In this document: piece after piece, positions 1 to 64,000 of the stretch
Position numbering within the stretch: the first letter of the stretch is position 1
How the letters are laid out: each line of letters begins with the position of its first letter
From: an uncultured Anaerolineales bacterium
GTDB taxonomy: Bacteria; Chloroflexota; Anaerolineae; Epilineales; Epilineaceae
NCBI GenBank assembly: GCA_964549495.1
Contig: CAZJWJ010000006.1
Location: forward strand, 22,274 to 86,273
Length of the DNA: 64,000 nucleotides
Direction: 5' to 3'
Program-made: the position numbers and the translations under genes
The notes under the pieces: generated by a model
Told to the model about the DNA's origin: nothing
Database searches by the model: none
Seen by the model: the letters and a program-made list of their open reading frames with translations, nothing else

Positions 1-1482
1 CCCACATCGGGGTCGTCGCCGGAGCCTGGCGTCAGCCCGACGGTGGAGCCAGGACCCAGCGAGACAGCGATCTCGACGTCGACCGCGAGCCCGGGCCCGA
101 GCGCGACCCGGACGCCGACATCGGAGCCGACCGGAACGCTCGTCCCGAGCACGCCCACAGGCATGGCGCGGCCCAGCGCCACGTCGACCCTCGAGCCGCC
201 ACAGCGCACGCCGACCGACGACGCCGACGCGCTGGGGAGGCGCATCCTGCTGCCCTTCCTGATCACCCGCCGAGCCGGAGGTTCGGACTTCGCTTCACCT
301 GCGGGTCGTGCGCCCATCACATCGTCGATGCAGCCGTGGACCGGGGACGCTTCGAGTTTGAAGGGCGCAGACGCCAGGATCGCATCCGGCGACCCGGCCA
401 CGACGACCGCGTCCGCGCCGGCCATCGCCGAGCGCCCGGAGATGCCCTTTGCGATGAGCCTGGTCGTGGACGCCGTCGGCGCGCCGCATGCACTTTGGGA
501 GGAGGCCGGCCGCATCCTGCACAGCCGCCGAACGGCCGGCGGCGGGTGGTCCGAGGCCCGGCGGGTGGCGACCGGTTCGGAACCGGTGGCCAGCCTGGCG
601 GCAGACGGCGGGCTGCATCTGCTGATCGCCAACACCTTCGATGGCAATGGCGAGATCTATCACCTGCGTTGGGATGCCGAGGCCGAAGGCTGGGGACTGC
701 CGGTCAACGTCAGCCAGACCGAGGCCTTCTCGGTGGCGCCGGCCCTGATCGACGGCTCGCCCGAGCGGCCGCTCCTGGCCGCCTGGACCGAGCTGCGCGC
801 AGCCGGCCCGCTGGTGCACCAGGCCTACTGGCAGGCGGGGCGCTGGCATCACGCGCCGGTCTTGCAGGCCCGCGGCCAAGGCGCTGCGCTGGCCCGTGCT
901 GGGCAGCGCGCCTTCCTGGCCTGGCACGAGCGCGCATCGCGACAGGAGCCCTTCGCGGTCTACGGCATGCCCCTCGAGCCCGAGGCCTTGCCCGAGGCGA
1001 TCTCGGAGGCCGAAGGCCAGGAGGCCACGGCCGCGGCACTTCACGCCACCGCTGACGGCCTGCTGCACGCCGCCTGGACCGAGTCGCGACCGGACGACCG
1101 CGCCCTGCAGTACAGCCGACGCATCGGCGAGCGCTGGGACCGCGTGCAGACCTTGGCCGAGCAGGGCGCCGAGGCTCCGCGCATGCTGCCGGGCGCCGAC
1201 CGCCCGCCGGTCCTGGTCTGGCCCGACGGAGCGCGCATCTGGCTGGCCCGCGGCCAAGGCGAGTTCCGATGGCACATCAGCGCCCCGGCGCCCAGCGAAC
1301 CGGCCGGCCGGCTAGGACCCGTCGCGGCGGCGCGCGATGCTGCGGGCGGCGTGCACCTCGTCTGGTCCGAGCCGGCGGGCGTTGGCGCGATGCTGCGCTA
1401 CGCGCAAGTGGTAGACGTCCCGCCGGCCCCGGAGTGTCAGGTGAGTTGCGCCTACCTGCCGCTACTGCTCGGCGGACGCTGA
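1..1482 (+). CDS. Secreted repeat protein, 5'-partial (N-terminus off-window); Pro/Thr linker then beta-propeller-like W-repeats
   Basis: Frame 1 has no stop from nt 1, so track start 43 is only the first in-frame start. It opens in a P/T/S-rich linker, followed by RRILLPFLITRR (241-273). About six degenerate repeats follow (YHLRWD, LLAAWTE, AFLAWHE, LHAAWTES, VLVWPDG, VHLVWSE). It ends CAYLPLLLGGR* (1447-1479). Confidence 0.6.
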   Translation, partial: PTSGSSPEPGVSPTVEPGPSETAISTSTASPGPSATRTPTSEPTGTLVPSTPTGMARPSATSTLEPPQRTPTDDADALGRRILLPFLITRRAGGSDFASPAGRAPITSSMQPWTGDASSLKGADARIASGDPATTTASAPAIAERPEMPFAMSLVVDAVGAPHALWEEAGRILHSRRTAGGGWSEARRVATGSEPVASLAADGGLHLLIANTFDGNGEIYHLRWDAEAEGWGLPVNVSQTEAFSVAPALIDGSPERPLLAAWTELRAAGPLVHQAYWQAGRWHHAPVLQARGQGAALARAGQRAFLAWHERASRQEPFAVYGMPLEPEALPEAISEAEGQEATAAALHATADGLLHAAWTESRPDDRALQYSRRIGERWDRVQTLAEQGAEAPRMLPGADRPPVLVWPDGARIWLARGQGEFRWHISAPAPSEPAGRLGPVAAARDAAGGVHLVWSEPAGVGAMLRYAQVVDVPPAPECQVSCAYLPLLLGGR

Positions 1483-1509
1483 ACCGTACGGGTCCCGATC
1501 GGGATCTCG

Positions 1510-2346
1510 CTACTCGGGGTTGCTAGCCGCTTCGACGGCCTCGAGATCGACGATCGGCGCCTTCGTCAATTCCCGTGGGCCGTCGCCTAGATCGAGCCAC
1601 AGCTGCACGATCGTCGCCATCGTCCACGGGGTCACGAGCCAGGCGATGAGCGTGGACGGCCAATGCATGACATCGGCCAGCGGCCAGGACTGCCGTTGCG
1701 CGATCACGTGCAGAAGAACCGTGGCAACCGTGAGCAGTTGAGCGAGCAACAAGGGGCTGAGCATCGCGCCGACGTTGCCCTTGGTCCGCCTCCAACTCCG
1801 GTCGAGTGCGTCGAAGACCGCGATGTCGTGATGGATCAACTCCAGAAAGGCGAACAGGAAGCGTAGGTAGAAGGCCACGATGATCAGCGCGATCCCGGTG
1901 AGCACTACCGCGGGGGCCACGGACGAGGATGTCACGAGCCCCACGGTTCCGAACCAGGGACTCACCAAGGAGGCGGCCACGAATCCGAGGAAGGTAGAAA
2001 GGAAGATCAGTCCGAGGAGGTTGAGGAGTCTTTGTCGTACGCATCGATAGGCTTCTCGAATGCGTCGGCGTACCCCGATCGCTTCGTAGGCCATCAGGTA
2101 CAGCAGCATCCAGCCGGCATACATCCCGGCCAAACGCAAGAGCAATCCCGCTCCTGCATTCGACCATGTGATGAGGTCTCTTTGACCGGGAAACGATGAC
2201 GCAAGCCTCGTGTGTGCCCAATCAACGACGACCGTCGAGTAGGCAGGGGAAGCCAAGAGCAGCCACGCGAGCGGCCGGCAGGCGTAGAGCGAGGCCGCGG
2301 ACCGCAAGGTGCCGATGGTCGAGATCGAGCGAGTCGTCGTGGGCAC
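1510..2346 (-). CDS. Polytopic membrane protein, unknown family
   Basis: 278-aa ORF with several hydrophobic helices (LLLRLAGMYAGWMLLYLMAY, LLGLIFLSTFLGFVAASLV, VVLTGIALIIVAFYLRFLFAFL, LLLAQLLTVATVLLHVI). No family motif recognised and the start is not verified. Confidence 0.55.
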   Translation of the reverse strand: MPTTTRSISTIGTLRSAASLYACRPLAWLLLASPAYSTVVVDWAHTRLASSFPGQRDLITWSNAGAGLLLRLAGMYAGWMLLYLMAYEAIGVRRRIREAYRCVRQRLLNLLGLIFLSTFLGFVAASLVSPWFGTVGLVTSSSVAPAVVLTGIALIIVAFYLRFLFAFLELIHHDIAVFDALDRSWRRTKGNVGAMLSPLLLAQLLTVATVLLHVIAQRQSWPLADVMHWPSTLIAWLVTPWTMATIVQLWLDLGDGPRELTKAPIVDLEAVEAASNPE

Positions 2347-2515
2347 GGGCGGCTCCCTATGATGAATGATCCACCGATGAACGGTCGGGAACGCGATTTC
2401 GGGAACGGGCCTCTATGATTGAGAGGCGGCTTGCGCGCCGGCGCGCGATCTTGCGCAAGGCCAGGCCTCGCGAGCAAACTGGACCCGCGATGCGAACCTG
2501 AACGGAGTGTAACCA

Positions 2516-3391
2516 ATGTCTTCGAATGCCACCACCATCACCCCCGTCATCGATGTCGATCAGTCCAACTTCCAGACCGAGGTCATCCAGCGATCGCAGC
2601 AGGTGCCGGTGGTCGTCGACTTCTGGGCGCCCTGGTGCGGGCCCTGCCGGATGCTCGGTCCGGTCTTGGAGAAGCTGGCCCGGGATGCCGGCGGCGCCTG
2701 GATCCTGGCCAAGCTGAACACCGACGAGAACCAGCCCCTGGCGATGCAGTACCAGATCAGCGGCATCCCGGCCGTCAAGGCCTTTCACAAGGGTAGCGTG
2801 ATCGACGAGTTCGTCGGCGCGCTGCCCGAACGGCAGGTGCGCAAGTGGCTGGCCGGCTTCCTGCCTGGCAAGGCGGACGAGATCGTGGCCGAGGCCGAGC
2901 GTATGGAGGGCGAAGGGCAGCTCTCCATGGCCATGCAGGCCTACCGCAAGGCCCTGGCCGAGGACGAGGCGCATGCCAGCGCGCGCCTGGGCATGGGCCG
3001 CACGCTCTTGGCCATGGAGCGCTTCGAGGACGCTATCGCCGAGCTGGAGCGCGTGCCCCACGGCGGCGAGCCCCGCAGGGAGGCCGAGTCCCTCATGGCT
3101 CGCGCTCGCTTCCGCTTGGACGGCGGCCCGGACGAGGCCGAGACCGAGGCGCGCCGGCAGGTAGCCCAGGACCCGGACGACATGCCAGCCCGCATCGCCC
3201 TGGCTCGGGCGCTGGCCGGCCGCGACCAGTACCGCGATGCGCTCGAGGGTCTCTTGACCGTGGTCCAGCGTGATCGCGGCGAGCACCGCGATGCGGCTCG
3301 GCAGGCGATGCTCGAGGTCTTCACCGCCTTGGGCGAGGAGCACCCGCTCGGTCAGGAGTATCGCAGTAGGCTGGCGGCCGCGCTCTGGTAA
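2516..3391 (+). CDS. Thioredoxin-domain protein with C-terminal TPR-like domain (YbbN/CnoX-like co-chaperone)
   Basis: WCGPC active site in FWAPWCGPCRMLGPVLEKLA, followed by a helical repeat region (AYRKALAEDEAHASARLGMGRTLLAMERFEDA...). ATG preceded by ACGGAG. Confidence 0.85.
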   Translation: MSSNATTITPVIDVDQSNFQTEVIQRSQQVPVVVDFWAPWCGPCRMLGPVLEKLARDAGGAWILAKLNTDENQPLAMQYQISGIPAVKAFHKGSVIDEFVGALPERQVRKWLAGFLPGKADEIVAEAERMEGEGQLSMAMQAYRKALAEDEAHASARLGMGRTLLAMERFEDAIAELERVPHGGEPRREAESLMARARFRLDGGPDEAETEARRQVAQDPDDMPARIALARALAGRDQYRDALEGLLTVVQRDRGEHRDAARQAMLEVFTALGEEHPLGQEYRSRLAAALW

Positions 3392-3468
3392 GCTCAGGCG
3401 CGAGAACGTGAAGGCAGCAAACCGGTGCGATCCGAGATCGCCGACGGCTGGACGCCGAGGAGCATGGG

Positions 3469-3840
3469 ATGACGAATCCGACCCCGACCGCACCCGACCT
3501 GGGTTACTTCGAGCTCTGCCTCGACGTGGCCGATCTCGATGCCTCGCTGGCCTTCTACGGCGTGCTGGGCTTCGAGCGCATCGGCGGCGAGCTGGAGGAA
3601 GGCTGGGCCGTCCTCGAGCGCGACGGCACCCGCCTGGCACTCTACCGCGGACACATCGGCGAGCTGACGCTCAACTTCCGTGACGGCGATGTTCGCGCCA
3701 TCGCCGAGGCCTTGCGCGAGGCCGGCCTCGCGCTGGAGCAGGACGCCCACGTCGAGTCGGACGGCACGCTGGGCGCCACCTTGCGCGACCCGGACGGGCA
3801 TCTGGTCTACTTCAACACGGACGGGCCGGTGGAGCGCTGA
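3469..3840 (+). CDS. VOC/glyoxalase-family protein
   Basis: GYFELCLDVADLDASLAFYGVLGFERIGG ... LRDPDGHLVYFN is typical of the glyoxalase/bleomycin-resistance fold. GAGGAG SD lies upstream. Confidence 0.8.
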   Translation: MTNPTPTAPDLGYFELCLDVADLDASLAFYGVLGFERIGGELEEGWAVLERDGTRLALYRGHIGELTLNFRDGDVRAIAEALREAGLALEQDAHVESDGTLGATLRDPDGHLVYFNTDGPVER

Positions 3841-3906
3841 TCGAGTGATCGTCGGTGCAGAAGCCGTCTGGCACGAAAGCCAGCGACCGCGACGGAGAAT
3901 TCAACT

Positions 3907-6030
3907 TCACCGCGTGAGGTAGGGCAGCGAGAGCGAGTACCATGAATCCGGCATCGGGCTGGCGGGTTCGAGACCGATGCGGAGCTCATGGAATGTGTTG
4001 CCGCTGAAGATGACGCCAAGTCGTTGACCACCCTCTGATGGAATCAACCTGCCGTAGCCGATGCCTGGCATGATCTCGGAACGCGATGTGGGTCGGGTCG
4101 GATTCGAAAAGTCTATTGCCCAAATGCGAGCTTCGTTTCGACTCCAGTTGTTCGGTCCGACCGGAATCCTGAAGTAGCCGGAAACGAATGCACGAGCACC
4201 ATCAAGCGCAACCGACGCCAGGAATGGTGCGTTGCCCAGATCATCCCGAATCATGTGTTTCCCGATGATCCTCGGCCCACGGACGTCGAAGAGAAGTACA
4301 GCGTCTTCACTTGGCGAGAGTACGGCCAACAGGTTCTTCTGCAAGTCAATATCGCTGATGACCGGAATCGTTGAGATGGTGCTGCGGAGCATCGGTTGCC
4401 CATCGTCCAAGATATCGACGATGTGCACGATTCTGCGGTCCGCGGTACCCGTAGGACTCCCACTTACGAGGATCGCCAGCATTCGTCCGACTGCCTGGAT
4501 TCGAAGACCCATGCCTACCGGGCCGGGGTGTTCCAGATTCAATCTCCCCAACTCGCCCAACGAGCCAAATGGCGAGTGCTCCCAGACGCGAAGGTTGAAG
4601 GTATCAGCGTAGTCTGACTCAACGGTGACGAAGCCTCGGTCCCAAGTAGCAACTGCCTGGACTTCTTTCGAGTCCGGCAAGAGAACTATCCGTGTCGGGC
4701 CCGGAACCGGTCCGGCAATATCGACGATCGCCACCTGACTCCATGGCGCAGAATCATTCTGGAACTCATTGCCTGTGGTAATAGCTGCGTATGCCCAATC
4801 TTCAGAGCATGCGACCGTGTCCCATATTTGTTCTCCCATGTACTCGAGATCTGACGATGTTGATGCCGGTGGTTCGGCAACCGAATCGATGAGCCATGCG
4901 CGCTGTTCCCAATTGAATGCGAGCCAACGATTCCCGATCGGGCATACTCCACTCGGCGCGAGAAGCAGCTGGGTCGTTCTCAAATGCACCGGATTCGGCA
5001 GATCACCAATATCAATGGATTCGATGCCATACGTACGAGCAGTGAGAAGCAGATCGCCGATATAGGCTGATGCTCTGGGCAACGTGAGTCCAGGAAGCTC
5101 GATTTTTGCGATGGGTTGTGGACTCGCAGGTTCGGACACGTCGATCAATTCGAGTGAATATGCCGTTCGAAGTAGACCCGAGCCGTGCGCCACGGTGACG
5201 ATCGCAGCATTGGGACTGACTCCAAGAAGGTGAACCCTGTCCGAGCGCTCGAGAACACCCGTGCCTGCTACTCGGATCGTTGTCGCATCGGATGCGTCCA
5301 TCATGATCAAGCATGGATCGAAACCACAGGTCTCATGCCGTCCGATTAGAAAGATCCAGCTGTCGCGTGCTGCCACTGCCGTGGCTCCATACGAGTCCAG
5401 CTGAGCCGTGTCAAAGACGTTCGAGGGATCGCTGACATCGAGCGCGTGGAGAGAGGACTCCGTGAGATAGAGCAGCCGCTCCTGGGGGAGTATAACGGCA
5501 TCGAGAGCCCGCCCTGCCAGCGCCGTCGTTCCGATGACCGCGGGCGGCTCGAGCGGATCGACCGATACGATGCTGAGTCGATCGCTATCGATCACGTATG
5601 CGTTCAACGCAGCGCTTCCCATGATCGAGCCGAGTACTTCCACGCTATCGATCGTTCTAGGCTGGAGGGGATCAGCAATGGAAACGCGCCAGAGCTGGAA
5701 ATTGTTGCTCACGAGCAGCTGTCCAGCGGAAGTCTCGATGGAGGAGAGAAAGGCACCGTACTCACCGATGGGATCGGACATGCCCACAAGCATCGCTGCC
5801 TTCTCATCTGAGACGTCGAATACGAGGATGCGGTGGCCGGAGACTCCGTACACCAGGGAATCGACGGCAACCATGTCGAATAGCCCGCCGCCATACTCGT
5901 TGCTCTCGAGCACGATGGGCGGGTCGGATTGGTCGATCGAGCCGGGGGCATTGGCTGGTGCAACGGGCAACGCTGTCGCTGCCGAGGCGATGCTCAACGC
6001 GATCCCGATGAAGGCGAGGGCGGCATGCAT
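3907..6030 (-). CDS. Secreted LVIVD-repeat beta-propeller protein
   Basis: Signal peptide MHAALAFIGIALSIASAATA. Repeated h-x-h-D-h-S-D-P units (LHALDVSDPSNV, LELIDVSEPASPQPI, IESIDIGDLPNPV, VAIVDIAGPVP, IWAIDFSNPTRP). The track start at 6042 is TTG; ATG at 6030 has a TGGAG SD. Ends LSLPYLTR*. G+C is clearly lower than in neighbouring genes. Confidence 0.75.
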   Translation of the reverse strand: MHAALAFIGIALSIASAATALPVAPANAPGSIDQSDPPIVLESNEYGGGLFDMVAVDSLVYGVSGHRILVFDVSDEKAAMLVGMSDPIGEYGAFLSSIETSAGQLLVSNNFQLWRVSIADPLQPRTIDSVEVLGSIMGSAALNAYVIDSDRLSIVSVDPLEPPAVIGTTALAGRALDAVILPQERLLYLTESSLHALDVSDPSNVFDTAQLDSYGATAVAARDSWIFLIGRHETCGFDPCLIMMDASDATTIRVAGTGVLERSDRVHLLGVSPNAAIVTVAHGSGLLRTAYSLELIDVSEPASPQPIAKIELPGLTLPRASAYIGDLLLTARTYGIESIDIGDLPNPVHLRTTQLLLAPSGVCPIGNRWLAFNWEQRAWLIDSVAEPPASTSSDLEYMGEQIWDTVACSEDWAYAAITTGNEFQNDSAPWSQVAIVDIAGPVPGPTRIVLLPDSKEVQAVATWDRGFVTVESDYADTFNLRVWEHSPFGSLGELGRLNLEHPGPVGMGLRIQAVGRMLAILVSGSPTGTADRRIVHIVDILDDGQPMLRSTISTIPVISDIDLQKNLLAVLSPSEDAVLLFDVRGPRIIGKHMIRDDLGNAPFLASVALDGARAFVSGYFRIPVGPNNWSRNEARIWAIDFSNPTRPTSRSEIMPGIGYGRLIPSEGGQRLGVIFSGNTFHELRIGLEPASPMPDSWYSLSLPYLTR

Positions 6031-6188
6031 GTGGCGCTCCAATCTGCAGAGTCATGGTCGAGGCGTGACGTGGTCAGCAGGTCGTCACGTGGAGCGCGAT
6101 ACTTGCAGCCGGTATCGGATTCGGAGGGTCTTGTGTCGCGGAACGGGTGGCGCGAGCCGGGACACGGGCATGCATGCCCAGCCGCCGA

Positions 6189-7040
6189 TCAGCCCAAGGC
6201 GATCCACCAGCTGCCGACTACCAATCCGGCCGTCGCCGCCAGCAGCAGCCACTGGACCGACTTGCTGGGCGGGGTCGGGAAGAGCCAGGCGGCCAGGGCG
6301 CCCAGGGGGAGACCGACGACGAAGCCCAGGACGTGGGCGAAGACGTCGGTTTCGGGGCCCATGCCGGTCAGGACCAGGAGGCCGGCGGCGGCGGTGACCG
6401 GCAGCCAGGCGCGGCCGCCGCGGTGGCCGCGGGCCAGGCGGCGGACCAACTGCCGGCCGCCGAGCAGGCCGATGGCGCCGAAGACGGCCGTCGAGGCGCC
6501 GACCGCGCTGTGGCCGGCAAACTGGATCCAGGCATTGAGCAGGTTGCCGCCGATGCCCGAGAGCAGCACCAGGCCCATGCCGAGGCCCGGCCCGAAGGCG
6601 CGGGCGACCTCGCCGAAGAAGAGCGCGCCGAAGAGGCTGTTGGCCAGGATGTGGCCGAAGTCGGCGTGCAGGGTCAGGGCGGTGATCGTGCGCCACCATT
6701 CACCGCTCAGGATTCTGGCGCTGACCGCCGCGCCGCGGGGAAAGTAGAACGCGCCGCCGCTGCGGGGGCCGGTGACCAGGAAGAAGAGGGCCAAGAGGAC
6801 CGAGGTGATGATGCCGGCCGGCGTCCAGCCCCAATCTTCCTTGGTCTCTTCCTCTGCTTCCGGCTCGGGCGGGTTCTCGCGATGCCAGGCGCGCAGGACC
6901 TGCTCGGCGCGCTCGGCATATTGGGGCTCGACGATCAGACGCCAGCCGCCGGACTCCGGATCCTGCACGCTGCGGTAGGGAATGCCCTCCGAATCGAGGA
7001 CCAGGGCCCAGTCGCGGATTTGCTTCAGGCTGTTGCTCAT
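6189..7040 (-). CDS. Rhomboid-family intramembrane serine protease
   Basis: Rhomboid signatures RTITALTLHADFGHILANSLFG (H..H...N) and GHSAVGASTAVFGAIG (GxSxxxxG catalytic Ser). Six TM segments follow a soluble N-terminal domain. Confidence 0.85.
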   Translation of the reverse strand: MSNSLKQIRDWALVLDSEGIPYRSVQDPESGGWRLIVEPQYAERAEQVLRAWHRENPPEPEAEEETKEDWGWTPAGIITSVLLALFFLVTGPRSGGAFYFPRGAAVSARILSGEWWRTITALTLHADFGHILANSLFGALFFGEVARAFGPGLGMGLVLLSGIGGNLLNAWIQFAGHSAVGASTAVFGAIGLLGGRQLVRRLARGHRGGRAWLPVTAAAGLLVLTGMGPETDVFAHVLGFVVGLPLGALAAWLFPTPPSKSVQWLLLAATAGLVVGSWWIALG

Positions 7041-7179
7041 GACAGAGAGTCTAGCGCAGGCTCCGTCCGGGCCGTGCTAGAGCGGCGTTGGATCGCTATG
7101 ATAGGCAGCCCGAGCCCGCCCGCTCCCGCGCGCCGCGCGCCGAACCCCCGCACGGCCGGAGCCCCCGTGGAGCCCACCG

Positions 7180-8658
7180 ATGACCCACGACCACGAAGCC
7201 TCCCTGGCCAGCCTGGCCCCGCTCGACCTGCCCGCGCCCGGTCCCGAGCACGGCATCTACTGCAACCGCGCGCTGAACCTGCGCAGCTCCGTGCGCGCCA
7301 TCGGCTACGACATGGACTACACCCTGGTCCACTACCAGGTCGAGCGCTGGGAGCAGCGGGCCTTCGACCATCTGCGCCAGAAGCTGGCCGAGCTGGGCTG
7401 GCCGGTAGCGGCGCTGCGCTTCGACGCGCGGGCCGTCATCCGCGGGCTCTTGGTCGACCGCGAGCTGGGCAACTTCGTCAAGGCCAACCAGTTCGGCTAC
7501 ATCAAGGCCGCCTCGCACGGCACAGAGATGCTGGGCTACGAGGCCCTGCGCCAGGCCTACCGCGACACCCTGGTCGAGCCTGGCGATCCGCGCTGGGCCT
7601 CCTTGGACACGCTCTTCGCGCTCTCCGAGGCGGCCATGTACGGGCAGCTGGTCGATCTGCTGGAGGCCGGCGCGCTGCCGCATGGCCTGAGCTTCGCCGA
7701 GCTGCACGCCCGGGTGCGGCAGGCCATCGACCTGGCGCACATGGAGGGCCAGCTGAAGGCCGAGATCATGGCCGACCCGGATCATTTCGTCGTCCTGGAC
7801 CCGGCCGTGCCCTTGGCGCTGCTCGACCAGCGCCAGGCCGGCAAGAAACTGATCTTGGTCACCAACTCCGAATGGACCTACAGCCAGGCCATGATGCGCT
7901 ACGCCTTCGACCGCTTCCTGCCCGGCCGGATGAGCTGGCGCGATCTCTTCGACATCGTCATCGTCGGGGCGCGCAAGCCGGCCTTCTTCCGCGAACGCAT
8001 GCCCCTCTTCGAGGTGGTCGACGAGGCCGGCATGCTGCGCCCAGCGCGGGCCGAGCCCGGCCAGGGCGGGGTCTTCCTGGGCGGCCACGCCGCCTTGGTC
8101 GAGACCATGCTCGAGCTCTCGGGCGCCGAGATCCTCTACGTCGGCGACCACATGTACGGTGACGTGCGCGCTTCCAAGGGCATCCAGCGCTGGCGGACGG
8201 CCCTGATCCTGCGCGAGTTGGAGGAGGAGCTGGCCGCCACGGCCGACTTCGAGGACGACCAACGCGAGCTGGAGGCGCTGATGGCGCGCAAGACCAGCCG
8301 GGAGCTGGAGCTCTCGCGCCTGCGCCTCGAGCTGGAGCGGCGCCAGGCCCGTCCCGCCTACGGGCCGGCCGGCGAGGGCTCGCCGGAGTCGCTGCGTCAG
8401 CGCATGACCGAACTGCGCGACGAATTGGTCGGCCTGGACGAGCGCATCGCGCCGCTGGCCTCGGCGGCCGGACACCTACACAACGAACGCTGGGGCTTGC
8501 TCCTGCGAGCCGGCAACGACAAGAGCCTCCTGGCCCATCAGATCGAACAGCATGCCGACATCTACACCTCGCGGGTGTCCAACTTCTTGCTCGAGACCCC
8601 CTTTACCTACTTCCGCCCGCCCAGCGGGCGCCTGCCGCACGACGAGCGCCACGCCTGA
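7180..8658 (+). CDS. HAD-superfamily (subfamily IG) 5'-nucleotidase-like protein
   Basis: IYCNRALNLRSSVRAIGYDMDYTLVHY (DxDxT/HAD motif I in the cytosolic purine 5'-nucleotidase context), LILVTNSEW, YVGDHMYGDV. Confidence 0.85.
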   Translation: MTHDHEASLASLAPLDLPAPGPEHGIYCNRALNLRSSVRAIGYDMDYTLVHYQVERWEQRAFDHLRQKLAELGWPVAALRFDARAVIRGLLVDRELGNFVKANQFGYIKAASHGTEMLGYEALRQAYRDTLVEPGDPRWASLDTLFALSEAAMYGQLVDLLEAGALPHGLSFAELHARVRQAIDLAHMEGQLKAEIMADPDHFVVLDPAVPLALLDQRQAGKKLILVTNSEWTYSQAMMRYAFDRFLPGRMSWRDLFDIVIVGARKPAFFRERMPLFEVVDEAGMLRPARAEPGQGGVFLGGHAALVETMLELSGAEILYVGDHMYGDVRASKGIQRWRTALILRELEEELAATADFEDDQRELEALMARKTSRELELSRLRLELERRQARPAYGPAGEGSPESLRQRMTELRDELVGLDERIAPLASAAGHLHNERWGLLLRAGNDKSLLAHQIEQHADIYTSRVSNFLLETPFTYFRPPSGRLPHDERHA

Positions 8659-8889
8659 TGCAGCATCGCCTTCAGGGTGACGCCGCGCGCGCGGATCGGG
8701 TCGGATTCGCCCGCAGGCCGTAACGACCCGCGCGCATTTCGCGTTAGAACACTCTGCCCTGCGCCGTCTCTCCGGCGCGATGCCCGAAGCGCGTACCCGT
8801 TCATCATCCATATCTACCCCCACCTCGATACCCGGTCGGGTCTGGCTCGTGCCGGGTGGAGAACGCGCAGAAAGAGGAGAGACCACGCC

Positions 8890-10434
8890 ATGCGCCTTCC
8901 AAGAATCGTCATGGTCATCGGTTGGGTGGGCATCCTGCTGTCGACGGCAGCGGTGTCCCTCGTGCCCATGGCCGGCCAGGGCTCATCCGCACAGGCAGCG
9001 CCCGCCGCGCTGCCCCTACAGCAGGGTGTCAACGTCAGCGGCATCGTCACCTCGGGTCAGGGAACCTGCTTCCCGGATGCGGTGCTGATCGACTGCAACG
9101 GCACCGCCACCCATCAGCTCCGGGGCCCGGCCGGCTCGGGCTTCTTCACCCCCTACTACAACCAATGGGTCGACATCAGCGGGGCGGTTGCGCAATGCGC
9201 CGCCGGCGACGACTACGTCAACGTCGTCTCGATCAACCCGGGCACCAACCCTTGCGGTCCGCAGCAGCCCACCGCCACCACGGCTCCGGGTCAGCCGACG
9301 GCCACGCCCGTTCCGGGCCAACCGACCGTCACCCCCATCGCCACGGCTCCGATCAGCGGCAACCTGGCCACCGGACGGTCGGTCTTCGCCTCTTCGACCC
9401 AGTCCAGCCATCCGCCCGAGCACGCGGTGGACGGCGATTTGAACACTTGGTGGGCCTCGCTGCCCGGCCGCGATCCCTATCTGGCGGCCCAGAATCGGCA
9501 GTGGATCTACGTCGACCTGGGCTCGCCGCAGCAGGTGACCGACTTCAACCTGACCTGGGGCGACCAGTACTACGCCCGCGGCTACGGCATCTACGTCTGG
9601 GGCGACTGGTGCCGCGGCTGGTGCCACCTCGGCTCGACCAGCTACGGTGACGGCGGCCTGGACGACTGGCAGACCAACGGTCCGGGCGTCGAAGGCCAGT
9701 ACTTCATGTTCTACCTGATCAACCCGGCTTACATCGGCTGGCATTACGAGCTCAAGGAGATCGAGATCCTGGGCGCCGGCGCGGTGCCGGCCGGCTCGAC
9801 CAACGTCGCCTCCGGCAAGGCCTCGGTGGCCCTGAGCCAGGAAGCCGGCTACCCGGCCGGCAACGCCACCGACGGCGATCTGGTCACCGAATGGCGCACC
9901 GCCGCCAACGGCGTGCCGACCTGGCTCTATGTCGACCTGGGCACGACCATGATGGTCGACCGGGCCGTCTTGCGCTGGTCGCCCGGCCTGCACGCCACCG
10001 ACTACACGCTCTACTCCTGGAACGGCCGCAACTGGGTTGCCATGCACACCCAGAGAAGCGGCCAGGGCGGTGACGAGACCGCCAGCTTCTGGGCCGTCCA
10101 GACCCGCTACGTGCTGCTGTATGCCAATGCCGGCGCCAGCAGCCAGGTGGGCCTGCGCGAGCTGGAGGTCTACGAGCGATCCAGCTCCGGTGGTGGCGGC
10201 GGAGGCGGCAACCCGCCGCCGCCCAACCCACCGCGGCCGCCCACGCCCTTCCTCTTCGAGGGTCGGCTGGACGCCGCCAGCGGCCGCCTGGCCGCCCGCC
10301 CGCAGGTCATGCCCCGGGGCCTGGACCTGCCGGCCATCGGCCAGATCCAGCAAGACCTCGAGCAGTTCGGAACCGACGTCTTCGACGCCGTCGATGGCTT
10401 GGGCCTGCCCATCCCGGGCAGCGCCACGGAGTGA
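8890..10434 (+). CDS. Secreted protein with two F5/8 type C (discoidin) domains
   Basis: Real start is MRLPRIVMVIGWVGILLSTAAV (AGGAGA SD); the track start at 8677 is an upstream extension. Two discoidin-like units (NLATGRSVFASS..HAVDGDLNTWWAS and NVASGKASVALS..NATDGDLVTEWRTA), a PT linker, and a poly-Gly/Pro tail. Confidence 0.8.
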   Translation: MRLPRIVMVIGWVGILLSTAAVSLVPMAGQGSSAQAAPAALPLQQGVNVSGIVTSGQGTCFPDAVLIDCNGTATHQLRGPAGSGFFTPYYNQWVDISGAVAQCAAGDDYVNVVSINPGTNPCGPQQPTATTAPGQPTATPVPGQPTVTPIATAPISGNLATGRSVFASSTQSSHPPEHAVDGDLNTWWASLPGRDPYLAAQNRQWIYVDLGSPQQVTDFNLTWGDQYYARGYGIYVWGDWCRGWCHLGSTSYGDGGLDDWQTNGPGVEGQYFMFYLINPAYIGWHYELKEIEILGAGAVPAGSTNVASGKASVALSQEAGYPAGNATDGDLVTEWRTAANGVPTWLYVDLGTTMMVDRAVLRWSPGLHATDYTLYSWNGRNWVAMHTQRSGQGGDETASFWAVQTRYVLLYANAGASSQVGLRELEVYERSSSGGGGGGGNPPPPNPPRPPTPFLFEGRLDAASGRLAARPQVMPRGLDLPAIGQIQQDLEQFGTDVFDAVDGLGLPIPGSATE

Positions 10435-10516
10435 TCGCGGCTCGGCCGGGCGCGCGGGCCTAGCCTAGCCCGGCGCGCCCCGCCGACGACTGAGGAGCGA
10501 GCAGAAGACGCAAAGC

Positions 10517-10549
10517 AGGGGGCCGGTCGGAAGTTCCGACCGGCCCCCT
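10517..10549. terminator. Bidirectional stem-loop between convergent genes
   Basis: Perfect 15-bp inverted repeat AGGGGGCCGGTCGGA / TCCGACCGGCCCCCT with a 3-nt loop. It lies between the stop of the discoidin gene (10434) and the stop of the thiolase gene (10636). There is no long T tract. Confidence 0.6.
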
Positions 10550-10635
10550 GTGATGTGCTTCGGTTCGAAGGGGAGCGTCTCGATTGCCGCCCACGTCACG
10601 GTGGTGGTACACCGAGACGGTCAGGCCGAAGCGGC

Positions 10636-11835
10636 CTAGACCATCTCGATGGCCATGGCCACCGCCTCGCCGCCGCCCAGGCAGGCCGTGGCCAGGCCCA
10701 GCTTGCCGCCGCGTGCGGCCAGGGCGTGCATCAGGGTGACGACGATGCGGGCGCCGCTGGCGCCGATGGGATGGCCCAGCGCGATGGCGCCACCGTTGAC
10801 GTTGACCTTGTCCCAATCCCAGCCCGGCAGCAGGTCGCCGTCGGCCAGGGTCTGGGCCGCGAAGGCCTCGTTGATCTCGATCAGATCGAAGTCGGTCAGG
10901 CTCAGGCCGGTCTTCTCCAAGAGGCGCTTGACGCCGTGGACCGGCGCCAGGAAGATCTCCTTCGGATCGCCGGCCGCCTGGGCATAGCCCACGACGCGGG
11001 CCTTGGGCCTGTGACCCTGCTCGGATGCCCAGTCGGCACCGGCCACCACCAGGGCGGCCCCGCCGCTGTTGAGCCCGGGCGCGTTGCCGGCCGTGACCGT
11101 ACCCTCTTTGCTGAAGACCGGTCGCAGCCGGCCCAGGGCCTCCATGCTCGAGTCGCGGCGCGGGCTCTCGTCGGTGTCGACCACCGTCACCGCGCCCTTG
11201 CGGCCGGGCACCTCGACCGGCACGATCTCGGCCGCGAAGGCGCCCGAGTCGATGGCCGCGATGGCCTTCCGGTGGCTGTCGAGGGCGAACTCGTCCTGCC
11301 GGTCGCGGGGGATCTGGCATTCCTGGGCCACCCAATCGGCCGCGGCGCCCATGTGCCAGTCCTCCAAGGCGCACCACAGTCCATCGTGCACCGCCAGATC
11401 GACCGCCTGCTTGTCGAAGAGCCGGAATCCGGCCCGCGCATCGGGCAGGGTATAGGGCGCCTGGTACATGTTTTCCATGCCGCCGGTGACCATCAGGTCG
11501 GCCTCTCCGACCCGGATGGCCTGGCTGGCCAGCATGATGGCCTTCATGCCCGAGCCGCAGACCTTGTTGATGGTGCTGGCGCTGACGCTGTAGGGAATGC
11601 CGGCCTTCACCGCCGCCTGCCGCGCCGGCGCTTGGCCGGCACCGGCCTGCAGCACCATGCCCATCAGCACCTCGTCGACGCGCGCCGGGTCGACGCCGGC
11701 GCGCTCGATGGCGGCCCGGATGGCCGTGGCGCCAAGCTCGGTGGCCGGCAGTTTGGAGACCTGCCCCTCGAAGCTGCCGATGGGGGTTCGGGCGCCCGAG
11801 AGAATGACCACCTCGCGCTTGCCATGATCGTTCAC
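10636..11835 (-). CDS. Acetyl-CoA acetyltransferase (thiolase II)
   Basis: VVILSGARTPIGSF, INKVCGSGMKA (nucleophile Cys), NVNGGAIALGHPIGASG, ACLGGGEAVAM. The GTG start at 11835 with a GGAAGCGAGGA SD gives a ~399-aa product; the track start at 11913 is an extension. Confidence 0.9.
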   Translation of the reverse strand: MNDHGKREVVILSGARTPIGSFEGQVSKLPATELGATAIRAAIERAGVDPARVDEVLMGMVLQAGAGQAPARQAAVKAGIPYSVSASTINKVCGSGMKAIMLASQAIRVGEADLMVTGGMENMYQAPYTLPDARAGFRLFDKQAVDLAVHDGLWCALEDWHMGAAADWVAQECQIPRDRQDEFALDSHRKAIAAIDSGAFAAEIVPVEVPGRKGAVTVVDTDESPRRDSSMEALGRLRPVFSKEGTVTAGNAPGLNSGGAALVVAGADWASEQGHRPKARVVGYAQAAGDPKEIFLAPVHGVKRLLEKTGLSLTDFDLIEINEAFAAQTLADGDLLPGWDWDKVNVNGGAIALGHPIGASGARIVVTLMHALAARGGKLGLATACLGGGEAVAMAIEMV

Positions 11836-12064
11836 GCTGTCCTCGCTTCCGCGTTGTCGTGTGGGGAAATCAGCCCCGGAGTCCGCGATCGGCGCCCATC
11901 CTCTAGACCGCATGATGGGCGGCGGCTCGCCGGGGAGCGACCCTCAATTGTCTCCGAAGCGCCCTGCAAAGCAAAAAGGCGGCGCCCCTCGTGGGACGCC
12001 GCTCCAAGTTTCCGTTCAAGGATGCTTCCGCCGGCAGCGCATCCACGATAGAACATCCGTTCGT

Positions 12065-13495
12065 TCAAGTCAAGCGCTCGGCCGCCTCGATCAGCCGGCG
12101 CGCAAACTGGCCCAGGCCGCCCCAGAGCTCGGGCCGACCCGGTTCCAGATTGTGGAGGATGTGCTGGTAACTCACGGCCTGATGGAGCTCGGTGGCGACC
12201 CGCGCCAGGGGCCAGAGGGGCTCGATCGAGATCTCCGGCCGCAGCTCGGCCCAGCCGGCGGCATAGGCATCCTGCAACCGACCTCGCCGGGCATCGTCCT
12301 CCTCGAAGGCGATCAGCAGCAAGTCGACCATGGGGTGGGCGATGCAGGCATCGGTCCAGTCGAAGATGACGAAGTCCTCCCCGCGCAGCGCCAGGTTGCC
12401 TGGATGCAGGTCGCCGTGCACCAGGACGTTGGGCAGGCCGGCGGCTGCCAGACGCTGGCAGGCCTCCACGATGGCCGGTAAGACCGCTCGCAAGCGCTCG
12501 ATCTCCTCGGCCTGCAGCGACTCGGCCAACAAGGGGTCGTCCAGGAGCGCATGAGCTTGTTCGATCGCCACCGCGAGGCCTCGATCCGGGCAGCCCACCT
12601 CGCGCCAGATCTCGAGTCTCTCGGCAGTGGATGCCTGGAAGCCGGGAAGCGCGGCCAGCAGCTCCAGCTTCAATCGCTCGCGATGCGCTTCGTCCATGTC
12701 TTCCCGTGAGTAGACCGGCGGGCCCAGGTCGCGCATCAGGAGCCAGCCCGGACCGGGCCGCGCTCCCATGATCTCGGGCGCCCAGCGCGGAAGATGTCGC
12801 GCCAAGGCCAGGGTAAAGGCCGCCTCGTCGACGAAGAGCGGCTGCTCTCCGGAGGCCTTGAACCATACCGGCCCATCCTCCGTCGGGGCGCGCAGGACAC
12901 AGGAGATGCCCCAGCTCTTGACCTGCTCGACCGGACCCGTGCGGCGCACACCCCGATCGGCCAGGCAACCATCGATCCACTCGCAAGCCTCGCGGTGCCA
13001 ACCGGAACGCTCGCGCGCCCAGGGTGGCCGTTGCACGGGGACCCGACCGCTGGTCTGCTCTTCGAGCCAGGCTTCGACCGCCTGTCGACCCAAGGCGTCC
13101 AGAGGCGCCAGCCGATCGAAGGCGCCGGCTTCGACCCAGGACCAGCCCTCGGCAGGGGCCTGCCCTGCCGAGGGCCACTCGGCCACCATCACCAGCTCTT
13201 GATTCCGCGTTTCCTCGTCCACCTCGCGGGCCGCTCGGCGCAGCATGCGCAAGCCCTCGACGCCCAGGAGCTCGCCGAGTGACGCTACGAACCAAGCCGA
13301 GTCGGGGGCCCAAACGAAGCGCGCCGCTTCGGCGACCGGCAAGACCGGCTGATGGTCGATCTCATCGGATTCGACACGCGCTCGGTCCTCGCCCCCTGAT
13401 TCGAGCCCCGCGCGCACGAGGATGGCCGGACGCTCGGGATGCAGCACCAGAAACTGGACCTGCGTCCGCCAGGTCGGCTCTTGATCATGGCTCAC
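12065..13495 (-). CDS. Aminoglycoside-phosphotransferase-like (APH/ChoK) kinase-fold protein
   Basis: Catalytic/Mg loop VLVHGDLHPGNLALRGEDFVIFDWTDACIAHPMVDL. GTG start with a GAGGAG SD. Confidence 0.7.
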   Translation of the reverse strand: MSHDQEPTWRTQVQFLVLHPERPAILVRAGLESGGEDRARVESDEIDHQPVLPVAEAARFVWAPDSAWFVASLGELLGVEGLRMLRRAAREVDEETRNQELVMVAEWPSAGQAPAEGWSWVEAGAFDRLAPLDALGRQAVEAWLEEQTSGRVPVQRPPWARERSGWHREACEWIDGCLADRGVRRTGPVEQVKSWGISCVLRAPTEDGPVWFKASGEQPLFVDEAAFTLALARHLPRWAPEIMGARPGPGWLLMRDLGPPVYSREDMDEAHRERLKLELLAALPGFQASTAERLEIWREVGCPDRGLAVAIEQAHALLDDPLLAESLQAEEIERLRAVLPAIVEACQRLAAAGLPNVLVHGDLHPGNLALRGEDFVIFDWTDACIAHPMVDLLLIAFEEDDARRGRLQDAYAAGWAELRPEISIEPLWPLARVATELHQAVSYQHILHNLEPGRPELWGGLGQFARRLIEAAERLT

Positions 13496-13697
13496 ATCGA
13501 TCTCCTCTAGGCGCGGTCATTCCGGCGCCGGCCCTCCGTCGGTCGAGCGTCGGTCGGGCGCCGGCCGAGCGTGGTCGGCGCGACACGCAAGACGCTGGCC
13601 AGGGCGTACAATGGATGCCGGTCGACCGACCCCTTTGGCCCGATTTGGCAACATCCGAACCTTCACCCGGTCACGCATCAACGGAGCGTCCCACACT

Positions 13698-14285
13698 ATG
13701 CAGATTCCCTTCCGCATCGCCCTCGCCTCGAGCATGCTCGTCCTGGGCCTGTCCGTCGTCTTCTCCAACCACGCCTCGGCTCAGATGGACGCCAGCGAGT
13801 CCGAGAGTTCGGACGGCCAGATGATGGCCGAGACGAGCATGGCCGAGACCGAACCGTCGACCACCCAGGCCACCGAAGCCGCGATGGAGCCGATGACCTC
13901 GGCCGACACGCCCTGCCTGCCGGCCGGCGAGTCCAGCACCACGATGACCGATACCTGGGTCCCGCTGGCCCATGGCGAGACCAAGATCTTCCTCTGCAGC
14001 GCCAGCGCCGGCACCAGCTATCGCTTCGACGTGGTCTACGATGCCGCCGACACGGTGCCCGGCGACGGCGGCAACTATATCGCCATCGAGAGCTATCGCC
14101 TCAACCACGTCGGCGTGGCCTGGGGCAATCGTTCCAGCGAGCCCAACGGCGACGATCGCGAGACGGTCGCCCGCAGCGCCGACACGAACGAGGTCTGGCA
14201 GATCCAGGTGACCAACACCGCGAGCAGCCCGGCCTACGACACGAGCTTCTGGTTGAGCAGCCACCGGCTCTCCGGAAGCGACTGA
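13698..14285 (+). CDS. Small secreted protein, unknown function
   Basis: Signal peptide MQIPFRIALASSMLVLGLSVVFSNHASAQ, an acidic S/T/E/M-rich linker, then a ~130-aa beta-rich domain. The track start at 13611 is an extension. Confidence 0.55.
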   Translation: MQIPFRIALASSMLVLGLSVVFSNHASAQMDASESESSDGQMMAETSMAETEPSTTQATEAAMEPMTSADTPCLPAGESSTTMTDTWVPLAHGETKIFLCSASAGTSYRFDVVYDAADTVPGDGGNYIAIESYRLNHVGVAWGNRSSEPNGDDRETVARSADTNEVWQIQVTNTASSPAYDTSFWLSSHRLSGSD

Positions 14286-14371
14286 GTTCTGAGCCCCTCC
14301 GCTTCGGCCGGGGCCGACCCTTTGCCCCCAGCCCCGGTGCATTTGCGGTAGCCGACCCTTCGGGCTACCAA

Positions 14372-14413
14372 CCGCGAGCCGGACGCGCCCGCCCGGGTGC
14401 GTCCGGCTCGCGG
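14372..14413. terminator. Stem-loop(s) between convergent genes
   Basis: 15-bp perfect arms CCGCGAGCCGGACGC / GCGTCCGGCTCGCGG with a 12-nt loop. A second, weaker hairpin GGTAGCC...GGCTACC sits at ~14347-14369. The location is between stop 14285 (+) and stop 14455 (-). Confidence 0.5.
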
Positions 14414-14454
14414 TCTGTCCGGGGATCGTCAGGTGGCGTGCATGGCCCCGTCGG

Positions 14455-14757
14455 TCACGGAGATCGTTTGCCATCGCGTCGATCGACGGCCTGCCCTCGG
14501 TCTCGCTCGTCTGGATCCTCCGAGACCGATTCGCCATCGATCTCCTGCAGTCGCAGCTCGGCCGCGGAGAGGATCTCGGCGCAGCGCTGGCTGAGGCCCA
14601 CGGCGCCCTCGTAGAGCTCGATCGACGCATCCAGGGACAGCTCGCCGTCCTCCAGGCGCCGCACGGCCTCGTCGAGCAGCTCCAGGGCGGTCTCGAAGTC
14701 GATGGATGCCAGATCGATCTGTCCCAGGTCGTCCAGGCTCGGTCGGGGCTCGCTCAC
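14455..14757 (-). CDS. xseB: Exodeoxyribonuclease VII small subunit
   Basis: FETALELLDEAVRRLEDGELSLDASIELYEGAVGLSQRCAEILSAAELRLQEI. The GTG start overlaps the xseA stop (GTGA). Confidence 0.85.
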   Translation of the reverse strand: MSEPRPSLDDLGQIDLASIDFETALELLDEAVRRLEDGELSLDASIELYEGAVGLSQRCAEILSAAELRLQEIDGESVSEDPDERDRGQAVDRRDGKRSP

Positions 14758-15983
14758 GTCGGCTTCTCCTCGTCGTCGGGTTCGAAGAGGCGCGGCTGGC
14801 CGGCGGCCAGGGCCTCGATCTGTCCATCGGAAAGGCGGATGCGCAGGGCCTCGCCGGGCGCCACGTCGCCGGTGCGGCGCACCGTGCTGCCGTCACGATC
14901 GCGGCTGACCAGGGCGAAGCCCCGGTCGAGCACCGCCTGGGGGCTGATGGCCTCCAGGCGTTCGGCGCGGGCCTGCAGGCCGGCCCGCCGCAGCCGCAGA
15001 TCGGCGGCGGTCGCCCGCCGCATGCGATCGCGGAAATCCGAGAGATCCTGGCGGGCCTCGGCGATCCGCCGGCTCGGCGCGCAGCGCGCCAAGCGCTGCT
15101 GCAGCTGGCCATGGACCTCGCCGGCGGTCTCGACCCGCCGGCCTACCAATCGCTCGATGCGCAGCCGCGACGCATCCACCGACATGCGCAGCTCGCCCAC
15201 GTCTGGCGTGGCCAGCTCGGCGGCGGCCGAGGGCGTCGGCGCGCGCAGGTCGGCCGCGAAGTCGGCGATGCTGAAGTCGATCTCGTGCCCCACGCCCGCC
15301 ACCACCGGTACCGGGCAGGCCACGATGGCCCGCGCCACCGCCTCGTCGTTGAAGGCCCACAGGTCCTCCAGGCTGCCGCCGCCGCGGGTGAGGATGACCA
15401 AATCGACGCCGGCCGCGCCCACCGCCGCCAGGGCGCGGACGATCTGCGGCGGCGCGGACTCGCCCTGTACCGCGGTCGGCGCCAGCAGCAGCTCGGCCAC
15501 CGGCCAGCGGCGCTCGAGTACGTTGAGCACATCGCGCAGCGCGGCGGCCTGCCGGCTGGTGACGATGCCGATGCGCATGGGGTAGGCCGGCAAGGGCCGC
15601 TTGCGCTCGGCCTCGAAGAGCCCCTCCGCGGCCAGCTTGCGCTTGAGCGCCTCGAAGCGGGCGTGCAGCTCGCCCAGACCGGCCGGCTCCACCCGGTCGA
15701 CCTGCAGCTGATACTCGCCCCGGTCGGCGTAGACCGAGACCCGACCGTGCATGCGGAACTTGCCGCCGTCCTCGGGCAGGTGGTCCTGGCGCGCGGCCTG
15801 GAACTTCCACATCACGCAGCGGATGCTGGCCGCGTCGTCCTTGAGCGAGAAGTACCAGTGACCGCTGGCGTAGTTGCGGCAGTTGGAGACCTCGCCCTCG
15901 ACCCAGACGTCCTCCAGCAGCGGATCGCGCTCGAGCAGTCCCTTGATGTGGGCCGTCAGCTCGGTGACGCTCAGCTCGTTCAT
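14754..15983 (-). CDS. xseA: Exodeoxyribonuclease VII large subunit
   Basis: MNELSVTELTAHIKGLLERDPLLEDVWVEGEVSNCRNYASGHWYFSLKDD (OB fold), then IGIVTS..ALRDV, TRGGGSLEDLWAFN. The ATG overlaps the stop of the upstream gene (ATGA at 15980-15983). Only the C-terminal 409 aa of the 967-aa track ORF are real. Confidence 0.9.
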   Translation of the reverse strand: MNELSVTELTAHIKGLLERDPLLEDVWVEGEVSNCRNYASGHWYFSLKDDAASIRCVMWKFQAARQDHLPEDGGKFRMHGRVSVYADRGEYQLQVDRVEPAGLGELHARFEALKRKLAAEGLFEAERKRPLPAYPMRIGIVTSRQAAALRDVLNVLERRWPVAELLLAPTAVQGESAPPQIVRALAAVGAAGVDLVILTRGGGSLEDLWAFNDEAVARAIVACPVPVVAGVGHEIDFSIADFAADLRAPTPSAAAELATPDVGELRMSVDASRLRIERLVGRRVETAGEVHGQLQQRLARCAPSRRIAEARQDLSDFRDRMRRATAADLRLRRAGLQARAERLEAISPQAVLDRGFALVSRDRDGSTVRRTGDVAPGEALRIRLSDGQIEALAAGQPRLFEPDDEEKPT

Positions 15984-17227
15984 GCCTCGGCCTCGTCGAC
16001 GGTCTCCGCCGCCGAGCCCGATTCCTCGTCGATGGCCCCGCTGCCGTACTGCTCCAGCACCATCCGCCGCGCCGCTTCGATCAGCTCGCGTTCCGGCTCG
16101 TCCTCGGCCGCGCCGGCAAAGGCCTGGGCCACGCGGTCGATCTCGCCGCGGGCGCTGACCCGCGACTCGCCGGCCGGCTTCAGGTCGCCCATCGCGCGCT
16201 CCTCGATCGACAGCAGGTGCCGGTCCAGGTCGAAGTAGAAGTTCAGCTCGCTTCCCAGCTGCCAGAGCTCGCGCGGGCGCAGCTGGTGGTAGGTCTTGCG
16301 CGAGAGCGGGCCCTCCAGCCGGACCTGCAGGATCTGGTCCGGGGCCGAGAAGGCCCGGATGCGCTCGGCCAGCCACTCGGTCGGCGCTTCCTCGGGCAGG
16401 TCCGTGGCGCGGATGGTCTCGCGCCGCATCGGCTGCGGGTTGAGGTGGATGGCCTTGGTCCGGATGCGGCAGGGCCGGCCCGCTTCGATCTGAAGGTCGA
16501 TGAAGCCGCATTTCAGCTCCAGCTCGCCGAAGCTCAGCCGCTCCGTCGGCCCGGGAAAGACCAAGGGCACCCCGCCGATCTCCCGGCTCTTGGCGCCGTG
16601 GATGTGGCCCACCAGGAGCTGGTCGACCACCCCGGCCAGATTGGCGATGGAGTCGTGGGTGATGGTGGCCTCCTCGGCCTTGGCGTGCAGCATGCCCTCG
16701 ACCGCGTAATGCGTGACCAGCAGGGCCGCCTCGGCGCCCTCGGGTCGTCGAATCGGCTCGACCAGGCGCGCGAAGGGATCGGCGTCGCGCGGCAGGCGCG
16801 GGTCGGGCGGCAGGCCGCCGATGGCCACCTGCATCCCGCCCAAGGCCCCGCTCCACCAGGTGACGGCCGTCGGGTCGATGAAGACCGTGGCCAGGCGCAC
16901 CTTCTCGAAGAGCCGCTGCGGCGTCGAGCCGGACAGGCGGGTTTTGGGGATGTCGTGGTTGCCGCCGATCAGGAAGGTGCGGATGCCGGCATCGCCCAGG
17001 CGCTGGAGCTGCTCGGCCACCCAGGTCAGCTCGGTGGCCCGCGGGTTGGGCCCGTCGAAGAGGTCGCCGCCGTGGATGTAGGCGTCGGCCTTGCTCGACA
17101 GGGCGTAGTCGATGGTCTCGCCCCAGGCTTCGCGCAGCTGGCTTCGGCGCCGCGAGAGCTGCTCGGGCGTCATGCGAGCATAGTGCTTGTTCAGATGGCT
17201 GTCGGAGGCGAAGATGATTCGGGGCAT
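15980..17227 (-). CDS. Mre11/SbcD-like metallophosphoesterase nuclease
   Basis: Calcineurin-like phosphoesterase motifs in order: FASDSHLN, HGGDLFD, IGGNHDIP, LLVTHYAVEG, LLVGHIHGA. A ~150-aa C-terminal extension follows. Confidence 0.8.
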   Translation of the reverse strand: MPRIIFASDSHLNKHYARMTPEQLSRRRSQLREAWGETIDYALSSKADAYIHGGDLFDGPNPRATELTWVAEQLQRLGDAGIRTFLIGGNHDIPKTRLSGSTPQRLFEKVRLATVFIDPTAVTWWSGALGGMQVAIGGLPPDPRLPRDADPFARLVEPIRRPEGAEAALLVTHYAVEGMLHAKAEEATITHDSIANLAGVVDQLLVGHIHGAKSREIGGVPLVFPGPTERLSFGELELKCGFIDLQIEAGRPCRIRTKAIHLNPQPMRRETIRATDLPEEAPTEWLAERIRAFSAPDQILQVRLEGPLSRKTYHQLRPRELWQLGSELNFYFDLDRHLLSIEERAMGDLKPAGESRVSARGEIDRVAQAFAGAAEDEPERELIEAARRMVLEQYGSGAIDEESGSAAETVDEAEA

Positions 17228-17236
17228 GGGGCGGGT

Positions 17237-19117
17237 CTAGATCTCCTCTTGCCAGGGCTGCCGGCCGCGGGCCTCGCGCTCGGCCTCCAGGCGGCCGGCA
17301 TAGCGCTCGACGCCCAGATCCTCCCGCGCGCGGGCCAGGGCCTTCACCAGATCGATGTCGCTGCCGCCTTCGTCGCTCTCGCGTCGCCGCACGCGCACCA
17401 TCACCGGCACGCGCACGGTCGGGCCGAGGACCACCGCCTCGCCGACGTTCAGGCCCGGCAGGTCGGCCAAGAGGCTCTCGGAGATGCTCTCGGAGGCGCG
17501 GCGGACCGCGTTCTGGTCCTCCGGGTTGGTCAGGCGCATGATGATCTGGCTGCCGCATTGCGAGAGCGTGTCCTGGTGCACCCGGTAGGGCCGCTGGGTG
17601 ACCAGCACCAGGAAGATGCCAAACTTGCGACCCTCGCTGGCCACGCGCTTGAGCCACCAGCCGGCCTGCCCCTCGTCGCGGCCCGAGGGCACGAAGTTGT
17701 GCGCCTCCTCGAGCACGATGAAGACCGGCCGCGCCAGGCCGTCGCGGGTGGCCGTCTTCCAGACCTCGCTGACGATCTTGGTCACCAGGAAGTCGGCGAT
17801 GCGCCGATCGACGCCGGCCAAGTCGACCGCCGAGAGGCGCATCGGCCGCAGAAGCGCCTCCAGCGGCACGTCCTTGAAGCCCCAGATGCCCAGGGCGGCC
17901 AGGAAGTCGATGTACTTGAGCGCCTTGGCCGCGCCGCTGATCGCGTCGTCGGTCGGCGGCCGTTGGGCGCGCCGGCCACCGGCCGCCTCGCGTGCCTCGC
18001 GCCGCGCCTCGGCCCGCTGCCGGGCCCGTTCCTCCGGGTCGCCGAACCAGTCGTCGGAGTTGTCGGAGTCGGGTAGGCTGTCCGGGGGCTGGTCGTCGTC
18101 GCGACGCTCGATGGATGCGTCGCCCTCGGCGCCCGCCGAGGCGACGTATTCCTGGACATCGAAGCCCTCGGCCGGCATCCCCTCGGGCGGCGCGCCGGCG
18201 AAGCCGGCGATCAGCTCGAGCTCGGCGCGCAGGTCCTCGGCCGAGTAGTCGCGGCCGGCCAGGCGGTCGACGGCGGTGCGCACCGCGTGGCGGATGTTGG
18301 TGGCCTTCTCGCTGATGCCGGCCAGGTCGCAGACCTCGTCGACCTCCAGACCGCTGAAGCGCACGCTCAAGTGCTCGACGCCGCCGATCTCCTCGTCGCC
18401 GATGCGGTTCTGCTGCTCGTTGGGCACGCGGTAGACCTGCACCCGCTCGGCAAAGGGCGTCGGCCGGCGCTCGGGCGTGCGGCCCATCAGCACGTAGTCG
18501 CTGTTGGGGTCGAAGACCATCACCGTGCCGCCCAGCTGCAGGAGCTGCTCGAGCAGCACGCCGACGGTGTAGCTCTTGCCGGCGCCGGTCTGGGCGATGA
18601 CCGCCATGTGGCGGCGCAGGCCGTTGGGGTCCATCTGGACTTCGACGCCGGGCCGGTTGATCAGCGAGCCGATGTGCAGGCCGTCCGTCACGCCCTTGCC
18701 GAAGAATTCGCGCAGCATGTCGTCGGGCGCGCGCTCGACCGGCGCGCCGGGCATGGCCGCGCCGCGGGGCAGGCGCACCGAGCGCGTCTCCGGGTCCAGG
18801 TAGCCCAGCACCTTGGCCTCGCCGACCACCACCGGCGGCGAGGCGCCCAGCCGGCGCAGGATGGCCTCGACCTCGGCATAGCTCATCGACTGCGAGAGCA
18901 GCCGGCTGTTGACGCTCAGGCTGGCCACCTGGGCCAGGATGTCCACCTGGCGCGGCCGGCCCGCCCCGCTCTCCTCGCGCAAGCCGCGCAGCCGGATGTA
19001 CTCCAGCCGCGGCGGCGCCATCTCGGGCGTGGTGACGAAGGTGAAGGCATCGGTGCGCACCTCGCCGACCACGTAGCCGACGGCGGCGTCTCGATTCTCG
19101 TCGCTTTCAGCGTTCAT
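17237..19117 (-). CDS. herA: HerA-like (DUF87/FtsK-HerA superfamily) hexameric ATPase
   Basis: N-terminal HAS-barrel-like region (VGYVVGEVRTDAFTFVT), Walker A AQTGAGKSYTVG, Walker B VFIVLEEAHNF, VLVTQRP. An acidic/Arg-rich insertion sits between the Walker motifs. Confidence 0.8.
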   Translation of the reverse strand: MNAESDENRDAAVGYVVGEVRTDAFTFVTTPEMAPPRLEYIRLRGLREESGAGRPRQVDILAQVASLSVNSRLLSQSMSYAEVEAILRRLGASPPVVVGEAKVLGYLDPETRSVRLPRGAAMPGAPVERAPDDMLREFFGKGVTDGLHIGSLINRPGVEVQMDPNGLRRHMAVIAQTGAGKSYTVGVLLEQLLQLGGTVMVFDPNSDYVLMGRTPERRPTPFAERVQVYRVPNEQQNRIGDEEIGGVEHLSVRFSGLEVDEVCDLAGISEKATNIRHAVRTAVDRLAGRDYSAEDLRAELELIAGFAGAPPEGMPAEGFDVQEYVASAGAEGDASIERRDDDQPPDSLPDSDNSDDWFGDPEERARQRAEARREAREAAGGRRAQRPPTDDAISGAAKALKYIDFLAALGIWGFKDVPLEALLRPMRLSAVDLAGVDRRIADFLVTKIVSEVWKTATRDGLARPVFIVLEEAHNFVPSGRDEGQAGWWLKRVASEGRKFGIFLVLVTQRPYRVHQDTLSQCGSQIIMRLTNPEDQNAVRRASESISESLLADLPGLNVGEAVVLGPTVRVPVMVRVRRRESDEGGSDIDLVKALARAREDLGVERYAGRLEAEREARGRQPWQEEI

Positions 19118-19211
19118 GGTCCATGTCCTCGATCATCGCTGGACGTTCGCGGGTCCACTCGTGTGCGCGTCGACGGTCGATGCCGAACACGGCTCCGCCT
19201 CTCGCCACCGC

Positions 19212-20315
19212 TCACAGGAAGCGCCGGCTGGAACGGTCGGGACGGAGCGGCAGGCCCAGCTCGCGGGCGATCAGCGGCAGGTAGACCTCGGACACCATCC
19301 GCCGGCCCATGCGCACCTCGCGGTCGACGCCGTAGAGCAGGGCATTGTAGACCTCGGGTCCGCCGTAGTCCTGGCGCAAGAGGTCGACGGCCGGGTAGAC
19401 CGCGCCGGCATCGCCGGGTAGCATCTCGCCGGTCAGGTCCTCGAGGTGTTTGTCGGAGCCGGCCTGCCAGGCTGGCAAATCCACCCGCAGCACCTCCTCC
19501 CAGGGCGCCAGGCGCACGAAGAAGCTGGCGATGGCCGGCGAGCGCGCCACGTCCTGTCGATCGAGCAGCCGCACCGAACCGCCGGTGAAGCTCCACTTGC
19601 CCAGGAGAACCGGTGCGCTGAGGCCGGGCCGGCCATCGGTCCAACGCTGCAGCATGCCCGAGTCGCTCAGGTCGGGCGGGATCTCGCGGCCCTCGTGATC
19701 GGGCAGGGCCGCCAGCCAGATCTTGGCCTGGGTGGCCTCCCGGCTGCTCTTGGCGATGGCCAGGATGTCGATGCGCCGCTCGCGGGCCCGCTCGAGCAGG
19801 CGCAGGTAGCGCTCGAGCACCTGCTCCGGGTAGTCGCGCAGGTGGACCTGGTCCTCCGGGCTGGGGAAGAGTTGGGGAAGCAGGCCGTAGAGCGCGCCGT
19901 CCAGGTAGAGCACGCTTTCTTCGGGCAGGTGGTGGCTGACCACCTCGACCGCCAGGCTCAGCTCGCGCAGGCGCTGCACGAGGTCGGCGAAGCGGGCCGC
20001 GGCCGGCCGGGGTGTGGCCGGCGGCAGCACCTGCACGTCGACCTCTTTCTCCTCGAAGGCCCCGGGCCCGATGCACAGGGCCTGGGTGACCAGGAGCGTG
20101 CTGCCGTTGTCCAGGTCGACCTGGCCCAGGCTGCCGTCGATGGCGTAGGCCGGCCGCTGCGGCTCGCCCAGGAGCGGCGGCAGATCCAGCCAGTGGTCGC
20201 GCACGAAGGACTGCAGATCCAGCTGGGCCGGTGCCACCGCAGGATCGAGCCCGCGGCGCAGATCGCCCGCATTGAGGTCGATGGCGCGGCTCAGCTTGTC
20301 GAGGAAGTCGGCCAT
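19212..20315 (-). CDS. nurA: NurA-domain 5'-3' nuclease
   Basis: Starts MADFLDKL. NurA-type motifs AYAIDGSLGQVD and ILAIAKSSRE, plus LYLDGALYG. Only the C-terminal 367 aa of the 978-aa track ORF are real. Confidence 0.65.
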   Translation of the reverse strand: MADFLDKLSRAIDLNAGDLRRGLDPAVAPAQLDLQSFVRDHWLDLPPLLGEPQRPAYAIDGSLGQVDLDNGSTLLVTQALCIGPGAFEEKEVDVQVLPPATPRPAAARFADLVQRLRELSLAVEVVSHHLPEESVLYLDGALYGLLPQLFPSPEDQVHLRDYPEQVLERYLRLLERARERRIDILAIAKSSREATQAKIWLAALPDHEGREIPPDLSDSGMLQRWTDGRPGLSAPVLLGKWSFTGGSVRLLDRQDVARSPAIASFFVRLAPWEEVLRVDLPAWQAGSDKHLEDLTGEMLPGDAGAVYPAVDLLRQDYGGPEVYNALLYGVDREVRMGRRMVSEVYLPLIARELGLPLRPDRSSRRFL

Positions 20316-20482
20316 GCGGATCTCCCGAGTACTAGGGAACACCTGTTCGGGATGATAGGGTCCGCGGCCGGTCGCGTCAATCCGTGGGCTCGTCCATCCG
20401 GCCGGCGATCCGCTGGAACGCGCCCGCACCACGAACCGGCTTCGATCCGTGGAACCGCACCGAGTTCCGGCGCATGGACAGC

Positions 20483-20818
20483 TCAGACGATGGCGCGGCG
20501 TGCCCGGAAGAAGTAGAGCAGCAGCAGGACGGCCACCAGCTCGACGGCCGCGAACTGCACCCGCAGCCGGAAGCTGTCGGCCAGGGCGGCCACCAGCTCG
20601 GAGTTGAGCACCTCGAGGTTCTGGCTCCAGCGCAGGGCTTCCCAAGCGTAGCCCAGCCGCAGGGTGCCAAAGAGGAAGAAGGTGCCGGTCCAGCCCATGT
20701 CGGCAAACTGCTTGAAGGCGCGGTAGCTGCTGAAGGCCACCAGGGCCGAGATGAACCAGATGAGTGCTGCCAGGAGGTGAATCCACATCAGGACGTTGAG
20801 CTGTTGGGCGATGTCCAC
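20483..20818 (-). CDS. Small 3-TM membrane protein
   Basis: 111 aa with LMWIHLLAALIWFISALVAF, GWTGTFFLFGTLRLGYAW, AAVELVAVLLLLYFF. GTG start with a GGAGA SD. Confidence 0.5.
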   Translation of the reverse strand: MDIAQQLNVLMWIHLLAALIWFISALVAFSSYRAFKQFADMGWTGTFFLFGTLRLGYAWEALRWSQNLEVLNSELVAALADSFRLRVQFAAVELVAVLLLLYFFRARRAIV

Positions 20819-20930
20819 GGCATGTCTCCTGGCTGGACGGGGGAGCTTGGCGGGCGAGTATAATCGACCCCCCTGGGGGAGTCAACGCCCCTTCCGCGCC
20901 CGCCCACAGCCATCGGAGGATCCCGAACCC

Positions 20931-22103
20931 ATGTACGAGCAGCGCCTCGACGATCTCCGCGACATCCTGATCGAGGCCGGCCTGCATGCCGTGGCCTTGG
21001 TGCCGGGGCCCAACCTCCGGCATCTGACCGGCGCGGCCTTCCACCTCTCCGAGCGCCCGGTCCTGGCCCTGGTGCCCGCCGCCGGCCAGCCCATCCTGGT
21101 CCTGCCGACGCTGGAGGCGATGAAGGCCGAGGACCTGCCATTCCGGGCCGAAGTCTTCGACTATGACGACGTGCAAGGGCCCGAGCAGGCGGTCGAGTCG
21201 GCTTTGGCCGCGCTGGCCCGGACGGTGGAGCAAGAGGTCGAGGTCGAGCGCGATCCGGAGGAAGAGGACGGGCGGATCTGGCTGGGGGTCGAGGGCCGGC
21301 GGATGCGCTTTCTGGAGTTGGACCTGATGGCCCGAGGCGATTCGAGCCCGCGAATCTTCGACGCCGACGAGGTCTTCGCCGAGCTGCGGATGGTCAAGGA
21401 CGAGGCCGAGCTGGCCGCCATGCGCGAGGCGGTGCGCATCGCCGAGGCTGCCATCGGACCGGCCCTGGCCGCGCTCGAGCCGGGCCGGACCACCGAGCGG
21501 CAGCTGGCCGCCGAGATCGTGATGCAGCTGCTGAAGGCCGGCTCCGAGATGCCCTTCCCCTTCCAGCCCCACGTGGCCTCGGGCCCCGGCGGCGCCAGCC
21601 CCCACCACAGCCCGGACGATCGCGTCATCCAGCCGGGCGAGCTCCTGATCGTCGACTGGGGCGCGACCCACCGGGGCTACTTCTCGGACATCACCCGCAC
21701 CTACGCGGTGGCCGGCGCCGAGCTGCCGCCCGAATTGGCCGAGGCCTACGCGGCGGTGCTGGCGGCCAACGAGGCCGGCCGCGCGGCCGTGCGCCCGGGC
21801 GCCACCGGCGAGGAGGTCGACGCGGCGGCGCGCGGGGTGATCGAGGCGGCCGAGCTGGGCCCCTTCTTCCTGCACCGCACCGGCCACGGTCTGGGCCTGG
21901 AGGTCCACGAGGAGCCGGACATGAAGGCCGGCAGCGACATCTACCTGGAACCGGGCATGACCTTCACCATCGAGCCCGGCGTCTACCTGCCCGACCTGGG
22001 CGGCGTGCGCATCGAGGACGATGTGGTCGTCACCGCCCGCGGCTGCGAGAGCCTTACCTGTCTGCCGCGCGAGCTGACGGTGGTGGGGGGCCGACCTGCA
22101 TGA
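20931..22103 (+). CDS. M24B-family Xaa-Pro aminopeptidase/dipeptidase
   Basis: LIVDWGATHRGYFSDITRT, HRTGHGLGLEVHEEP, GMTFTIEPGVY, GGVRIEDDV (pita-bread metal ligands). The start MYEQRLDDL at 20931 follows a GGAGGA SD. Confidence 0.85.
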   Translation: MYEQRLDDLRDILIEAGLHAVALVPGPNLRHLTGAAFHLSERPVLALVPAAGQPILVLPTLEAMKAEDLPFRAEVFDYDDVQGPEQAVESALAALARTVEQEVEVERDPEEEDGRIWLGVEGRRMRFLELDLMARGDSSPRIFDADEVFAELRMVKDEAELAAMREAVRIAEAAIGPALAALEPGRTTERQLAAEIVMQLLKAGSEMPFPFQPHVASGPGGASPHHSPDDRVIQPGELLIVDWGATHRGYFSDITRTYAVAGAELPPELAEAYAAVLAANEAGRAAVRPGATGEEVDAAARGVIEAAELGPFFLHRTGHGLGLEVHEEPDMKAGSDIYLEPGMTFTIEPGVYLPDLGGVRIEDDVVVTARGCESLTCLPRELTVVGGRPA

Positions 22104-22345
22104 GCGCAAACGAACGCCACGGGAACGGACAGGACTCGAAACGTGCACAAGATGGCGAGAGCCTCATCGCCCGGATCAAGCGTATTCTCGAAGCCAGGGG
22201 CTTGATCGCTCCAAGCAACTCAACACAAGAGCATGGCACCCTCGATCTCCTCGATCGGCAGGAGCTGATCGAGTTGCGAGATCAGATCGGCCGAACGAGT
22301 CCTTCCGCCTCGTCGATCATCGTGAGCGATCGGGCTGCGCCCTAG
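22100..22345 (+). CDS. Small hypothetical protein
   Basis: 81-aa ORF whose ATG overlaps the peptidase stop (ATGA). G+C is lower and no family was recognised. Weak call. Confidence 0.3.
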   Translation: MSANERHGNGQDSKRAQDGESLIARIKRILEARGLIAPSNSTQEHGTLDLLDRQELIELRDQIGRTSPSASSIIVSDRAAP

Positions 22346-22782
22346 CGTCGGCCTCGTCGCGACGCGCGACCTCCGGTGCGCCGGCTGAAGCAGAGCCCGG
22401 ACCAGGTCTGGTCGATGGCGCAGACCTTGTAGTCCACCAGGCCGTGGGTCAGGCCGTGGTTGCGGACCTCGGCATCGCCCAGGTCCTGCTGCAGGCCCGA
22501 GGCCTTCTTGGGCCAGGCCAGCCAGAGCCGGCCGCCCTCGCGCATGGCCTCGGCCGCGTTCGGGAAGCGCTGCGACAGTTCCAGGCGCGTGACCGAGAAG
22601 AGCAGGATCACGTCCGCGCCGTCGGTCGCTGCGTCACGATGGGTCGTGACGTCGTCCGGTAAGGCGCCCAGTGTCTCCTCGAAGTCCTCGGGCGCCTCGA
22701 GAAGCAGCAGGTCGGCACCCGCCTTGATGCCCAGCTTCTTGGGCAGGGGCGTGCCGGAGTAGCCGGCCGTCGATGCGGGCAT
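22342..22782 (-). CDS. DUF3052-like protein
   Basis: GYSGTPLPKKLGIKAGADLLLLEAPEDF ... RLWLAWPKKASG ... VDYKVCAIDQTWSGL resembles the DUF3052 family. Confidence 0.65.
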   Translation of the reverse strand: MPASTAGYSGTPLPKKLGIKAGADLLLLEAPEDFEETLGALPDDVTTHRDAATDGADVILLFSVTRLELSQRFPNAAEAMREGGRLWLAWPKKASGLQQDLGDAEVRNHGLTHGLVDYKVCAIDQTWSGLCFSRRTGGRASRRGRR

Positions 22783-22851
22783 GGTCGTCGACCTCCTCAG
22801 CCTGTCGGCAGATGCGCTGCACGTGCAGATCGCGCAGGCGCTGATGTGCTT

Positions 22852-23430
22852 CTATTCTTCGGGCCACTCTACCCTTCGGTAGACTTCCTCGAGCTCGATC
22901 TCGATGTCGAGAGCAGGGATCCGCATGCTATCGGCCAGGCCATGAACCGTTTCGATCCGCCACAGATCGCCCTCGCGCGAGAAGAGCTCGACGCTTGACC
23001 GATCCTGGGCGATCAAGATGTAGTCGCGCAGCGAGTCCAGCATCCGGTAGCGCGCGAACTTCGCGCCGCGGTCGTAGCCCTCGGTGGAGGGCGATAGAAC
23101 CTCGATGATCACGGTCGGGTTGAGCAAGGTGTCCTGCACCTCGTCCTCCAATGCAGGATCCCCGCATACGATCACGAGGTCCGGATAGACGTAGGATCCG
23201 TCTCGATCGACCTTCACTCGCATGTCACTGGTGTGGAACTCACAGGGACCGCCTCGAAGTCGACGACCAATCTCCACGGATAAATTGGACACGATCAGGC
23301 TGTGCGCCCGACTTGCGCCGGCCATCATGACCATCTCGCCGTCGATGAGTTCGTGCCGCTCTTCCGACGCACGTTCGATGGCCAGGTACTCCTCGGCCGT
23401 GAACCGCCGACCTTCCGATCGAGCAAACAT
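22852..23430 (-). CDS. Uma2-family (DUF820) putative endonuclease
   Basis: FTAEEYLAIERASEERHELIDGEMVMMAGASRAHSLIVSNL ... YPDLVIVCG ... PTVIIEVLSPST is the characteristic Uma2 pattern. Confidence 0.85.
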   Translation of the reverse strand: MFARSEGRRFTAEEYLAIERASEERHELIDGEMVMMAGASRAHSLIVSNLSVEIGRRLRGGPCEFHTSDMRVKVDRDGSYVYPDLVIVCGDPALEDEVQDTLLNPTVIIEVLSPSTEGYDRGAKFARYRMLDSLRDYILIAQDRSSVELFSREGDLWRIETVHGLADSMRIPALDIEIELEEVYRRVEWPEE

Positions 23431-23492
23431 CTCTTGCCTCCAATGGCTGCACCCGCCGACCGAGTCTAGGCCGATCCCCGCGGCATCGCAAA

Positions 23493-23534
23493 GAGAGCGC
23501 CCCTGCCGAGTTCGAGCTCGGCAGGGGCGCTCTC
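23493..23534 (-). terminator. Stem-loop downstream of the double-vWA gene
   Basis: 18-bp perfect arms GAGAGCGCCCCTGCCGAG / CTCGGCAGGGGCGCTCTC with a 6-nt loop. On the minus strand it is followed by CTTTGCG. Confidence 0.55.
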
Positions 23535-23542
23535 CGCTTCCC

Positions 23543-23618
23543 CGTATACCTGGCGACCGCCGCCTATATACCTGATTGCGCTGGCCTATATACGCGGCGC
23601 GAAGCAGGTGTATGGGCC
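23543..23618. repeat. Four TAT(A)-core elements phased every 22 bp
   Basis: TATACCTG (23545), TATACCTG (23567), TATACGCG (23589) and TATGGGCC (23611). These AT-rich cores lie in GC-rich intergenic DNA between the vWA stop (23647) and the hairpin at 23493-23534. Confidence 0.5.
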
Positions 23619-23646
23619 GTTTGGACTCGGCCCGAGCGCCCTCGCG

Positions 23647-25602
23647 TCAGGGCTGGCCGATGATCACGCCGCCGGGGCAGGGTAGGTTCCCGGCCAGCTC
23701 GGCGTAGATGGCCTCCAGCTGGTCGGCCGAGGGCGCCTCCAAGTAGAGGTCGGGGCGCGAGGCGACCTGGCGCAGGAGATGGGGGTCGACGTCCGTGCCG
23801 AGGCCGATGGTGTAGATCATGATGCCGGAGTCCTTGGCCGTGCCGGCGGCGTCCAGCACCAGACCTTCCGTCCCGCCGTCCGGAAGGCCGTCGGTCAAGA
23901 GAACGATGATCTGATTGTCGGCATCCCGACCGCTGTCCCAGAGCTGCTGCCCGGCCATCTGCAAGGCCAGGTCGATGCGCGTACCCTCACCGGTCGTGAT
24001 GGTGTCTATGAAGGCGCGAAGCTGCTCGACGTCGAGTCGCGTGCCGAAGGTGGACACCCGTGTGACTCCCCGGTCGAAGGCGACGACACCGGCACGATCC
24101 GTATTGGGATCGAGCAGTCCGACGAAGCTCTTGGCCGCTTGCTTGGCCGCGTCGATCTTGCGCTGCTCGCCGCTCTGCTGCTCCATCGAGCTGGAGGCGT
24201 CGATGACCAGGACCACGTCGGTGGTGCGGGCCTCGAGCTTGCAGACGCGGCGGGCGACCAGCGGCAGGTAGGCGGTGACCGTCTCCGGCGTGGGCGTGAC
24301 GGTCGACGTGGCGGTAGCCGGCACCGTCGTTGCCGTGTCGGTCGGCTCGGGCGTCGGCGAATGCTCGCTGGTGGGCGTGATGGTCGGGGTCTCGGTCGGC
24401 TCGGGCGTTGGTGTGACGCTGGGCGTGGGCGTCTCGACGATGCAGGGGCCGACCTCGAGATCGCGCGTGGGGACCTCGATCGGATCGATGCTGCGGCCGA
24501 GGCTGTCCTCGAAGGTCACCTGGCTGCCCTCGGTGCGCAAGGGCAGCGTGCCCTCGACGCCAGGCTGGATCTTGTAGGTGGCGGTGGCCACCTGGCCGCG
24601 GCCGAGACCGAGCCCGGCGAAGTCGAAGGTGATGCGCGGCCCGGCGACCCGCGGTGCGGGCTGGCCGGAGCCGTCGACGTAGCTCACATCGGGACCGAGC
24701 CATTCGCGCAGGCTGAGCTCGTCCAGGACCAGGTTCTCGCCCTGATCGACCAGGTCGGCGATCTCCGCCGGCAGCCGGCTGGCCTGCCGGCCCTCGAAGT
24801 AGTAGTCGCGGTTGCTGACGATCTGGCGGTAGCTGGTGTTGCAGGTCTCGCGATCGCTCTCGGTGTAGCAGACCGCGAAGACGTGCATGCCCTTGCCCGC
24901 GGCCCGGGAGCCGGCGGCGCGGGCGGCCTGCTCGCAGCCGGCCACCGTCTCGTCGCAGCCGTCGCCGTAGAGCAGGATGATCTCGATGGGCGAGACCCCC
25001 GGCCGGCGCTCGTCCTCCAGCATCTGCATGCCGGCCTCGATGGCTTCGCCCGGATCCTCGCCCAGGTCGCTGGACAGAAAGCGGATGCCGTTGGCGGCGC
25101 CGATGACGCGGCTCTTCTCGTTGGTCAGCTCGGTCTCGACCGTCACCCGGAAGCCGTGCGAGACGACGGCCGCCTTGGTCTCCGGATCCAGGTCGAAGTC
25201 GAGCTCGTCGAGCACCTGGCGCACGTTGCGCTGGATCTGGCTGAGGATGTCACTGACCGAGGGGTCGGCGATGGACTTGGAGCGGTCGATGGCGATGACC
25301 AGGCGCACCGGCAGGTGGGTGGGGCAGCTGACGGCCATGGTCACCGTGACGTCGCCGGTGTCGCAGATGCGCGGGTTCTCCGGCGAGAGGGTCTCGCTCA
25401 CCGCCACGCTGCAGGCGCTGGGGCTGCCGCCGGTGGAGCCCTGGGCCGGGGCCAGCGGGGCGGCCGGCCGCTCGGGCGCCGCGGCGGAGGCCGGGCCGGC
25501 CAGGTCGTCGGCCGGGCGGGCGGCGACGAGGCCGGCCCCGAGGGCGGTGACGATGGCGGCGGCCACCAAGAGGGGCGTGCAGAGGAGGACGAGCTTGCGC
25601 AT
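23647..25602 (-). CDS. Secreted protein with two vWA domains joined by a Pro/Thr linker
   Basis: Start MRKLVLLCTPLLVAAAIVTALGA (GGAAAGGAAG SD). First vWA-like unit (VRLVIAIDRSKS). PT linker (TPTPSVTPTPEPTETPTITPT...). Then AYLPLVARRVC (24241-24273) and a canonical MIDAS VVLVIDASSSM ... LLTDGLPDGG ... IYTIGLG. Confidence 0.8.
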   Translation of the reverse strand: MRKLVLLCTPLLVAAAIVTALGAGLVAARPADDLAGPASAAAPERPAAPLAPAQGSTGGSPSACSVAVSETLSPENPRICDTGDVTVTMAVSCPTHLPVRLVIAIDRSKSIADPSVSDILSQIQRNVRQVLDELDFDLDPETKAAVVSHGFRVTVETELTNEKSRVIGAANGIRFLSSDLGEDPGEAIEAGMQMLEDERRPGVSPIEIILLYGDGCDETVAGCEQAARAAGSRAAGKGMHVFAVCYTESDRETCNTSYRQIVSNRDYYFEGRQASRLPAEIADLVDQGENLVLDELSLREWLGPDVSYVDGSGQPAPRVAGPRITFDFAGLGLGRGQVATATYKIQPGVEGTLPLRTEGSQVTFEDSLGRSIDPIEVPTRDLEVGPCIVETPTPSVTPTPEPTETPTITPTSEHSPTPEPTDTATTVPATATSTVTPTPETVTAYLPLVARRVCKLEARTTDVVLVIDASSSMEQQSGEQRKIDAAKQAAKSFVGLLDPNTDRAGVVAFDRGVTRVSTFGTRLDVEQLRAFIDTITTGEGTRIDLALQMAGQQLWDSGRDADNQIIVLLTDGLPDGGTEGLVLDAAGTAKDSGIMIYTIGLGTDVDPHLLRQVASRPDLYLEAPSADQLEAIYAELAGNLPCPGGVIIGQP

Positions 25603-25894
25603 CGGGCTGGGCTTCCTTTCCTGGGCATCCGCGGCGCCGGGCCACCTCGGAGCGCTGGCGGGCTGAGGTTGCCGCACATTGTATCGCATGCGACGATTCC
25701 TGTGAGGCCCTCGAGCGTCGTGCGGCGGTTAAGCTTCCTTCACCCCAGCGGCTTCTCGAGGCTGCGGCATCTGGTCTCGAAGCCGGTTCTTCGCAACCGA
25801 CGGGCCGAGCGCCGCGTAGAGTTCACCATCGATCCACCCGGCCGCGCATGCCCTTCTTCGACCCGCGCGGTCCAGATCCCGAGGAGGAGATCCC

Positions 25895-26773
25895 GTGGTG
25901 CTGCCCTTCCTGTTCACCGTCGACCAACAAACCGCGCGCGTGGTGCAGCGCTTCGGCAAGTTCGCCCGCGTGGCCGGCCCCGGCCTGCACATCTTCAGCC
26001 CCTTCTTCGAGACCGTCTCGGCGCCGATCAACCTGCGCGTGCAGCAGCTCGACGTGCCGGTGGAGACCAAGACCGAGGACGATGTCTTCGTGCGCGTCGT
26101 CGTCTCGGTGCAATACAACGTGCTGGAAGACAGGGTCTTCGAGGCCCACTACAAGCTCTCCGACCCGGAGCGGCAGATCACCTCCTACGTCTTCGACGTG
26201 GTCCGCGCCCGCGTGCCGACCATCAAGCTGGACGACGTCTTCGAGAAGAAGGACGACATCGCCGAGGCCATCAAGACCGAGCTGCGCGAGGTGATGGACG
26301 ACTTCGGCTACGGCATCCTCAAGGCCCTGGTCACCGACATCGACCCCGATCCCAAGGTCAAGGAGGCGATGAACGAGATCAACGCCGCCCAGCGCATGCG
26401 GGTGGCGGCCACCGAGAAGGGCGAGGCCGAGCGCATCCTCAAGGTCAAGGCCGCCCAGGCCGAGGCCGAGAGCAAGGCCCTGTCCGGCAAGGGCATCGCC
26501 GACCAGCGCCGCGCCATCGTCGACGGCCTGCGCGAGAGCGTCGACGAGTTCGCTCGCTCGGTGCCGGGCGCATCGGCCCAAGACGTGATGAACATCGTCC
26601 TGCTCACGCAGTATTTCGACACTCTCAAGGAGATCGGCGCCGCCTCGACCACCAACACCCTGGTGGTGCCGCATTCGCCCAGCGCGGTGGCCGACATGGC
26701 CGAGCAGATCCGCAACTCGCTCTTGACCAGCAGCCAGATGGATCGCAACGTGCGACGGGACGGGGCCGGCTAG
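25895..26773 (+). CDS. SPFH/Band-7 (stomatin/prohibitin-like) protein
   Basis: TVDQQTARVVQRFGKFARVAGPGLHIFSPFFETV..LRVQQLDVPVETKTEDDVFVRVVVSVQY, followed by a coiled-coil AQRMRVAATEKGEAERILKVKAAQAEAESK. Confidence 0.85.
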   Translation: MVLPFLFTVDQQTARVVQRFGKFARVAGPGLHIFSPFFETVSAPINLRVQQLDVPVETKTEDDVFVRVVVSVQYNVLEDRVFEAHYKLSDPERQITSYVFDVVRARVPTIKLDDVFEKKDDIAEAIKTELREVMDDFGYGILKALVTDIDPDPKVKEAMNEINAAQRMRVAATEKGEAERILKVKAAQAEAESKALSGKGIADQRRAIVDGLRESVDEFARSVPGASAQDVMNIVLLTQYFDTLKEIGAASTTNTLVVPHSPSAVADMAEQIRNSLLTSSQMDRNVRRDGAG

Positions 26774-26898
26774 GACGCTGACCCGCCGACCCGAGCCCGT
26801 GATAGACTGACGGGGCCGCGAGCGTCTCTTGCGGCCCCGTCGCCATTCCAGGAGTCCGTCGATGTGCCGGACCCGCGCCGACTACGGTCCTCGATAGC

Positions 26899-27411
26899 AT
26901 GTCCCAACTGCCCGAGCGCCCGCGACTCGGCTCGTGGCTGGCCAGCCTGCGCGACCCTTGGGTCCTGGGCCAGCTGCTGCTCTTCTTGCTCGTGATCGCG
27001 GGAACCGCTGCCCTTCGCGCTCGATACGGATACGATCCGGCAGCGGGCACGCGCATCCTCGCCATCGGGCTGCTGGTCCTGGGCAGCCTCTCGATCCTGG
27101 TCGCCGGGCTGGGTCTGGGGCGGAGCCTGACCCCGACCATCGTGCCGGTGGAGGATGGCGAGCTGGCCACCGGCGGTCTCTACCGCTGGGTCCGCCACCC
27201 GATCTACCTGGCGGTGATCCTCATGCTGGCCGGCCTTGCCCTCCTGGCCGGCCGCTGGCTCTGGGCGCTGACCGTCGCGCTGGTGGCCTACGCCTACTTC
27301 GACCGCAAGGCCGCGGCCGAGGAGCGCCACCTGCTCGAGCGCTACCCGGACTACGCGCACTACCGGGCACGGACCGGCAAGCTGCTGCCCTGGATCGGGC
27401 GACGGAGGTGA
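26899..27411 (+). CDS. ICMT/PEMT-family membrane methyltransferase
   Basis: LATGGLYRWVRHPIYLAVILMLAGLALL ... EERHLLERYPDYAHYRARTGKLLP is the typical isoprenylcysteine carboxyl methyltransferase-like C-terminal half. Confidence 0.8.
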   Translation: MSQLPERPRLGSWLASLRDPWVLGQLLLFLLVIAGTAALRARYGYDPAAGTRILAIGLLVLGSLSILVAGLGLGRSLTPTIVPVEDGELATGGLYRWVRHPIYLAVILMLAGLALLAGRWLWALTVALVAYAYFDRKAAAEERHLLERYPDYAHYRARTGKLLPWIGRRR

Positions 27412-28391
27412 TCGGGACGCGCAGCGTGCATGGCCGGCCTCGGTGCAAGCCGTCCACATTCGGGCGGGGCCTCGCGACCAAGGTCCTCATCGCTTGCAGC
27501 TTGATCGCCGGCGGCCTGGCCACGATGTCCTGCGCAACCGAGCCGATCCGCGAGTCGACCATCGACCCTCGGCCGGTTGCCACGGCGTCGCGGGCCGGAT
27601 CGACCGCTGCTGCCAGGGGGACCACGACCGCCACGGCGACCGCGACGGCGGTGATCACCTCGATCATGCCGACCGAAGTCATCGACGCGACCGACCTGAC
27701 GGGCGGGTCCGATGTGACCGAAACGATCGACGGGACCCATGCCCGCAGGGTACCCGCCGAGACCGACACGTCCGTCGTCGAAGGCGAGACGGATGACTTG
27801 CCGCATGTCACGCCCGAACCTTCGAGGGAGAGCGATGCCGCTCCTGATCCCACCTCCGCTTCGAGCCCGGATCCGGTCTGCCGGCCGCCCGTCGAGGACT
27901 ACGCGCGGGTGGAGGTGGCGGGCGAGACCTTGAATCGGCGTACGGTGACGATGCTGGAGACGGCGATGGAGATCTACGCGGGGCCGGCCGATCTGAAGCG
28001 GGTGGCGCAGGGTTCCTACACCGATGCGGTGGAGGGCAGCTTCGGCACCCACGACGGGGGCGGGGCGGTGGATCTGTCGATCCGCAACCCGGCGGCACCG
28101 GCCGAGCGCTTGTTCGAGGAGGTGCCGGCCATGATCCAGGCCCTGAGGCAAGCCGGCTTCGCGGCTTGGTACCGCGATTGGAACGAGGTCTTTCCCGGCT
28201 CGGTGCCGCATATCCACGCCATCGCTATCGGGGACGCGGAGCTCTCGGAGGCGGCGCGCTTGCAGCTGGACGGGCCGGCCGGCTACCTCCGCGGCTTCAA
28301 CGGCCTGCCGGTCGATCCGCCGGTGGCCGACGGCCACGGGGGGCCGGTGGTTTGCGACTGGATGGAATCACTCGCTCTCGATCTCCGGTAG
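27408..28391 (+). CDS. Secreted LAS-type (M15/VanY-like) zinc peptidase-like protein
   Basis: C-terminal domain with the H-x-x-D and H-x-H pattern (SFGTHDGGGAVDLS ... VPHIHAIAIGD). The N-terminus has a hydrophobic signal (KVLIACSLIAGGLATMSCA) and an S/T/D-rich linker. The start is uncertain: GTG 27408 overlaps the upstream stop (GTGA), with alternatives GTG 27426 and ATG 27525. The track start at 26934 is rejected. Confidence 0.55.
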   Translation: MIGTRSVHGRPRCKPSTFGRGLATKVLIACSLIAGGLATMSCATEPIRESTIDPRPVATASRAGSTAAARGTTTATATATAVITSIMPTEVIDATDLTGGSDVTETIDGTHARRVPAETDTSVVEGETDDLPHVTPEPSRESDAAPDPTSASSPDPVCRPPVEDYARVEVAGETLNRRTVTMLETAMEIYAGPADLKRVAQGSYTDAVEGSFGTHDGGGAVDLSIRNPAAPAERLFEEVPAMIQALRQAGFAAWYRDWNEVFPGSVPHIHAIAIGDAELSEAARLQLDGPAGYLRGFNGLPVDPPVADGHGGPVVCDWMESLALDLR

Positions 28392-30502
28392 TAGAGCAAG
28401 CCACCGACTTCGGCAGCTGCCACCAGGAGATCGCCGTCGACATCGAGGCCGGTGATCTCGTAGCTAGACCGCAGCCACTGCCGGACGCGGGGCCGGGTGG
28501 GGTCCGAGACATCGATGTCGACGATGCCGGCTTGGCCCCGGCCATCCGAGCGAGGCGCATGCCACGCGTAGAGGTGTCCGTCTTCGAGGTGCAGCCCCCG
28601 CAGCGGATACCCCAAGCGCATGCGGCTCAGCCTGTGGGGTGCACCGGGCTCGGCGATGTCATAGACCTCGAGGATTCCGGCAGACCAGCCGGATTCGTGG
28701 ATGCTACTGACTTCATCGGGATGCTGGTAGCGATTGCCGATCGCAAACAGCAGATTGCCGTCGACCAAGATGGTGTGGCTTGGCTGCTCGAGCGAGCGTT
28801 CGGATTCCAGGCGAAAGAAGCCGGCCGGATCGATGCTCAGCTCGAGCAGTTCGCCACGCCCCGTGGCGACGAAGGCGCGGTTGGCTTGGAGCGCGATCGA
28901 CCGCGCCATGCGATCGCCGAGGTGCAGCTTGGCTCGGCGCTGCAGGATGTTCGGACCGACGACATCGTAGAGATGCAGGGCGCGGCCTCCGACGAGCAAC
29001 TGCTCCCCTCGATGATCGAATCGGTGATCGAAGCTGTTGAGCCAGTCGCCCGCGAGGTCGCGATGTGACAGCCGCCATCGTTCTCGCGGATCTCCCGTGT
29101 CTGGCAGATCGACCGCCGTGACAAATTGGTGAAGGAGGTGCGCTTCGATCGTCTTCGCGAGCGCCCAACGCCCACCGTCGGCGAGCCGAAGGTCCACGAT
29201 GCTGCCCCCGACCGCCCGCATGCGACCGATGGGCTCGGAGAGGCTGTGCGGATCGATGGGACGCTGGACCGTCCTCAGCTCCCGCGCGCCATCGAGATGA
29301 GCTCGATCACCGTTGAGTTGGATCGTCCGCGGCCGGCCGAAGCCGAGGACACCGATCTGCCAAGGTCTGGCAGATTCGTCGGTCGAATACTCGATGTGCA
29401 TGTCCTCCGACTCGTCGATCACGCCTGACGAGCGTGGACCGTCGAGATCGACGAAGCCGTAGCCGCCGAAGTCCCTCGCGTACAGGATCTGTGTCGCGCC
29501 GGCCTGGAGTTCGTGATAGTCGCCCGCAAAGACTTCGACGGTCATCCGTGGCTTGCCAACGTCGGCCTTTGGGATGCGCAAGATGAACGAGGGCTCGGTC
29601 GCCATTCCGACGAAGACGGAGTCGTCACCGATCGTGAGTTCCGGTGCCAACCCGAACGGTTGGGAGCCAATAGACGCCGTGATCCGTGGCGCGCGAGCTT
29701 GGCGAAGGTCCGCACGATGGACTTCGCCACCGTTCGTCATCCAGAGGTCTCGACCGTCCATGGCGAGGGCCGTGATCGCGTACTCGGTCTCGAGGCGCGA
29801 GAGTCGGGTCATGCGGCCGGGATCGCTGATGTCGATCACCGAGATGCCAGGCGTTCGAGGGCGTTCCCACGCATCGTATCTGGTCTCGATCATCGCCATG
29901 ATTCCCGCGTCGAGCGAGATGCTCCGGATCTCCATGCCGGCTTCCATCGGCAGCAGGCGGTCGATCCCCCTCGCGCCACCGGCCGCCGTGACGTCGATCG
30001 CCACCACTCCGGTGCGGCCCGTCGCGACGAAGAGCGTGCCGTCATCGCCCGCGGCCTGCCAGGCGAAGCCCGGCAATGGTATCCGCGCGCCGAGCCGCGG
30101 ATGATCGGGTAGCGAGATGTCGAACTCGACCAGTCCGGAGCGACCCAGGGTGGCGAAGGCCCGGTCGCCATCGATCCAGAGATCGGTGATCTCGTCGTCG
30201 AGAATGCGCGATCGACCGACCCTTCGGCCGGGTGCACCCGCAGGCTGCAGCGCGACGATCAGCCGCCGGCCCTCGCCGAAGTAGACCCGGTCCCCGCTTC
30301 GGGCGATGGCCCGGGTCGCGCCACCGAGCTGGTCGACGAGTCGGAACTCGGCGGGCGGTGGCCGTCGAGCCGGCGGTGCTTCGGTCGCGGCCGCGACGAT
30401 ACCTGGTCGCCCGTCTTCAGCGGAGACCCCTCGAGCCCGAGATGTCGGGATGGCACCGGCCAAGAGGAGCAGGATCACCAGACATCGGTGTCGAGACATC
30501 AC
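28283..30502 (-). CDS. Secreted LVIVD-repeat beta-propeller protein (paralogue of 3907-6030)
   Basis: Signal peptide MMSRHRCLVILLLLAGAIPTSRA. Repeats VVAIDVTAAGG, ISVIDISDPGRMTRL, GIVDIDVSDPTRPRV, ILEVYDIAEPGAPHRL. G+C is lower than the flanks (35/60 in one sample). The 3' end overlaps the convergent peptidase gene by ~109 nt. Confidence 0.75.
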   Translation of the reverse strand: MMSRHRCLVILLLLAGAIPTSRARGVSAEDGRPGIVAAATEAPPARRPPPAEFRLVDQLGGATRAIARSGDRVYFGEGRRLIVALQPAGAPGRRVGRSRILDDEITDLWIDGDRAFATLGRSGLVEFDISLPDHPRLGARIPLPGFAWQAAGDDGTLFVATGRTGVVAIDVTAAGGARGIDRLLPMEAGMEIRSISLDAGIMAMIETRYDAWERPRTPGISVIDISDPGRMTRLSRLETEYAITALAMDGRDLWMTNGGEVHRADLRQARAPRITASIGSQPFGLAPELTIGDDSVFVGMATEPSFILRIPKADVGKPRMTVEVFAGDYHELQAGATQILYARDFGGYGFVDLDGPRSSGVIDESEDMHIEYSTDESARPWQIGVLGFGRPRTIQLNGDRAHLDGARELRTVQRPIDPHSLSEPIGRMRAVGGSIVDLRLADGGRWALAKTIEAHLLHQFVTAVDLPDTGDPRERWRLSHRDLAGDWLNSFDHRFDHRGEQLLVGGRALHLYDVVGPNILQRRAKLHLGDRMARSIALQANRAFVATGRGELLELSIDPAGFFRLESERSLEQPSHTILVDGNLLFAIGNRYQHPDEVSSIHESGWSAGILEVYDIAEPGAPHRLSRMRLGYPLRGLHLEDGHLYAWHAPRSDGRGQAGIVDIDVSDPTRPRVRQWLRSSYEITGLDVDGDLLVAAAEVGGLLYYRRSRASDSIQSQTTGPPWPSATGGSTGRPLKPRR

Positions 30503-30642
30503 GATCGGTCTCCAGAGGGGTCGAGGGAACGGAGTCCCTCGACCCTCATCAAGAAGCGTGCCGATCGATCAGGCCGTGCCGTGGCGCGCGGGTCGCGTGA
30601 TTGCGACAGCCGCTCGCATCTCGAGACCGAGCACCCGTGACG

Positions 30643-32598
30643 TCAGGGACAGCCCGCCTTGAAGATCAGGCTGTTGAAGAGCGGGTGGTAGGGTTTGCCC
30701 GGGTCGACTAGCGAGAGGCAGTTGCGCGGCGGGTTGTTGGGTCCCGGCGGCAGGTTGGGATTGGCCGGCAGGCCGTAGCCGGCCACCTTGCTCGGGTCGG
30801 CCAGCGCGGCGGCGAGCACGGCCGGCGGCACGCGCTCCCGCGCGGCATCGCTGACGCCAGCGCCGCCGGCCGCGGTGGCCGTCGCCGTGGGTGGCAGGTT
30901 GGGCGTGGCCGTCGAGGGTAGACCCGGCGTGGAGGTCGGAGCCGGGATCGGCGTGTCCGTCGGGCCGGGCAGGGGTGTTGCGGTATTGGTGGGTGCCAGT
31001 GTAGGCGTGCCCGGCACGGCAGGGGTTGCCGTGACCACTCCACCGGTTGGCGTAGGGGGAAGGGTCGATGTGGGAGCAGAGGAGCCGCCGATTCGGAGCA
31101 ACATCGCCATATGATCCCTTGCGCGCGGCATGCCCCCGCCCTGGGCGGGGATGCCTGTGTAACTGGTCAGATCCATCGCGGCCGCCTCGGCGATCTCGGT
31201 GACCACGACGGCCAGGGGCTGATCGCCGCGGATGACGGCCTGGCCGTAGGTGCCCGGGGGCAGGCCGGGTAGGTCCGGTGGCCACCACAGCACACCTCCT
31301 TCCGCGGGGAGGGTGGCCGCGCAGGCCGCACCGCAGCTCAGATCGCTGCCGGCCGCGTCGATGGGGGCGATGGTCACGCTGGCCTCTTCACTACCGAGAT
31401 TCATCACCTGGATCGCCGTCGTCTGCCGAATCATCGTGCCCGCGCGGTTGAGGAAGTGCGGCAGGTGGACGGTTTGTGCGCCGCGATCGGCCGGCATGGC
31501 GTCGTAGGCCTGGGCCAAGGAGCCCGTCCCAACGCTGCGATCGACGATCGTGGCCACGATGGGGCCGCCAGCCGATTCGAGGATGGCGCTGGCGCTGCAG
31601 CCGGCCGGCAGCGGTCCGGTTGCGGGGGACTGGCTCAAGCGGACCATCTGCCCCGCGCCGATGGAGATCGGGCCCGCGGAGAACTGCTGTCCCCCACAGC
31701 TGCCCGCCACACCGAGAAAGCGGAGGCTCAGCTCGACCGGGTCACTCCCCGGCGCCAAGGCCACGATCTGGCTGTCCAGCGGCGTCGAGCTCGAGTCGCC
31801 GGGATCCAAAGGCACTTCGGCGTGGATCATCGGGGCGTAGAGCCGATCCGCGGCCTCGTCGGTCACCCATCCCGAAAGCGCATAGGTGCCCTTGTCGCTG
31901 TTCTCGATGTCGACGATGTGGCTGACGACGATGGGTACATTGGCCGTGATCCGGGCCCAACCGTCGAAGCCGTCCGGCACCGCGGCGAACTCCGCGTTCT
32001 TGCCGAGGTCCAGCGTGGCCGAGGTCCCGGGCCCGATCGAGAAGAGCGATTCCTGTACCGGGCTGCCGTCCGTGCCGAGCAGCTCGAAGGTTGCTTGCGC
32101 CTGCTGCGAGGTGTCGGTGTTCTGAATGGAGATCAGCGAGGTCTCTGCCATGTGACCTTTCACCACGCCGGGGAGCAGCAGGTCCGTCGCCGGTTCGTGG
32201 CTGCCGTACATGATCGCACCACCGGAGGTTGGCCACTCAGTGCGCGAGATCGTGCCGATGTCGCGATCCGAGCTCAGGATGGCCGCATAGGCGCCGTTCT
32301 GAAGCGTGTTCTCGTCGTTCAGGATGAGCTTGGTGGCGGCGCCAGGTGCCACCGGCGACCGCACGAGCGAGATCGGCGAACCGCCGCGTTGGTTGTAGAG
32401 GTCGGCCACCACGGTGGCCGGCTGGCTGGAATCGAGGTTCTGGATCCAGAGCTGCGAGTTGCCGGCACCCTGGATGCCGGTGGGGCCGGCCAGGGCGGTC
32501 GATCCGGTGTCCTCGGGCAGGAGCCATGAGCTCGTGGCCAGGATGCCGGCAAGCGCCAGCATGCTAGCGAGGACGAGGGGGGCGCGAAGTTGGGACAT
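30643..32598 (-). CDS. Secreted protein with four beta-sandwich-like repeats, PT linker and small Cys-containing C-terminal domain
   Basis: Start MSQLRAPLVLASMLALAGILA with an AAGGAGA SD; the track start at 32739 is rejected. Repeat cores: LWIQNLDSSQPATVVADLYNQRGG, LISIQNTDTSQQAQATFELLGTDG, TAIQVMNLGSEEASVTIAPIDAAG. The PT linker is TLPPTPTGG...TPNLPPTATATA. Ends FKAGCP*. Confidence 0.7.
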   Translation of the reverse strand: MSQLRAPLVLASMLALAGILATSSWLLPEDTGSTALAGPTGIQGAGNSQLWIQNLDSSQPATVVADLYNQRGGSPISLVRSPVAPGAATKLILNDENTLQNGAYAAILSSDRDIGTISRTEWPTSGGAIMYGSHEPATDLLLPGVVKGHMAETSLISIQNTDTSQQAQATFELLGTDGSPVQESLFSIGPGTSATLDLGKNAEFAAVPDGFDGWARITANVPIVVSHIVDIENSDKGTYALSGWVTDEAADRLYAPMIHAEVPLDPGDSSSTPLDSQIVALAPGSDPVELSLRFLGVAGSCGGQQFSAGPISIGAGQMVRLSQSPATGPLPAGCSASAILESAGGPIVATIVDRSVGTGSLAQAYDAMPADRGAQTVHLPHFLNRAGTMIRQTTAIQVMNLGSEEASVTIAPIDAAGSDLSCGAACAATLPAEGGVLWWPPDLPGLPPGTYGQAVIRGDQPLAVVVTEIAEAAAMDLTSYTGIPAQGGGMPRARDHMAMLLRIGGSSAPTSTLPPTPTGGVVTATPAVPGTPTLAPTNTATPLPGPTDTPIPAPTSTPGLPSTATPNLPPTATATAAGGAGVSDAARERVPPAVLAAALADPSKVAGYGLPANPNLPPGPNNPPRNCLSLVDPGKPYHPLFNSLIFKAGCP

Positions 32599-32751
32599 GT
32601 CGGTCTCCTTGCAAGATCGGCCTGCGAACGGTAGGGGATCCACTGCGGCGGTGCAGTACGCTCGACGTCGAGATGCGCGCCGGGCTTTCAGGGTAAGGGC
32701 TCGTCGCCTCGAGGTCCCGGCGGACGGGAGCGATTGCACCCTGGATCTACC

Positions 32752-33867
32752 TCACCGGCCAAGCCAGGGAAGGAAGGCTCCCGTTTCCGAGGCTAGCACC
32801 TCGATCTCCGGGATTTCGAATTCGGCCTGGATGGGCCGCCGCTCGTGGTCCCGCAGATCGATGCTGGCCGACCGGGCAAGCGGCAGCATGCCCGCGACCT
32901 CGGGTCGAAGGCCGACCCGGAAACTCTGGACTCCCGTGTCGGTGGACGGCACACGCCATTGCAGGCTGCGCCCATCGCCGCGGATCTCGGCCGAGGGCAG
33001 CGAGCTGCCCGACACGGCCCGTATTCCCTCCGGCAGCTCGAGCTGGAGGACGAGGTCGCGCAGGTAGCGACTCTCCAGGAAGCTGGCAACGCGATCCAAG
33101 TCCTCATCGAGCCGCGCCGTGTCTTCGGGCGGGTAGAAGTATCGACCCGAAATGGCCGCCTGGCGTAGACAGGCCGCATCGCAGCGCCCGCTGGCGCATT
33201 GCGCCATCAGCAGCATCCCGGAGCGCTTGGCCTGCCGCGCCGCATCGAGGACGACTTGGCAGCCCGCGGGGCAGCGTCCGTCGGAGACCAGGATCATGAT
33301 CTCCTGGATGATGGAATCGCTCATCGGACGGGCGATCGGAGCGCGTGCTTCGACGAGCATTTCTCTGGCGACGTCGATGCCCAGAGCCAGGTCGGATGCC
33401 GATGCTCCGCTGACCACCGGCTCGACGGTATCCAGACAGGCAAACGCGGCCCGCATCCCGGGCTCCAGCGCGCAACGCGCCTCGATCCTGTCGGCGTAGA
33501 CTACGACCCCCACCTGCAACTCGGGCTGGCCGTCGAGGTTCTCGAGCGCTAGACGCAATCGCGCGCGCAGCCTATCGAAGTCGAAGTCCGGATCGCCCTG
33601 GCCGGCCGCCGCGTCGACGACCAAGGCGATATGGGTGGCCGTGTACTCCTCGGGGCAGTCGATGTCGGCGACGAAGGAAGCGGTGACCGTCTCGCCGAGC
33701 GCGACCTGATCCGGCCGGGCGTACAGGTCCGCCTCGATCCGGCACGGGCTGGGGTCGTTCTGTGCCAGCGCGGCCGGGTGGGAGGGCATGGGTTGCAGCA
33801 AGGACAGCAACCCGAGAGCCATTCCGAACGTGACCCACTGCCGAACAACTCGAACCATCCTATCCAT
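32752..33867 (-). CDS. Secreted vWA-like protein (degenerate MIDAS)
   Basis: Signal MDRMVRVVRQWVTFGMALGLLSLLQPMPSHPAALAQ (GGGGAGA SD). vWA-like core HIALVVDAAAG ... VGVVVYADR ... IMILVSDGRC. Ends AFLPWLGR*. Confidence 0.65.
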   Translation of the reverse strand: MDRMVRVVRQWVTFGMALGLLSLLQPMPSHPAALAQNDPSPCRIEADLYARPDQVALGETVTASFVADIDCPEEYTATHIALVVDAAAGQGDPDFDFDRLRARLRLALENLDGQPELQVGVVVYADRIEARCALEPGMRAAFACLDTVEPVVSGASASDLALGIDVAREMLVEARAPIARPMSDSIIQEIMILVSDGRCPAGCQVVLDAARQAKRSGMLLMAQCASGRCDAACLRQAAISGRYFYPPEDTARLDEDLDRVASFLESRYLRDLVLQLELPEGIRAVSGSSLPSAEIRGDGRSLQWRVPSTDTGVQSFRVGLRPEVAGMLPLARSASIDLRDHERRPIQAEFEIPEIEVLASETGAFLPWLGR

Positions 33868-34198
33868 GCGCCATCTCCCCTGGTCTCACCGAAGCCGTCG
33901 ACAAGGCTTGCCGCTCGCGTCATGAAGCGTCCGATCCGAGCGATGCTTCCGTACAAGACCTTAACCCGCGGCCAGGTCGGAATTGGACAGCCTTGTCAGG
34001 TCCGGGGTGGGCCGCCGGGAGTTTGCGGATTCTGACAGGGCGATACCAGCGTGCCGTCCCATCGCTCACGCCCTGCGCCCGTGGATTCTTGGGGCGGTGT
34101 ACAATCCGCGTGCGCAGGGATGTCGTGCGGCCTCGGCTCGACCGGTGTCGCAGTCCGAGATCCGGGGTTCGATCGGATGGTCAGGCGGAGGGGAAGGG

Positions 34199-34933
34199 AT
34201 GGCGGATTCGATACGGGAGCGGGCCGATTTGCTGAGCGGTGTCGGGGTCTTCCGCGGGCTCGATGCCACGGCCTTGGAGGCCGTGGCTCGAGAGGCTCGG
34301 CCCAAGCGCTTGGCGGCTGGCGAGATGCTCCTGCGCCAGGACGAGCCGGCCGAAGACTTCTATGTGGTTACCGAGGGCCGGATTCGCCTGAGCCAGGTCA
34401 CGGCCGAGGGGCACCAGGTGATCATGGGCTTCGTCGGGCCCGGCGGCGGGGTGGGGATCATCGCGGTCTTGGGCCGCATCGGCTACCCGGTCTCGGCCGA
34501 GGCGGTGGAGGACAGCGAGGTGCTGGCCTGGGAGGGCGAGGCCTTCGGCCAGCTCATGCTCGATCACCCGCAGCTGGCCGTCAACGGCATGCGCCTGGTA
34601 GCCGGCCGCTTCCGGGTGGTCATGGACCAGCTGCGCGAGCTGTCGACCGAGCGGGTCGAGCGCCGCGTGGCGCGGGCCCTGCTGCGGCTGACCGGGCAGA
34701 CCGGCCGGCGCACCGAGCGCGGCATCCTGATCGACATGCCGCTCTCGCGCCAGGACCTGGCCGAGATGACCGGCACCACGCTCTTCACCGTCAGCCGGAC
34801 GATGAAGGCCTGGGAGGAGCGCGGCCTGGTCCAGTCGGGTCGCAAGGAGATCTGCGTCTGCGATCCCCATGGCCTGACGGTCATCGCCGAGGACCTGGTG
34901 GAGGCCGCTGGAGACGACGGGACGAACGACTGA
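34199..34933 (+). CDS. Crp/Fnr-family transcriptional regulator
   Basis: cNMP-binding-like domain (LLSGVGVFRGLDATALEAVAREARPKRLAAGEMLLRQDEPAEDFYVVTEGRIRL) and a C-terminal HTH (LSRQDLAEMTGTTLFTVSRTMKAWEERGLV). ATG at 34199 follows GGAGGGGAAGGG. Confidence 0.85.
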   Translation: MADSIRERADLLSGVGVFRGLDATALEAVAREARPKRLAAGEMLLRQDEPAEDFYVVTEGRIRLSQVTAEGHQVIMGFVGPGGGVGIIAVLGRIGYPVSAEAVEDSEVLAWEGEAFGQLMLDHPQLAVNGMRLVAGRFRVVMDQLRELSTERVERRVARALLRLTGQTGRRTERGILIDMPLSRQDLAEMTGTTLFTVSRTMKAWEERGLVQSGRKEICVCDPHGLTVIAEDLVEAAGDDGTND

Positions 34934-34996
34934 CGCGATGGCGGGATGACGGGAAGCCTGCGTGCCGGTCGGGCACCGAGGATGGGGAGGTAGGAC

Positions 34997-36763
34997 ATGA
35001 ACGCTCGCGGGAAGCGGTGGATTGCCTACGCGATCGTCGCGCTGGTCTTGGCGGCCATCGTCGCCGATCTGCTCGGCCCGGAGGCCGGTAGCCGGCCCAG
35101 CGCCCATGCCCAAGGCCCGTCCCCCGTCGATCTCATCCCCATCTCGACCGAGTTCAACAGCCTGATCGGCATCGACCACCATGCGCCGACCGATCGGGTG
35201 GTGGTCTCGGTCAACTACGCCACCGGCCAGCCCTACAACTTCGAGCTGGTGGCCTGGGACGGCAGCCGCACGCAGTTCTCCGAGATCGCCGGGCTGACCG
35301 AGGAGATCAAGATCGGCACCGTTTGGCAGAGCGACTGCACCGGCGGCTTCGAGCCGGGCGAGCTCTTCACCGGTACCGGCGTGCCAGGCGAGATCGCCCG
35401 GATCTCCTCCGACGGCAGCCAGATCCAGCGGCCCTGGGTCAGCCTGCCGGGCGAGGACGGGCTGATGCGCGGCGGCTTGTTCCAGGACCGCTTCTGCGTC
35501 TTCGACGGCGACCTGCTGGTGGTGACCACGACCGGAGGCGTGTGGCGCATCGATGCCGACGGGCAAGCGGAGCGCCTGGCGGCCCTCGGAGGGCATCTGG
35601 AGGGTGTAACCAGCGTTCCGAACGAGCCCGAGCGCTATGGGCCCTGGGCCGGCCGGCTGCTGACCGGCGACGAGAATCGGAACGAGATCTACGCCGTCGA
35701 CGCCTCGGGTGCGGTGCATACCGAGCAGCTCGGCATCGCGCCGGAGGACTTCGACATCGTGCCGCCGCGCACCAACTTCTATGGCATCGACTACGCGGCC
35801 AAGCGCATCGTCGGCGTGCCGGCCGATGGCTGGCTGGACAAGCTGGGCGACGTGGTCATCGCCCAGGAGAGCGGCCAGCTCTGGGACGTTCGCTGGGACG
35901 ATGCCGCGGCTGCCTTCCAGGTCAGCTTGCTGGCCCGGGTCGGCCAGTGGGAGCACGTCACCTTCTCCACCGCCGGCCTGGTCGAGATCCCGACCGCCAC
36001 GCCGACAGAGGCGCCCAGCCCGACCCCAGCGCCCAGCGCGACGGCGACGCGACCGCCGACCGCCAGCCCGACGCCCGAGCGGTGGACCATCTACCTGCCC
36101 ATCCTCTCCGAGCGCAAATGCGAGGACCGGCGGCTGGAGCTGGCCCTGGTGTTGGACATGTCGACCAGCATGCGCCGACCGCTGGCCGACGGCCGGCCCA
36201 AGCTCGACGCGGTCCTGGAGGCGGCCGGCACCTTCCTGGACGCCCTGGATTTGGACTCGGGCAGTCAGCGCGCGGCGCTTGCCGGCTTCAACGACCGCGC
36301 CTGGACCGCCCAGCCGGCCACGGGAGATCGCGCCGCGTTCGAGCGGGCGCTGGCCGCGCTGCCCGAGGGCATGGCCGAGGGCACGCGTCTCGACCTCGCT
36401 CTCGAGCAGGGGATCGAGCTGCTGGCCGGCGCACCGCCCGAGGCCGCCCGCGTGCTGATCCTGTTGACCGACGGTCTGCCCAACCGCGTGCCGACGCCGG
36501 TGCCGGCCGGCGGCCAAGAAGCCACCGTCCTGGCCGTGGCCGAGCGCGCTCGGGCGGCGGGCATCCGCATCTACACCATCGGCGTCGGCCGGCCCGACGC
36601 GCCCGAGCTGCCCGACCGCATCGATGCCGACCTGTTACGCGCCATCGCCGGCGATCCGGTGCGCTACCTCGAGGCCGCCGACGACCGGGCGCTGCGCGAG
36701 GCCTGGCGTGCGCTAAGCGTTGCCTTCTCCTGCCCGGCGGCCGGCATCCGCGATTCTGGCTGA
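34997..36763 (+). CDS. Secreted/anchored protein: unknown ~330-aa N-domain, PT linker, YLPI tag, C-terminal vWA domain
   Basis: N-terminal hydrophobic segment WIAYAIVALVLAAIVADLL. PT linker PTATPTEAPSPTPAPSATATRPPTASPTP. IYLPILSERKC (36089-36121). MIDAS LALVLDMSTSM ... LLTDGLPNRVP ... IYTIGVG. Ends FSCPAAGIRDSG*. Confidence 0.8.
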   Translation: MNARGKRWIAYAIVALVLAAIVADLLGPEAGSRPSAHAQGPSPVDLIPISTEFNSLIGIDHHAPTDRVVVSVNYATGQPYNFELVAWDGSRTQFSEIAGLTEEIKIGTVWQSDCTGGFEPGELFTGTGVPGEIARISSDGSQIQRPWVSLPGEDGLMRGGLFQDRFCVFDGDLLVVTTTGGVWRIDADGQAERLAALGGHLEGVTSVPNEPERYGPWAGRLLTGDENRNEIYAVDASGAVHTEQLGIAPEDFDIVPPRTNFYGIDYAAKRIVGVPADGWLDKLGDVVIAQESGQLWDVRWDDAAAAFQVSLLARVGQWEHVTFSTAGLVEIPTATPTEAPSPTPAPSATATRPPTASPTPERWTIYLPILSERKCEDRRLELALVLDMSTSMRRPLADGRPKLDAVLEAAGTFLDALDLDSGSQRAALAGFNDRAWTAQPATGDRAAFERALAALPEGMAEGTRLDLALEQGIELLAGAPPEAARVLILLTDGLPNRVPTPVPAGGQEATVLAVAERARAAGIRIYTIGVGRPDAPELPDRIDADLLRAIAGDPVRYLEAADDRALREAWRALSVAFSCPAAGIRDSG

Positions 36764-36769
36764 GCGGCG

Positions 36770-37366
36770 CTAGCCCGAGGTCCAGACGCGACCGACCCGA
36801 TCGGTGTAGGCCGTGTAGGCATCGCCGAAGTGCTCGCGCATCATGGCCTCCTCCGGTCCGATCCGCCCGAACCACAGGGCGGCCGCCGCGAGCAGGCCGC
36901 CGGCCGCGACGAGCCCGTTGTGCAGCAGCAGTGGCTGGGCCAGGCCCCAGACCCACAGCGCGAGGTACATCGGGTGGCGGGTGCGGGCGTAGATGCCGCT
37001 CGTGACCAGCTCGTGGTGCTCTCGGATCTCCAAGCTCTTGGACCAGTTCGTGCCCAGATCCGCCATGGAGCGCCAGAGGAGGGCCAAACTGAGCGCCAGA
37101 CCGACGGTGCCGAGCGCAAGGCCCGACCCCTGTAGCGATCTGGGCAGGCGATAATCGGCCGCGTCGAGCCAGCCGGTGAAGACGTAGAGCAGCGGCAGGC
37201 CGGCCCAGCCGATGCCCAGGACCGCTATCGACAGCGACTCCCGCAGGCCGATGCGCCGGTCCACGACCTTGTCGCGGCTGGCGCGCAGCTCATAGGGCAT
37301 CCGCATCAGGCTGAAGGCCAGCAGGGCGATCAGATAGATCCAGCGGCCGGCATCGAGATCGGGCAT
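36770..37366 (-). CDS. ICMT/PEMT-family membrane methyltransferase (second copy)
   Basis: LVTSGIYARTRHPMYLALWVWGLAQPLLLHN ... EEAMMREHFGDAYTAYTDRVGRV, with 4-5 TM helices. Confidence 0.75.
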   Translation of the reverse strand: MPDLDAGRWIYLIALLAFSLMRMPYELRASRDKVVDRRIGLRESLSIAVLGIGWAGLPLLYVFTGWLDAADYRLPRSLQGSGLALGTVGLALSLALLWRSMADLGTNWSKSLEIREHHELVTSGIYARTRHPMYLALWVWGLAQPLLLHNGLVAAGGLLAAAALWFGRIGPEEAMMREHFGDAYTAYTDRVGRVWTSG

Positions 37367-37500
37367 GCGCGTCTCCCATGGGGGCTCGAGGACTTCGAGG
37401 TCGAAGCGGTTAGCGGAAGGGGAAGCGAACCAGCCGCCTCGGGATCCGAGACGGCCGGACGTGTCGCTTCACGGGCGAACGAGCTGTCGGAGTCTCGCGT

Positions 37501-39306
37501 CTAACCCTCGTCTTCCTCCGAGCCCTCGTCGCTCTCGTCCTCGTCGCCGCTCTCTTCGGACTCGTCGGTGTCGCCGTCGTCGCCGGTCTCATCGGATGCA
37601 TCCGCCGCGTCGGCGTCCTCCACATCCTCCGCGTCCCCCGACTCTTCGACCATCCCCGGAGCGTCCTCGGTCTGGTCGCCGTATCGCTCCTCCATCGCCT
37701 CGCGGATGCGCGCGGCCTGGTCCTCGGCGCCCTCCTCGAACCAGGCGTGCTCGGGGCGGGCCAGGATCTCCTCGATGACCGCATCCACCGAGTCGGCCTC
37801 GGCTTCCAGGCCGGCCTCGCGGCTTTCCTCGAGGATCTCCCGGGCCATGGGGATCAGCTCCATGTAGAAGCGCTCGGCCACCTCGTACATGCCGTGCCAG
37901 TGGGTGTAGTCCGGGGCCATCATCGAGGCGCCGTGGCGGGCGCGCCGGCCCTCGTGGTGCCAGAGGTAGAACCAGGTCCACTCGATCTCCTCGTCGAAGT
38001 CGGTGGGTGTGCGCAGCTGGGCGTCCTTCAGCGCGTTCATGATGGCCAGGCCCGGCTTGGCGAACTTCTCATTGTAGAGGATCACCAGGTCGTCGTACTG
38101 GGTGTAGAAGCTGTTGACGTAGTCCGGCGTGTGGCAATGCGAGCAGACGTCCTTCATGCGCTGGCGCTTGTCGGCGGCCGAGTCGACCACCAGCGCGCGG
38201 CGCAGCTCGGGATCCGTCTCGCTGACGATGGCGTGGTTCTCGTCGGTGTCCATCACCGCGCTGACCGGCGGGCGGTTGGTCCAGCTGATGCGCTCGCCCG
38301 GGTCGTGGGTCACCTTGCCGTCGTTGCGGCTGTGGCCGGACATGTGGCAGGTGGCGCAGGTGGGCGCGGCGGCGTAGTCCTCGCCCAGCACCCACTCGTC
38401 CGCGTCCAGGTTCATGTCGTCCTTCAGGTCGCGGTAGGCCACGCCGTGCTTGGACTCCTCGTAGATCTCCTTTTGCGGATGATCCGGACCCAGGTGGCAT
38501 TTGCCGCAGTTCTCGGGCTGGCGGGCGCGCCGGGGCGAGAAGTCGTGGCGGCTGTGGCAGGCCGAGCAGGAGCCGCGCGAGCCGTCCAAATTCAGCCGGC
38601 CGATGCCGGTGTTGGGCCAGGTGCCGGCGTGGAAGATGGGCCGGCCATCCCGGTCATCCCGCGCGATCTGCGCCAGCACCGCCACGTTGGTCGGCTGCCC
38701 GCTCTCGTCCGGAGCCAGATCGTCGACCGTGATCATCTCGCCATCCACCGACTGCAAAGCCACCTTCGAGCCATGGCATTGCTGGCAGCCCGAGAAGGCG
38801 CTGGCCGTGCCGTTGACCATGTCGACCTCTTTACCCGGCGTCGGCGAATGCGGGTTGAAGGGCGCCCGCGCGCCCTCGACCGTCTCGGCCAGGTAGTTGT
38901 CCAGCGAGGCCAGGATGTTGCCGCCGGCCGCGTGATGGCTGGCCTCGAACTCGGCCGCCTCGGTCTCATGGCAGCGCGAACAGTCCTTCGGGGTGACGAT
39001 GGTCGCGATCTGCGCGCCCTCGTGCCAAAAGCCGTCGGCATCGCCCTCGGCCGCCTGATGGCAGTCGACGCAGGCCACGCCCGACTCGGCATGCGGGCTG
39101 CCCTCCCAATGCTCGATGATGCCCGGATTCTCCTCGAGGTGGCAGTCGACGCAATCCGCCGAGGCCTCGGGCACCGCCACGGCGGCCTGGCTGAGGCCCA
39201 CCTCGGCGCGCTTGCGCGCCGTCTCCATGTACTGCACCAGGATCAGGGAGAGCAGGAAGAGGCCCGACAGGGCGGCGATGATCCAGCGCTTGGCATCCAG
39301 CGACAT
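37501..39306 (-). CDS. Membrane-anchored HAO-family octahaem cytochrome c with polyacidic C-terminal tail
   Basis: One N-terminal TM helix (WIIAALSGLFLLSLILVQY). Eight CxxCH motifs (CVDCH, CVDCH, CSRCH, CQQCH, CSACH, CGKCH, CATCH, CSHCH). HAO-like context CSACHSRHDFS..CGKCHLGPDHPQKEIYEESKHG. The last ~48 aa are almost entirely D/E/S/G. GAGGGAG SD. Confidence 0.85.
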   Translation of the reverse strand: MSLDAKRWIIAALSGLFLLSLILVQYMETARKRAEVGLSQAAVAVPEASADCVDCHLEENPGIIEHWEGSPHAESGVACVDCHQAAEGDADGFWHEGAQIATIVTPKDCSRCHETEAAEFEASHHAAGGNILASLDNYLAETVEGARAPFNPHSPTPGKEVDMVNGTASAFSGCQQCHGSKVALQSVDGEMITVDDLAPDESGQPTNVAVLAQIARDDRDGRPIFHAGTWPNTGIGRLNLDGSRGSCSACHSRHDFSPRRARQPENCGKCHLGPDHPQKEIYEESKHGVAYRDLKDDMNLDADEWVLGEDYAAAPTCATCHMSGHSRNDGKVTHDPGERISWTNRPPVSAVMDTDENHAIVSETDPELRRALVVDSAADKRQRMKDVCSHCHTPDYVNSFYTQYDDLVILYNEKFAKPGLAIMNALKDAQLRTPTDFDEEIEWTWFYLWHHEGRRARHGASMMAPDYTHWHGMYEVAERFYMELIPMAREILEESREAGLEAEADSVDAVIEEILARPEHAWFEEGAEDQAARIREAMEERYGDQTEDAPGMVEESGDAEDVEDADAADASDETGDDGDTDESEESGDEDESDEGSEEDEG

Positions 39307-39337
39307 GCTCTTGTCTCCCTCGATCTCGAATTGCGGA

Positions 39338-40390
39338 TTAATGCTCGACCAGCGCTTCCCAGACCGTCAGGGCCACGATGGCCACGACGCCCAGGATGCC
39401 GATCCAGGTACTGGCTTCCTCGAGGCGCGTCCAACGCCGGATGGCCGCGTCGATGAAGGGCCAGGTGAACATCACGAAGACCACCAGGCCCATGCTCAGG
39501 ACCGCGGCCGTGCCGGAAAAGAGCTTGAGCCAGCGGAAGGCGACGTAGAAGAACCACTCCGGCTTGATGACCTCCGGCGTGACCAGCGGGTTGGCCGGCT
39601 CGCCCAAGAGGGCCGGGAAGATGGTGGCCAGCGCGCTGAGCAGGATCATCAGCACCAGGCCGATGATCAGCTCCGTGTAGAGGTGGTCCGGGAAGAAGTC
39701 GAAGGTCCTCTCCCGCTCCTCCTCCGTCTCGCTTTCGAAATGCAGGTCGGTGACGCCCTGCAAGCGGATGATGGCGATGTGCACCACCACCAGGGCCGCG
39801 ATGGTCACCGGCAGCACCGCCGCGTGCAGCACGTAGAAGCGCGACAGGGTGAGCTGGTTGTAGCTATCGCCGGCCAAGAGCATGCGCTTGGCCATTCCGC
39901 CGACCACCGGCACCGTGTCGGCGATGTTGGCGCCCACCGTCGCGCCCCAGAAGCTCAGCTGCTCGTAGACCAGGCTGTAGCCGGTGAAGCCGGTCATCAG
40001 GGTGGCGATGAGCAGGCACATGCCCACCATCCAGTTGATCTCGCGCGGCTTGCGGTAAGCGCCGGTGAAGTAGACCCGCATCTGGTGCAGGATGACCGCC
40101 GCGATCATCAAGGTGGCGGCCCATTTGTGCACGCTGCGGATGTACCAACCGAAGCTGGCCTCTTCGGTGATGTAGCGCACCGACTCGTAGGCCGTCTCCG
40201 GCGCCGGCTGGTAGTAGAAGGCCAAGAGGATGCCGGTGACGATCTGGACCACGAAGAGGTAGGCCGGCGTGCCGCCCAGCGCGAACCACCAGCGCTCGAG
40301 GTGATGCGGCACCGGCTCGTTGGTCAGCGTGCGCAGATCCTCGCCGGAGACCGGCAGTCGCTGGCCGAACCAGTCGCGCAGCAGCGTCAC
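39338..40390 (-). CDS. Cytochrome b (b6 + subunit IV fused) of a Rieske/cyt b complex
   Basis: Haem-ligand His pairs SVHKWAATLMIAAVILH (14 apart) and VLHAAVLPVTIAALVVVH (15 apart, b6-like). Qo motif PEWFFY. The GTG start overlaps the Rieske stop (GTGA) with a GGAGG SD. The track start at 40981 is rejected. Confidence 0.85.
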   Translation of the reverse strand: MTLLRDWFGQRLPVSGEDLRTLTNEPVPHHLERWWFALGGTPAYLFVVQIVTGILLAFYYQPAPETAYESVRYITEEASFGWYIRSVHKWAATLMIAAVILHQMRVYFTGAYRKPREINWMVGMCLLIATLMTGFTGYSLVYEQLSFWGATVGANIADTVPVVGGMAKRMLLAGDSYNQLTLSRFYVLHAAVLPVTIAALVVVHIAIIRLQGVTDLHFESETEEERERTFDFFPDHLYTELIIGLVLMILLSALATIFPALLGEPANPLVTPEVIKPEWFFYVAFRWLKLFSGTAAVLSMGLVVFVMFTWPFIDAAIRRWTRLEEASTWIGILGVVAIVALTVWEALVEH

Positions 40391-40941
40391 GAGCGTCGAC
40401 CTCCGCGCTCGGCCGAGGAGTCTTCGGCCAGACGCTCGGTGGGCACCTGGATGTAGAGCAGGCCCGAGCGGAGTTCCAGCGGATAGCGCGGCAGCGACTG
40501 GCCGGCCTCGGCCGGCGGCCCTTCGGTGGCCACGCCCGAGGGGTCGAATACCCCGTTGTGACAGGGGCAGAAGAAGCGATCGTTCTGGGCCTGCCAATGC
40601 ACCTGGCAACCCAGATGCGGACAGACGCTGGAGAGCGCCACGAAGTCCTCCACGCCGCCGGCCTCGCCCTGGCGGGCGATGTTGATCGTCTCGCCGTTGG
40701 GCGCGCGGTACATCATCGCCGCGCCCGGCGCCAGCTCGTCGGCGCGGGCCAGGAACATCCACTGCCGCGCCGGATCGCCCGCCGGGTAGAGGTAGCGCAT
40801 CGCCAGGCGCGCGAAGTTGCCGTAGCCGGCCACCAGCCCCAGGCCCATCGCCACTCCGGACAGCCGGGCCAGAAAGCCGCGCCGGCTGCTGCCCGCGCCC
40901 GGGTCGGACGGGGCGGAAGAAGGCTTGTCGCTCGGGTCCAT
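40387..40941 (-). CDS. Rieske [2Fe-2S] subunit with Tat signal
   Basis: Twin-arginine motif SRRGFLARL. Cluster boxes CPHLGC and CPCHNG. ATG at 40941 is preceded by GAGGAGG; alternative ATG at 40977. Confidence 0.9.
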   Translation of the reverse strand: MDPSDKPSSAPSDPGAGSSRRGFLARLSGVAMGLGLVAGYGNFARLAMRYLYPAGDPARQWMFLARADELAPGAAMMYRAPNGETINIARQGEAGGVEDFVALSSVCPHLGCQVHWQAQNDRFFCPCHNGVFDPSGVATEGPPAEAGQSLPRYPLELRSGLLYIQVPTERLAEDSSAERGGRRS

Positions 40942-41039
40942 GCGCGCCTCCTCGGGTCCACGGGTCTCGTCGAGCATGCATTGTTCACGGCATCTTTTTG
41001 CTGTCAAGCGTAAGCAAAATACCCCTTCCGTGCCGCTCA

Positions 41040-41053
41040 TTGCGCTAGCGCAA
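41040..41053. promoter_or_regulatory. Perfect palindrome TTGCG-CTAG-CGCAA, candidate Crp/Fnr(NnrR/Dnr-type) box in the divergent promoter
   Basis: The 14-bp perfect inverted repeat TTGCGCTAGCGCAA fits the TTG-N8-CAA family pattern and the TTGCG-N4-CGCAA variant described for NnrR. It lies between the Rieske start (40941, -) and the sco1 start (41137, +). Confidence 0.4.
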
Positions 41054-41136
41054 AGACGCACCTTCTTGCTGGCGATAGGCTGGTCTCGAGGTCGAGTTCC
41101 GAAGATCCGGTCTCGAGGATGGCGAAGGAGGCGGTC

Positions 41137-42162
41137 ATGACCTCGGAGGGTCCGAGCAAGGAGATGAGCGTGGCGCAGGTCCTGGCCCGGTGGCCGGAGA
41201 CCACCGCCGTGTTCCTCTCCCTGAGAACCGCCTGTCCGGGCTGTGCCCTGTCCCGTTTCTGCAGCCTGTCCGACGTGGCCCGCGAGTACGCGCTGCCCGT
41301 CGAAGAGATCCTCGAACGCCTGCAGGAGGCCATCGCCAGTCGAGTCGACGCAGCCGAGGGCTCGGAGGCATCGGCCTCCGAGCGCGGCCCCTCGATCGAC
41401 GACCCCTTCGAGAGCCCGCGGCGCTCGCTCCGGGCCGCGGCGGCCATCCTGCTCTTGGCCGGCCTGATCCAAGCCTGCGGCGGCATGGCGGATCCCCCTC
41501 CCGGAGCGGCCGTGGACGAGGCCGGCGCGCGGGTCGCGGCGGCTTCCGATCGGAGCCCCTCCGGCGACCCCGCGGCGATCGACGAGCAACCGGCATCGGA
41601 TCCGTCGCCGACCCCGGCCGGCCTGCGCGGCGAGCCGATCCTGCCCGAGCGCCCGGCCCCCGACTTCCTGCTGCAGGGTCCGGGCGGTGCCGACTGGCGC
41701 CTGTCCGAAGCTCGCGGTCGCGTGGTCGCGCTCTTCTTCGGCTACACCCACTGCCCCGACGTCTGCCCGCAGACGCTCAACCGGGTCCGGCAAGCCCTGC
41801 TGCAGCTCGATGACGACCAAGCCGCCGAGGTCCTATCGGTCCTGATCACCGTCGATCCCGAGCGCGACAGCGCCGAGCGACTCGAGCGCTACGTGACCGG
41901 TTTCGGTGCGGGCTTCGTCGGACTGCGCGGCTCGCCGGAGGCGATCGCGGACGTGGCCGCGGGCTACGGGGTTCGCTACGAGAAGGAGCTGCCCGATGGC
42001 GCCGACCCGCAGGTCGCCGCCGAAAACTACAGCGTCGCCCACTCCGGCCGGGTCTTCCTGATCGACGCGGCCGGCCAATTGCGGACCAGCTTCATCGGTC
42101 CCTTCACGCCCGAAGAGATGGCGCAGGACCTGCGCCTCTTGCTCGCAGAGCGCCGGCCCTGA
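41137..42162 (+). CDS. SCO1/SenC copper chaperone with N-terminal DUF1858-like domain and TM anchor
   Basis: N-terminus MSVAQVLARWPETTAVFLSLRTACPGCALSRFCSLSDVAREYALPVEEILERLQ (DUF1858-like). TM AAAILLLAGLIQA. SCO1 core ALFFGYTHCPDVCPQTL ... YSVAHSGRVFLID. ATG at 41137 has an AAGGAGG SD; alternative ATG at 41119. Confidence 0.8.
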   Translation: MTSEGPSKEMSVAQVLARWPETTAVFLSLRTACPGCALSRFCSLSDVAREYALPVEEILERLQEAIASRVDAAEGSEASASERGPSIDDPFESPRRSLRAAAAILLLAGLIQACGGMADPPPGAAVDEAGARVAAASDRSPSGDPAAIDEQPASDPSPTPAGLRGEPILPERPAPDFLLQGPGGADWRLSEARGRVVALFFGYTHCPDVCPQTLNRVRQALLQLDDDQAAEVLSVLITVDPERDSAERLERYVTGFGAGFVGLRGSPEAIADVAAGYGVRYEKELPDGADPQVAAENYSVAHSGRVFLIDAAGQLRTSFIGPFTPEEMAQDLRLLLAERRP

Positions 42163-42178
42163 GATGGCCGGACGCTTG

Positions 42179-42235
42179 GATCACCGATCTCGAACCGTTC
42201 ACCGAACTCGATCACCGATTCCGATCACGAGGAGG
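42179..42235 (+). repeat. Direct 13-nt repeats G(A/T)TCACCGA(A/T)YYC immediately upstream of nosZ
   Basis: GATCACCGATCTC (42179-42191), GTTCACCGAACTC (42197-42209), GATCACCGATTCC (42210-42222), and a partial GATCACGAGGAGG (42223-42235) that runs into the nosZ SD. Confidence 0.5.
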
Positions 42236-42241
42236 AATGCA

Positions 42242-44329
42242 GTGAAACGCGCAATGACCATCATGGCCCTGCTGTTGGTCGTGCCGGCCCTGGTCTTCGG
42301 CTGCCGGAGACAGGACGTCGACACCAGCGGTCAGCCCCGCCCCGAAGAAGCCCAGACGGGCGCCGGCGATGCCCGACCGGGCGCCGGTGCGGCCGTCTCC
42401 GGGCTGAGCGACACCGCGGCCGACATCGCCGCCGAGCGCGGCCTTTCACCGGATGACGTCGAGGCCGCCCTCAAGACCTTCATGCCTTCGGGTACGCACG
42501 ACGAGTACCTGATGTTCGCCTCGGGCGGCCATAGCGGGCAGGTGCTGGTCATCGGCATGCCCTCGATGCGCCTGCTCAAGGTCATCGCCGTCTTCACGCC
42601 CGAGCCCTGGCAGGGCTGGGGCTTCGGCGCCGACGGCACCGACGCGGTGCTGGACGGCGGCGACGTGCGCGAGGGCCGCCAGGTGCGCTGGGCCGACACC
42701 CACCACCCGGCGCTCTCGGAGACCGAGGGCGACTACGACGGCCAGTTCGTCTTCATCAACGACAAGGCCAATGCCCGCATCGCGGTGGTCGACCTGCGGG
42801 ACTTCGAGACCAAGCAGATCGTCAAGAACCCGGTCAGCGACGTCGACCACGGCGGTGCCTTCGTCACCCCCAACACCGAGTGGATCGTCGAGGGCGGCCA
42901 GTACGCCACGCCGCTGGGCTTCGAGTACGCCGGCCTGGACGAGTACGACGAGCGCTACCGCGGCCACGTCACCTTCTGGAAGTTCGACCGCGAGGCGGGC
43001 CGCATCGACATCGAGCAGAGCTTCGCCATGGAGCTGCCGCCCTACTGGCAGGACCTGAGCGATGCCGGCAAGCTGGTCAGCGAGGGCTGGGTCTTCCTCA
43101 ACAGCTTCAACGCCGAGCGCGCCACCGGCAACGATGGCAGCGAGAACGGCGTCAACTTCGAGTCCGGCGCTTCGCAGAACGACATGGACTACATGCACCT
43201 GATCAACCTCGATCGAGCGGCCGAGGTGGCGGTGTCCGGTCCGACCACCGAGATCAACGGCATGCCGGTCATCTCGATGGACACCGCCATCGAAGAGGAC
43301 CTGCTCTACCTGATGCCCGAGCCCAAGAGCCCGCACGGCGTCGACGTGACGCCCGGCGGCGACTACCTGGTGGTCTCCGGCAAGCTCGACCCGCACGTGA
43401 CCGTCTACAGCTGGGAGAAGATCCAGGCGGCCATTGGGGCCGGCCAGTGGGACACGGACGACTACGGCCTGCCGATCCTGCCCTTCGACGACGTGGTCGA
43501 GACCCAGGTCGAGGTCGGTCTGGGCCCGCTGCACACCCAGTTCGACGGCCAGGGCTACGCTTACACCAGCCTCTTCCTGGACACCGCCGTCGCCCGCTGG
43601 AGCCTGGGCGGGGACTACACGCCCGAGGGCCAGGAGCCCTGGAGCCTCATCACCAAGACGCCGGTGCAGTACAACGTCGGCCACCTGGCGGCCGCCGAGG
43701 GCGATACGGTCAGCCCGGACGGCAAGTTCCTGGTCTCGCTCAACAAGTGGGCCGTCGACCGCTTCCACAACGTCGGCCCGCTCCTGCCGCAGAACTTCCA
43801 GCTCTTGGACATCAGCGCGGGCGGCACCGACATGCCGGTGATCTACGACATGCCCATCGGCATCGGCGAGCCGCATTACGCCCAGATCATCAAGGCCGAC
43901 AAGCTCTCCGGCTGGGAGACCTACCCCGAGGTGGGCTGGGATCCGCTGGAGCAGGCGCCGGCCGAGAACGCGGCCATGCCGGGCGAGGAGCGCGTCGAGC
44001 GCGACGGCAACCAGGTCGAGATCTACATGACCGCCATCCGCAGCCACTTCACGCCCGAGCGGGTTCAACTGCGCCAGGGCGACGAGGTGACGCTGCACAT
44101 CACCAACATCGAGACCGCCCACGACGCCACGCACGGCTTCGCCATCACGGCCTACGGCGTCAACCTCTCGCTGGAGCCGGGCGAGAGCGAGACGGTGACC
44201 TTCACCGCCGACGAGCCGGGCGTCTTCCCCTACTACTGCACCGAGTTCTGCTCGGCGCTGCACCTGGAGATGCTGGGCTACATGCTGGTCGAGCCGGCCG
44301 AGGCGGCCGCGCAGGCCATCACGCCCTGA
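42242..44329 (+). CDS. nosZ: Nitrous-oxide reductase, Sec/lipoprotein-type signal (clade II / atypical)
   Basis: CuA site HDATHGFAI...YYCTEFCSALHLEMLGYMLVEP. N-terminal propeller DEYLMFASGGHSGQVLVIGMPSMRLLKVIAVF. The signal VKRAMTIMALLLVVPALVFGC has no twin-arginine. GTG at 42242 follows GAGGAGGA. Confidence 0.95.
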   Translation: MKRAMTIMALLLVVPALVFGCRRQDVDTSGQPRPEEAQTGAGDARPGAGAAVSGLSDTAADIAAERGLSPDDVEAALKTFMPSGTHDEYLMFASGGHSGQVLVIGMPSMRLLKVIAVFTPEPWQGWGFGADGTDAVLDGGDVREGRQVRWADTHHPALSETEGDYDGQFVFINDKANARIAVVDLRDFETKQIVKNPVSDVDHGGAFVTPNTEWIVEGGQYATPLGFEYAGLDEYDERYRGHVTFWKFDREAGRIDIEQSFAMELPPYWQDLSDAGKLVSEGWVFLNSFNAERATGNDGSENGVNFESGASQNDMDYMHLINLDRAAEVAVSGPTTEINGMPVISMDTAIEEDLLYLMPEPKSPHGVDVTPGGDYLVVSGKLDPHVTVYSWEKIQAAIGAGQWDTDDYGLPILPFDDVVETQVEVGLGPLHTQFDGQGYAYTSLFLDTAVARWSLGGDYTPEGQEPWSLITKTPVQYNVGHLAAAEGDTVSPDGKFLVSLNKWAVDRFHNVGPLLPQNFQLLDISAGGTDMPVIYDMPIGIGEPHYAQIIKADKLSGWETYPEVGWDPLEQAPAENAAMPGEERVERDGNQVEIYMTAIRSHFTPERVQLRQGDEVTLHITNIETAHDATHGFAITAYGVNLSLEPGESETVTFTADEPGVFPYYCTEFCSALHLEMLGYMLVEPAEAAAQAITP

Positions 44330-44447
44330 CCCGACGACTTTCTCTCCTCCAAGCCGCGCGTGGGGGATGGGACCGCTCCCGTCCCCCACGCCGGCCGGGC
44401 CCGAGCCGAAGCCCGGCCGGCGGCGCTCCAACCGGGAGCCTCAGGAC

Positions 44448-45107
44448 ATGAACGACATCGATGAGAGGGTCGCAGGAAGCCGAAGCGTCACGCCTCCGAC
44501 CGACGCCAGCGACCATCGCCACGGCCCCTACCGCCTCTCCAGCCTCTTCTTCGCCGGCGCGGCCGCGCTGGTCGTGGCCTCCATCTTCTTCCCCTACTGG
44601 CGAATGCGCCTCAACGCGCCGCAATACCCCAAGGGCCTCTTCCTGACGGTCTACATCGACCATCTGCAAGGCGACATCTCCGAGATCGACGGCCTCAACC
44701 ACTACATCGGCATGGCCCCGCTGAGCGAGGCGGCCGGCATCGAGCGCCTGCTGGCGCCGGTGGCCATGGCGGCCATCGTGCTGATGGTGCTGGCCACGGC
44801 CTTCGTGCACCGCAAGTGGTTTGCGCCGCTGACCCTGCCGGCCATGCTCCTGCCCCTGGTCTTTCTGGGCGACATGTACTATTGGCTGCGCAGCTACGGT
44901 CAGAACCTGGACCCCAGCGCCGCCCTCTCCAGCGCCATCAAGCCCTTCACCCCCACCCTGATCGGCCACGGCGAGATCGGCCAGTTCTCGACCGATGCCA
45001 GCCTCGAGCCCGGCTTCTGGCTGGCCGTCGGCGCTAGCATCCTGATCAACGTCGGCCTGCACTACCGCCGCAAGGCACGGCGCGAGCTGCTCGGGGAGGC
45101 CGGCTGA
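44448..45107 (+). CDS. nosB: NosB-like integral membrane protein of clade II nos clusters
   Basis: Position directly after nosZ. Four TM segments (LSSLFFAGAAALVVASIFF, LLAPVAMAAIVLMVLATAF, LTLPAMLLPLVFLGDMYYW, GFWLAVGASILINVGL). The assignment rests on synteny and topology only. Confidence 0.6.
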   Translation: MNDIDERVAGSRSVTPPTDASDHRHGPYRLSSLFFAGAAALVVASIFFPYWRMRLNAPQYPKGLFLTVYIDHLQGDISEIDGLNHYIGMAPLSEAAGIERLLAPVAMAAIVLMVLATAFVHRKWFAPLTLPAMLLPLVFLGDMYYWLRSYGQNLDPSAALSSAIKPFTPTLIGHGEIGQFSTDASLEPGFWLAVGASILINVGLHYRRKARRELLGEAG

Positions 45108-46639
45108 TGGACCCGCTTCGTTGGCCGAGCTGCGAAGTCGCGGCATACCTCGCGCCGCGCCTCCTGCGCTTGGCGATGCTGGCCGCTGCCTTGGTCGCCG
45201 CCCCCCAAGGCGGTCATCCGGTCGCGGCTCAGGACCTCACCGAAGACGAAATCGAGGTGGCGAGCTTCGACGGACGTCGACTCCAGGTCGGAGCGGAGCT
45301 CGACTACTCGACGCTGGCCGAGGCCCTGTCCGAGGCGCGGGACGGCGATCGCATCGAGGTCCATGGTGGCCATCACACCGGGCCCTTCGCCATCGACGTG
45401 GCCATCGCGCTGGTCGGCATCGACCGGCCGGTGCTCGACGGCGGCGGCGAGGGCGACGTGCTGCGCCTGGGCGCGGCGCCGTCCCGCGTGGCCGGCTTCG
45501 AGATCCGGGGCAGCGGCGATCGCAACGACCGCGAGGATGCCGGCATCCGGGCCGATGCCGGGCCGGTCTCCATCGAGGACAACCACCTGGTCGACGTGCT
45601 CTACGGCATCAACCTCAAGCAGGCGCCCGGCAGCTTGATCGCCCGCAACGTCGTGCGGGGCCGCGACATCCACATCGCCCGCCGCGGCGACGGGATCCGC
45701 ATCTGGGAGAGCCACGGCACGCGCATTCTCGACAACCGGGTCGAGGCCGGGCGCGACGTGGTGATCTGGTATTCCGAGGACCTCTTGATCCGCGGCAATA
45801 CCGTGCGCGACGGGCGCTACGGGCTGCATTACATGTACTCCCACGCCAGCCGCATCGAGGCCAATCGCCTCGAGCGCAACGCGGTGGGCGCCTTCCTGAT
45901 GTACTCCAAACAGCTGCTGATCGAGGGCAATGCGATGACCGGCAACCACGGCCCCTCGGGCTACGGGCTGGCGCTCAAGGACAGTGACGACATCCAGGTG
46001 ATCGGCAACGTGATGGCCGGCAACCGGGTCGGCCTCTACCTGGACGGTACGCCCTCCAGCCGCGAGGCGCAGGGCATCGTCGAGCGCAACCACCTGGCCT
46101 ACAACGACATCGGCGCCCTGCTGCTGCCGGCGGTGAAGCGCAACCGCTTCGCGGCCAACAGCTTCGTCGAGAACGGCCAGCAGGTGGCGCTGACCAGTCG
46201 CGGCTCGGCCGATGGCAACGACTGGACGCCCGACGGCCGGGGCAACTACTGGAGCGACTACGCCGGCTACGATGCCGACGGCGATGGCCTGGGCGACTTG
46301 CCCTACCAGCCCGCCAGCCTCTTCGACGACCTGTTGACGCGCCAGCCCGAGCTGCGGCTCTTCAGCATGAGCCCGGCCCAGGGCATGCTCGACCTGGCCG
46401 CCCGGGCCTTCCCGGTCTTCCGCCCGCCGGCCATCCTGACCGACGCTGCCCCGCGCACCCGCCCCCTGCCCTCGCCCGTGGCGGCTCCAGAGCGAAAGGG
46501 AGGACCGCTGGTCGCATTGGCCCTGGGCCTGGTGGCCTCGGCGGCACTCCTGATCGCGTGGGGACGAGCCCTGGACGCGACCACGCCCGGGCGCGAGCGA
46601 CCGCGCGCGCTGCCCGAGCCCACGAGGATCCGACCATGA
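45107..46639 (+). CDS. nosD: NosD periplasmic beta-helix accessory protein
   Basis: Parallel beta-helix repeats NHLVDVLYGINL, GDGIRIWESHGTRILDNRV, GRYGLHYMYSHASRIEANRLERNAVGAFLMYS, GYGLALKDSDD. The start overlaps the nosB stop (TGATG). Confidence 0.9.
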   Translation: MDPLRWPSCEVAAYLAPRLLRLAMLAAALVAAPQGGHPVAAQDLTEDEIEVASFDGRRLQVGAELDYSTLAEALSEARDGDRIEVHGGHHTGPFAIDVAIALVGIDRPVLDGGGEGDVLRLGAAPSRVAGFEIRGSGDRNDREDAGIRADAGPVSIEDNHLVDVLYGINLKQAPGSLIARNVVRGRDIHIARRGDGIRIWESHGTRILDNRVEAGRDVVIWYSEDLLIRGNTVRDGRYGLHYMYSHASRIEANRLERNAVGAFLMYSKQLLIEGNAMTGNHGPSGYGLALKDSDDIQVIGNVMAGNRVGLYLDGTPSSREAQGIVERNHLAYNDIGALLLPAVKRNRFAANSFVENGQQVALTSRGSADGNDWTPDGRGNYWSDYAGYDADGDGLGDLPYQPASLFDDLLTRQPELRLFSMSPAQGMLDLAARAFPVFRPPAILTDAAPRTRPLPSPVAAPERKGGPLVALALGLVASAALLIAWGRALDATTPGRERPRALPEPTRIRP

Positions 46640-47523
46640 CCGAGACCATGATCCACGCGGAGGCGCTGCGCGTCCGCTTCGGGCACGCGACCGTGCTGGA
46701 TTCGCTGAGCTTCGAGCTGCCGGCCGGCGGCAGCCTGGCCCTGTGGGGCGAGAACGGTGCCGGCAAGACCACCGCCATCCGGGCGCTGCTGGGCCTCCTG
46801 CCTTTCGAGGGCCGCGTGACCATCGCCGGCCATCCGCTGCCAGAGCGGGGCCGTCAGGCGCGCGCCCAGGTGGGCTACGTGCCCCAACAGCTGGCCTTCT
46901 ACGAGGACATGCCGGCCCTGGCCTTGCTGCGCTACTTCGCCGGACTGCGCGGCACGCCGCGTGACCAGGCGCCGGCCTTGCTGGAGCGCGTCGGCCTGGG
47001 CGACCAGGCCAAGAAGGCCGCCGGCGCCCTCTCTGGCGGCATGCGCCAACGCCTAGCCCTGGCGGTGGCCCTGCTGGGCCAGCCGCCCATCCTGATCCTC
47101 GATGAGCCGACGGCCAGCCTGGATCGCGAGGCGCGGGCGGACTTCGGGCAGCTGCTGGCCGAGCAGCGCGCGGCCGGCCGGGCGCTGCTCTTCACCTCGC
47201 ACCGCATCGAGGAGGTGGTCGCCTTGGCCGACCAGGTGATCGTGCTAACCGGTGGCCGCGAGCGCTTGCGCTGCGAGGCCGGCCAGCTCGAGCGTGCGCT
47301 GCGACCCGAGACGATCCTGCGCATCGCTCTGTCCGAGGCGGGGATCGAGACCGCGCTGTCGGTGCTGACCAGCCAGGGTTTCGAGGCCCGCCGCAACGGT
47401 CACGGCGTCAAGGTCCGCGTGGCCACCGGCGAGCGGGCCGCGCCCCTGTCGGCCCTGGCCCGCGCCGGCATTCCGCCCATCGACTTCCAACTGGAGGAGG
47501 CGCGCACATGGCCCCCCGAGTGA
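46636..47523 (+). CDS. nosF: NosF ABC-transporter ATPase
   Basis: Walker A GENGAGKTT, signature LSGGMRQRL, Walker B ILILDEPTASLD. ATGA overlap with nosD. Confidence 0.85.
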   Translation: MTETMIHAEALRVRFGHATVLDSLSFELPAGGSLALWGENGAGKTTAIRALLGLLPFEGRVTIAGHPLPERGRQARAQVGYVPQQLAFYEDMPALALLRYFAGLRGTPRDQAPALLERVGLGDQAKKAAGALSGGMRQRLALAVALLGQPPILILDEPTASLDREARADFGQLLAEQRAAGRALLFTSHRIEEVVALADQVIVLTGGRERLRCEAGQLERALRPETILRIALSEAGIETALSVLTSQGFEARRNGHGVKVRVATGERAAPLSALARAGIPPIDFQLEEARTWPPE

Positions 47524-48338
47524 TCCTGCTGGTGGCCCGCAAGGAGGTGCGCGACGCCCTGCGCAACCGCTGGTTCCTGCTGTATGCCATCGGCTTCGCC
47601 GTCCTGGCCCTGGCCCTCTCGCGCCTGAGCCTGAGCGCGGGCAGCGCGGCCGGCTTCAGCGGCTTCGGTCGCACCGCCGCCAGCCTGGTCAACCTGGTGC
47701 TCCTGGTCGTGCCTCTGATGGGCCTGACCCTGGGCGCCGGCAGCCTGGCCGGCGAGCGCGAGCGCGGCACCCTGGCCGCCCTGCTCTCTCAGCCCGTCTC
47801 GCGCCGCGAGGTCTTGCTCGGCAAGTTCCTCGGCCTGGCCCTGGCGCTCTGCGCCGCCCTGGCCCTGGGCTTCGGCCTGGCCGGATTGGCGGTGGGCGCC
47901 GGCGGCGGGGCCGTCGGCGCCGAGGCCTACGCCGGCCTCCTGGGCTTCACGTTGCTCTTGGCCCTTGCGATGTTGGCCCTGGGCCTGCTCATCTCCTCCC
48001 TGTCCCGACAGGTCGGCACGGCCACCGGCGTGGCGCTCTTCGCCTGGCTGGCGCTGGTCTTCCTGGGCGATTTGGGCCTCATGGGCAGCGCCATGACCAT
48101 GCGCATGGACGTGGGCACGCTTCTGGCGCTGGGCCTGGTCAACCCGCTATCCAGCTTCAAGATCGCCGCCGTCGGCGCCATCACCGGCAGCCTGGACGTG
48201 CTGGGGCCGGCCGGTGTCTACGCCACCCGCCACTACGGCGCGGCCTTGCCGGCCATCCTGGCCGGCCTGCTCGTCGCCTGGTGTCTGGCGCCCTTGGCAG
48301 CCGCCGGCTGGATCTTCGAGGAGAGGGGGATCCGATGA
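47508..48338 (+). CDS. nosY: NosY ABC-2-type permease
   Basis: Six-TM ABC-2 permease (VARKEVRDALRNRWFLLYAIGFAVLALAL ...). It overlaps nosF by 16 nt and nosL by 4 nt. Confidence 0.8.
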   Translation: MAPRVILLVARKEVRDALRNRWFLLYAIGFAVLALALSRLSLSAGSAAGFSGFGRTAASLVNLVLLVVPLMGLTLGAGSLAGERERGTLAALLSQPVSRREVLLGKFLGLALALCAALALGFGLAGLAVGAGGGAVGAEAYAGLLGFTLLLALAMLALGLLISSLSRQVGTATGVALFAWLALVFLGDLGLMGSAMTMRMDVGTLLALGLVNPLSSFKIAAVGAITGSLDVLGPAGVYATRHYGAALPAILAGLLVAWCLAPLAAAGWIFEERGIR

Positions 48339-48889
48339 TGAACCGCCCGACCTTTGGTCGCCTCGAATTCGGTCGGCGACCGGCGAGCGTCACCGCTCTC
48401 GCCATCCTGTTTGGGCTGCTGTTCGTGCTGACCGGGACCCTCACGGGCTGCGGACCGGACACCGATCCGCTGGCCCCGCCGGAGATCCGCTACGGTGAGG
48501 ACGTCTGCGACGCCTGCCAGATGATCATCTCCGACCCCCGCTTCGCTGCGGCGACCGTCGTCGAGGTAGATGGGGCGAGCCAGGCGCGGCGCTTCGACGA
48601 CATCGGCGATCTGCTGGAGTACCACCGGGAGGATCCGGATCTGGTGGTCTTGGCCTGGTACGTCCACGACTACGACAGCGAAGCCTGGCTGGACGCCCGT
48701 CGGGCGCACTACGTCCGCGCCGAGGGCATCCGCAGCCCGATGGGCTTTGGCTTGGCGGCCTTCGCCGAGCCCGAGCGAGCCGAGGCATTCGCTGCCGAGA
48801 TGGCGGGCGAGGTCCTCGACTTCGAGACCCTGCTCGGCCGGCCGCCAGGCGGGTCGACGGCAAGCGAGTCACCGGGCAGCTTTCCCTGA
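48335..48889 (+). CDS. nosL: NosL copper-chaperone lipoprotein
   Basis: Lipobox LTGC. EDVCDACQMIISDPRFAA ... GIRSPMGFGLAAF is typical of NosL. ATGA overlap with nosY. Confidence 0.85.
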   Translation: MMNRPTFGRLEFGRRPASVTALAILFGLLFVLTGTLTGCGPDTDPLAPPEIRYGEDVCDACQMIISDPRFAAATVVEVDGASQARRFDDIGDLLEYHREDPDLVVLAWYVHDYDSEAWLDARRAHYVRAEGIRSPMGFGLAAFAEPERAEAFAAEMAGEVLDFETLLGRPPGGSTASESPGSFP

Positions 48890-48953
48890 TTCCATATCCC
48901 AGCTCCGATCTTCAACCCCAATCCGAAACCGATTCCCGCGAGGAGAGACGACG

Positions 48954-49412
48954 ATGCGAACGATGAACTGGATCCGCCGGATGACGCTCGCCCTGGCGCT
49001 GCTGACCATGGCCACCGGTGCCATGGCCTGCAACGGCTCCGAGCCCGCCGATCCCGCCCCGCCCGATTCCGCCGATTCGGCCGAAGGCTCGAGCGACGAC
49101 GCGGCCGATGCCGAGCTGCCACCGGGCCTGGTCGCCGGTGACCCGGCCAATGGGGAAGAGCGCTTCACGCCCTGCGCCGGCTGTCACGGTGCCGATGCCA
49201 CCGGCATCGAGGGACTGGGCAAGAACCTGCGCACCAGCGAGTTCCTGGACGGTCTGAGCGACGCCGAGGCCGTGGCCTTCTTGAAGGAGGGCCGGCCGGC
49301 CGGCCATCCGCTCAACACCACCGGAGTGGACATGCCGCCCAAGGGCGGCGACCCGACGCTGAGCGAACAAGACCTGCTGGACATCGTGGTCTATTTGCGA
49401 GACCTCGAGTGA
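48954..49412 (+). CDS. Membrane-tethered monohaem c-type cytochrome
   Basis: Signal MRTMNWIRRMTLALALLTMATGAMAC, an acidic linker, one CAGCH motif and a distal Met region (GVDMPPKGG). GAGGAGAG SD. The track start at 48570 is rejected. Confidence 0.8.
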   Translation: MRTMNWIRRMTLALALLTMATGAMACNGSEPADPAPPDSADSAEGSSDDAADAELPPGLVAGDPANGEERFTPCAGCHGADATGIEGLGKNLRTSEFLDGLSDAEAVAFLKEGRPAGHPLNTTGVDMPPKGGDPTLSEQDLLDIVVYLRDLE

Positions 49413-49560
49413 TTCTGGCATGCTGCGGCCCGACCGGGAGCCTCGAAGACCTGCTCGATTCCTCGGACTGCAAGGCGAGGAACGGCATGGGTTCCCCGGA
49501 CCGCTCGAGCGCCCGCCACGGGTGCACACGTCGAGGAGCAAGGAGAGGAGAGTGGATACC

Positions 49561-49740
49561 ATGACCGAAGAAATGCGCGACGCGACGGTCCACGAGGAAG
49601 GGGAGGCACATCCCTGGCAGCAGGTGCTGCTGGACGATGTCTTCCTGTTGATGATGGCCGGCCTGGTGGTGCCGACCCTGTTCTACATCGTCTGGGGCCT
49701 GATGGAACTGGCCCAGGTGCCGGTCTTCAGCGCGCCATGA
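49561..49740 (+). CDS. Single-TM small subunit (ba3 subunit IIa-like position) of the HCO operon
   Basis: 59 aa with one TM (VFLLMMAGLVVPTLFYIVWGLM). AGGAGAGGAG SD. Its stop overlaps the subunit II start (ATGA). Confidence 0.55.
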   Translation: MTEEMRDATVHEEGEAHPWQQVLLDDVFLLMMAGLVVPTLFYIVWGLMELAQVPVFSAP

Positions 49741-50312
49741 ATCAGACCCACACCGGGGACGCGGGTGCGACCATCGCCCGCAACAGCACCCTGATCGCGC
49801 CGGAGGGCCGTTGGTGGGCGCCGCTGGGACGGGACGAGCGCCTGTGGGTGCTGGTCACCCTGATCTGGGCGCTGGCCATGTTCGCCATGATGCAGCTGAT
49901 CTGGCCGCGCATCGGCGATCAGCAGACCGTCATCGAGACCTTCCGCGTCGAGCCGACGGCCTTCCAGGGGCTCGTCACCGAGTTCACCGAAACCCATCAG
50001 GTCGAGGAGCGCGCCGGAATGCCGGTGGTCGCGCCGCCGCCCGGTCCGGTCTACCTGCTGGCCATGCGCTACCAGTTCCGGCCCATCCTGCGCCTGCAGC
50101 AGGGTGAGACCTACGAATTGCACATGAGCTCGCTGGACGTGCAGCACGGCCTGTCGCTGCAGCCGGACAACGTCAACTTCCAGGTGCTGCCGGGTTACGT
50201 GACCGTCCTGAAGATCACGCCCAAGGAGGTGGGGGACTACGTGGTGGTCTGCAACGAGTACTGCGGTACCGGTCATCACCTAATGTTGGGTGGAATCGAG
50301 GTGGTCCAATGA
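49737..50312 (+). CDS. Haem-copper oxidoreductase subunit II (one TM + CuA cupredoxin)
   Basis: Single TM LWVLVTLIWALAMFAMMQLIW. CuA ligands HGLSLQP ... CNEYCGTGHHLM (CxExCGxxHxxM). Confidence 0.85.
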   Translation: MNQTHTGDAGATIARNSTLIAPEGRWWAPLGRDERLWVLVTLIWALAMFAMMQLIWPRIGDQQTVIETFRVEPTAFQGLVTEFTETHQVEERAGMPVVAPPPGPVYLLAMRYQFRPILRLQQGETYELHMSSLDVQHGLSLQPDNVNFQVLPGYVTVLKITPKEVGDYVVVCNEYCGTGHHLMLGGIEVVQ

Positions 50313-52018
50313 GCGCCACCCGCGAGACGACCATCGGGCGTATCTGCCAGGTGACCGGCCTGACGGTCGATCCCAAGGCCGAGCGCCTGCTCTTGTTCAA
50401 CGCCGTCACGGCCGTGCTCTGGCTGGCCACCGGCGGCACTTTGGCGCTGCTCACGCTCCTGACGCGCTGGCAGGATGTCGGGCTGATCACCGACTCGGAA
50501 TGGTTCTACCGGATCATCGGCGCCCACGGCGCGGCCATGCTGCTCTTCTGGATCCTCTTCTTCGAGGTGGCCGGCCTGATCTTCGGCGGCAGCATCCTGC
50601 TCAGCCGGCGCATGCGCGCGCCGCGCATGGGCTGGCTGGCCTACTGGATGATGCTCGTCGGCTCCCTGGCCACCTTCGTGATCATGCTCTCCGGCGATGC
50701 CACGGTGATGTTCACCGCCTACCCGCCGCTGGAGGCCACCAGCTGGTTCTACTTCTGGATCCTGATCTTCGCCGTCGGCGCCCTGGTGGCGGTGCTGCAC
50801 TTCTTGGTCAACGTCGTGGCCGCGCGGCTCGACGGGATGCGCACCCTGCCTCTCTTCACCTTCGCGCTGGTGGTGGCGGCCATCCTGGCCCTCTTCACGC
50901 TCGTCTCCGGCACCTTGGCCATCGTGCCGGCCTGGCTCTGGAGCCTGGGCCTGATCGACCACGTCGACCCCGGCAGCTACCGGCTGCTCTTCTGGGGCTT
51001 CGGCCACGGGGCGCAGCAGGTCAACCTGGCGGCCATGGTCGGCATCTGGTACGCCCTGGCCACGCTGACCACCGGCGCCAGGCCGATCAACGAAGGGCTC
51101 AGCCGGGGGGCCTTCGTCCTCTACGTGCTCTTCATCCAGATGGGCTCGATCCACCACATCCTGGTCGATCCCGGACTGGGCGAGTGGGCGCGCGGCATCA
51201 ACACCAGCTACTTCCTCTACGCGGCGGTGCTTGGCAGCATGATCCACGCCTTCACCATCCCGGCCAGCGTCGAGGTGGCCCAGCGCGGCGCCTCGCGTGG
51301 CAAGGGGCTGCTCGGCTGGCTGCGCGCCGCGCCCTGGTCCTCGCCGGGCTTCGCCGCCTTGGCGGTGAGCTTTGCGATGTTCGGCATCCTGGGCGGCATC
51401 AGCGGCGTGATCATGGGCGGGGTGCAGGTGAACATGATCGCCCACAACACGCTGATCGTGCCGGCCCACTTCCACATGACGGTGGTGGCCGGCACGACCC
51501 TGGCCTTCATGGGCATCAGCTACATCCTGGTTCCCTTGATCGTGCGCCGCGACCTCTTCCTGCCTTCCTGGGCCCGATGGCAGCCCTACATCTTCGGGCT
51601 GGGCATGCTGATCTTCGGCATCGGCATGGGCCTGGCCGGCCATGCCGGCTTGCCGCGCCGCCACTTCGACATCACCTTCAACGGCTTGCCCTTGGCCCAA
51701 GGGATCTTCGAGACGCCCTTCGTCGATCGGACCTTGGCCATGATGGGCATCGGCGGTCTGATCGCCATCACCGCCGGCGCCATGTTCGTGGTGGTGGCGG
51801 CCGGCACCGTCTTCTTGGGCAAGCGCAACGACTGCCCGGAGGTCGGCGATTTGGATGCACGTGCCCTGACGCCGGAGAGCCGCGAGCCGGTGCACGCCGG
51901 CCGCTTCGAAGCGCCGGGCACCTTCGTCCTGGCCACGGTCTGGCTGGCGCTCTTCGTGCTGCTCTATGCCTACTCCTGGCGCGAGCTGGGCCAGGTCGCC
52001 TGGATCATCGGGCGCTGA
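50309..52018 (+). CDS. Haem-copper oxidoreductase subunit I, atypical active site (candidate NO reductase of the B-family-related type)
   Basis: HCO His ligands are present: GAHGAAML, FWGFGHGAQQVN, SIHHILVD, VPAHFHMTVV. The residue 4 positions after the first CuB/FeB His is Gln (HGAQQ) rather than the Tyr of GHPxVY. ATGA overlap with subunit II. Confidence 0.9.
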   Translation: MSATRETTIGRICQVTGLTVDPKAERLLLFNAVTAVLWLATGGTLALLTLLTRWQDVGLITDSEWFYRIIGAHGAAMLLFWILFFEVAGLIFGGSILLSRRMRAPRMGWLAYWMMLVGSLATFVIMLSGDATVMFTAYPPLEATSWFYFWILIFAVGALVAVLHFLVNVVAARLDGMRTLPLFTFALVVAAILALFTLVSGTLAIVPAWLWSLGLIDHVDPGSYRLLFWGFGHGAQQVNLAAMVGIWYALATLTTGARPINEGLSRGAFVLYVLFIQMGSIHHILVDPGLGEWARGINTSYFLYAAVLGSMIHAFTIPASVEVAQRGASRGKGLLGWLRAAPWSSPGFAALAVSFAMFGILGGISGVIMGGVQVNMIAHNTLIVPAHFHMTVVAGTTLAFMGISYILVPLIVRRDLFLPSWARWQPYIFGLGMLIFGIGMGLAGHAGLPRRHFDITFNGLPLAQGIFETPFVDRTLAMMGIGGLIAITAGAMFVVVAAGTVFLGKRNDCPEVGDLDARALTPESREPVHAGRFEAPGTFVLATVWLALFVLLYAYSWRELGQVAWIIGR

Positions 52019-52076
52019 GGTCCCGATCGCGATGGACGGCTCGGCCCGGTCGACGCGAATGCAGCCGAGTTCGCCT

Positions 52077-52988
52077 TCACCGAGATGTCGAATCCTCATC
52101 GGAGGCCGGCGCGCCGTCGAGCGCGCCGGCCTCTCGCGCCAGCAGCCGCAGCAGCAGGACCAGGTAGATCAGGCCGCCGGCGAACATGATCCAGCCGCCG
52201 AGCCGCTGGTCGGCCAGGGCGCTCATGCCCCACAGCCCGGTGGAGCGCGCGGCGTACCAGGGGTAGAGCGGCCGGGCGGAGAAGATCAGGGCCAAGGCCA
52301 CCAGCATGCCGGCCATGCTGCTGGCGAAGCAGAGGCCGTAGACGGCGTGGCTGCTGCCCGATCGTCGATCTCGATCGCCCGGAGACTCGCCGAGCCCTCG
52401 AAGCACCAACCACCAGAAGGCCATCGCGCTGCCCAGCATCAAGAGGTGCTCGGCCCCGTGAATCGGCCGGCTGCGCAGGGCGGCGTCGTAGGCCGGCGGC
52501 AGATGCCAGACCAGCAGGTTGAGGTTGAAGACCAGGCCGACCAGCCAGGGCCGGCGGGCCGGGGCCAGCAGGCGGCCGATCCAGCGTTCCAGCTCCGGTC
52601 GCGGGCCGGCCAGGAGGCCGGGCAATGCCTGCCGGGCGACCGCCAAGGGGCGCGCATAGAAGAGCAGCGGCGGCGCGATCTGCAGCAGGACCAAGTGCTG
52701 CACCATGTGCGCCGCCAGGGCGTCGTCGCTGTAGACCTCGATCGGCCCGCCGAAGGCGACGGCCAGCGAGGTCAGGCCGGCCAGGAAGGCCAGGAGATGG
52801 CGGATCCCGAAGGCCCGCTCGGCGGATGCCCGGCGCCAGGCCCAGAAGTAGGCCAGGCCGGACAGCGCCACGAGCAGTGCGAGCCCGGGTGCCAAGGCCA
52901 GGATCGGCCAGTCGCCGGTACCGCTGGTATGCGCCGGCCCGGCGCGGGGCCCGAAAGCCAGCGGCCCGGCGGGATTCCATCGGCTCAT
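52077..52988 (-). CDS. ctaG: CtaG-type (Bacillus caa3_CtaG family) cytochrome oxidase assembly factor
   Basis: Polytopic membrane protein with AAHMVQHLVLLQIAPPLL, VWHLPPAYDAAL, HGAEHLLMLGSAMAFWW, ADQRLGGWIMFAGG. The start MSRWNP at 52988 is in frame with the track ORF, whose first 54 aa are rejected. Confidence 0.8.
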   Translation of the reverse strand: MSRWNPAGPLAFGPRAGPAHTSGTGDWPILALAPGLALLVALSGLAYFWAWRRASAERAFGIRHLLAFLAGLTSLAVAFGGPIEVYSDDALAAHMVQHLVLLQIAPPLLFYARPLAVARQALPGLLAGPRPELERWIGRLLAPARRPWLVGLVFNLNLLVWHLPPAYDAALRSRPIHGAEHLLMLGSAMAFWWLVLRGLGESPGDRDRRSGSSHAVYGLCFASSMAGMLVALALIFSARPLYPWYAARSTGLWGMSALADQRLGGWIMFAGGLIYLVLLLRLLAREAGALDGAPASDEDSTSR

Positions 52989-53113
52989 GCGTTCAGAACT
53001 CCCTGCACGGTTCGGATATGCGAGCAGGCGCCGAGGCGCTTGTCGCCGGACCGTGTCGAGGTGTCGACATCGAGGCTTCGGCCAAGGCACGGAGGTGCTT
53101 CGTGAAGGATAAC

Positions 53114-55015
53114 ATGCCCGTCCGATCGAGTCGCTGGCGACGTTGGGCATTGCTGCTCGGCGTCGCCGGCTTGCTGTTCGGCCTTTCGGCCTGCCAGAAT
53201 CCTGCAGCCCAGCCCGAGGCGACGCCGGCCGTCGATTCGCCGTCCGAAGATGCGGCCGCAGATCCAGAGTCAGATCCGGCGACCTCGGACGAGGGCTCCG
53301 GTGACGCCGGTCCGCGTTCCAGCTCGGATGAGCCCGCGGCAGAGGCGGTCGACCTGGCCGCGATGGATGCCGAGTGGCCGACCGAGATGCTCAACGGCGA
53401 GGCCGGGCCGACCAAGAGCACCGTTCTCGACGCCATCCGCGCGCGCGACCTGCCGGAGACCTTGCCCTTGACCGAGGACTTCGCCGGCGAGGACTTTGCC
53501 GGGCGCCCGCTGATCGAGACGGCGCGCGAGTCGGGTATCGTCATCCTTGACTGGCCGCCGCCCTCGACCAGCGATCTGCCCGGCGATCGGTGGGCCGAGC
53601 GATTCGAGGCCTGGCTGGCCGAGTTCGCCGAGATCGAGCATACCGAGATCCACACCTGGGAGATCCAGCAGCTGGATCGCCCCGATGTCGAAGCTGCCAT
53701 CGAGGTCGTCGAGGCGCTCTGGGTGGTCGGCACGACGCCCGAGGGGCGCCGGCGCGAGGATCGGCTCTACCTGGTCTTCGACCTGATCAAGGATCCGACG
53801 CTGGTCGAGGTAGCCGATGCCGAAGATCAGGCGACCACGCAAGAATCCGAGGAGGCGGCCTCGGAGCCGGAGGACCTCGGCTGGCGCATCGCCGGAGTGC
53901 GCAGTCGCGAGGGCCGGACGGTGATCGCCGAGGGGCGCTACTTCCAGGACGTGACCGAGCAGGTCTTGCCGGGCGGCTACGATCAGTCGGGCGCCGAGGT
54001 CTATACCGCGGCCGGCCCCGCGCTGGGCGACTTCGACGGTGACGGCGACCTGGACCTGTTCATGCCGCGCATGCACGCGCCGATGCGGCTATACGCCAAC
54101 GACGGCAGCGGCCGCTTCCGCGATGTCACCGAGGACTGGGGGCTGCTGGATCGGCGCAGCCTGGAAGGCAGCATCAGCGGTGCCTTCGCCGATGTCGACC
54201 AGGATGGCTTGCGCGACCTCATGGTGCTCTTCCAGGGTCGCGGCCTGCGCGTCTACCGCAACGAGGGCAGCGCCTTCCGCGACATCACCGGACCGGTCGA
54301 TCTGGCCGGACCGGGCCAGTGGCAGACCCTGTCGGTGGCCGACGTCGACGGTGACGGCTTCCCGGATGCCTACCTGACCAACTACAACCTCATCGACACG
54401 ACGCATCAACCCGAGAACTATGTCGATGCCACCGACGGCCTGCCCAACGTGCTCTTGCGCAACACGGGTGATGGCGGCTTCGAGGATGCGACCGAAAGCC
54501 TGGGCCTGGACGTCGACAACCGGCGCTGGACCTACGCCTCGGCCTTCGCCGACTACGACGCCGACGGCGATGTCGACCTCTATGTGGCCAACGACTACGG
54601 TCCCAACCACCTCTTCGAAAACGATGGCGAGGGGCGCTTCCGCGACGTGACCGAGGCCTTGTCGGCCACCGACCAGGCCAACGGCATGGGCGTCAGCTGG
54701 TTGGACTTCGATGGCGACCTGGACCTGGATCTCTACATCTCCAACATGCAGAGCTTCGCCGGCAACCGCATCACCCGCCTGGAGCACTTTCCGGGTAGCG
54801 GCGAGCAGTCGGCGCTCTACCGGCGCTTCTCGCAGGGCAGCACGCTTCTCCGCAACGACGGCGACGATGGATTCACCGAGTGGAGCGAGCAGGCCGGCGT
54901 CAAGGCCGCCTTCTGGGCCTGGGGCGCGGCGCCCTTCGACTACGACGCCGACGGCGACGAGGACATCTTCAGCGCGGCCGGCTTCTACACCGGGCCCAAC
55001 GCGGCCGACACCTGA
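53114..55015 (+). CDS. CRTAC1/ASPIC-like lipoprotein with FG-GAP/VCBS repeats; reading frame ends at in-frame TGA 55013-55015
   Basis: Lipobox LLFGLSAC. Repeats GDFDGDGDLDLFM, ADVDQDGLRDLMV, ADVDGDGFPDAYL, ADYDADGDVDLYVANDYGPNHLFENDG, LDFDGDLDLDLYISN, FDYDADGDEDIF. The track start at 52625 (antisense to ctaG) is rejected. Confidence 0.75.
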   Translation: MPVRSSRWRRWALLLGVAGLLFGLSACQNPAAQPEATPAVDSPSEDAAADPESDPATSDEGSGDAGPRSSSDEPAAEAVDLAAMDAEWPTEMLNGEAGPTKSTVLDAIRARDLPETLPLTEDFAGEDFAGRPLIETARESGIVILDWPPPSTSDLPGDRWAERFEAWLAEFAEIEHTEIHTWEIQQLDRPDVEAAIEVVEALWVVGTTPEGRRREDRLYLVFDLIKDPTLVEVADAEDQATTQESEEAASEPEDLGWRIAGVRSREGRTVIAEGRYFQDVTEQVLPGGYDQSGAEVYTAAGPALGDFDGDGDLDLFMPRMHAPMRLYANDGSGRFRDVTEDWGLLDRRSLEGSISGAFADVDQDGLRDLMVLFQGRGLRVYRNEGSAFRDITGPVDLAGPGQWQTLSVADVDGDGFPDAYLTNYNLIDTTHQPENYVDATDGLPNVLLRNTGDGGFEDATESLGLDVDNRRWTYASAFADYDADGDVDLYVANDYGPNHLFENDGEGRFRDVTEALSATDQANGMGVSWLDFDGDLDLDLYISNMQSFAGNRITRLEHFPGSGEQSALYRRFSQGSTLLRNDGDDGFTEWSEQAGVKAAFWAWGAAPFDYDADGDEDIFSAAGFYTGPNAADT

Positions 55016-55036
55016 AGCGTCTTCTGGCGCCAGGTC

Positions 55037-56110
55037 ATGGCGTCCGATAGCGAAGGCCAAGCGGCCGAGCGCGAAGCCGGACATCAAAACCACTTCCGAC
55101 AGCTGAGCCAGGAGGGCAAGAGCTGGAGCGGCCGCGAGCCGGACACCCTCTTCCAGAATCGCGGCGATGGCACCTACGACGAGGTCGGCCAGGTCATCGG
55201 CGTGGCCAGCCGCCTGGACAGCCGCGGCGCGGCCACCGGCGACTTGGATGGTGATGGCGATCTGGACCTGGTGGTGATGAGCCGCAACAACCCCATCATC
55301 AAGATCTATCGCAACGATACGCCGCTCGAGCAGCAGGGTCGTGTGCTGCAAGTCGACCTGGTCCATGACACATCCGGGAGCGAGGCCATCGGCGCCCGGG
55401 CCGTCGCGCGCTGCGGCGATGCCGCGGTGTTGCGCCAGGTCTCGGCCGGCTCCGGCTACCTGGCCCAATCGGCCTCGACCCTGCACTTCGGCTTGGGGGC
55501 CTGCGAGGGTCCGGCCACGCTGGAGGTGCTTTGGCCCGGCGGCCAGCGGCAGGACTTCGAGGGCCTGGAGGTCGACCGGCGCTACCGCATCGCCCAAGGC
55601 GAGGAATCGGTCGTGCGGCAGTCGCTGCGCGAGCGGAACTTCAGTGCCGGCGAGGTGGGCCCGCCGGCCGGGGACATCTCGGCGCCGCTGCCCGAGGTGC
55701 GTCTCGACTGGTTGGACGGCGAAGGCAGCTTCGAGCCGGCCGCCGGCCAGGGCATCCGCGTGCTCAACTTCTGGGCCACTTGGTGCACGGCCTGCATCGC
55801 CGAGATGCCAGACCTCGAGCGGCTCAAGGGCGAGTTTGGACCCAAGGGGGTCGAATTCGTCGGCCTGATCATGGACGAGCGCGAGCTGGAATCCGAGGTC
55901 CGCGCCTTCGCCGAGGATCGCGGCGTCAGCTACGCGCAGGCCTGGGGCACGATCGACTTCGAGAGCGACTTGGCCTCCATCGCCAACGCGCCGGCCGGCG
56001 CCATCCCGCTGACGGCGGTGGTCCAGGACGGCATCGTGCGCCACGCGGTGGCCGGCCGCATCGACCCGGGCGACATGGCCCGCCGGCTGGAGGCGCTGCT
56101 CGGGGAATAG
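55037..56110 (+). CDS. Same-frame continuation of the CRTAC1/ASPIC-like protein: last FG-GAP repeat, UnbV/ASPIC-like domain, C-terminal TlpA/ResA-like thioredoxin domain
   Basis: It is in the same frame as 53114-55015; only one TGA separates them, and sense codons resume at 55016 (SVFWRQV). LFQNRGDGTYDEVG, GDLDGDGDLDLVVMS, SGSGYLAQSASTLHFGLG..LEVLWPGG (ASPIC/UnbV-like), then VLNFWATWCTACIAEMPDL. Confidence 0.7.
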   Translation: MASDSEGQAAEREAGHQNHFRQLSQEGKSWSGREPDTLFQNRGDGTYDEVGQVIGVASRLDSRGAATGDLDGDGDLDLVVMSRNNPIIKIYRNDTPLEQQGRVLQVDLVHDTSGSEAIGARAVARCGDAAVLRQVSAGSGYLAQSASTLHFGLGACEGPATLEVLWPGGQRQDFEGLEVDRRYRIAQGEESVVRQSLRERNFSAGEVGPPAGDISAPLPEVRLDWLDGEGSFEPAAGQGIRVLNFWATWCTACIAEMPDLERLKGEFGPKGVEFVGLIMDERELESEVRAFAEDRGVSYAQAWGTIDFESDLASIANAPAGAIPLTAVVQDGIVRHAVAGRIDPGDMARRLEALLGE

Positions 56111-56182
56111 GTCGGGTAGAATATGGTGCAAGAGACATGGATGTACACCGCGGACGGGTACGGATTCCCAGGAGGACCGACG

Positions 56183-56452
56183 ATGACCGCCAAAGCGCGA
56201 TTCAGCGCCGAGCAAGCACGCGAGATCGGGCAGACCATCGGCATCGATTGGGCCACGAGCCCCTTCGACGTCGAGCAGTTCCGCATGGGCTTGGACGTGG
56301 AGCTCGAGCATGGCCGGCACGATCCGGAAACGGACGTCACCGGTGACGACCCGGTCGTGACGGGCAAGATCGCGCTGGCCCACCTGCGCGAGTTCCCGGA
56401 CTACTACACACGGCTGGCCAAGATGGAAGCGGAAGCCGAGGCTGGGTTGTAG
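56183..56452 (+). CDS. DUF5661-like small protein
   Basis: FSAEQAREIGQTIGIDWATSPFDVEQFRMGLDVELEHG...VTGKIALAHLREFPDYYTRLAKME. ATG at 56183 follows an AGGAGG SD. Confidence 0.7.
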   Translation: MTAKARFSAEQAREIGQTIGIDWATSPFDVEQFRMGLDVELEHGRHDPETDVTGDDPVVTGKIALAHLREFPDYYTRLAKMEAEAEAGL

Positions 56453-56464
56453 AGAAGCCGCGCC

Positions 56465-56875
56465 CTAACCCGAGTGCCAGTCGGGCGGCTCGATCGCGCC
56501 TGCTCGACGAATTAGGCTCTTGTCCCAACTGATCAAGACAGCTTCGAGCAGGGATGAGGTGGCTGCGTACAGGGCATCGGCACCCCGAAGACGGAGTTCG
56601 ATGCCCAGCCGCTCCGCGCGATCGAGCAGCGTGTCGTGCATGGGCTGGAGGCGGAGCACAGGATGGGATCGAAGGTGTGCGACCGCCTGCATTGCGGCCC
56701 TGCTGTCGTCCGTGCGCCGCGCAAGGGCACAGGCGGTTTCGACGATCAGGATGCTCGGAGCCGCCAGCCAGACACGTTCTTCGATCGTGATTTCGAGGAA
56801 GCGCACGCTCGGCGTGTGGAAGCGGTCATGGGGATCGAAGGCTGCGACCCAAACGTTGGCATCGACGATCAGCAT
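56465..56875 (-). CDS. vapC: PIN-domain toxin (VapC-like)
   Basis: MLIVDANVWV (first acidic residue), ILIVETACALAR, RGADALYAATS. 136 aa. The track start at 56968 is rejected. Confidence 0.8.
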   Translation of the reverse strand: MLIVDANVWVAAFDPHDRFHTPSVRFLEITIEERVWLAAPSILIVETACALARRTDDSRAAMQAVAHLRSHPVLRLQPMHDTLLDRAERLGIELRLRGADALYAATSSLLEAVLISWDKSLIRRAGAIEPPDWHSG

Positions 56876-56882
56876 TCGGGGT

Positions 56883-57143
56883 TCAATCCCGATCCAAGCG
56901 GGCTCGATCCTGCTCGACGATCTCGCTGGCGCTGGGTCCCTCGGTCCTGCCTTCCAGGCTCTGCTCACCCATTCGGATCCAGGATTCCAGCCACTCCGTG
57001 GAAGACGGGCCTTCGTCTTCTACGCCGTCGACCCAATCTTGATAGAGGCGCGTCGTGACCTCGCGAACGGCCTTGCCCTGGAGCGCAGCCTTGGCCTTGA
57101 CCCGTCGGTAGAGTTCATCCGGGATCTCGATGGTGGTCTTCAT
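56883..57143 (-). CDS. vapB: VapB-like antitoxin
   Basis: MKTTIEIPDELYRRVKAKAALQGKAVREV (typical antitoxin N-terminus). It lies 7 nt upstream of the PIN gene. The track start at 57152 is TTG. Confidence 0.6.
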   Translation of the reverse strand: MKTTIEIPDELYRRVKAKAALQGKAVREVTTRLYQDWVDGVEDEGPSSTEWLESWIRMGEQSLEGRTEGPSASEIVEQDRARLDRD

Positions 57144-57343
57144 GGCAGGCAATCTAGCATGCTTCCCATATTCCCGTCAAGCCATATTCTCCGAGTTGCC
57201 GGCCTCCCTCTGTAGTCGGGAACACGAAGATCGATCCGTGTCGAAGGCCCGGATCGAGCGGAATCCGCTGAATTCGGCGTATCCACCACCGGCCGGGGGC
57301 GTCTAGCATCCCGGACCCTGCCAACGTTGCCCATGGAGGATGC

Positions 57344-59575
57344 ATGCCCGCGCCCCACCCCTTGCCAGCCTCTGACACCCTTCCCGCCACGCTCGCACGG
57401 CACACCCCGCCCGAGTCCCTTCGATTCGCGTCCTCCGTCCGGTCTCCGCTCTGGATCCCGATCCTCTTCCTCGTCACCCTCGTCTCGTCGAGCATCTTCT
57501 TCATCTCGCTGCATGCACCGACGGTCGGCCGCGCCGCGTCGGAGGTGCCGGCGAGTTCCGACCAGTCTTCGGTCTCGAGCCCGTCGGAGCTGGCGACCAC
57601 ACGCCTGCTCTGGCTGCCCGAGATGGGGGACGAGGTTGCCGGTTTGGACTGTCAGAAGCTCGTCACCGTGCAGAACATGGGTCACGATCCGAGCAAGGCG
57701 GTCCTCGTCACCTGGGATGCGCCGGGGACCTGTCCGCCGCTGGCCAACGGTCCGCTCAAGGTCGAGTGCAGCGGACTGATCCGGCCGGGGCGCACGTGGA
57801 TCTTCATCGGCGCCCAGCTGCCCGCCGGCGCCCAAAGCGGGCTGGTCCTCAGCTTCATCGCCAGGCGCCTCTCGGAGCTGGGGCTGGACTTCAGCTTCGA
57901 CGACCTCGCGTCGGACATGATGTGCGAAACGCTCTTCTTCGAAGTCACCGGCGATGCGGACGACTATCGGCGCTTCATCGAAGCCTATCGCAGTGGTGGG
58001 GACTTCGGCGGCATCCCGCAGGAGCGGGTCTGGGGCGCGCCCCTGGCCGTCGAGCTGCAGCGCAGCTGCGAGCATCCGATCGATGCCGGCGGCCCGCGCG
58101 AGAGCCGTCTCGCCGCCATCGCGGCCTGGGAGGTCGAGCGCTTCTCCAACGCTGCCGGAGTGTACCGCTACTTCGCGCCGCTGGCGCCGCGGCCGCCGGG
58201 CGTGGCCGTCGCGAGCCTGTCGATCCAGAATGTGGGCCTGGAATGCGCCATCGCGGAGCTGACCGTCCGGGCCCATGCCCGTCCGACCGATGCCGAGCGA
58301 TGTCGCTTCGATATCGGCGCGCTCGCGCCGGGCGAGCGGCAGCGTGTGGATCTCTCGAGCTGTGGCGCCGGAGTCGGCGGGGCGGCCGCGGCTTGGATCC
58401 GGGGCAGCCAACCCCTGGCCATCCTGGTCGACGTCGTGGAAGACGCGGGGATGAGCAGCTACACCGCCCTGCCGATCCCGCCGGATGCCGCGGGAGACAT
58501 CGGCCCGTCGGCGGAGCTCCCGGGGACGCGATACCTGGCGCCCATGGCCTTTTACGAGCACTTCGGCTGGTCCAGTCGCGTTCATCTGCAGAACGGCGAC
58601 AGGGATCGCCCGGCACGGGTGCGCCTGAGCGTCAAGGACCGCAGCGGTCGGGTGCTGACGAGCCTGAACGTCGAACTGCCCCCGGATGCGGGTCGGGTCG
58701 TCGACCTGACCGAGATCGATGCCATGCCCGACAGTTGGATCGGCAGCCTGCTCGTCGAGAGCCTGGCAGCGGAGGGGTCCGGGGACTCGGATGCACCGCC
58801 GGCCATCTCGGTGGTCGTGGAGAGCCTGCGGAGGACCGAGGACGGTGCGGTGACCGGGTCCGCCGCCTACGGGCTGCCGCCGGCCCGCCTTCCCGGCGCG
58901 CCGGCCGACCAGATCGGCGCGGGGATGATCGCCATCCCGTCCATCGTCAAGGGAGATCCGGAGGCCGGCGAGCCCACCACCGAGATGGCCATCGCGAACC
59001 TGGTCGAGAGCGCTGGCAGCACCGACCTGGTCTTCCTGATCTATGATCAGAATGGCCTCTCGGACTTCATCTGCCAGACGCTGTCCGCCGAATCCGTCGA
59101 GTATATCGACCTGACCACCTGGGGCATCATGGGCCACGGCTTCAAGGGTAGCGCGATCATCAGCGCTACCGGGTGGCACCATCCCGTCCTGGACCGCGGT
59201 GGTGAGATGGTGGCCAATCCCCTTGGCCTGGCGGCCGTCACGATGCTCCGGCCGCCGCGAGGTAACGCCGTCCTGGGTGAACTGCCCGGTGATGGGCCGG
59301 CCGCCGCGCGCTACGGCATCCCCATCCCGCCCAGTGCCCGGGCTGGTTACCGCCCGGAGTTCAGCCTGGCTCTCTGCGGCTTGGATCTGCTCCCGGCGAC
59401 GACGCCCACCGCCTGGCCGCCCGCGCCAACGCTGTCGCCCGCGCCCACCCGGCCCGGTGGGCAGCCGACACCGGAGCCGAGCCCGACCGTCCCGCCGAGC
59501 CCGAGCGCGACGGAGGACGGCCCGCGCCGCGATCCGATCTTCCTGCCCCTGTTGTCGCTCCCGGATGCGCCCTGA
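57344..59575 (+). CDS. Anchored/secreted protein with four beta-sandwich-like repeats (paralogous to 30643-32598) and C-terminal PT linker
   Basis: N-terminal TM LWIPILFLVTLVSSSIFFISL. Repeat cores LVTVQNMGHDPSKAVLVTW, LSIQNVGLECAIAELTV, RVHLQNGDRDRPARVRLSV, MAIANLVESAGSTDLVFLIYDQNG. PT linker PPAPTLSPAPTRPGGQPTPEPSPTVPPSPS, then PIFLPLLSLPDAP*. Confidence 0.7.
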   Translation: MPAPHPLPASDTLPATLARHTPPESLRFASSVRSPLWIPILFLVTLVSSSIFFISLHAPTVGRAASEVPASSDQSSVSSPSELATTRLLWLPEMGDEVAGLDCQKLVTVQNMGHDPSKAVLVTWDAPGTCPPLANGPLKVECSGLIRPGRTWIFIGAQLPAGAQSGLVLSFIARRLSELGLDFSFDDLASDMMCETLFFEVTGDADDYRRFIEAYRSGGDFGGIPQERVWGAPLAVELQRSCEHPIDAGGPRESRLAAIAAWEVERFSNAAGVYRYFAPLAPRPPGVAVASLSIQNVGLECAIAELTVRAHARPTDAERCRFDIGALAPGERQRVDLSSCGAGVGGAAAAWIRGSQPLAILVDVVEDAGMSSYTALPIPPDAAGDIGPSAELPGTRYLAPMAFYEHFGWSSRVHLQNGDRDRPARVRLSVKDRSGRVLTSLNVELPPDAGRVVDLTEIDAMPDSWIGSLLVESLAAEGSGDSDAPPAISVVVESLRRTEDGAVTGSAAYGLPPARLPGAPADQIGAGMIAIPSIVKGDPEAGEPTTEMAIANLVESAGSTDLVFLIYDQNGLSDFICQTLSAESVEYIDLTTWGIMGHGFKGSAIISATGWHHPVLDRGGEMVANPLGLAAVTMLRPPRGNAVLGELPGDGPAAARYGIPIPPSARAGYRPEFSLALCGLDLLPATTPTAWPPAPTLSPAPTRPGGQPTPEPSPTVPPSPSATEDGPRRDPIFLPLLSLPDAP

Positions 59576-59697
59576 GGCAGGGCTCTGTCAGGAGTCGCCC
59601 CGACCATCAATCCGCCTGTCCATTTTCGACATCTTGGTGTGTTGTATGATGGAGCGTGGATGCGTCGAAGCGATGTGAGCTGCAAGGAGGCTGCCCC

Positions 59698-62600
59698 ATG
59701 GACCCGCGACCCGAGCCGGCGAGGCCCCGAAGGTCGATCCTGCTGCTGTTGATGCTCGGTGTGGCCAGCCTGGCCGCCGCGCTGGGCGCACCGGCGGCGC
59801 CGATGCGCGCTGCCGACGTCGACCAAATCGACGCGGCTTGCCGCGGCATCAACCCCTTCGTGGCCGTCAGCCTGATCGAGTCGCATGCCGAGATCGAGCA
59901 GGCAGGGGCGGGGGGTGCCGACGCGGCGGCCATCCTGGCGGTGCGCGACGATCCGGCGGACGATCCGGCCGAGCAGATGGTTCTGGCCAGACGCAGCCAG
60001 GTCGGTTCGGTCTACGGCTTGGCCTACGATGCCGGCCGCAGGCAGCTCTACGCCTCGGCCTTCCTGCGCCGGTCGGCGCCCTTCGGGCCGGCTGGCACCG
60101 GCGCCATCTACCAGATCGACCTGGCCAGCGAGGACGTGTCCCCTTGGCTGCAGATCGAAGCCGGCGAGGATCCCCACGACGCCAAGGGCGACGACCTCTC
60201 GGCCGAGCGCTGGGTGGGCAGCCGCGGCCTGGGCGACATCGAGATCGACGCCGAGGGCGACCAGCTCTTCGCGGCCAACCTCTACGACGGGCGGATCCAC
60301 CGCCACGCCCTGGCCGACGGCCGCGCGCTGGGCAGCTTCCGCAACGGAGGCACCGACGAGCGCTGGTACCATCGGGCCCGGATGTTCGGCCTGGCCTACG
60401 GGGAGGGCTGGCTCTACCACGGGCTGGTCGACATCTCCGACGGCGAGGACGACCGCGGTCCCACCGCCCACGTCTACCGCTCGCGGCCGGACGGCAGCCA
60501 GATGACCGAGATCCTGAGCTTTCGGCTCAATGATCACCGACCGGTCTGGCTGCCGGGCTGGCAGGAGGGCGCTCCCATCCTGACCGACCTGGAGCTTCGG
60601 CCGGGCGGCGGGCTCGTGGTGGCCCTGCGCAACCGGGCGCTGGACGCCCTGCCGGCTTCGGCTTACGGAAACACCTACATCCTGCCCCTGGGTCAGATCG
60701 TCTCGGCCGAGCCCAACGAAGCCGGCCAGCTGGTGGTCTCCGAGGACCTCTCGGCGGCCGAGCCGGCCAACACCGGCAGCCTGGCCCGCCTGCCGGGCCT
60801 GGACGTGCTGGTCTCGCCGGTGCGCGCGATCGGACCGAGCATCCCCGTCGGCGGCCCGCAGCGGCCCAACGTGCCCGCCGTCCCCAGCACGCGCCTGTCC
60901 TGGCTGGGCCTACCCAACCCGCATGTCCTGCGCGAGGAGGCGCTGTCCTTCCAGGAGGGCCTGACCGGCGCCGTGGCCACCGGTGACGTCGAGGTGCTCT
61001 GCGCCACCGAGCCCGGCCTGGACCCGGAGCGGGGCGCCACCGCCACCGCCGAGGTGGGTCGGGCCGGTACCGCCACCGTCCAGGTCATCGAGACCCGCGC
61101 GGCGGCCACCGAGACCGCCTGGGCGCCGACGGCCACCGCCTATGCCACGCGCTTTGCCAGCACGGCCACCGCCGCGGCGGCCACGGCCACCGCCAATGCG
61201 GCGCGCATCGGCACGCCGGCGGCGCGCAACCGGGGCCTCATCGAGGCCGCCTGCGAGGGTTCGGACCCCTTCTATGCCATCCCGCGCTTCGCCTACAGCC
61301 GTGACCCCTTCCCGGTGCCGGGCTCGGCCGAGGCCGAGTCGCCGGCCATCCTGGCCTTCAACCGCCACGGGCACAAGCTGACCCTGGCCGAGCAGGGGCA
61401 GGTGGGCACGCTCTACGGAATGGCCTACGACTGGCGGCGCGGGCACATCTATGCCGGCTCTTACCACAGCGTGGCCGGCCTGGTCGGGCCGGCCGGCGGC
61501 GGCGCCATCTACCGCCTCGACCTGGAGACCGGCTTGGTCGGCGCCTGGCAGCTGGAGAACACCGGACCGGCCATCTACCAGCAGCAGCAACCCGGCGGCT
61601 ACGTCAACTCGCCCTGGGCCGGCAAGGTGGGCTGGGGGGACCTGGAGATCAGCGAAGACGGTGGGTCGCTCTTCGCGGTCAACCTCTACGATCGGCACGT
61701 CTACCGCTTTGGCTTGCCGGACGGCCAGCGGCTGGACCGCTTCGCGCACGGCGCCCAGGGCGAGGCCTGGGCCATCACCGCGCGGCCGATGGGACTGGGA
61801 TTCCGCGAGGGCCGGCTCTACCACGGCGTCGTCGATACGGGCGAGCTGTCCGGCAGTCCCTTCGAGGCCAAGATCTACGCATCGCTGCCCGACGGCAGCC
61901 AGATGCGCGAAGTGGCCAAGGTCGAGCTGGACTACCCGCTCTATGCCGGCACCGGCCGCCGCTGGCAGGCCTGGAGCGACGCGCCGAACTACAATAGCCC
62001 CAGCGCCCTGTTGTCCGACATCGAGTTCAGCGACGGGGGCGACATGGTGCTGGGCCTGCGCGACCGCTCCGGCGACGCGCTCTTCGGCCTGCGCGGCCAG
62101 GGCGATGTGCTGCTCGGCCGGCGCGAGGGCGAGGGCTGGCGCATCCAGACCGTGCCGGAGCATTACACCGACCAACACCTCTACGACGAGAGCTCGCTGG
62201 GCGCCCTGGCGCCGGTGCCGCGCTTGGACCAGTTGGTGATGAGCGCTACCGCACCGGAGCATCCGCGCAGCGTTGGCGCCGCCTGGCTGAGCCACACCAC
62301 CGGCAGCTGGCTGCGCGGAAAGACCTTGGTGACCAACCAGCAGCTGGTCGTGGCCGGCCTGCCTATCCATCGCAAGTTCCCCGGCAGCCTGGGCGACGTC
62401 GAGCTGCTCTGCCCGCCCGACGAGCTGCCGCCGACCCCAACCCCGACCGCGACGCGAACGGCGACCCCAAGCCCAACCGACACGCCGACCGCCACCCCGA
62501 CGCCCACCTGGACCCCCAGCCCTGCCCCGACCTGGACGCCGAGCATCACCCCGACCTCGACGCCCGTCCCGAAGCCGATCTACCTGCCCCTCATCTACCA

Positions 62601-63237
62601 ACGCTTCTGCGTGCCCTACGAGGCCCGCGTCGACGTGGTCCTGGTCATCGACCTGTCCACCTCGATGCAGCGCGAGACCCGCGGCGGCCGCAGCAAGCTC
62701 GAGGCGGCCCTGGACGCGGCCGGCCTCTTCGTGGCCCAGATGCGCCTGGAGCCGGACCCGCGGGGCCGCAGCGACCGCGTGGCGGTGGTCGGCTTCAACG
62801 ACCGCGCCTGGCTGGCCACGGGCCTGACCCGCGACCCGGGCATCATCGGGGCGGCCATCGCCGGCCTGCCCGACGGCTCGGCCCAGGGCACGCGGCTCGA
62901 CTTGGGCTTCCTCCAGGGCCAGGCGGCGCTGGATGCCGGCCCGCCGGCCGAGGGCAGCCAGCCCATCCTGATCCTCCTGACCGACGGCCTGCCCAACCGC
63001 GTCCCCACCCCCGAGGGCGGCGGCGGCCAGGAGGACACGGTCCTGGCCGCGGCCCAATCCGTCCGCGCCGCCGGTACCCGCGTCTTCACCATCGGCCTCG
63101 GCCAGCCCGAGGAGGTCCCGCGCGAGCTCCTCTCCCGCGCCGCCTCCGACCCGGCCGACTTCTTCTTCGCCCCGGACGGCGAGGACCTGGCGGCGATCTA
63201 CCAGGCCATCGCGGGGAGGTTGGTCGGGTGTCCGTGA
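59698..63237 (+). CDS. Large secreted protein: tandemly duplicated ~400-aa domain, PT linker, YLPL tag, C-terminal vWA domain
   Basis: Start MDPRPEPARPRRSILLLLMLGVASLAAALGA (AAGGAGG SD). Two homologous units (AACRGINPF...VGSVYGLAYD...GAIYQIDL...GDVEVLC and AACEGSDPF...VGTLYGMAYD...GAIYRLDL...GDVELLC). PT linker. PIYLPLIYQRFC (62575-62610). MIDAS VVLVIDLSTSM...LLTDGLPNRVP...VFTIGLG. Ends LVGCP*. Confidence 0.8.
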   Translation: MDPRPEPARPRRSILLLLMLGVASLAAALGAPAAPMRAADVDQIDAACRGINPFVAVSLIESHAEIEQAGAGGADAAAILAVRDDPADDPAEQMVLARRSQVGSVYGLAYDAGRRQLYASAFLRRSAPFGPAGTGAIYQIDLASEDVSPWLQIEAGEDPHDAKGDDLSAERWVGSRGLGDIEIDAEGDQLFAANLYDGRIHRHALADGRALGSFRNGGTDERWYHRARMFGLAYGEGWLYHGLVDISDGEDDRGPTAHVYRSRPDGSQMTEILSFRLNDHRPVWLPGWQEGAPILTDLELRPGGGLVVALRNRALDALPASAYGNTYILPLGQIVSAEPNEAGQLVVSEDLSAAEPANTGSLARLPGLDVLVSPVRAIGPSIPVGGPQRPNVPAVPSTRLSWLGLPNPHVLREEALSFQEGLTGAVATGDVEVLCATEPGLDPERGATATAEVGRAGTATVQVIETRAAATETAWAPTATAYATRFASTATAAAATATANAARIGTPAARNRGLIEAACEGSDPFYAIPRFAYSRDPFPVPGSAEAESPAILAFNRHGHKLTLAEQGQVGTLYGMAYDWRRGHIYAGSYHSVAGLVGPAGGGAIYRLDLETGLVGAWQLENTGPAIYQQQQPGGYVNSPWAGKVGWGDLEISEDGGSLFAVNLYDRHVYRFGLPDGQRLDRFAHGAQGEAWAITARPMGLGFREGRLYHGVVDTGELSGSPFEAKIYASLPDGSQMREVAKVELDYPLYAGTGRRWQAWSDAPNYNSPSALLSDIEFSDGGDMVLGLRDRSGDALFGLRGQGDVLLGRREGEGWRIQTVPEHYTDQHLYDESSLGALAPVPRLDQLVMSATAPEHPRSVGAAWLSHTTGSWLRGKTLVTNQQLVVAGLPIHRKFPGSLGDVELLCPPDELPPTPTPTATRTATPSPTDTPTATPTPTWTPSPAPTWTPSITPTSTPVPKPIYLPLIYQRFCVPYEARVDVVLVIDLSTSMQRETRGGRSKLEAALDAAGLFVAQMRLEPDPRGRSDRVAVVGFNDRAWLATGLTRDPGIIGAAIAGLPDGSAQGTRLDLGFLQGQAALDAGPPAEGSQPILILLTDGLPNRVPTPEGGGGQEDTVLAAAQSVRAAGTRVFTIGLGQPEEVPRELLSRAASDPADFFFAPDGEDLAAIYQAIAGRLVGCP

Positions 63238-63353
63238 CGCTCGCTTCATCCGAGGGGATGGACCGGCCTGTCACGGTCCGAAGGAAGGCACGTGTCGTGA
63301 GCTCAGGCGTTGGCATCGTACAACCGGAGCGATAGCAGTCATGGAGGAGTCCC

Positions 63354-63788
63354 GTGGGCTATGATCTGCACATCACGCGAAGATCAAGTTGGTCCGACGA
63401 CGAAGGGCCCGAGATAGCTCTCGACGAGTGGAAGGCGTATCTTGCTGAAGACAGCGAGTTCGATCACGAGGGCTTTGCTGAAGCTCAAACGCCCGAGGGC
63501 AGCGTCATTCGCATGGAGAGTGATGGGCTAGCTGTTTGGCGCGCGTACTCCGGTCACGAGCCTGACGGCAACAAGGCGTGGTTTGCATACCGAAGGGGCA
63601 ATCTTGTAGTCAAGAACCCCGATGAGGAGATTCGCCGCAAGATGTACCAGGTCGCGGTCGCTCTAAACGCCCGAGTTCAGGGTGACGAGGGTGAGCTATA
63701 CGATCCAGCTGGAGAGGAGTTGCCCACCGAAACCGTGGCAGGCTCCTCGGGACACGATCGTCGCCCGTGGTGGAGATTCTGGCGCTGA
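63354..63788 (+). CDS. Hypothetical cytoplasmic protein
   Basis: 144-aa ORF with a GTG start after a GGAGGAG SD. G+C is lower and no family was recognised. Confidence 0.5.
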   Translation: MGYDLHITRRSSWSDDEGPEIALDEWKAYLAEDSEFDHEGFAEAQTPEGSVIRMESDGLAVWRAYSGHEPDGNKAWFAYRRGNLVVKNPDEEIRRKMYQVAVALNARVQGDEGELYDPAGEELPTETVAGSSGHDRRPWWRFWR

Positions 63789-63886
63789 TGGCGAGCTCCG
63801 CATTGGAGCGGACCGATGGGACGTGCACTGATGCTTCCTGAGATGATGTCGGCTAGCAGCCGCGCCATGCGGCGTTTGGCCGAAAC

Positions 63887-64000
63887 GTGAACAAGACAGC
63901 TTTCGAGCAAGCCGTAAAGCGAGACTTCAACTACCTTGTCGAACGGTACGGATTTTCGATGCCGACGACCATCGATTACGGACGCGAAGTCTACGTGAAA
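63887..64000 (+). CDS. Hypothetical protein, 3'-partial at window edge
   Basis: Open frame from GTG 63887 to the window end (VNKTAFEQAVKRDFNYLVERYGFSMPTTIDYGREVYVK). Weak call. Confidence 0.3.
   Translation, partial: MNKTAFEQAVKRDFNYLVERYGFSMPTTIDYGREVYVK

Follow-up and report, generated by a model that had tools for sequence, protein, structure and literature searches.

A Leu-Pro motif at chain ends and vWA junctions of secreted proteins in Anaerolineae-type Chloroflexota

A short hydrophobic peptide, hereafter the tag, is a real and autonomous short linear motif of the secreted proteins of Anaerolineae-type Chloroflexota. Its consensus spans seven residues, [Y/F/W]-L-P-hydrophobic-hydrophobic-x-[K/R]; the residue before it is often Arg or Pro, and an acidic residue or the end of the chain often comes next. 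The analysis establishes its existence, enrichment, position and conservation, its independence from the neighbouring folds and its alternation with known anchor domains; as to function, we tentatively infer that it most likely serves for docking or retention at the distal tip of Pro/Thr stalks. A search of the full-text literature with peptide strings and for Chloroflexi sorting signals returned no paper describing the tag.

The window, that is, the whole 64-kb stretch of DNA analysed here, encodes seven proteins that together carry eight copies of the tag (Table 1). Translation reproduces exactly the eight peptides listed in a preliminary description of this DNA, and the four terminal copies run immediately into a TGA codon. 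The carriers were said there to be secreted, which agrees with the signal-peptide-like N-termini of B, C, E, F and H and with the N-terminal helix of G (the 5′ end of A is cut by the window); carriers in general possess signal peptides or N-terminal membrane helices. The internal copies had been placed directly after a Pro/Thr-rich (PT) linker and at the junction to a von Willebrand factor A (vWA) domain. This is correct for C, F and H but not for A, where about 10 residues separate the tag from the Pro/Thr-rich stretch before it and the region behind it is not a vWA domain; comparable tags, flanked by two linkers, are seen in P0125, P0150 and L022. The copy of B, SLPYLTR, fails the regular expression of the preliminary description itself but fits the broader consensus. 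The gene for B has an atypically low G+C content (GC3 0.64).

Table 1. Tag-bearing proteins of the window, their tags and vWA domains, and unrelated matches to the core pattern
Feature	Position	Strand	Remarks
Protein A	1..1482	+	5′ end cut by window; Pro/Thr/Ser-rich region, internal tag, ~400-aa domain without Pfam hit, terminal tag
A internal tag RILLPFLITRR	241..273	+	After Pro/Thr-rich stretch, no vWA behind
A terminal tag CAYLPLLLGGR	1447..1479	+	Stop codon 1480-1482
Protein B	3907..6042	-	Secreted beta-propeller, related to LVIVD-repeat proteins
B terminal tag LSLPYLTR	3910..3933	-	Weak variant; stop codon 3907-3909
Protein C	23647..25689	-	Signal peptide, vWA, beta-sandwich, PT linker, tag, second vWA
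C junction tag AYLPLVARRVC	24241..24273	-	Last Cys opens Cys-bounded vWA cassette
C-terminal vWA of C	23701..24219	-	Pfam PF00092, residues 491-663, DxSxS MIDAS motif
Protein E	32752..33867	-	Signal peptide, vWA-like domain, beta-sandwich, terminal tag; without PT linker or second vWA
E terminal tag AFLPWLGR	32755..32778	-	Stop codon 32752-32754
Protein F	34997..36763	+	Signal peptide, N-terminal domain, PT linker, tag, vWA
F junction tag IYLPILSERKC	36089..36121	+	
vWA domain of F	36140..36694	+	PF00092, residues 382-566
Protein G	57344..59575	+	N-terminal helix, four beta-sandwich repeats, PT linker, terminal tag
G terminal tag PIFLPLLSLPDAP	59534..59572	+	No Arg; predicted disordered; stop codon 59573-59575
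Protein H	59656..63237	+	Signal peptide, two large N-terminal repeats, PT linker, tag, vWA
H junction tag PIYLPLIYQRFC	62575..62610	+	
vWA domain of H	62632..63204	+	PF00092, residues 993-1183
Unrelated core match	19269..19283		NurA
Unrelated core match	27382..27396		C-terminus of ICMT-family protein
Unrelated core match	44847..44861		Membrane segment

The core pattern [YFL]LP[LIFW][LIV] matches the window proteins (about 21,400 aa) 10 times, against 1.09 ± 1.07 expected from shuffles, and none of 1000 shuffles reaches 10. Seven of these matches are peptides of the preliminary description and three are unrelated; SLPYLTR of B lies outside the core pattern and is therefore not counted among the 10. 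A wider set of 643 coding ORFs was formed by the window together with 76 related loci drawn from Anaerolineae, Ardenticatenales and Caldilineae genomes, and here the pattern occurs 180 times versus 83 ± 9 in shuffles. Of these matches, 92 stand before a vWA domain and 24 lie within 20 aa of the stop codon, where 2.3 ± 1.6 are expected (binomial 3e-16), while the other 64 are at or below chance. The positional enrichment across the lineage is thus confined to C-termini and to the position before vWA domains. In what appear to be lower-G+C relatives the tag survives with Lys in place of Arg (chains ending YIPIVIK or YLPLMSK), and its codons vary synonymously, which together place its conservation at the level of the protein and exclude an artefact of high G+C. 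That the tag arises by chance from the composition of a Leu/Pro-rich, high-G+C proteome is hardly credible: Leu, Pro and Arg are indeed abundant and three of the ten window matches are background, but composition-preserving shuffles never attain the observed counts, which refutes this explanation, and the spacing to Cys and to the stop codon is constant. A DNA-level element or recombination site is ruled out by the synonymous variation of the codons, and modification of the Tyr by O-glycosylation or sulfation is unlikely, since Phe and Trp freely substitute for it in terminal tags. No Pfam match covers the tag, and isolated tag tails retrieved nothing relevant from NCBIfam at E ≤ 10.

At junctions the tag is followed at constant spacing by a Cys-bounded vWA domain (139 non-redundant cases from the 76 related loci), the frequencies being Y 0.84, L 0.93, P 1.0 (imposed by the search pattern), R/K 0.59 at +6, E 0.54 at +7 and C 0.81 at +9. 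The Pfam VWA domain directly behind the tag scores 116.6 bits in C, 56.4 in F and 47.5 in H (cut-off 23.8), and the MIDAS DxSxS...T...D is present together with a Rossmann-like fold, D33, S35, S37, T106 and D136 being invariant in A1. The AlphaFold model of the H vWA domain (pLDDT 94-98) has an integrin I-domain/BatB-like fold and matches BatB and the integrin I-domain at probability 1.0; beside this core, the tag region is coil at pLDDT ~65. In addition, the tandem vWA proteins P0002-P0005 and P0013 carry no tag between vWA1 and vWA2. On these two observations the earlier suggestion that the tag is an N-cap strand integral to the vWA fold is abandoned: the tag belongs to no folded domain, and the cassette is an independent Cys-to-Cys unit that begins about 3 residues past the K/R at +6. 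The cassette resembles vWA/integrin I-domain adhesins (BatB, integrin alpha1 I-domain, the pilus tip adhesins SpaC and Mfa5) in being a canonical MIDAS-bearing vWA, and VWF A domains in being bounded by N- and C-terminal Cys. Solved vWA structures, however, have no counterpart of the YLP peptide upstream of the first Cys and match in the core fold only; searched against PDB sequences at E ≤ 1e-5, the cassette gave no match.

The idea that the tag ends one module, to which the vWA cassette is an optional addition, is borne out by the family of E, which was recovered by tblastn against the related loci (a word-indexed search gave E alone). Its members share a vWA plus beta-sandwich body, behind which comes one of three endings: PT-tag-vWA, a different, 75-aa Cys domain, or only the tag; at the aligned tag position the relatives of E read ..FPIPEVEV..YLPxxxRxC followed by vWA. 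Polymorphic proteins contain comparable module-demarcating junction motifs, such as VENN in CdiA and PxxxxDPxGL in Rhs. The tag resembles these as a short conserved peptide where an optional C-terminal module joins diverse N-terminal bodies, but it has no DNA-level recombination signal, its appended module is an adhesin-type vWA and not a toxin, and it also occurs with nothing behind.

In the terminal copies of the window at most nine residues follow Leu-Pro, which leaves no room for a membrane helix. Among C-terminal matches to a relaxed pattern, the chain finishes 2-13 residues after the Pro, and the length from Y0 to the chain end peaks at 7, 9 and 11 residues. The preliminary description had noticed that three of the terminal versions stop at the Arg where internal ones continue; accordingly, 11 of the 61 relaxed-pattern matches are seven residues long, most of them ending on the +6 Lys/Arg (for instance YLPVLLR, FLPWLGR and FLPLVSK), and K/R occupies +6 in 24 of the 55 long enough to have this position. 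The commonest stop position, +9, is that of the Cys in the junction version. The first residue of terminal tags is more variable (Y 0.41, F 0.30, W 0.19) than in the stricter junction version. The tag is also found immediately after the signal peptide (L062, P0147), before non-vWA domains (L030, L053), behind three PKD domains (P0177) and after a PT linker in L050. Placements at the N-terminus and between linkers, the alternation with known anchor domains and the lineage-wide scale go beyond the preliminary description.

Among relatives the terminal tag is kept while the preceding linker diverges: G, P0123 and P0124 retain it although their linkers differ, and the closest homologues of G end in PLYLPWLDPGP and PLYLPWLDPGR. 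P0157, P0159 and P0164 have the common ending GRSAYLPAV(Q/H)(L/V)(D/N)R. The terminal tag of the G family shows a clear kinship with the opening strand of a duplicated copy of the domain (DGRSAYLPTL... versus a terminal EGRSAYLPAV...). Copy 2 of two-copy relatives opens DGRSAYLPTLNVDEW...C at the place where single-copy relatives end in EGRSAYLPAVQLDR. P0157 starts with ...QLFLPTMPLD..C and ends in ..SAYLPAVQLDR, and the G-type domain opens with a similar strand, QVHLPILNF, the LLWLPEM of G being a predicted strand. All four segments that had been described as strand-like openers of the G repeats are in fact predicted strands. In the full-length AlphaFold model of G the terminal tag is coil (pLDDT 34-38) and docks nowhere within the same chain.

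Homologues of B also show the tag alternating with known anchor domains. The C-termini of its LVIVD-propeller homologues (n=149) bear T9SS type A sorting domains (TIGR04183, PF18962), GC-type/type I dockerins or the tag, which occurs in 17 of the 149 versus 3.2 in shuffles; none of these tails is present in about 80 of the 150 proteins retrieved with B, B itself included. The nearest homologues show ...RIWLPLALR at the chain end and ...RVWLPWLRS..., and the remote homologues P0204 and P0213 match TIGR04183 (P0204 also PF18962), whereas tag-bearing members match neither. A role as the closing ('velcro') strand of the propeller is ruled out by P0177 and L050, which carry the tag behind their PKD domains and PT linker, respectively. 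In these homologues the tag fills the C-terminal slot in which other members have a T9SS sorting domain or a dockerin. This recalls the 'choice-of-anchor' series (TIGR04183, GC-type dockerin NF041540, PEP-CTERM and the like), but those are folded domains of 55-80 aa or tripartite membrane signals and the tag is 7-11 disordered residues. Tag-bearing proteins do not match the T9SS C-terminal sorting domain, a beta-sandwich of 70-100 aa (TIGR04183 / PF18962). The tag had also been judged unlike LPXTG, PEP-CTERM, GlyGly-CTERM and PGF-CTERM, and this view stands: it lacks the tripartite architecture, in isolation it has no NCBIfam match, and none of these families is found in the carriers, the eight proteins giving no match to the NCBIfam tripartite CTERM families (including MYXO-CTERM) at E ≤ 0.01. 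With the LPXTG signal it shares secreted multidomain carriers, a Pro/Thr-rich stalk and a C-terminal Leu-Pro motif, often with a basic residue next. However, it reads LP-h-h-x-K/R, Thr-Gly is not seen at +2/+3 after Pro, the membrane helix and basic tail are missing, and it is found N-terminally and internally as well. Many tag proteins end on the K/R, so that there is no leaving group for transpeptidation.

Gene context provides no partner. Two ICMT-family methyltransferase genes adjoin C and F, but since tblastn over roughly 1 Mb of related loci returned no further ICMT gene, this is treated as a coincidence and ICMT as a partner enzyme is discarded. No conserved neighbour of the tag genes was found.

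The tag occupies flexible, extended sequence at that end of the Pro/Thr stalk which is most distant from the main domains, be it at the extreme C-terminus, just after the signal peptide, between two linkers or right before a Cys-bounded vWA adhesin domain. If it is, as seems most likely, a peptide for docking or retention, a putative partner in the cell envelope, be it a receptor protein or a polymer, would recognise it, probably through an added strand or a hydrophobic groove. The stalked protein or its vWA module would in this way be held at the cell surface, and the tag would serve like a C-terminal sorting or anchoring signal that needs no membrane helix. Several points weigh against such docking: five hydrophobic residues alone would give weak affinity only, the stricter junction version could mean that junction and terminal tags have different roles, the kinship between the G-family tag and the first strand of the duplicated domain fits an origin as a domain remnant, and the alternation with anchor domains is circumstantial. 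The junction copy might also contact the vWA surface, which AlphaFold leaves unresolved. A bolder and improbable extension of docking makes the tag one half of a non-covalent, Chloroflexota-specific surface-assembly code without a membrane helix. LP-h-h-x-K/R plus an acidic residue or the free C-terminal carboxylate would be the ligand of a dedicated receptor, for which the MIDAS of vWA cassettes on other surface proteins and the recurrent 75-aa Cys domain are candidates, and tag-only and tag-vWA proteins would plug together, building an envelope layer. There is a precedent in complement, where the C-terminal carboxylate of C3b binds the MIDAS of factor B. Geometry seems to forbid a junction tag from binding its own vWA, since only two residues separate it from the Cys at the domain's bottom; any such binding would have to be intermolecular.

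Among rival explanations, the tag could be a domain-boundary remnant or structural cap, namely the first element of the domain that follows a PT linker (vWA cassette or G-type sandwich), so that terminal copies would be left after deletion of the downstream domain and kept as a linker cap or by packing on the upstream domain, with no partner molecule. The similar opening strand of the G-type domain, the correspondence between copy 2 and the single-copy endings, the vWA domain behind the same tag in relatives of E and the coincidence of the +9 stop with the junction Cys all agree with this. Nevertheless, random truncation would not put stops 5-11 residues from Leu-Pro in many unrelated families (24 versus 2.3 expected), terminal tags are conserved across clusters while linkers diverge, the tag is outside the vWA fold and undocked in the G model, and it occurs N-terminally and between linkers with no domain behind; a remnant is considered rather unlikely. 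Another proposal is that the terminal copy acts as an intermolecular donor strand, inserting in a neighbour's sandwich domain to give head-to-tail fibres or sheets. Its resemblance to the first strand of the G-type domain (compare the start and end of P0157), the predicted strands opening the four G repeats and the long flexible tether would suit such a strand, and in chaperone-usher and type V pili a hydrophobic, strand-like chain-end peptide likewise resembles the first strand of its own family's sandwich domain. Donor strands are often modelled as docked in their own chain, but AlphaFold places the tag of G nowhere; moreover, the modelled domains are complete sandwiches, and the tag is carried by unrelated folds (LVIVD propellers, PKD, vWA) with no obvious acceptor groove. 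In contrast to the pili, no incomplete fold or groove was detected, and docking within the chain of G is not predicted. Donor-strand exchange appears improbable.

Proteolytic processing would have an extracellular protease cut after the +6 Lys/Arg, leaving every carrier with the end ...LP-h-h-x-K/R and releasing anything from a few residues to the whole Cys-bounded cassette. The share of K/R at +6 (59% of junction tags, 24 of 55 C-terminal matches), the many proteins that end exactly there and the independence of the cassette, which starts about 3 residues downstream, speak in its favour. On the other hand, many terminal tags, that of G included, have no K/R at +6, and an unsystematic look at the window and related loci saw no protease gene co-occurring with tag genes. 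Proteins already ending at +6 need no cleavage, which also excludes transpeptidation for them, and we regard processing as unlikely.

Soils, sediments and wastewater reactors harbour Chloroflexota in abundance, and to our knowledge almost nothing is known of how proteins are displayed on their unusual envelope. Considering the eight copies in seven proteins of one 64-kb window and the single MAGs among the relatives that each gave at least 10 tag-vWA loci, a large share of the surface proteome is probably tagged. Even as a mere domain-boundary element, the tag supplies an HMM-ready motif and a 'PT linker-tag-Cys-vWA-Cys-Pro' cassette that would improve the annotation of thousands of proteins now labelled hypothetical or, by JGI, 'Mg-chelatase subunit ChlD'. 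Should the tag indeed serve for sorting or docking with no need of a membrane helix, it would represent a new class of bacterial surface-display signals, offer a simple sequence rule to predict surface proteins in Chloroflexota, and define a testable pair of tag peptide and receptor.

The YLP tag, a peptide of consensus [Y/F/W]-L-P-hydrophobic-hydrophobic-x-[K/R] found at the chain end (terminal) or ahead of a vWA domain (junction), is carried in the window (G+C content ~69%) by the proteins listed in the table. The eight peptides of the preliminary description are reproduced exactly by translation of their coordinate ranges, and a TGA stop directly follows each of the four terminal copies. 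The N-termini of B, C, E, F, G, and H bear a signal-peptide-like or membrane-helix segment; that of A is missing. Among the secreted or surface-type genes of the window, several are untagged: a NosD-like beta-helix (45107-46636, +), an FG-GAP repeat protein (52625-55012, +), an F5/8 type C (discoidin) protein (8677-10431, +), and a further secreted protein (28283-30502, -) that matches LVIVD weakly (E=6.9e-5) and ends in GRPLKPRR. The protein B gene is much poorer in G+C than its neighbours (0.61/0.47/0.64 by codon position vs a GC3 of 0.85-0.93) and lies in the block at 4-8 kb of the window, which has 63.7% G+C vs ~69% for the whole window; although it ends in a tag variant, it may be a recent acquisition.

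Tag carriers and associated features in the window
Feature	Coordinates	Strand	Remark
Carrier protein A	1-1482	+	5′ part cut by window start
Carrier protein B	3907-6042	-	
Carrier protein C	23647-25689	-	Pfam VWA directly after tag
Carrier protein E	32752-33867	-	Weak VWA_2 match at N-terminus
Carrier protein F	34997-36763	+	Pfam VWA directly after tag
Carrier protein G	57344-59575	+	
Carrier protein H	59656-63237	+	Pfam VWA directly after tag
vWA cassette, N-terminal Cys to C-terminal Cys-Pro	23650-24243	-	Also in loci L002-L077
vWA cassette	36119-36760	+	As above
vWA cassette	62608-63234	+	As above
~75-aa Cys module after PT linker	30643-30873	-	C-terminus of protein D; also L009 (three copies), L027 (at least three copies), L075
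ICMT/PEMT-family membrane methyltransferase gene	26899-27411	+	
ICMT/PEMT-family membrane methyltransferase gene	36770-37366	-	
Background match	27382-27396		Conserved C-terminus of ICMT-family methyltransferase
Background match	44847-44861		Membrane segment
Background match	19269-19283		NurA nuclease

The core pattern [YFL]LP[LIFW][LIV] is found 10 times in the ~21,400 residues of window proteins vs 1.09 +/- 1.07 times in composition-preserving shuffles, none of 1000 reaching 10. Seven of the eight instances originally proposed are among these matches, while the SLPYLTR of protein B falls outside the pattern; the other three matches are unrelated background. One of these concerns the cytoplasmic NurA nuclease (gene 19215-20315, -, just downstream of the ORF at 17237-19132), whose C-terminal EVYLPLIARELG matches the junction consensus by chance. 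When the window was pooled with 76 related loci (643 ORFs with coding-type G+C periodicity; 309,000 residues), the strict tag pattern matched 180 times vs 83 +/- 9 in shuffles. A vWA signature follows 92 of the 180, and 24 have a stop codon within 20 residues vs 2.3 +/- 1.6 expected (maximum of 7 in 200 shuffles; binomial 3e-16). The other 64 do not exceed chance, so the whole of the excess is positional; contrary to the refuting condition set in the preliminary description, the motif is not equally frequent at random positions, and its chance occurrence is very improbable.

The 76 loci came from a search of species-representative genomes in which the C, F, and H cassettes served as queries. 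Nearly all come from Anaerolineae, Anaerolineales, Ardenticatenales, Caldilineae, and Candidatus Epilinea MAGs, several single MAGs contributing at least 10 each, and the majority of tblastn matches run precisely from the tag Tyr to the Cys-Pro closing the vWA domain. Two cassettes lie on contigs labelled non-Chloroflexota (L048, "delta proteobacterium" MAG; L069, "Gemmatimonadaceae" MAG), which could reflect mis-binning or horizontal transfer.

In 139 non-redundant cases, the junction motif reads P-T-P-x-P-x-P-[ILV]-Y(0.84)-L(0.93)-P-[ILV]-[ALT]-[LV]-[RK](0.59)-E(0.54)-x-C(0.81)-x-P. The search itself imposed the Pro that follows Leu. Terminal copies conform to a looser version, R-x-[Y 0.41 / F 0.30 / W 0.19]-L-P-[WALY]-[LAV]-x-[KR]. 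Termination at the Arg beyond which internal copies continue, noted initially for the window, holds more widely (e.g., chains ending in YLPVLLR, WLPLALR, FLPLVSK, or YIPIVIK), and the Lys variants, apparently from lower-G+C organisms, show that high G+C does not account for the motif. The closest homologues of G (45-47% identity) end in APLYLPWLDPGP and PPLYLPWLDPGR behind diverged linkers, and members of a second clade in GRSAYLPAVQLDR, QVNR, and HVNR; the nearest homologues of B end in RIWLPLALR and, with further residues, RVWLPWLRS. Synonymous codon differences among the window copies indicate that the peptide, rather than the DNA, is under selection. G and D (30643-32739, -) are paralogous beta-sandwich repeat arrays; the model of G matches TM1070 (1nc7; TM-score 0.62-0.73 on target) and, weakly, macroglobulin-domain arrays, and D weakly matches Pfam ASRT. 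Homologues reach 1200-1300 residues, with varied C-terminal modules (P-domain, LTD, dockerin).

The cassette after the junction tag is a genuine vWA domain with a MIDAS. AlphaFold, run on the H cassette with a 42-sequence alignment, modelled the vWA core at a pLDDT of 94-98, with structural matches to BatB, integrin I-domains, and pilus-tip vWA adhesins. The ten tag residues came out as coil (pLDDT ~65), no better than the preceding PT linker. Tandem two-vWA proteins have no tag between domains, their boundaries being Cys...Cys; the tag was therefore rejected as part of the vWA fold. The bounding Cys pair probably closes the domain by a disulfide, as happens in VWF A domains. The cassettes of relatives often end in CP..(F/Y)WGGR, and tandem vWA-vWA versions also occur. 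In related loci (L), homologous proteins (P), and protein A, further copies directly follow a signal peptide (L062, P0147), lie between a pair of PT linkers (P0125, P0150, L022, and protein A at 241-273), precede non-vWA domains (L030, L053), or come behind PKD domains (P0177).

The main, circumstantial argument for a role in sorting, retention, or docking is that the tag interchanges with recognised sorting and anchoring modules. An exhaustive HMMER search retrieved 149 homologues of B, of which all 10 scanned are propeller proteins with LVIVD repeats, known from cell-surface proteins (PMC2447325). A classifier of C-terminal patterns assigned T9SS type A sorting-domain-like tails to ~35 (TIGR04183 confirmed in both tested, PF18962 on one of these), dockerin-like tails to ~14 (GC-type dockerin NF041540 confirmed in two of four tested, Dockerin_1 on one of these two), a ..FYRAV..P tail to five, and the YLP tag to 16; by direct count the tag occurs in 17 of 149 vs 3.2 in shuffles (maximum 10). 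Protein E is one of a widespread family with vWA plus beta-sandwich; relatives finish either in PT-tag-vWA or in a 75-aa Cys domain joined by a PT linker, and the window member in the tag alone. The recurrent C-terminal module with conserved Cys residues (..C..V.RRVPPAVIA.ALA.P....GW..L.NP..P....NP.R.CLS..DPGKP.HPLFN...FKAGCP, then stop), with no Pfam or NCBIfam match, stands in for the tag-vWA ending in this family.

We tentatively favour, at somewhat under even chances, an autonomous docking or retention peptide. Located at the distal tip of the PT stalk, the tag would be bound by a putative envelope partner, providing docking or retention with no membrane helix. That it is instead a domain-boundary remnant or cap is unlikely, the pattern of duplication in the G family being in its favour; in two-copy relatives, DGRSAYLPTLNVDEW, with a Cys further on, opens the second copy and RKAFLPALRSGD closes the protein. 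A cleavage site, cut after the K/R at +6, is less probable still. This residue is present in 24 of the 55 sufficiently long matches of a broader C-terminal set (61 relaxed-pattern matches, some of them chance hits), in which the stretch running from the aromatic residue to the last one is most often 7, 9, or 11 residues long. Slightly more doubtful again is a donor strand for assembly between molecules. The four repeat-opening strands of G likened to the tag are indeed predicted strands (LLWLPEM at 88, YFAPLA at 276, YLAPMA at 397, IAIPSI at 529), and the full-length model (31 sequences, mean pLDDT 77) renders the C-terminal tag of this protein as coil (pLDDT 34-38).

Gene context yielded no partner for the tag. 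The two ICMT/PEMT genes, one beside F (7 bp from its stop) and the other ~1.2 kb from C, were discarded as candidates because relatives do not share them, no homologue of either being present in ~1 Mb of related loci; the product of the 26899-27411 gene ends in KLLPWIGRRR, a chance match to the tag pattern. As initially proposed, the tag is unlike LPXTG and all tripartite CTERM signals (PEP-CTERM, GlyGly-CTERM, and PGF-CTERM included), from which it differs in motif and in having neither a membrane helix nor a matching HMM, and it is far too short for a T9SS CTD or a dockerin. No published description of the tag emerged from full-text searches covering its peptide strings and Chloroflexi sorting signals. 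The YLP tag is best described as a putative sorting or docking motif of surface proteins, with a modest chance of being something categorically new.

Follow-up and report, generated by a model that had tools for sequence, protein, structure and literature searches.

Downstream of a nos operon in the 64-kb stretch of DNA analysed here (hereafter the window), three genes encode a haem-copper oxidoreductase that resembles the ba3-type enzymes of the B family in its subunits and lacks their active-site Tyr. The question raised by this locus is whether the enzyme reduces O2 or NO, and to which family it belongs. The first-pass annotation had inferred from the Tyr-to-Gln change and the nos neighbourhood that it was a candidate CuA-containing, B-family-derived NO reductase, and had left the family unnamed. 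The analysis agrees with that reading and supplies the name: the Gln found at the position of the cross-linked Tyr is the eNOR diagnostic, and the three genes very probably encode an eNOR-family nitric oxide reductase of the haem-copper superfamily, derived from B-type (ba3-like) oxygen reductases, with activity towards NO assigned by family transfer from the Rhodothermus marinus eNOR.

Gene organization

Coordinates of the features are collected in Table 1. The sequence shows directly that the three ORFs are joined by ATGA start/stop overlaps, one at 49737-49740 and the other at 50309-50312, and a Shine-Dalgarno sequence (AGGAGAGGAG) is located 9 nt 5' of the 59-aa ORF; the earlier description of three translationally coupled genes (59-aa protein, CuA subunit II and 569-aa protein) is exact. 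Their IIa-II-I order, described there as the layout of ba3-type enzymes, is indeed that of Thermus thermophilus ba3. The gene separating nosL from the eNOR genes encodes a cytochrome c, and inspection of the gap between this gene and the IIa gene revealed neither a promoter nor a terminator. Subunit I matches Pfam COX1, has 4406 homologues (E<=1e-10) and shows a third-codon-position GC (GC3) of 0.95, versus 0.69 for the whole window, and is therefore considered as a real gene rather than a chance ORF.

Table 1. Features of the eNOR locus and of the adjoining nos cluster (positions in the window)
Feature	Position	Strand	Evidence
DUF1858-SCO1/SenC copper chaperone, head of nos cluster	41119-42162	+	PF02630 E=4.5e-33
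Clade II nos cluster: nosZ, unknown membrane ORF, nosD, nosF, nosY, nosL	42164-48889	+	TIGR04246 837 bits, TIGR04247 396 bits, NosL Pfam
NosZ, Sec-dependent (clade II)	42164-44329	+	TIGR04246, 837 bits
NosD	45107-46639	+	
NosF	46633-47523	+	
NosY	47508-48338	+	
NosL	48281-48889	+	
Monohaem cytochrome c, lipoprotein-like signal, candidate electron donor	48963-49412	+	PF00034, PF13442
IIa-like small subunit, single-TM, 59 aa	49561-49740	+	ORF, Shine-Dalgarno upstream
Subunit II, one TM helix and CuA cupredoxin domain, 191 aa	49737-50312	+	ORF, ba3 subunit II match
Subunit I, catalytic, 569 aa, probable eNOR type	50309-52018	+	PF00115 E=3.3e-59; ba3 best PDB sequence match
H233-G-A-Q236-Q237 codons: CuB/FeB His ligand, then Gln replacing cross-linked Tyr	51005-51019	+	direct sequence reading
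Caa3_CtaG-type oxidase assembly factor, convergent with operon	52077-53150	-	PF09678 E=1.6e-48

Subunit composition and active site

The closest solved structure is T. thermophilus ba3 (PDB 1EHK, 3S8F), which is the top PDB sequence match of subunit I (2e-40, about 25% identity) and the top Foldseek match (TM 0.78-0.80) of its AlphaFold model (pLDDT 88, pTM 0.90); ba3 reduces O2, whereas the eNOR that has been tested does not. Of the structural points raised by the first-pass annotation, the fold is confirmed by this model, while the facing of Gln236 and Gln237 towards the metal centre is read from homology to ba3. The six canonical His ligands are all kept as had been claimed, H73, H233, H282, H283, H387 and H389 aligning one-to-one with H72, H233, H282, H283, H384 and H386 of ba3. 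Subunit I carries FWGFGHGAQQVN (His233 codon at 51005-51007, Gln237 codon at 51017-51019), which was aligned without gaps onto FWWTGHPIVYFWL of ba3 (phmmer against PDB) with H233 on H233 and Q237 on the cross-linked Y237, in accordance with the earlier reading of Gln-Gln in place of the active-site Tyr. Further differences from ba3 are V236 to Q, W239 to N, T312 to H, Y244 to V or I (Y244 is not retained in the eNOR-type clade) and A85, where most of the other B-family sequences compared have Ile, to E86.

Besides the gene order, the His set and the CuA site, equivalents of ba3 E15(II), S309, Y248 and T315 are present. As regards the proton channel about which the first-pass annotation had asked, a K-channel-like set of polar residues, taken from the alignment, is conserved: S310 (equivalent to ba3 S309), H313 and Y248 are invariant or at least 90% conserved, and position 316 is Thr/Ser in most members and Ala/Cys in a few. 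E34 of subunit II, at least 90% conserved or invariant, aligns to E15(II), the K-channel entrance of ba3 (sequence checked against 1ehk_B).

Subunit II scores 17.7 bits against Pfam COX2, under the gathering cut-off of 22, and matches ba3 subunit II at 1e-16 in the PDB search. This match and a full CuA ligand set (H137, C172, E174 through its backbone O, C176, H180 and M183, each at least 90% conserved in 74 sequences) support its earlier identification as a CuA subunit.

The 59-aa protein has no match in Pfam or NCBIfam. A homologue of this IIa-like subunit is encoded immediately 5' of the subunit II gene in 59 of the 78 related genome loci; Q, D, P, Y and WGL are among its conserved columns, for which the window reads PWQQ..DD..P..Y..WGL. 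The T. roseum, Thermus and Defluviimonas plasmids carry an annotated small gene at the same position. In the sister grade of enzymes that keep the Tyr, tblastn gave no match to IIa. The main text of the R. marinus study (PMC11214002) mentions no such subunit, and the purified enzyme gave two bands.

Family assignment and phylogeny

The hallmark of B-family O2 reductases is the cross-linked His-Tyr cofactor (GHPxVY). Assignment to ba3-type B-family O2 reductases fails on this cofactor, the window protein having Gln237 and, at the alternative C-family site, Ile276. In cNOR, qNOR and nNOR a Glu at His+4 is the FeB ligand, and cNOR and qNOR have no CuA subunit; these families were rejected on the Gln instead of Glu at His+4 and on the presence of the CuA subunit. 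The superfamily fold and, by family transfer, the reaction are common to NorB of cNOR/qNOR and to the enzyme described here, but residue and subunit features differ. Asn occupies the Tyr position in sNOR (PMC8756737 Table A4), whose active-site structure is shared by bNOR (PMC11214002). Both are NORs that, like eNOR, derive from the B family and have a K-like channel and a cupredoxin subunit II (bNOR being the qCuANOR of Bacillus azotoformans), but Gln237 does not fit them and they form separate clades according to the literature. In gNOR one active-site His is changed to Asp and subunit II is devoid of CuA ligands (PMC11214002), whereas all His and CuA ligands are present in the window.

Relatives were gathered by a profile search of genome contigs (78 loci) and by homology searches seeded with Ca. 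Kryptonium and Fodinibius sequences; a tblastn search of plasmids yielded eNOR copies in Thermomicrobium, Thermus and Defluviimonas. Every one of the 92 usable relatives, which span more than 10 phyla, has the motif G-H-x-x-Q-Q-[VI]-N, so that both Gln236 and Gln237 are invariant. eNOR was first defined by Hemp & Gennis 2008, and Gln at the Tyr position is its published diagnostic. The tree was produced by neighbour-joining (NJ) on a MAFFT alignment, and not by maximum likelihood. Subunit I falls inside a single clade of QQ relatives (200/200 NJ bootstraps), apart from the grade of Tyr-keeping B-like enzymes within which this clade is nested. Such nesting fits the published picture in which an O2 reductase gave rise to eNOR, whose nearest relative is a 'K family' (PMC11214002).

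The Tyr-keeping sister grade comprises Hodarchaeales (P0123), Thermoproteota (P0128/L072) and Gaiellaceae (L073/L074) sequences, 31-44% identical to the window protein, and probably corresponds to the 'K family' O2 reductases of bioRxiv 10.1101/592808. E86, Q236, N239, Y248, N261/E262, S310 and H313 are common to the grade and to the window protein; the grade differs in keeping Tyr237 and in being without Tyr301, Asn298, Ile276 and Ala306.

Rhodothermales, Balneolaceae, haloarchaeal, Zetaproteobacteria and Ardenticatenales sequences are all included in the QQ clade, and among its members from groups in which eNOR has been reported are an Ardenticatenales MAG (71%), a Zetaproteobacteria MAG, the haloarchaeon Natrarchaeobius and a Rhodothermales MAG (P0434). 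The latter was used as the closest proxy for R. marinus Rmar_0161, with which, given the family diagnostics, subunit I would be expected to cluster. The Chloroflexota-type subclade of the window differs from R. marinus-type eNOR, being 44-47% identical to the Rhodothermales/Balneolaceae sequences. Replacement of the low-spin haem ligand His by Lys, as published for some eNORs (PMC11214002), occurs in some clade members (P0368, P0334 and the Thermus plasmid copy).

The family has been characterised biochemically by Murali et al. 2024 (PMC11214002), and its exemplars are Rmar_0161 of R. marinus DSM 4252 and the 'cytochrome a1-like haemoprotein' of Magnetospirillum magnetotacticum. The purified R. 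marinus enzyme, which has haem As at both haem sites, reduces NO (0.68 per s) and not O2, several electron donors having been used (PMC11214002). The window enzyme shares with this family the Gln in place of the cross-linked Tyr (PMC8756737 section 2.7.1, Table A4), three His on the non-haem metal, a CuA subunit II, the derivation from B-type oxidases and, as described for eNOR, the K-channel-like residues, among them the Ser corresponding to ba3 S309; in its relatives there is also the frequent linkage to haem o/a synthase genes. The operon very probably encodes a further member of a described family and not a new one; the novelty implied by the first-pass annotation was overstated, eNOR having been recorded in 547 GTDB genomes and 2,709 IMG hits (PMC11214002 Table 1). 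What is gained is a correct annotation and one extra example of eNOR diversity, and current understanding is unchanged.

Genomic context and physiological role

The position of the three genes directly downstream of a complete nos operon was confirmed, the operon being a clade II nos cluster. This adjacency had been used to argue for NO reduction; it is real, but it was given too much weight, since none of the 78 related genome loci shares it. In these loci the NosZ query matched nothing but the subunit II cupredoxin domain, and the NosD, NosL and NosY queries gave no matches. As an arrangement unique to the window among these 78 loci, the adjacency adds little support at the family level.

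Other neighbours recur more often. A haem o synthase gene (ctaB), either alone or fused to haem a synthase, is directly downstream of eNOR in 38 of the 78 loci, whereas neither ctaA nor ctaB is found in the 64-kb window. A CtaG homologue is near eNOR in 28 of the 78, all of them Chloroflexota-type relatives, as well as in L082 and L083; SCO genes flank eNOR in L083 and about 11 other loci, and Rrf2-type regulators are found by it in 13 loci and in L082 and L083. A nirS gene is near eNOR in 4 loci, and the Thermus plasmid copy adjoins nirS and a multicopper oxidase gene.

These data bear on a different reading of the same fold, in which the enzyme would act on a substrate other than NO, such as another small oxidant, or would serve mainly in oxic NO detoxification rather than in respiratory denitrification. 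The 64-kb window contains no nir gene (and no nar or nap), alternative substrates have been left open for the family (PMC8756737) and the turnover of the R. marinus enzyme is low (PMC11214002); the Rrf2 (NsrR-like) regulators of the relatives would suit a detoxification regulon and respiration equally. Against this, the genes end a respiratory nos cluster beside a cytochrome c gene, nirS adjoins eNOR in several relatives, and eNOR is the sole NOR of R. marinus, in which complete denitrification of 15N-nitrate to N2 has been demonstrated (PMC11214002). We regard this reading as distinctly improbable.

Tyr301 and the fate of the catalytic tyrosine

In C-family enzymes the catalytic Tyr has migrated to a site six residues before the HH pair. 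A B-like O2 reductase in which the Tyr had likewise moved to another helix, as in the C-family cbb3, was the scenario that the first-pass annotation named against its own proposal, and its candidate residue would be Tyr301 on helix VIII. This Tyr is invariant in the 92 QQ-clade sequences, and neither the sister grade that keeps Tyr237 nor canonical B enzymes have it, so that its gain coincides exactly with the clade that lost Tyr237; moreover the nearest relatives that keep Tyr237 are presumably oxidases, and the oxidase-type assembly genes CtaG and SCO1 are adjacent. However, the residue at the C-family migration site is Ile276, and helix phase places Tyr301, the only clade-specific Tyr, on the far side of helix VIII, 9 residues and about 180 degrees away from the face with S310 and H313, which borders the Tyr237 pocket. 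No migrated Tyr is reported in models of these families, and the purified R. marinus eNOR does not reduce O2 (PMC11214002). The scenario is therefore unsupported, and we consider it highly improbable.

The idea of a decaying or non-functional oxidase paralogue, in which the Tyr loss would be a defect, has the missing Tyr alone in its favour and a negligible probability, given that all metal and haem ligands are intact, that 62 sequences with 44-84% identity to subunit I share about 80 invariant columns, that the operon structure is conserved in more than 10 phyla, that GC3 is typical of expressed genes in this genome and that neither frameshifts nor relaxed selection are seen.

Within the eNOR assignment, Tyr301 and Asn298 on helix VIII and the Ala306 pocket, gained as Tyr237 was lost, might form with Gln236 and Gln237 an arrangement, so far undescribed for eNOR, that donates protons or electrons at the binuclear centre, and the enzyme might also work together with the clade II NosZ and a shared cytochrome c as a single module, physical or regulatory, converting NO to N2 without release of N2O; we think this unlikely.

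Proposed reaction scheme

CuA of subunit II would be reduced by a cytochrome c, either periplasmic or anchored in the membrane, for which the protein encoded between nosL and the IIa gene is a plausible candidate; the same protein may serve as donor to NosZ, in addition or instead. From CuA, electrons would reach the low-spin haem, ligated by H73 and H389, and then a binuclear centre predicted to consist of a high-spin haem (H387) and a non-haem metal, Fe or Cu, on H233, H282 and H283, where by analogy with the R. marinus enzyme 2 NO + 2 e- + 2 H+ would give N2O + H2O. As Gln237 replaces the redox-active His-Tyr cofactor needed for O2 reduction, O2 is expected not to be reduced, as in R. marinus. 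Protons would probably be taken from the cytoplasm along the K-channel-like path E34(II), T316, H313, S310, Y248 and Q237, which would make the reaction electrogenic. The N2O formed would serve as substrate for the clade II NosZ, whose gene lies 5 kb upstream, an N2O source thereby lying next to an N2O sink; the cluster would thus cover the conversion of NO to N2, and the organism, probably a member of the Chloroflexota, can be scored for the two final denitrification steps, from NO to N2O and on to N2. Copper centres would be supplied by SCO1, CtaG and NosL/DFY.

Genes of the operon

The three open reading frames (ORFs) described by the first-pass annotation, for a IIa-like small subunit, a CuA subunit II and a subunit I, were read in the DNA at the coordinates listed below, with both ATGA start/stop overlaps present. 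Subunit I matches Pfam COX1 (E = 3.3e-59), has a GC of 0.95 at third codon positions (69% for the window as a whole), and returned 4406 homologues at E<=1e-10 in the database search, which rules out chance ORFs for the operon genes; one NCBI protein is 100% identical to it. Subunit II scores slightly below the Pfam COX2 cut-off, and matches subunit II of Thermus thermophilus cytochrome ba3 at 1e-16 in a search of PDB sequences.

Features of the operon and its surroundings in the window
Feature	Coordinates	Strand	Remarks
IIa-like small subunit	49561-49740	+	59 aa ORF; AGGAGAGGAG Shine-Dalgarno 9 nt upstream
Subunit II	49737-50312	+	191 aa ORF
Subunit I	50309-52018	+	569 aa ORF; GAGGTGG upstream
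SCO1/SenC copper chaperone	41119-42162	+	N-terminal DUF1858 / "hybrid-cluster-protein-associated redox disulfide" domain fusion; 1 bp from nosZ start
Membrane protein, 246 aa	44367-45107	+	between nosZ and nosD; no Pfam/NCBIfam match
Multihaem cytochrome c (601 aa) + cytochrome b/b6-subunit IV fusion	37501-40981	-	divergent from SCO1-nos cluster
Crp/FNR-family regulator	33983-34933	+	~7 kb 5' of nos cluster

Active site and assignment to the eNOR family

Subunit I was aligned to its ba3 counterpart using phmmer against the PDB (2e-40). The helix VI region is gap-free (window FWGFGHGAQQVN over ba3 FWWTGHPIVYFW), so that H233 corresponds to ba3 H233 and Q237 to the cross-linked ba3 Y237. The further His ligands also find their equivalents (window/ba3: H73/H72, H282-H283/H282-H283, H387/H384, H389/H386), and the six canonical His ligands and the Gln at the Tyr position, both proposed from the DNA, are thus borne out. 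An AlphaFold model of subunit I built from a 62-sequence alignment (pLDDT 88, pTM 0.90) had ba3 entries as its top structural matches (TM 0.78-0.80), followed by A-family oxidases; no eNOR structure was found in the PDB.

A Gln at the cross-linked Tyr position is the published diagnostic of eNOR (PMC8756737, where Table A4 has Y in oxidases, E in cNOR and qNOR, N in sNOR and Q in eNOR). The eNORs derive from the B family and have a CuA subunit as well as a proton path resembling the K-channel, and the purified Rhodothermus marinus eNOR contains haem As and reduces NO (0.68 per s) but not O2 (PMC11214002). On these sequence characters the window enzyme is assigned to the known eNOR family, and given the diagnostic Gln and the activity of the tested eNOR, the NO reductase function guessed at in the first-pass annotation appears right. 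The family was named in 2008 and received its biochemistry in 2024, and denitrification surveys now score it as a matter of routine; what is specific to this locus is modest, namely the nos linkage, the conserved IIa-like gene and the Y301/N298/A306 changes. As its relatives are annotated, automated surveys will score them as oxidases.

Family survey and phylogeny

A genome scan in which each species was represented by a single genome gave 78 loci. Among their sources are Chloroflexota, Bacillota, Actinomycetota (Nitriliruptoraceae), Nitrospinota, Ca. Kryptonium, Gemmatimonadales, Kiritimatiellia and Zetaproteobacteria, and G-H-x-x-Q-Q-[VI]-N was present in all readable loci except three (Desulfurococcaceae, Gaiellaceae) with Gln-Tyr (Q-Y) for Gln-Gln (Q-Q) at residues 236-237. 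Cluster representatives, searched exhaustively, contributed a Q-Q sequence from a haloarchaeon (Natrarchaeobius) and further Q-Y sequences from Hodarchaeales and Thermoproteota.

The tree and alignment were produced with 124 sequences from both sources (neighbour-joining, 200 bootstraps). The 92 Q-Q sequences form a single clade (200/200 bootstraps) nested within a grade of Tyr-keeping Q-Y enzymes, inside the B-like enzymes, a position that agrees with the published origin of eNOR from an O2 reductase, next to the "K family" of oxidases (PMC11214002). The phylogenetic check proposed for subunit I places it inside the Q-Q clade of this tree, which does not include the characterised R. marinus enzyme (Rmar_0161), and within a Chloroflexota subclade, where it is 71-74% identical to proteins of Anaerolineales and Ardenticatenales MAGs. 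The Thermomicrobium roseum megaplasmid copy is 62% identical to the window protein, and the nearest proxies for Rmar_0161 (a Rhodothermales MAG, Balneolaceae) 44-46%. Lys replaces the second His of the H387/H389 (HxH) motif in three clade members (related proteins P0368 and P0334, and the T. thermophilus plasmid copy); His/Lys ligation of the low-spin haem is known in some eNORs (PMC11214002).

Among haem-copper oxidoreductase (HCO) homologues outside the window, the B-like P0146, P0154, P0167, P0186, P0187, P0207 and P0235 form a clade (200/200 bootstraps) with helix VI F-H-x-x-H-Y, Y-H for the HH pair (H282-H283) and Y-x-H for the HxH haem-ligand motif. The subunit I homologues P0225, P0267, P0233 and P0251 have either Gln or Asn for the metal-ligand His of helix VI or no HH pair (FIYFIY, IFYIIHE), and have the look of HCO members that are degenerate or have been repurposed.

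Clade-specific residues

Five columns besides Y237Q set the eNOR clade apart from the sister grade and the canonical B oxidases. Two of them, Tyr301 and Asn298 (92/92 each), are gains on helix VIII; the others are Ala306 (92/92), Ile276 and Val367. Position 306 is Leu or Val outside the Q-Q clade, and A306 and N298 change together with Y301; A306 shares the helix face of S310, one turn higher, and so probably enlarges the pocket round residue 237. On helix II, eNOR and the sister grade have an invariant E86 where canonical B enzymes have Ile or Ala.

The invariance of Y301 in this clade, and its absence from the Q-Y grade and from canonical B enzymes, would speak for an O2 reductase whose catalytic Tyr has moved, and a Tyr supplied from another helix, which the first-pass annotation had named as evidence against NO reduction, was looked for. 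However, the C-family migration site, six residues N-terminal to the HH pair, is occupied by Ile276, and Y301, nine residues from S310 and thus ~180 degrees round the helix, probably points elsewhere, judging by helix phase. Since Y301 is clade-wide and presumably also present in R. marinus eNOR, which has no O2 reductase activity, a migrated Tyr was considered very improbable.

Proton path and electron entry

The residue list used for the ba3 K-channel is reportedly that of Chang et al. 2009. S310 (ba3 S309) and Y248 are invariant, as is H313, in place of ba3 T312; T/S316 (ba3 T315) is largely conserved, and E34 of subunit II, equivalent to E15(II) of the ba3 reference (verified against 1ehk_B), at least 90% conserved. 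Equivalents of the K-channel residues are retained, Y244 of ba3 being the exception. The CuA ligands of subunit II are H137, C172, E174, C176, H180 and M183. A gene for a lipoprotein-type monohaem cytochrome c, a candidate electron donor, lies immediately 5' of the operon.

Gene neighbourhood

The IIa-II-I order is kept across the 78 loci (IIa detected in 59, subunit II in 74). The IIa-like subunit is unusually well conserved over 67 sequences from many phyla (columns including Q, D, P, Y and WGL), and the neighbourhoods of the Tyr-keeping sister enzymes yielded no homologue; the 2024 paper on eNOR (PMC11214002) makes no mention of a third subunit in its main text.

In the window, the genes 5' of the operon are, in order, SCO1, a Sec-type (clade II) nosZ, the membrane protein ORF, nosD, nosF, nosY, nosL and, last, the gene for cytochrome c; on the 3' side follows Caa3_CtaG in convergent orientation. 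Within the 64 kb, nir, nar, nap, ctaA and ctaB genes are all absent. The position of the membrane protein suggests a nos accessory candidate. As nosD, nosL and nosY were found near none of the 78 related loci, the nos adjacency is particular to this locus rather than characteristic of the family.

CtaG is nearby in 28/78 loci, and a haem o synthase gene, often fused to a CtaA-like half, immediately 3' in 38/78; Rrf2 regulators occur in 13/78 and nirS in 4/78. Of the relatives whose contigs could be used, the closest two have [SCO1]-IIa-II-I, a convergent CtaG and an Rrf2 gene (NsrR-like, beside CtaG), unlike the window, in which no Rrf2 gene was found. The Thermus plasmid copy adjoins nirS, a multicopper oxidase gene and an Rrf2 gene.

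Cytochrome b and SCO genes were found in 11-13 of the 78 loci, and follow eNOR in unrelated loci such as those of Nitrospinota and a Defluviimonas plasmid; their recurrence near eNOR, here and in these unrelated loci, hints at a dedicated quinol-oxidising module. In the cytochrome b/b6 fusion ORF of the window, the first ~200 codons are Arg/Gly-rich and probably not translated.

Elsewhere in the window, a pair of FG-GAP/ASPIC-UnbV proteins lies directly 3' of CtaG (52625-56110), and several large proteins with a von Willebrand factor A domain are encoded (23647-25689, 32752-33867, 34997-36763 and 59656-63237). A run on the minus strand (15980-22148) comprises Metallophos (Mre11-like), HerA helicase and NurA-domain ORFs, resembling an archaeal-type HerA-NurA end-resection module.

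Follow-up and report, generated by a model that had tools for sequence, protein, structure and literature searches.

Two open reading frames (ORFs) in the 64-kb stretch of DNA analyzed here (the window) share one frame and are parted by a TGA codon at 55013–55015 (forward strand, as are all features below), which raises the question of whether this codon ends a gene or encodes a residue inside one. We conclude that 53114–56110 is very probably a single gene for an exported lipoprotein of ~998 residues in which UGA 55013–55015 is decoded as selenocysteine (Sec). Translation of the interval yields one frame of 999 codons that closes with a TAG terminator (56108–56110) and has the TGA as its sole internal stop, bearing out the initial annotation, which had claimed one frame split by a single TGA; sense codons follow straight after the stop, as had also been noted (..NAADT-TGA-SVFWRQVMASD..). 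The complete product would have 998 residues with Sec (U) at position 634; the gene-caller annotation has ORFs of 633 aa (53114–55015) and 357 aa (55037–56110), whose protein-database entries are P0001 and P0121. Genetic-code reassignment was considered and rejected, since at other sites in the window TGA serves as an ordinary stop, ending 20 of the 31 coding-like ORFs. A second pair of same-frame ORFs joined by a TGA (7105–8658 and 8659–10434) was assessed as two ordinary genes.

Architecture and conservation of the split gene

The product begins with a putative lipoprotein-type signal peptide (53114–53194; MPVRSSRWRRWALLLGVAGLLFGLSAC). Its L-S-A-C motif ends in Cys27 (53192–53194), which is invariant across 25 orthologues, and would be a lipobox, from which we infer export. 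An FG-GAP beta-propeller region (53933–55318), matched by Pfam FG-GAP_3 at seven stretches and by FG-GAP, spans the TGA, such that the last blade (aa ~700–735; FG-GAP match 706–721) lies downstream of it. The propeller is followed by an UnbV_ASPIC domain (aa 758–824, 55385–55585; Pfam PF07593, E = 9.4e-18), and the read-through product as a whole scores 151.6 bits for PF13517, 62.3 bits for PF01839, and 64.3 bits for PF07593 (above cut-off). Full-length single-chain homologues are present in the protein database, and both they and the Pfam matches on the read-through product agree with the earlier view that the FG-GAP repeats on the two sides of the TGA and the downstream ASPIC domain belong to one chain. 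At the C-terminal end, also as first described, is a TlpA/ResA-like thioredoxin-fold domain (aa 877–978, 55742–56047; AhpC-TSA 41.7 bits and Redoxin 40.9 bits, both above the Pfam cut-offs) with the active-site motif W-C-T-A-C (aa 890–894, 55781–55795); the T-W-C-x-x-C pattern is conserved in about 90 orthologues.

The TGA is shared throughout the family. The nearest relatives are 79–81% identical to the upstream half and 80% to the downstream half; on the upstream side, all of the ~75 related protein clusters (54–81% identity) terminate at the TGA column, and on the downstream side, the ~95 closest relatives are all stand-alone ORFs of ~355 aa with inconsistent called starts. With clustering at 50%, the column is also where 13 of ~26 end-to-end family representatives stop. 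In DNA, its codon is TGA, never TAA or TAG, in all 58 non-identical loci with an in-frame stop, which come from Acidobacteriota, Planctomycetota, Verrucomicrobiota, and others. A profile search of genome contigs (N-terminal alignment and a generic DxDGDxDL pattern) returned only distant relatives (29–46% identity), many of them TGA-type, and a junction-spanning peptide query with U replaced by C, aimed at the close subfamily, found no relative that reads across the column. Apart from the bare presence of the stop, nothing speaks for a recent nonsense mutation or a sequencing or assembly error; with the same-column TGA in 58 independently assembled loci and ~75 protein clusters, these alternatives, which the initial annotation had raised as pseudogene or sequencing error, are so improbable that we treat them as excluded.

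A conserved stop could nonetheless separate two genes, with the propeller ending at the TGA, the ASPIC-thioredoxin protein starting at ATG 55037, perhaps by termination-reinitiation, and the two chains then assembling. Every gene-caller annotation has two ORFs, an ATG stands seven codons past the stop in the window and in many close orthologues, and conserved split arrangements are possible, yet we consider this arrangement very unlikely. Were the stop an ordinary one, TGA would not fill the column in 58 of 58 loci, given the real terminators of the same genes (TGA 17, TAG 16, TAA 7); at this usage, the chance that as few as 10 independent ordinary stops are all TGA is P = 2e-4. The seven sense codons between the UGA and the called ATG (55016–55036) encode S-V-F-W-R-Q-V, and homologues of both the TGA type and the sense type, including single-chain ones, have kept the corresponding peptide (S-x-[FY]-W-R-Q-V); the start codon itself is not conserved, 55037 ATG being CTG or GTG in relatives, and callers disagree on starts. 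The break would, moreover, fall inside the propeller, ahead of its last blade, single-chain versions with Cys or Asp at the column exist, and the conserved hairpin described below would be left without a role. The nucleotides after the TGA are near-identical, synonymous sites included, between orthologues with only 59% protein identity.

The hairpin downstream of the TGA

Beginning 10–11 nt past the UGA, the RNA can form a bacterial SECIS (bSECIS)-like upper stem-loop, GGCGCC(A)-GGUCA-(U)GGCGUC (55026–55044), with conserved pairing and an apical loop at 55033–55037. The 6-bp stem of the initial annotation holds and may alternatively be drawn as 7 bp with an A-U closing pair and a 5-nt loop; the partial lower pairing proposed to extend to ~55018/55052 is present in the minimum free energy (MFE) fold as 55018–55020 with 55050–55052. 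GGUC occupies positions +21 to +24 from the U of UGA, in agreement with the original count and close to +22 to +25 in E. coli fdhF (NC_000913.3), with which a shared geometry had been suggested. The published bSECIS model has a loop of 3–9 nt, an upper stem of 4–16 bp, a G in the first two loop positions, a UGA-to-loop distance of 16–37 nt, and an MFE of −7.5 kcal/mol or lower (PMC13188914, Fig. 2A). In our own implementation of this model, the site lies within every limit: the loop GGUCA has 5 nt and starts with GG, the stem has 6–7 bp, the spacing is 17 nt, and the MFE is −10.7 to −11.5 kcal/mol.

The significance of the hairpin comes from comparative data and not from single-sequence folding, in which its z-score for the window sequence alone is −1.2, not beyond chance; among all TGA trinucleotides of the window, 7.1% pass the same implementation of the model, and 0.6% do so when a GGUC loop is also required. 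Across 44 sequences, 97.7% of the pair cells are paired, compared with 18–63% for slid controls, and RNAalifold predicts the same structure. One pair, 18:28, covaries (CG12/GU12/GC10/AU8), joining the third base of an Arg codon to the first base of an Ala, Ser, or Pro codon. The conserved W-R-Q-V dictates part of the 5′ arm and loop, and Asp-type genes share TGGCGCCAGGTSGTG; because of this peptide constraint there is only one true covarying pair within the main group. The hairpin is not kept in eight sense-codon homologues. Four divergent loci (L020, L021, L043, and L045) have a hairpin at the same place in a different register, and a further divergent one (L028) has an unrelated stem there, CAGUGUG-GUGC-CACACUG. 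Rfam gave no match at gathering thresholds; with the limit relaxed to E ≤ 10, nothing relevant came up near the site.

In both the fdhF SECIS and the present hairpin, the structure lies within the coding sequence just past the UGA, and the apical loop contains GGUC, which in both is part of CAGGUC. The stem here is unrelated in sequence and forms a perfect 6–7 bp helix, with the loop 1 nt nearer the UGA. The fdhF stem has a bulged U, which is without counterpart here. The overall resemblance is close, so that recoding would be directly testable in E. coli.

Selenocysteine machinery and sense-codon relatives

Within the 64-kb window there is no selA, selB, selD, or tRNA-Sec gene, nor was any of these found in 1.16 Mb of related loci, where tblastn with approximate E. 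coli SelD and SelA queries gave no match; ARAGORN, run on the window and on 38 loci, reported no tRNA-Sec. Signs of Sec use do appear on contigs with family members: one TGA-bearing contig (L007) has a second gene for a curated selenoprotein, the NF053656 'TUGYCR (seleno)protein' (159 bits), with a TGA at the U, and at another locus (L028) a ResA-like gene with WASW-U-GGC adjoins the family member. In the literature, Kim et al. (2016) have TGA-split ASPIC/UnbV/FG-GAP genes as selenoprotein candidates (PMC4807772, S8/S9 tables), the candidate hosts being two planctomycetes with selA, selB, selC, and selD (PMC4807772).

These observations bear on a selenium-free alternative, programmed read-through or regulated termination, in which termination is delayed by the hairpin and the UGA is decoded by a near-cognate tRNA (Trp, Cys, or Arg), giving a mixture of truncated and full-length protein. 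Such a mechanism likewise needs a TGA, a downstream structure, and a continuing frame, and it fits the lack of Sec machinery in the 64-kb window; we judge it unlikely all the same. The loop sequence and its spacing fit both the bSECIS model and the fdhF element to which SelB binds, other selenoproteins are encoded on contigs of family members, and the carriers known from the literature have selABCD (PMC4807772). Furthermore, the rare sense alternative that keeps the CxxC motif has Cys at the column, not Trp or Arg. We know of no established bacterial mechanism in which a conserved hairpin drives UGA read-through across phyla.

A further alternative accepts the family as true selenoproteins but holds that Sec decoding has been lost in this organism, leaving a pseudogene or only a truncated product. 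The Sec trait is patchy among bacteria, and no Sec genes lie in the window, as such a relic would have it. A dead gene would decay, however, and loss of the trait is usually accompanied by TGA-to-TGY changes or by loss of the gene; here, both halves are intact and equally conserved against their nearest relatives, the CxxC is intact, and the hairpin is identical to that of two other loci (L083 and L081). A relic is accordingly a very improbable explanation.

If the UGA encodes Sec, what stands in its place in homologues with a sense codon? The residue is mostly Asp, with Glu, Gln, Asn, Ala, Ser, and Arg also seen; Cys is rare, being found in two 50% cluster representatives (P0378 and P0384) and one DNA locus (L056), and such scarcity among sense relatives is unusual for a catalytic Sec. 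P0378 combines Cys at the column with a CxxC and has the same whole architecture, aligning over 908 aa to the read-through product of a TGA-type locus (L009). No Cys orthologue was found in the subfamily of the window gene itself, the junction-spanning query included. The thioredoxin-fold CxxC, ~250–300 residues past the column, is present in 42 of 44 TGA forms and in none of 22 sense forms (Fisher 1.5e-15), some of which retain the fold without its cysteines. Since the CxxC partner is lost as well, the non-Cys sense homologues, mainly Asp-type, look like redox-inactive paralogues. The initial annotation had proposed checking the column for Cys and had held that non-Cys homologues would count against recoding. 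The check finds Cys in P0378, P0384, and L056; most sense homologues are non-Cys, mainly Asp, so that the objection applies as literally worded, yet the Sec reading stands, these homologues also being without CxxC.

The suggestion of Sec recoding is thus upheld by the invariant TGA, the continuous peptide, a covarying hairpin with fdhF spacing, the Cys version, the co-occurrence with CxxC, and a selenoprotein encoded on the same contig as a family member. The evidence supports Sec recoding as the only reading that covers all of these lines together.

Proposed mechanism and place among known selenoproteins

In the model that we favor, the chain consists of an N-terminal domain, the FG-GAP beta-propeller, the UnbV/ASPIC domain, and the TlpA-like thioredoxin fold. 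By the anatomy of the locus and established knowledge of Sec insertion, SelB·GTP·Sec-tRNA(Sec) would bind the GGUC apical loop inside the coding sequence and, competing with release factor 2 as it does at E. coli fdhF, bring Sec to the ribosome; were translation to stop at the UGA, the propeller would be left without its last blade. Sec634, in the loop before that blade, would be redox-active and act together with the same-chain CxxC domain at the C terminus; this domain probably recycles it and may in turn be reduced via the periplasmic DsbD/CcdA route, as for TlpA-type proteins. Gene neighbors in this lineage include COX1, CtaG, SCO1, and NosZ/NosD (cytochrome oxidase and copper-centre assembly), a synteny present in the window and L083 only and absent in L081; they weakly suggest a role in extracytoplasmic thiol or metal-centre redox maintenance.

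Like CRTAC1/ASPIC (cartilage acidic protein 1; PDB 9etn), the protein has an FG-GAP propeller followed by an UnbV_ASPIC domain, with a distant match to 9etn_A on both sides of the column (E = 2.5e-22), and NCBI names the sense-codon relatives 'CRTAC1 family protein'; the segment with the Sec column does not align to human CRTAC1, however, which has neither thioredoxin domain nor Sec. With TlpA/ResA oxidoreductases it shares a thioredoxin fold with W-C-x-x-C in a putatively exported protein, and Sec-bearing relatives of this fold (the UGC-containing TlpA family and the TUGYCR redoxin NF053656) are encoded near, or on the same contig as, family members. In contrast to these selenoproteins, the fold here keeps its two cysteines, and the Sec lies ~256 residues upstream in a propeller loop and not in a UxxC motif. 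The thioredoxin domain is a fold relative, not a ResA or TlpA orthologue, every NCBIfam score falling well short of its cut-off (NF002854, 44.6 bits against a cut-off of 170; NF047696, 35.8 against 230).

The candidates of Kim et al. (2016), four genes listed in a supplementary table without analysis (PMC4807772), have the same domain content in two ORFs split by an in-frame TGA (PMC4807772, S9 Table); bSECISearch was positive for three of the four, and the closest sense homologue is non-Cys (Gly) (PMC4807772). From this description and from planctomycete loci in our set (L003, L007, L011, and others), we infer that they belong to the same family. The window gene differs in belonging to another subfamily, with the motif DT-U-SVFWRQVM and no TPR tail, whose members are in metagenome-assembled genomes labelled Acidobacteriota or Chloroflexota. 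Apart from that S9 Table, we found no literature mention of such selenoprotein candidates. A 2026 catalogue comprises 119 prokaryotic selenoprotein families, and its table has no FG-GAP, ASPIC, UnbV, or CRTAC1 entry (PMC13188914, Table 1); NCBIfam has no model over the propeller part.

The broader proposition, which we judge about as likely as not, is that these are a large, uncatalogued, and phylogenetically broad family of exported beta-propeller selenoproteins in which a propeller-loop Sec and a CxxC in the same chain form a new extracytoplasmic redox site, with the column taken by Asp in redox-dead paralogues and, rarely, by Cys. The joint retention or loss of Sec (or Cys) and the CxxC leads to the hypothesis that the TGA forms, unlike the Asp forms, are redox enzymes. 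If the broader proposition is true, selenoenzyme chemistry would for the first time be known on an FG-GAP/CRTAC1 scaffold, and this could offer a first way into the function of the bacterial CRTAC1/ASPIC proteins; as far as we know, no function has been tested for any of them. Recognition of the family would add an exported, multi-domain member of non-thioredoxin-fold type to a catalogue dominated by small thioredoxin-like proteins, and many genes to estimates of marine and soil selenoproteomes. Annotation pipelines split this gene and its relatives in two, and CRTAC1/ASPIC domain architectures and protein counts are therefore wrong in a systematic way in Planctomycetota, Verrucomicrobiota, and Acidobacteriota.

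Architecture of the interrupted propeller gene

The stretch at 53114-56110 (+) consists of 999 codons in a single frame, with TGA 55013-55015 as its sole internal stop and TAG 56108-56110 as its terminator. The translated residues flanking the TGA (..GFYTGPNAADT-TGA-SVFWRQVMASDSEG..) agree with the reading of this stop given in the initial annotation. In Pfam searches of the read-through product, FG-GAP_3 (151.6 bits, seven stretches) and FG-GAP repeats are found on either side of the TGA, which cuts inside the propeller, ahead of the last blade (aa 706-721). UnbV_ASPIC follows at aa 758-824, and the thioredoxin-like domain that had been proposed for the downstream end is found as an AhpC-TSA/Redoxin domain at aa 877-978, carrying the thioredoxin-fold motif W-C-T-A-C (cysteines 891 and 894). 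NCBIfam returned ResA/TlpA matches for the latter domain, all sub-threshold, and no match for the propeller part. The N-terminus, MPVRSSRWRRWALLLGVAGLLFGLSAC, resembles a lipoprotein signal, and Cys27 is invariant across 25 orthologues. It should be noted that a further conserved domain precedes the propeller (53375-53930, aa ~88-272, with invariant E91, W147 and H180-T181-W182); it is without a Pfam or NCBIfam match and is common to the close orthologues that have the TGA and to several relatives with a sense codon in its place.

On the evidence of the homologous sequences, both halves form one protein. Homologues that run through as a single chain, with a sense codon at the alignment column of the TGA (residue 634 of the read-through protein; hereafter, the column), are numerous, which upholds the earlier proposal that the upstream FG-GAP blades and the downstream last blade plus UnbV_ASPIC belong to a single polypeptide. 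The TGA and ATG 55037 are separated by seven codons for SVFWRQV, which matches a peptide in these homologues (e.g., DL-D-SFFWRQVV), and relatives have CTG or GTG in place of the ATG. With the read-through product as query, a protein search gave ~75 clusters at 54-81% identity, all of which cover the first half only and stop at one residue (...GFYTGxxAxDT), and a search with the second half gave ~95 clusters of stand-alone ~355-aa proteins with varying called starts (MASES.., MFWRQ.., VLASES..), among which no longer fusion was found. When 1.84 billion representatives were searched with a profile, ~26 clusters gave end-to-end matches to the family, of which 13 terminate precisely at the column, with ..D-T or ..D-L as their final residues.

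Conservation of the TGA and of the hairpin behind it

At the DNA level, we compared orthologues with remoter relatives, drawn from both genomic and metagenomic data and comprising 56 non-identical sequences (after one chance match had been taken out) and two further loci, L028 and L054. The column codon is TGA in every one of them and TAA or TAG in none, and the frame after it runs on as S-x-[FY]-W-R-[QH]-V-[VML]. The genuine terminators of these genes are TGA in 17 cases, TAG in 16 and TAA in 7; at this usage, even a set of ten ordinary stops that arose independently would consist of TGA alone with a probability of 2e-4. According to database labels, the carriers of the TGA form include Acidobacteriota (Thermoanaerobaculia, Bryobacterales and others), Caldilineae, Planctomycetota (including Pirellulaceae, Planctomycetaceae, Phycisphaerae and Mariniblastus), Verrucomicrobiota (including Akkermansiaceae and Roseibacillus) and one 'Proteobacteria' metagenome-assembled genome (MAG). 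Such conservation of the TGA across relatives excludes both a sequencing error and a recent nonsense mutation, the two alternatives raised in the initial annotation. Reassignment of the genetic code is likewise ruled out, because TGA serves as a normal terminator in the rest of the window. One other place in the window has two coding-like frames in the same register with a TGA between them (7105-8658 and 8659-10434, +; encoding a 5'-nucleotidase followed by an F5/8 type C protein). Here, the TGA ends the first gene in the usual way: the intervening codons are not protein-like, and the next gene begins ~80 codons on with its own signal peptide.

The proposed hairpin is present downstream of the TGA as GGCGCCA-GGUCA-UGGCGUC (55026-55044, +; MFE ~ -11 kcal/mol), and it agrees on all four counts with the published bacterial SECIS model (PMC13188914, Fig. 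2A), namely, a 5-nt loop starting with GG, a stem of 6-7 bp, a UGA-to-loop distance of 17 nt and an MFE below -7.5. The suggested likeness to fdhF also holds, with GGUC at +21-24 in the window versus +22-25 in the E. coli K-12 element and the hexamer CAGGUC in both. No Rfam family matches the hairpin. Taken alone, the hairpin of the window sequence is unremarkable (48-nt fold z-score = -1.2); in our own implementation, the published bSECIS criteria are satisfied after 7.1% of the TGA trinucleotides in the window (69% G+C), and after 0.6% when the loop must also begin with GGUC.

Comparison among relatives is more informative. Between the window and locus L081, whose protein is 59% identical, there are two differences in the 35 nt after the TGA, both at synonymous third-codon sites. 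Counting from the U of UGA, pairs 15-20 with 26-31 are formed in 97.7% of cells of a gap-free alignment (n=44), compared with 18-63% when the pairing partners are shifted by 1-3 columns as a control, and RNAalifold independently predicts the identical helix. Pair 18:28 occurs as C-G (12), G-U (12), G-C (10) and A-U (8); the third, synonymous base of an Arg codon varies in step with the base that opens the codon three positions further along (Ala GCG, Ser UCG, Pro CCG). Among more divergent members, four loci (L020, L021, L043 and L045) use a shifted pairing register around the same GGUC, and L028 has an unrelated 7-bp stem at the same place (CAGUGUG-GUGC-CACACUG). The helix is not kept in eight sense-codon homologues, which retain 3-5 of the 6 pairs and adopt other MFE structures. 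The genes with Asp at the column still have the 5' arm and loop in common with the TGA forms because these encode W-R-Q-V, and sequence conservation is therefore partly a coding constraint.

Together, the conserved in-frame UGA, the SECIS-type hairpin at the canonical distance, the continuity of the polypeptide and the co-inheritance of a CxxC motif described below support the selenocysteine (Sec) recoding first suggested for this gene, and we consider it very probable that UGA 55013-55015 encodes Sec.

The residue at the column and its CxxC partner

In single-chain relatives, the column residue is most commonly Asp, followed by Glu, Gln, Asn, Ala, Ser and Arg. The initial annotation had counted a non-Cys residue at this position against recoding, an objection that applies to most single-chain relatives but not to the protein cluster representatives P0378 and P0384 or to locus L056, which have Cys. 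An alignment of P0378 (937 aa) to the read-through product of L009, a locus with the TGA, extends over 908 residues (39% identity); DS-C-STYWRHVVAS in the former lies opposite DT-U-STYWRHVVAS in the latter, and both have a CxxC near the C-terminus.

A CxxC motif is found 250-300 residues downstream of the column, directly after UnbV_ASPIC, in 42 of 44 assessable TGA-type genes, across all the carrier phyla and mostly within a recognisable AhpC-TSA/Redoxin domain. None of 22 sense-type relatives has it (Fisher 1.5e-15, for counts that are not phylogenetically independent). Four sense-type representatives, P0347 (Asp), P0356 (Ala), P0366 (Ser) and P0394 (Asn), retain the AhpC-TSA fold after UnbV_ASPIC but have lost both cysteines (FWATTAPES, IWAPHCFPS, FFRADCEES and FWVADSDDC, respectively) and appear to be redox-dead paralogues. 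A column residue of Sec or Cys and the CxxC are thus retained together or lost together, as would be expected of a redox pair, and the non-Cys homologues would thus be explained as redox-inactive paralogues.

One exception among the TGA-type genes is that of a Planctomycetota MAG (L024:6700 onward), which has a good hairpin and a downstream part of 591 residues with no cysteine and no detectable thioredoxin fold. A second position also differs between the two types: ~45 residues after the column, TGA-type proteins read S-[WF]-S-G (S-W-S-G in the window, 55148-55159, aa 679-682), versus S-W-N-G in most Asp-type proteins (or S-F-G-G, S-Y-A-G). This position may be coupled to the Sec column, perhaps via a contact in the fold.

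Indirect signs of selenocysteine decoding in carriers, novelty and possible function

The 64-kb window contains no tRNA and no sel gene. Three results bear indirectly on whether carriers decode Sec, two from contigs that carry family members and one from the literature (Kim et al. 2016, below). In a Planctomycetaceae MAG, the contig that carries a TGA-type family member (L007) also encodes, at L007:1-630 (minus strand, running off the locus end), a second protein that matches NCBIfam NF053656, 'TUGYCR motif thioredoxin fold (seleno)protein', at 159 bits (cut-off 100), and the codon for its U is precisely an in-frame TGA. In an Acidobacteriota MAG, a gene for a putative ResA/TlpA-like exported protein (L028:4056-4871, +; TGA 4248; FWASW-U-GGC; NCBIfam scores under cut-offs) lies ~1 kb upstream, on the same strand, of a divergent ASPIC-type TGA gene (TGA L028:6760). 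The former is a candidate UxxC-type selenoprotein gene, and two putative selenoprotein genes would thus adjoin.

The recoding mechanism is of the textbook bacterial type, with an element like that of fdhF. As judged from sequence comparison, the TGA-type propeller proteins are a real but uncatalogued selenoprotein family, with the window gene in a previously unnoted subfamily, because they are not among the 119 prokaryotic selenoprotein families of the 2026 inventory (PMC13188914, Table 1), go unmentioned in both the deep-Sep and the GOS papers and have no NCBIfam model. A full-text literature search for selenoproteins tied to FG-GAP, ASPIC, CRTAC1, VCBS or UnbV found nothing relevant, and the sole earlier trace that we found is a supplementary table of Kim et al. 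2016 (PMC4807772). The four selenoprotein candidates listed there (S9 Table), with ASPIC/UnbV/FG-GAP content and an in-frame TGA, are each annotated as two IMG genes, with a bSECISearch match in three, and their hosts are two marine planctomycetes for which S8 Table gives selA, selB, selC and selD (PMC4807772). What appears to be new is how broad the family is, that a CxxC thioredoxin fold is its constant partner, that its relation to paralogues is one of Sec/Asp rather than Sec/Cys and that the hairpin element has an fdhF-like consensus.

By analogy with established bacterial Sec insertion, SelB with Sec-tRNA(Sec) would bind the apical loop and decode the UGA in competition with RF2. Its motifs suggest that the protein would be a lipoprotein outside the cytoplasm, in which Sec634, located in a loop ahead of the last propeller blade, would act as the reactive centre. 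A selenenylsulfide or equivalent intermediate would be reduced by the chain's own TlpA-like CxxC, and this motif would in turn be re-reduced via a DsbD/CcdA route. A thioredoxin domain is also encoded at 2513-3388 (+), fused to TPR repeats (PF00085 + TPR_20, TPR_19), in a gene with no in-frame TGA.

Respiratory and copper-centre genes lie upstream of the TGA-type gene (37504-53150), in the order multihaem cytochrome c (-), cytochrome b (-), SCO1/SenC, NosZ-like propeller-cupredoxin protein, NosD, COX1 and Caa3_CtaG (-), the open frame of the last overlapping the start of the TGA-type gene by 37 nt. The COX1-CtaG neighbourhood is also present at the related locus L083 but absent at L081, and the hint that it gives of a role in copper-centre or oxidase maturation is thus weak.
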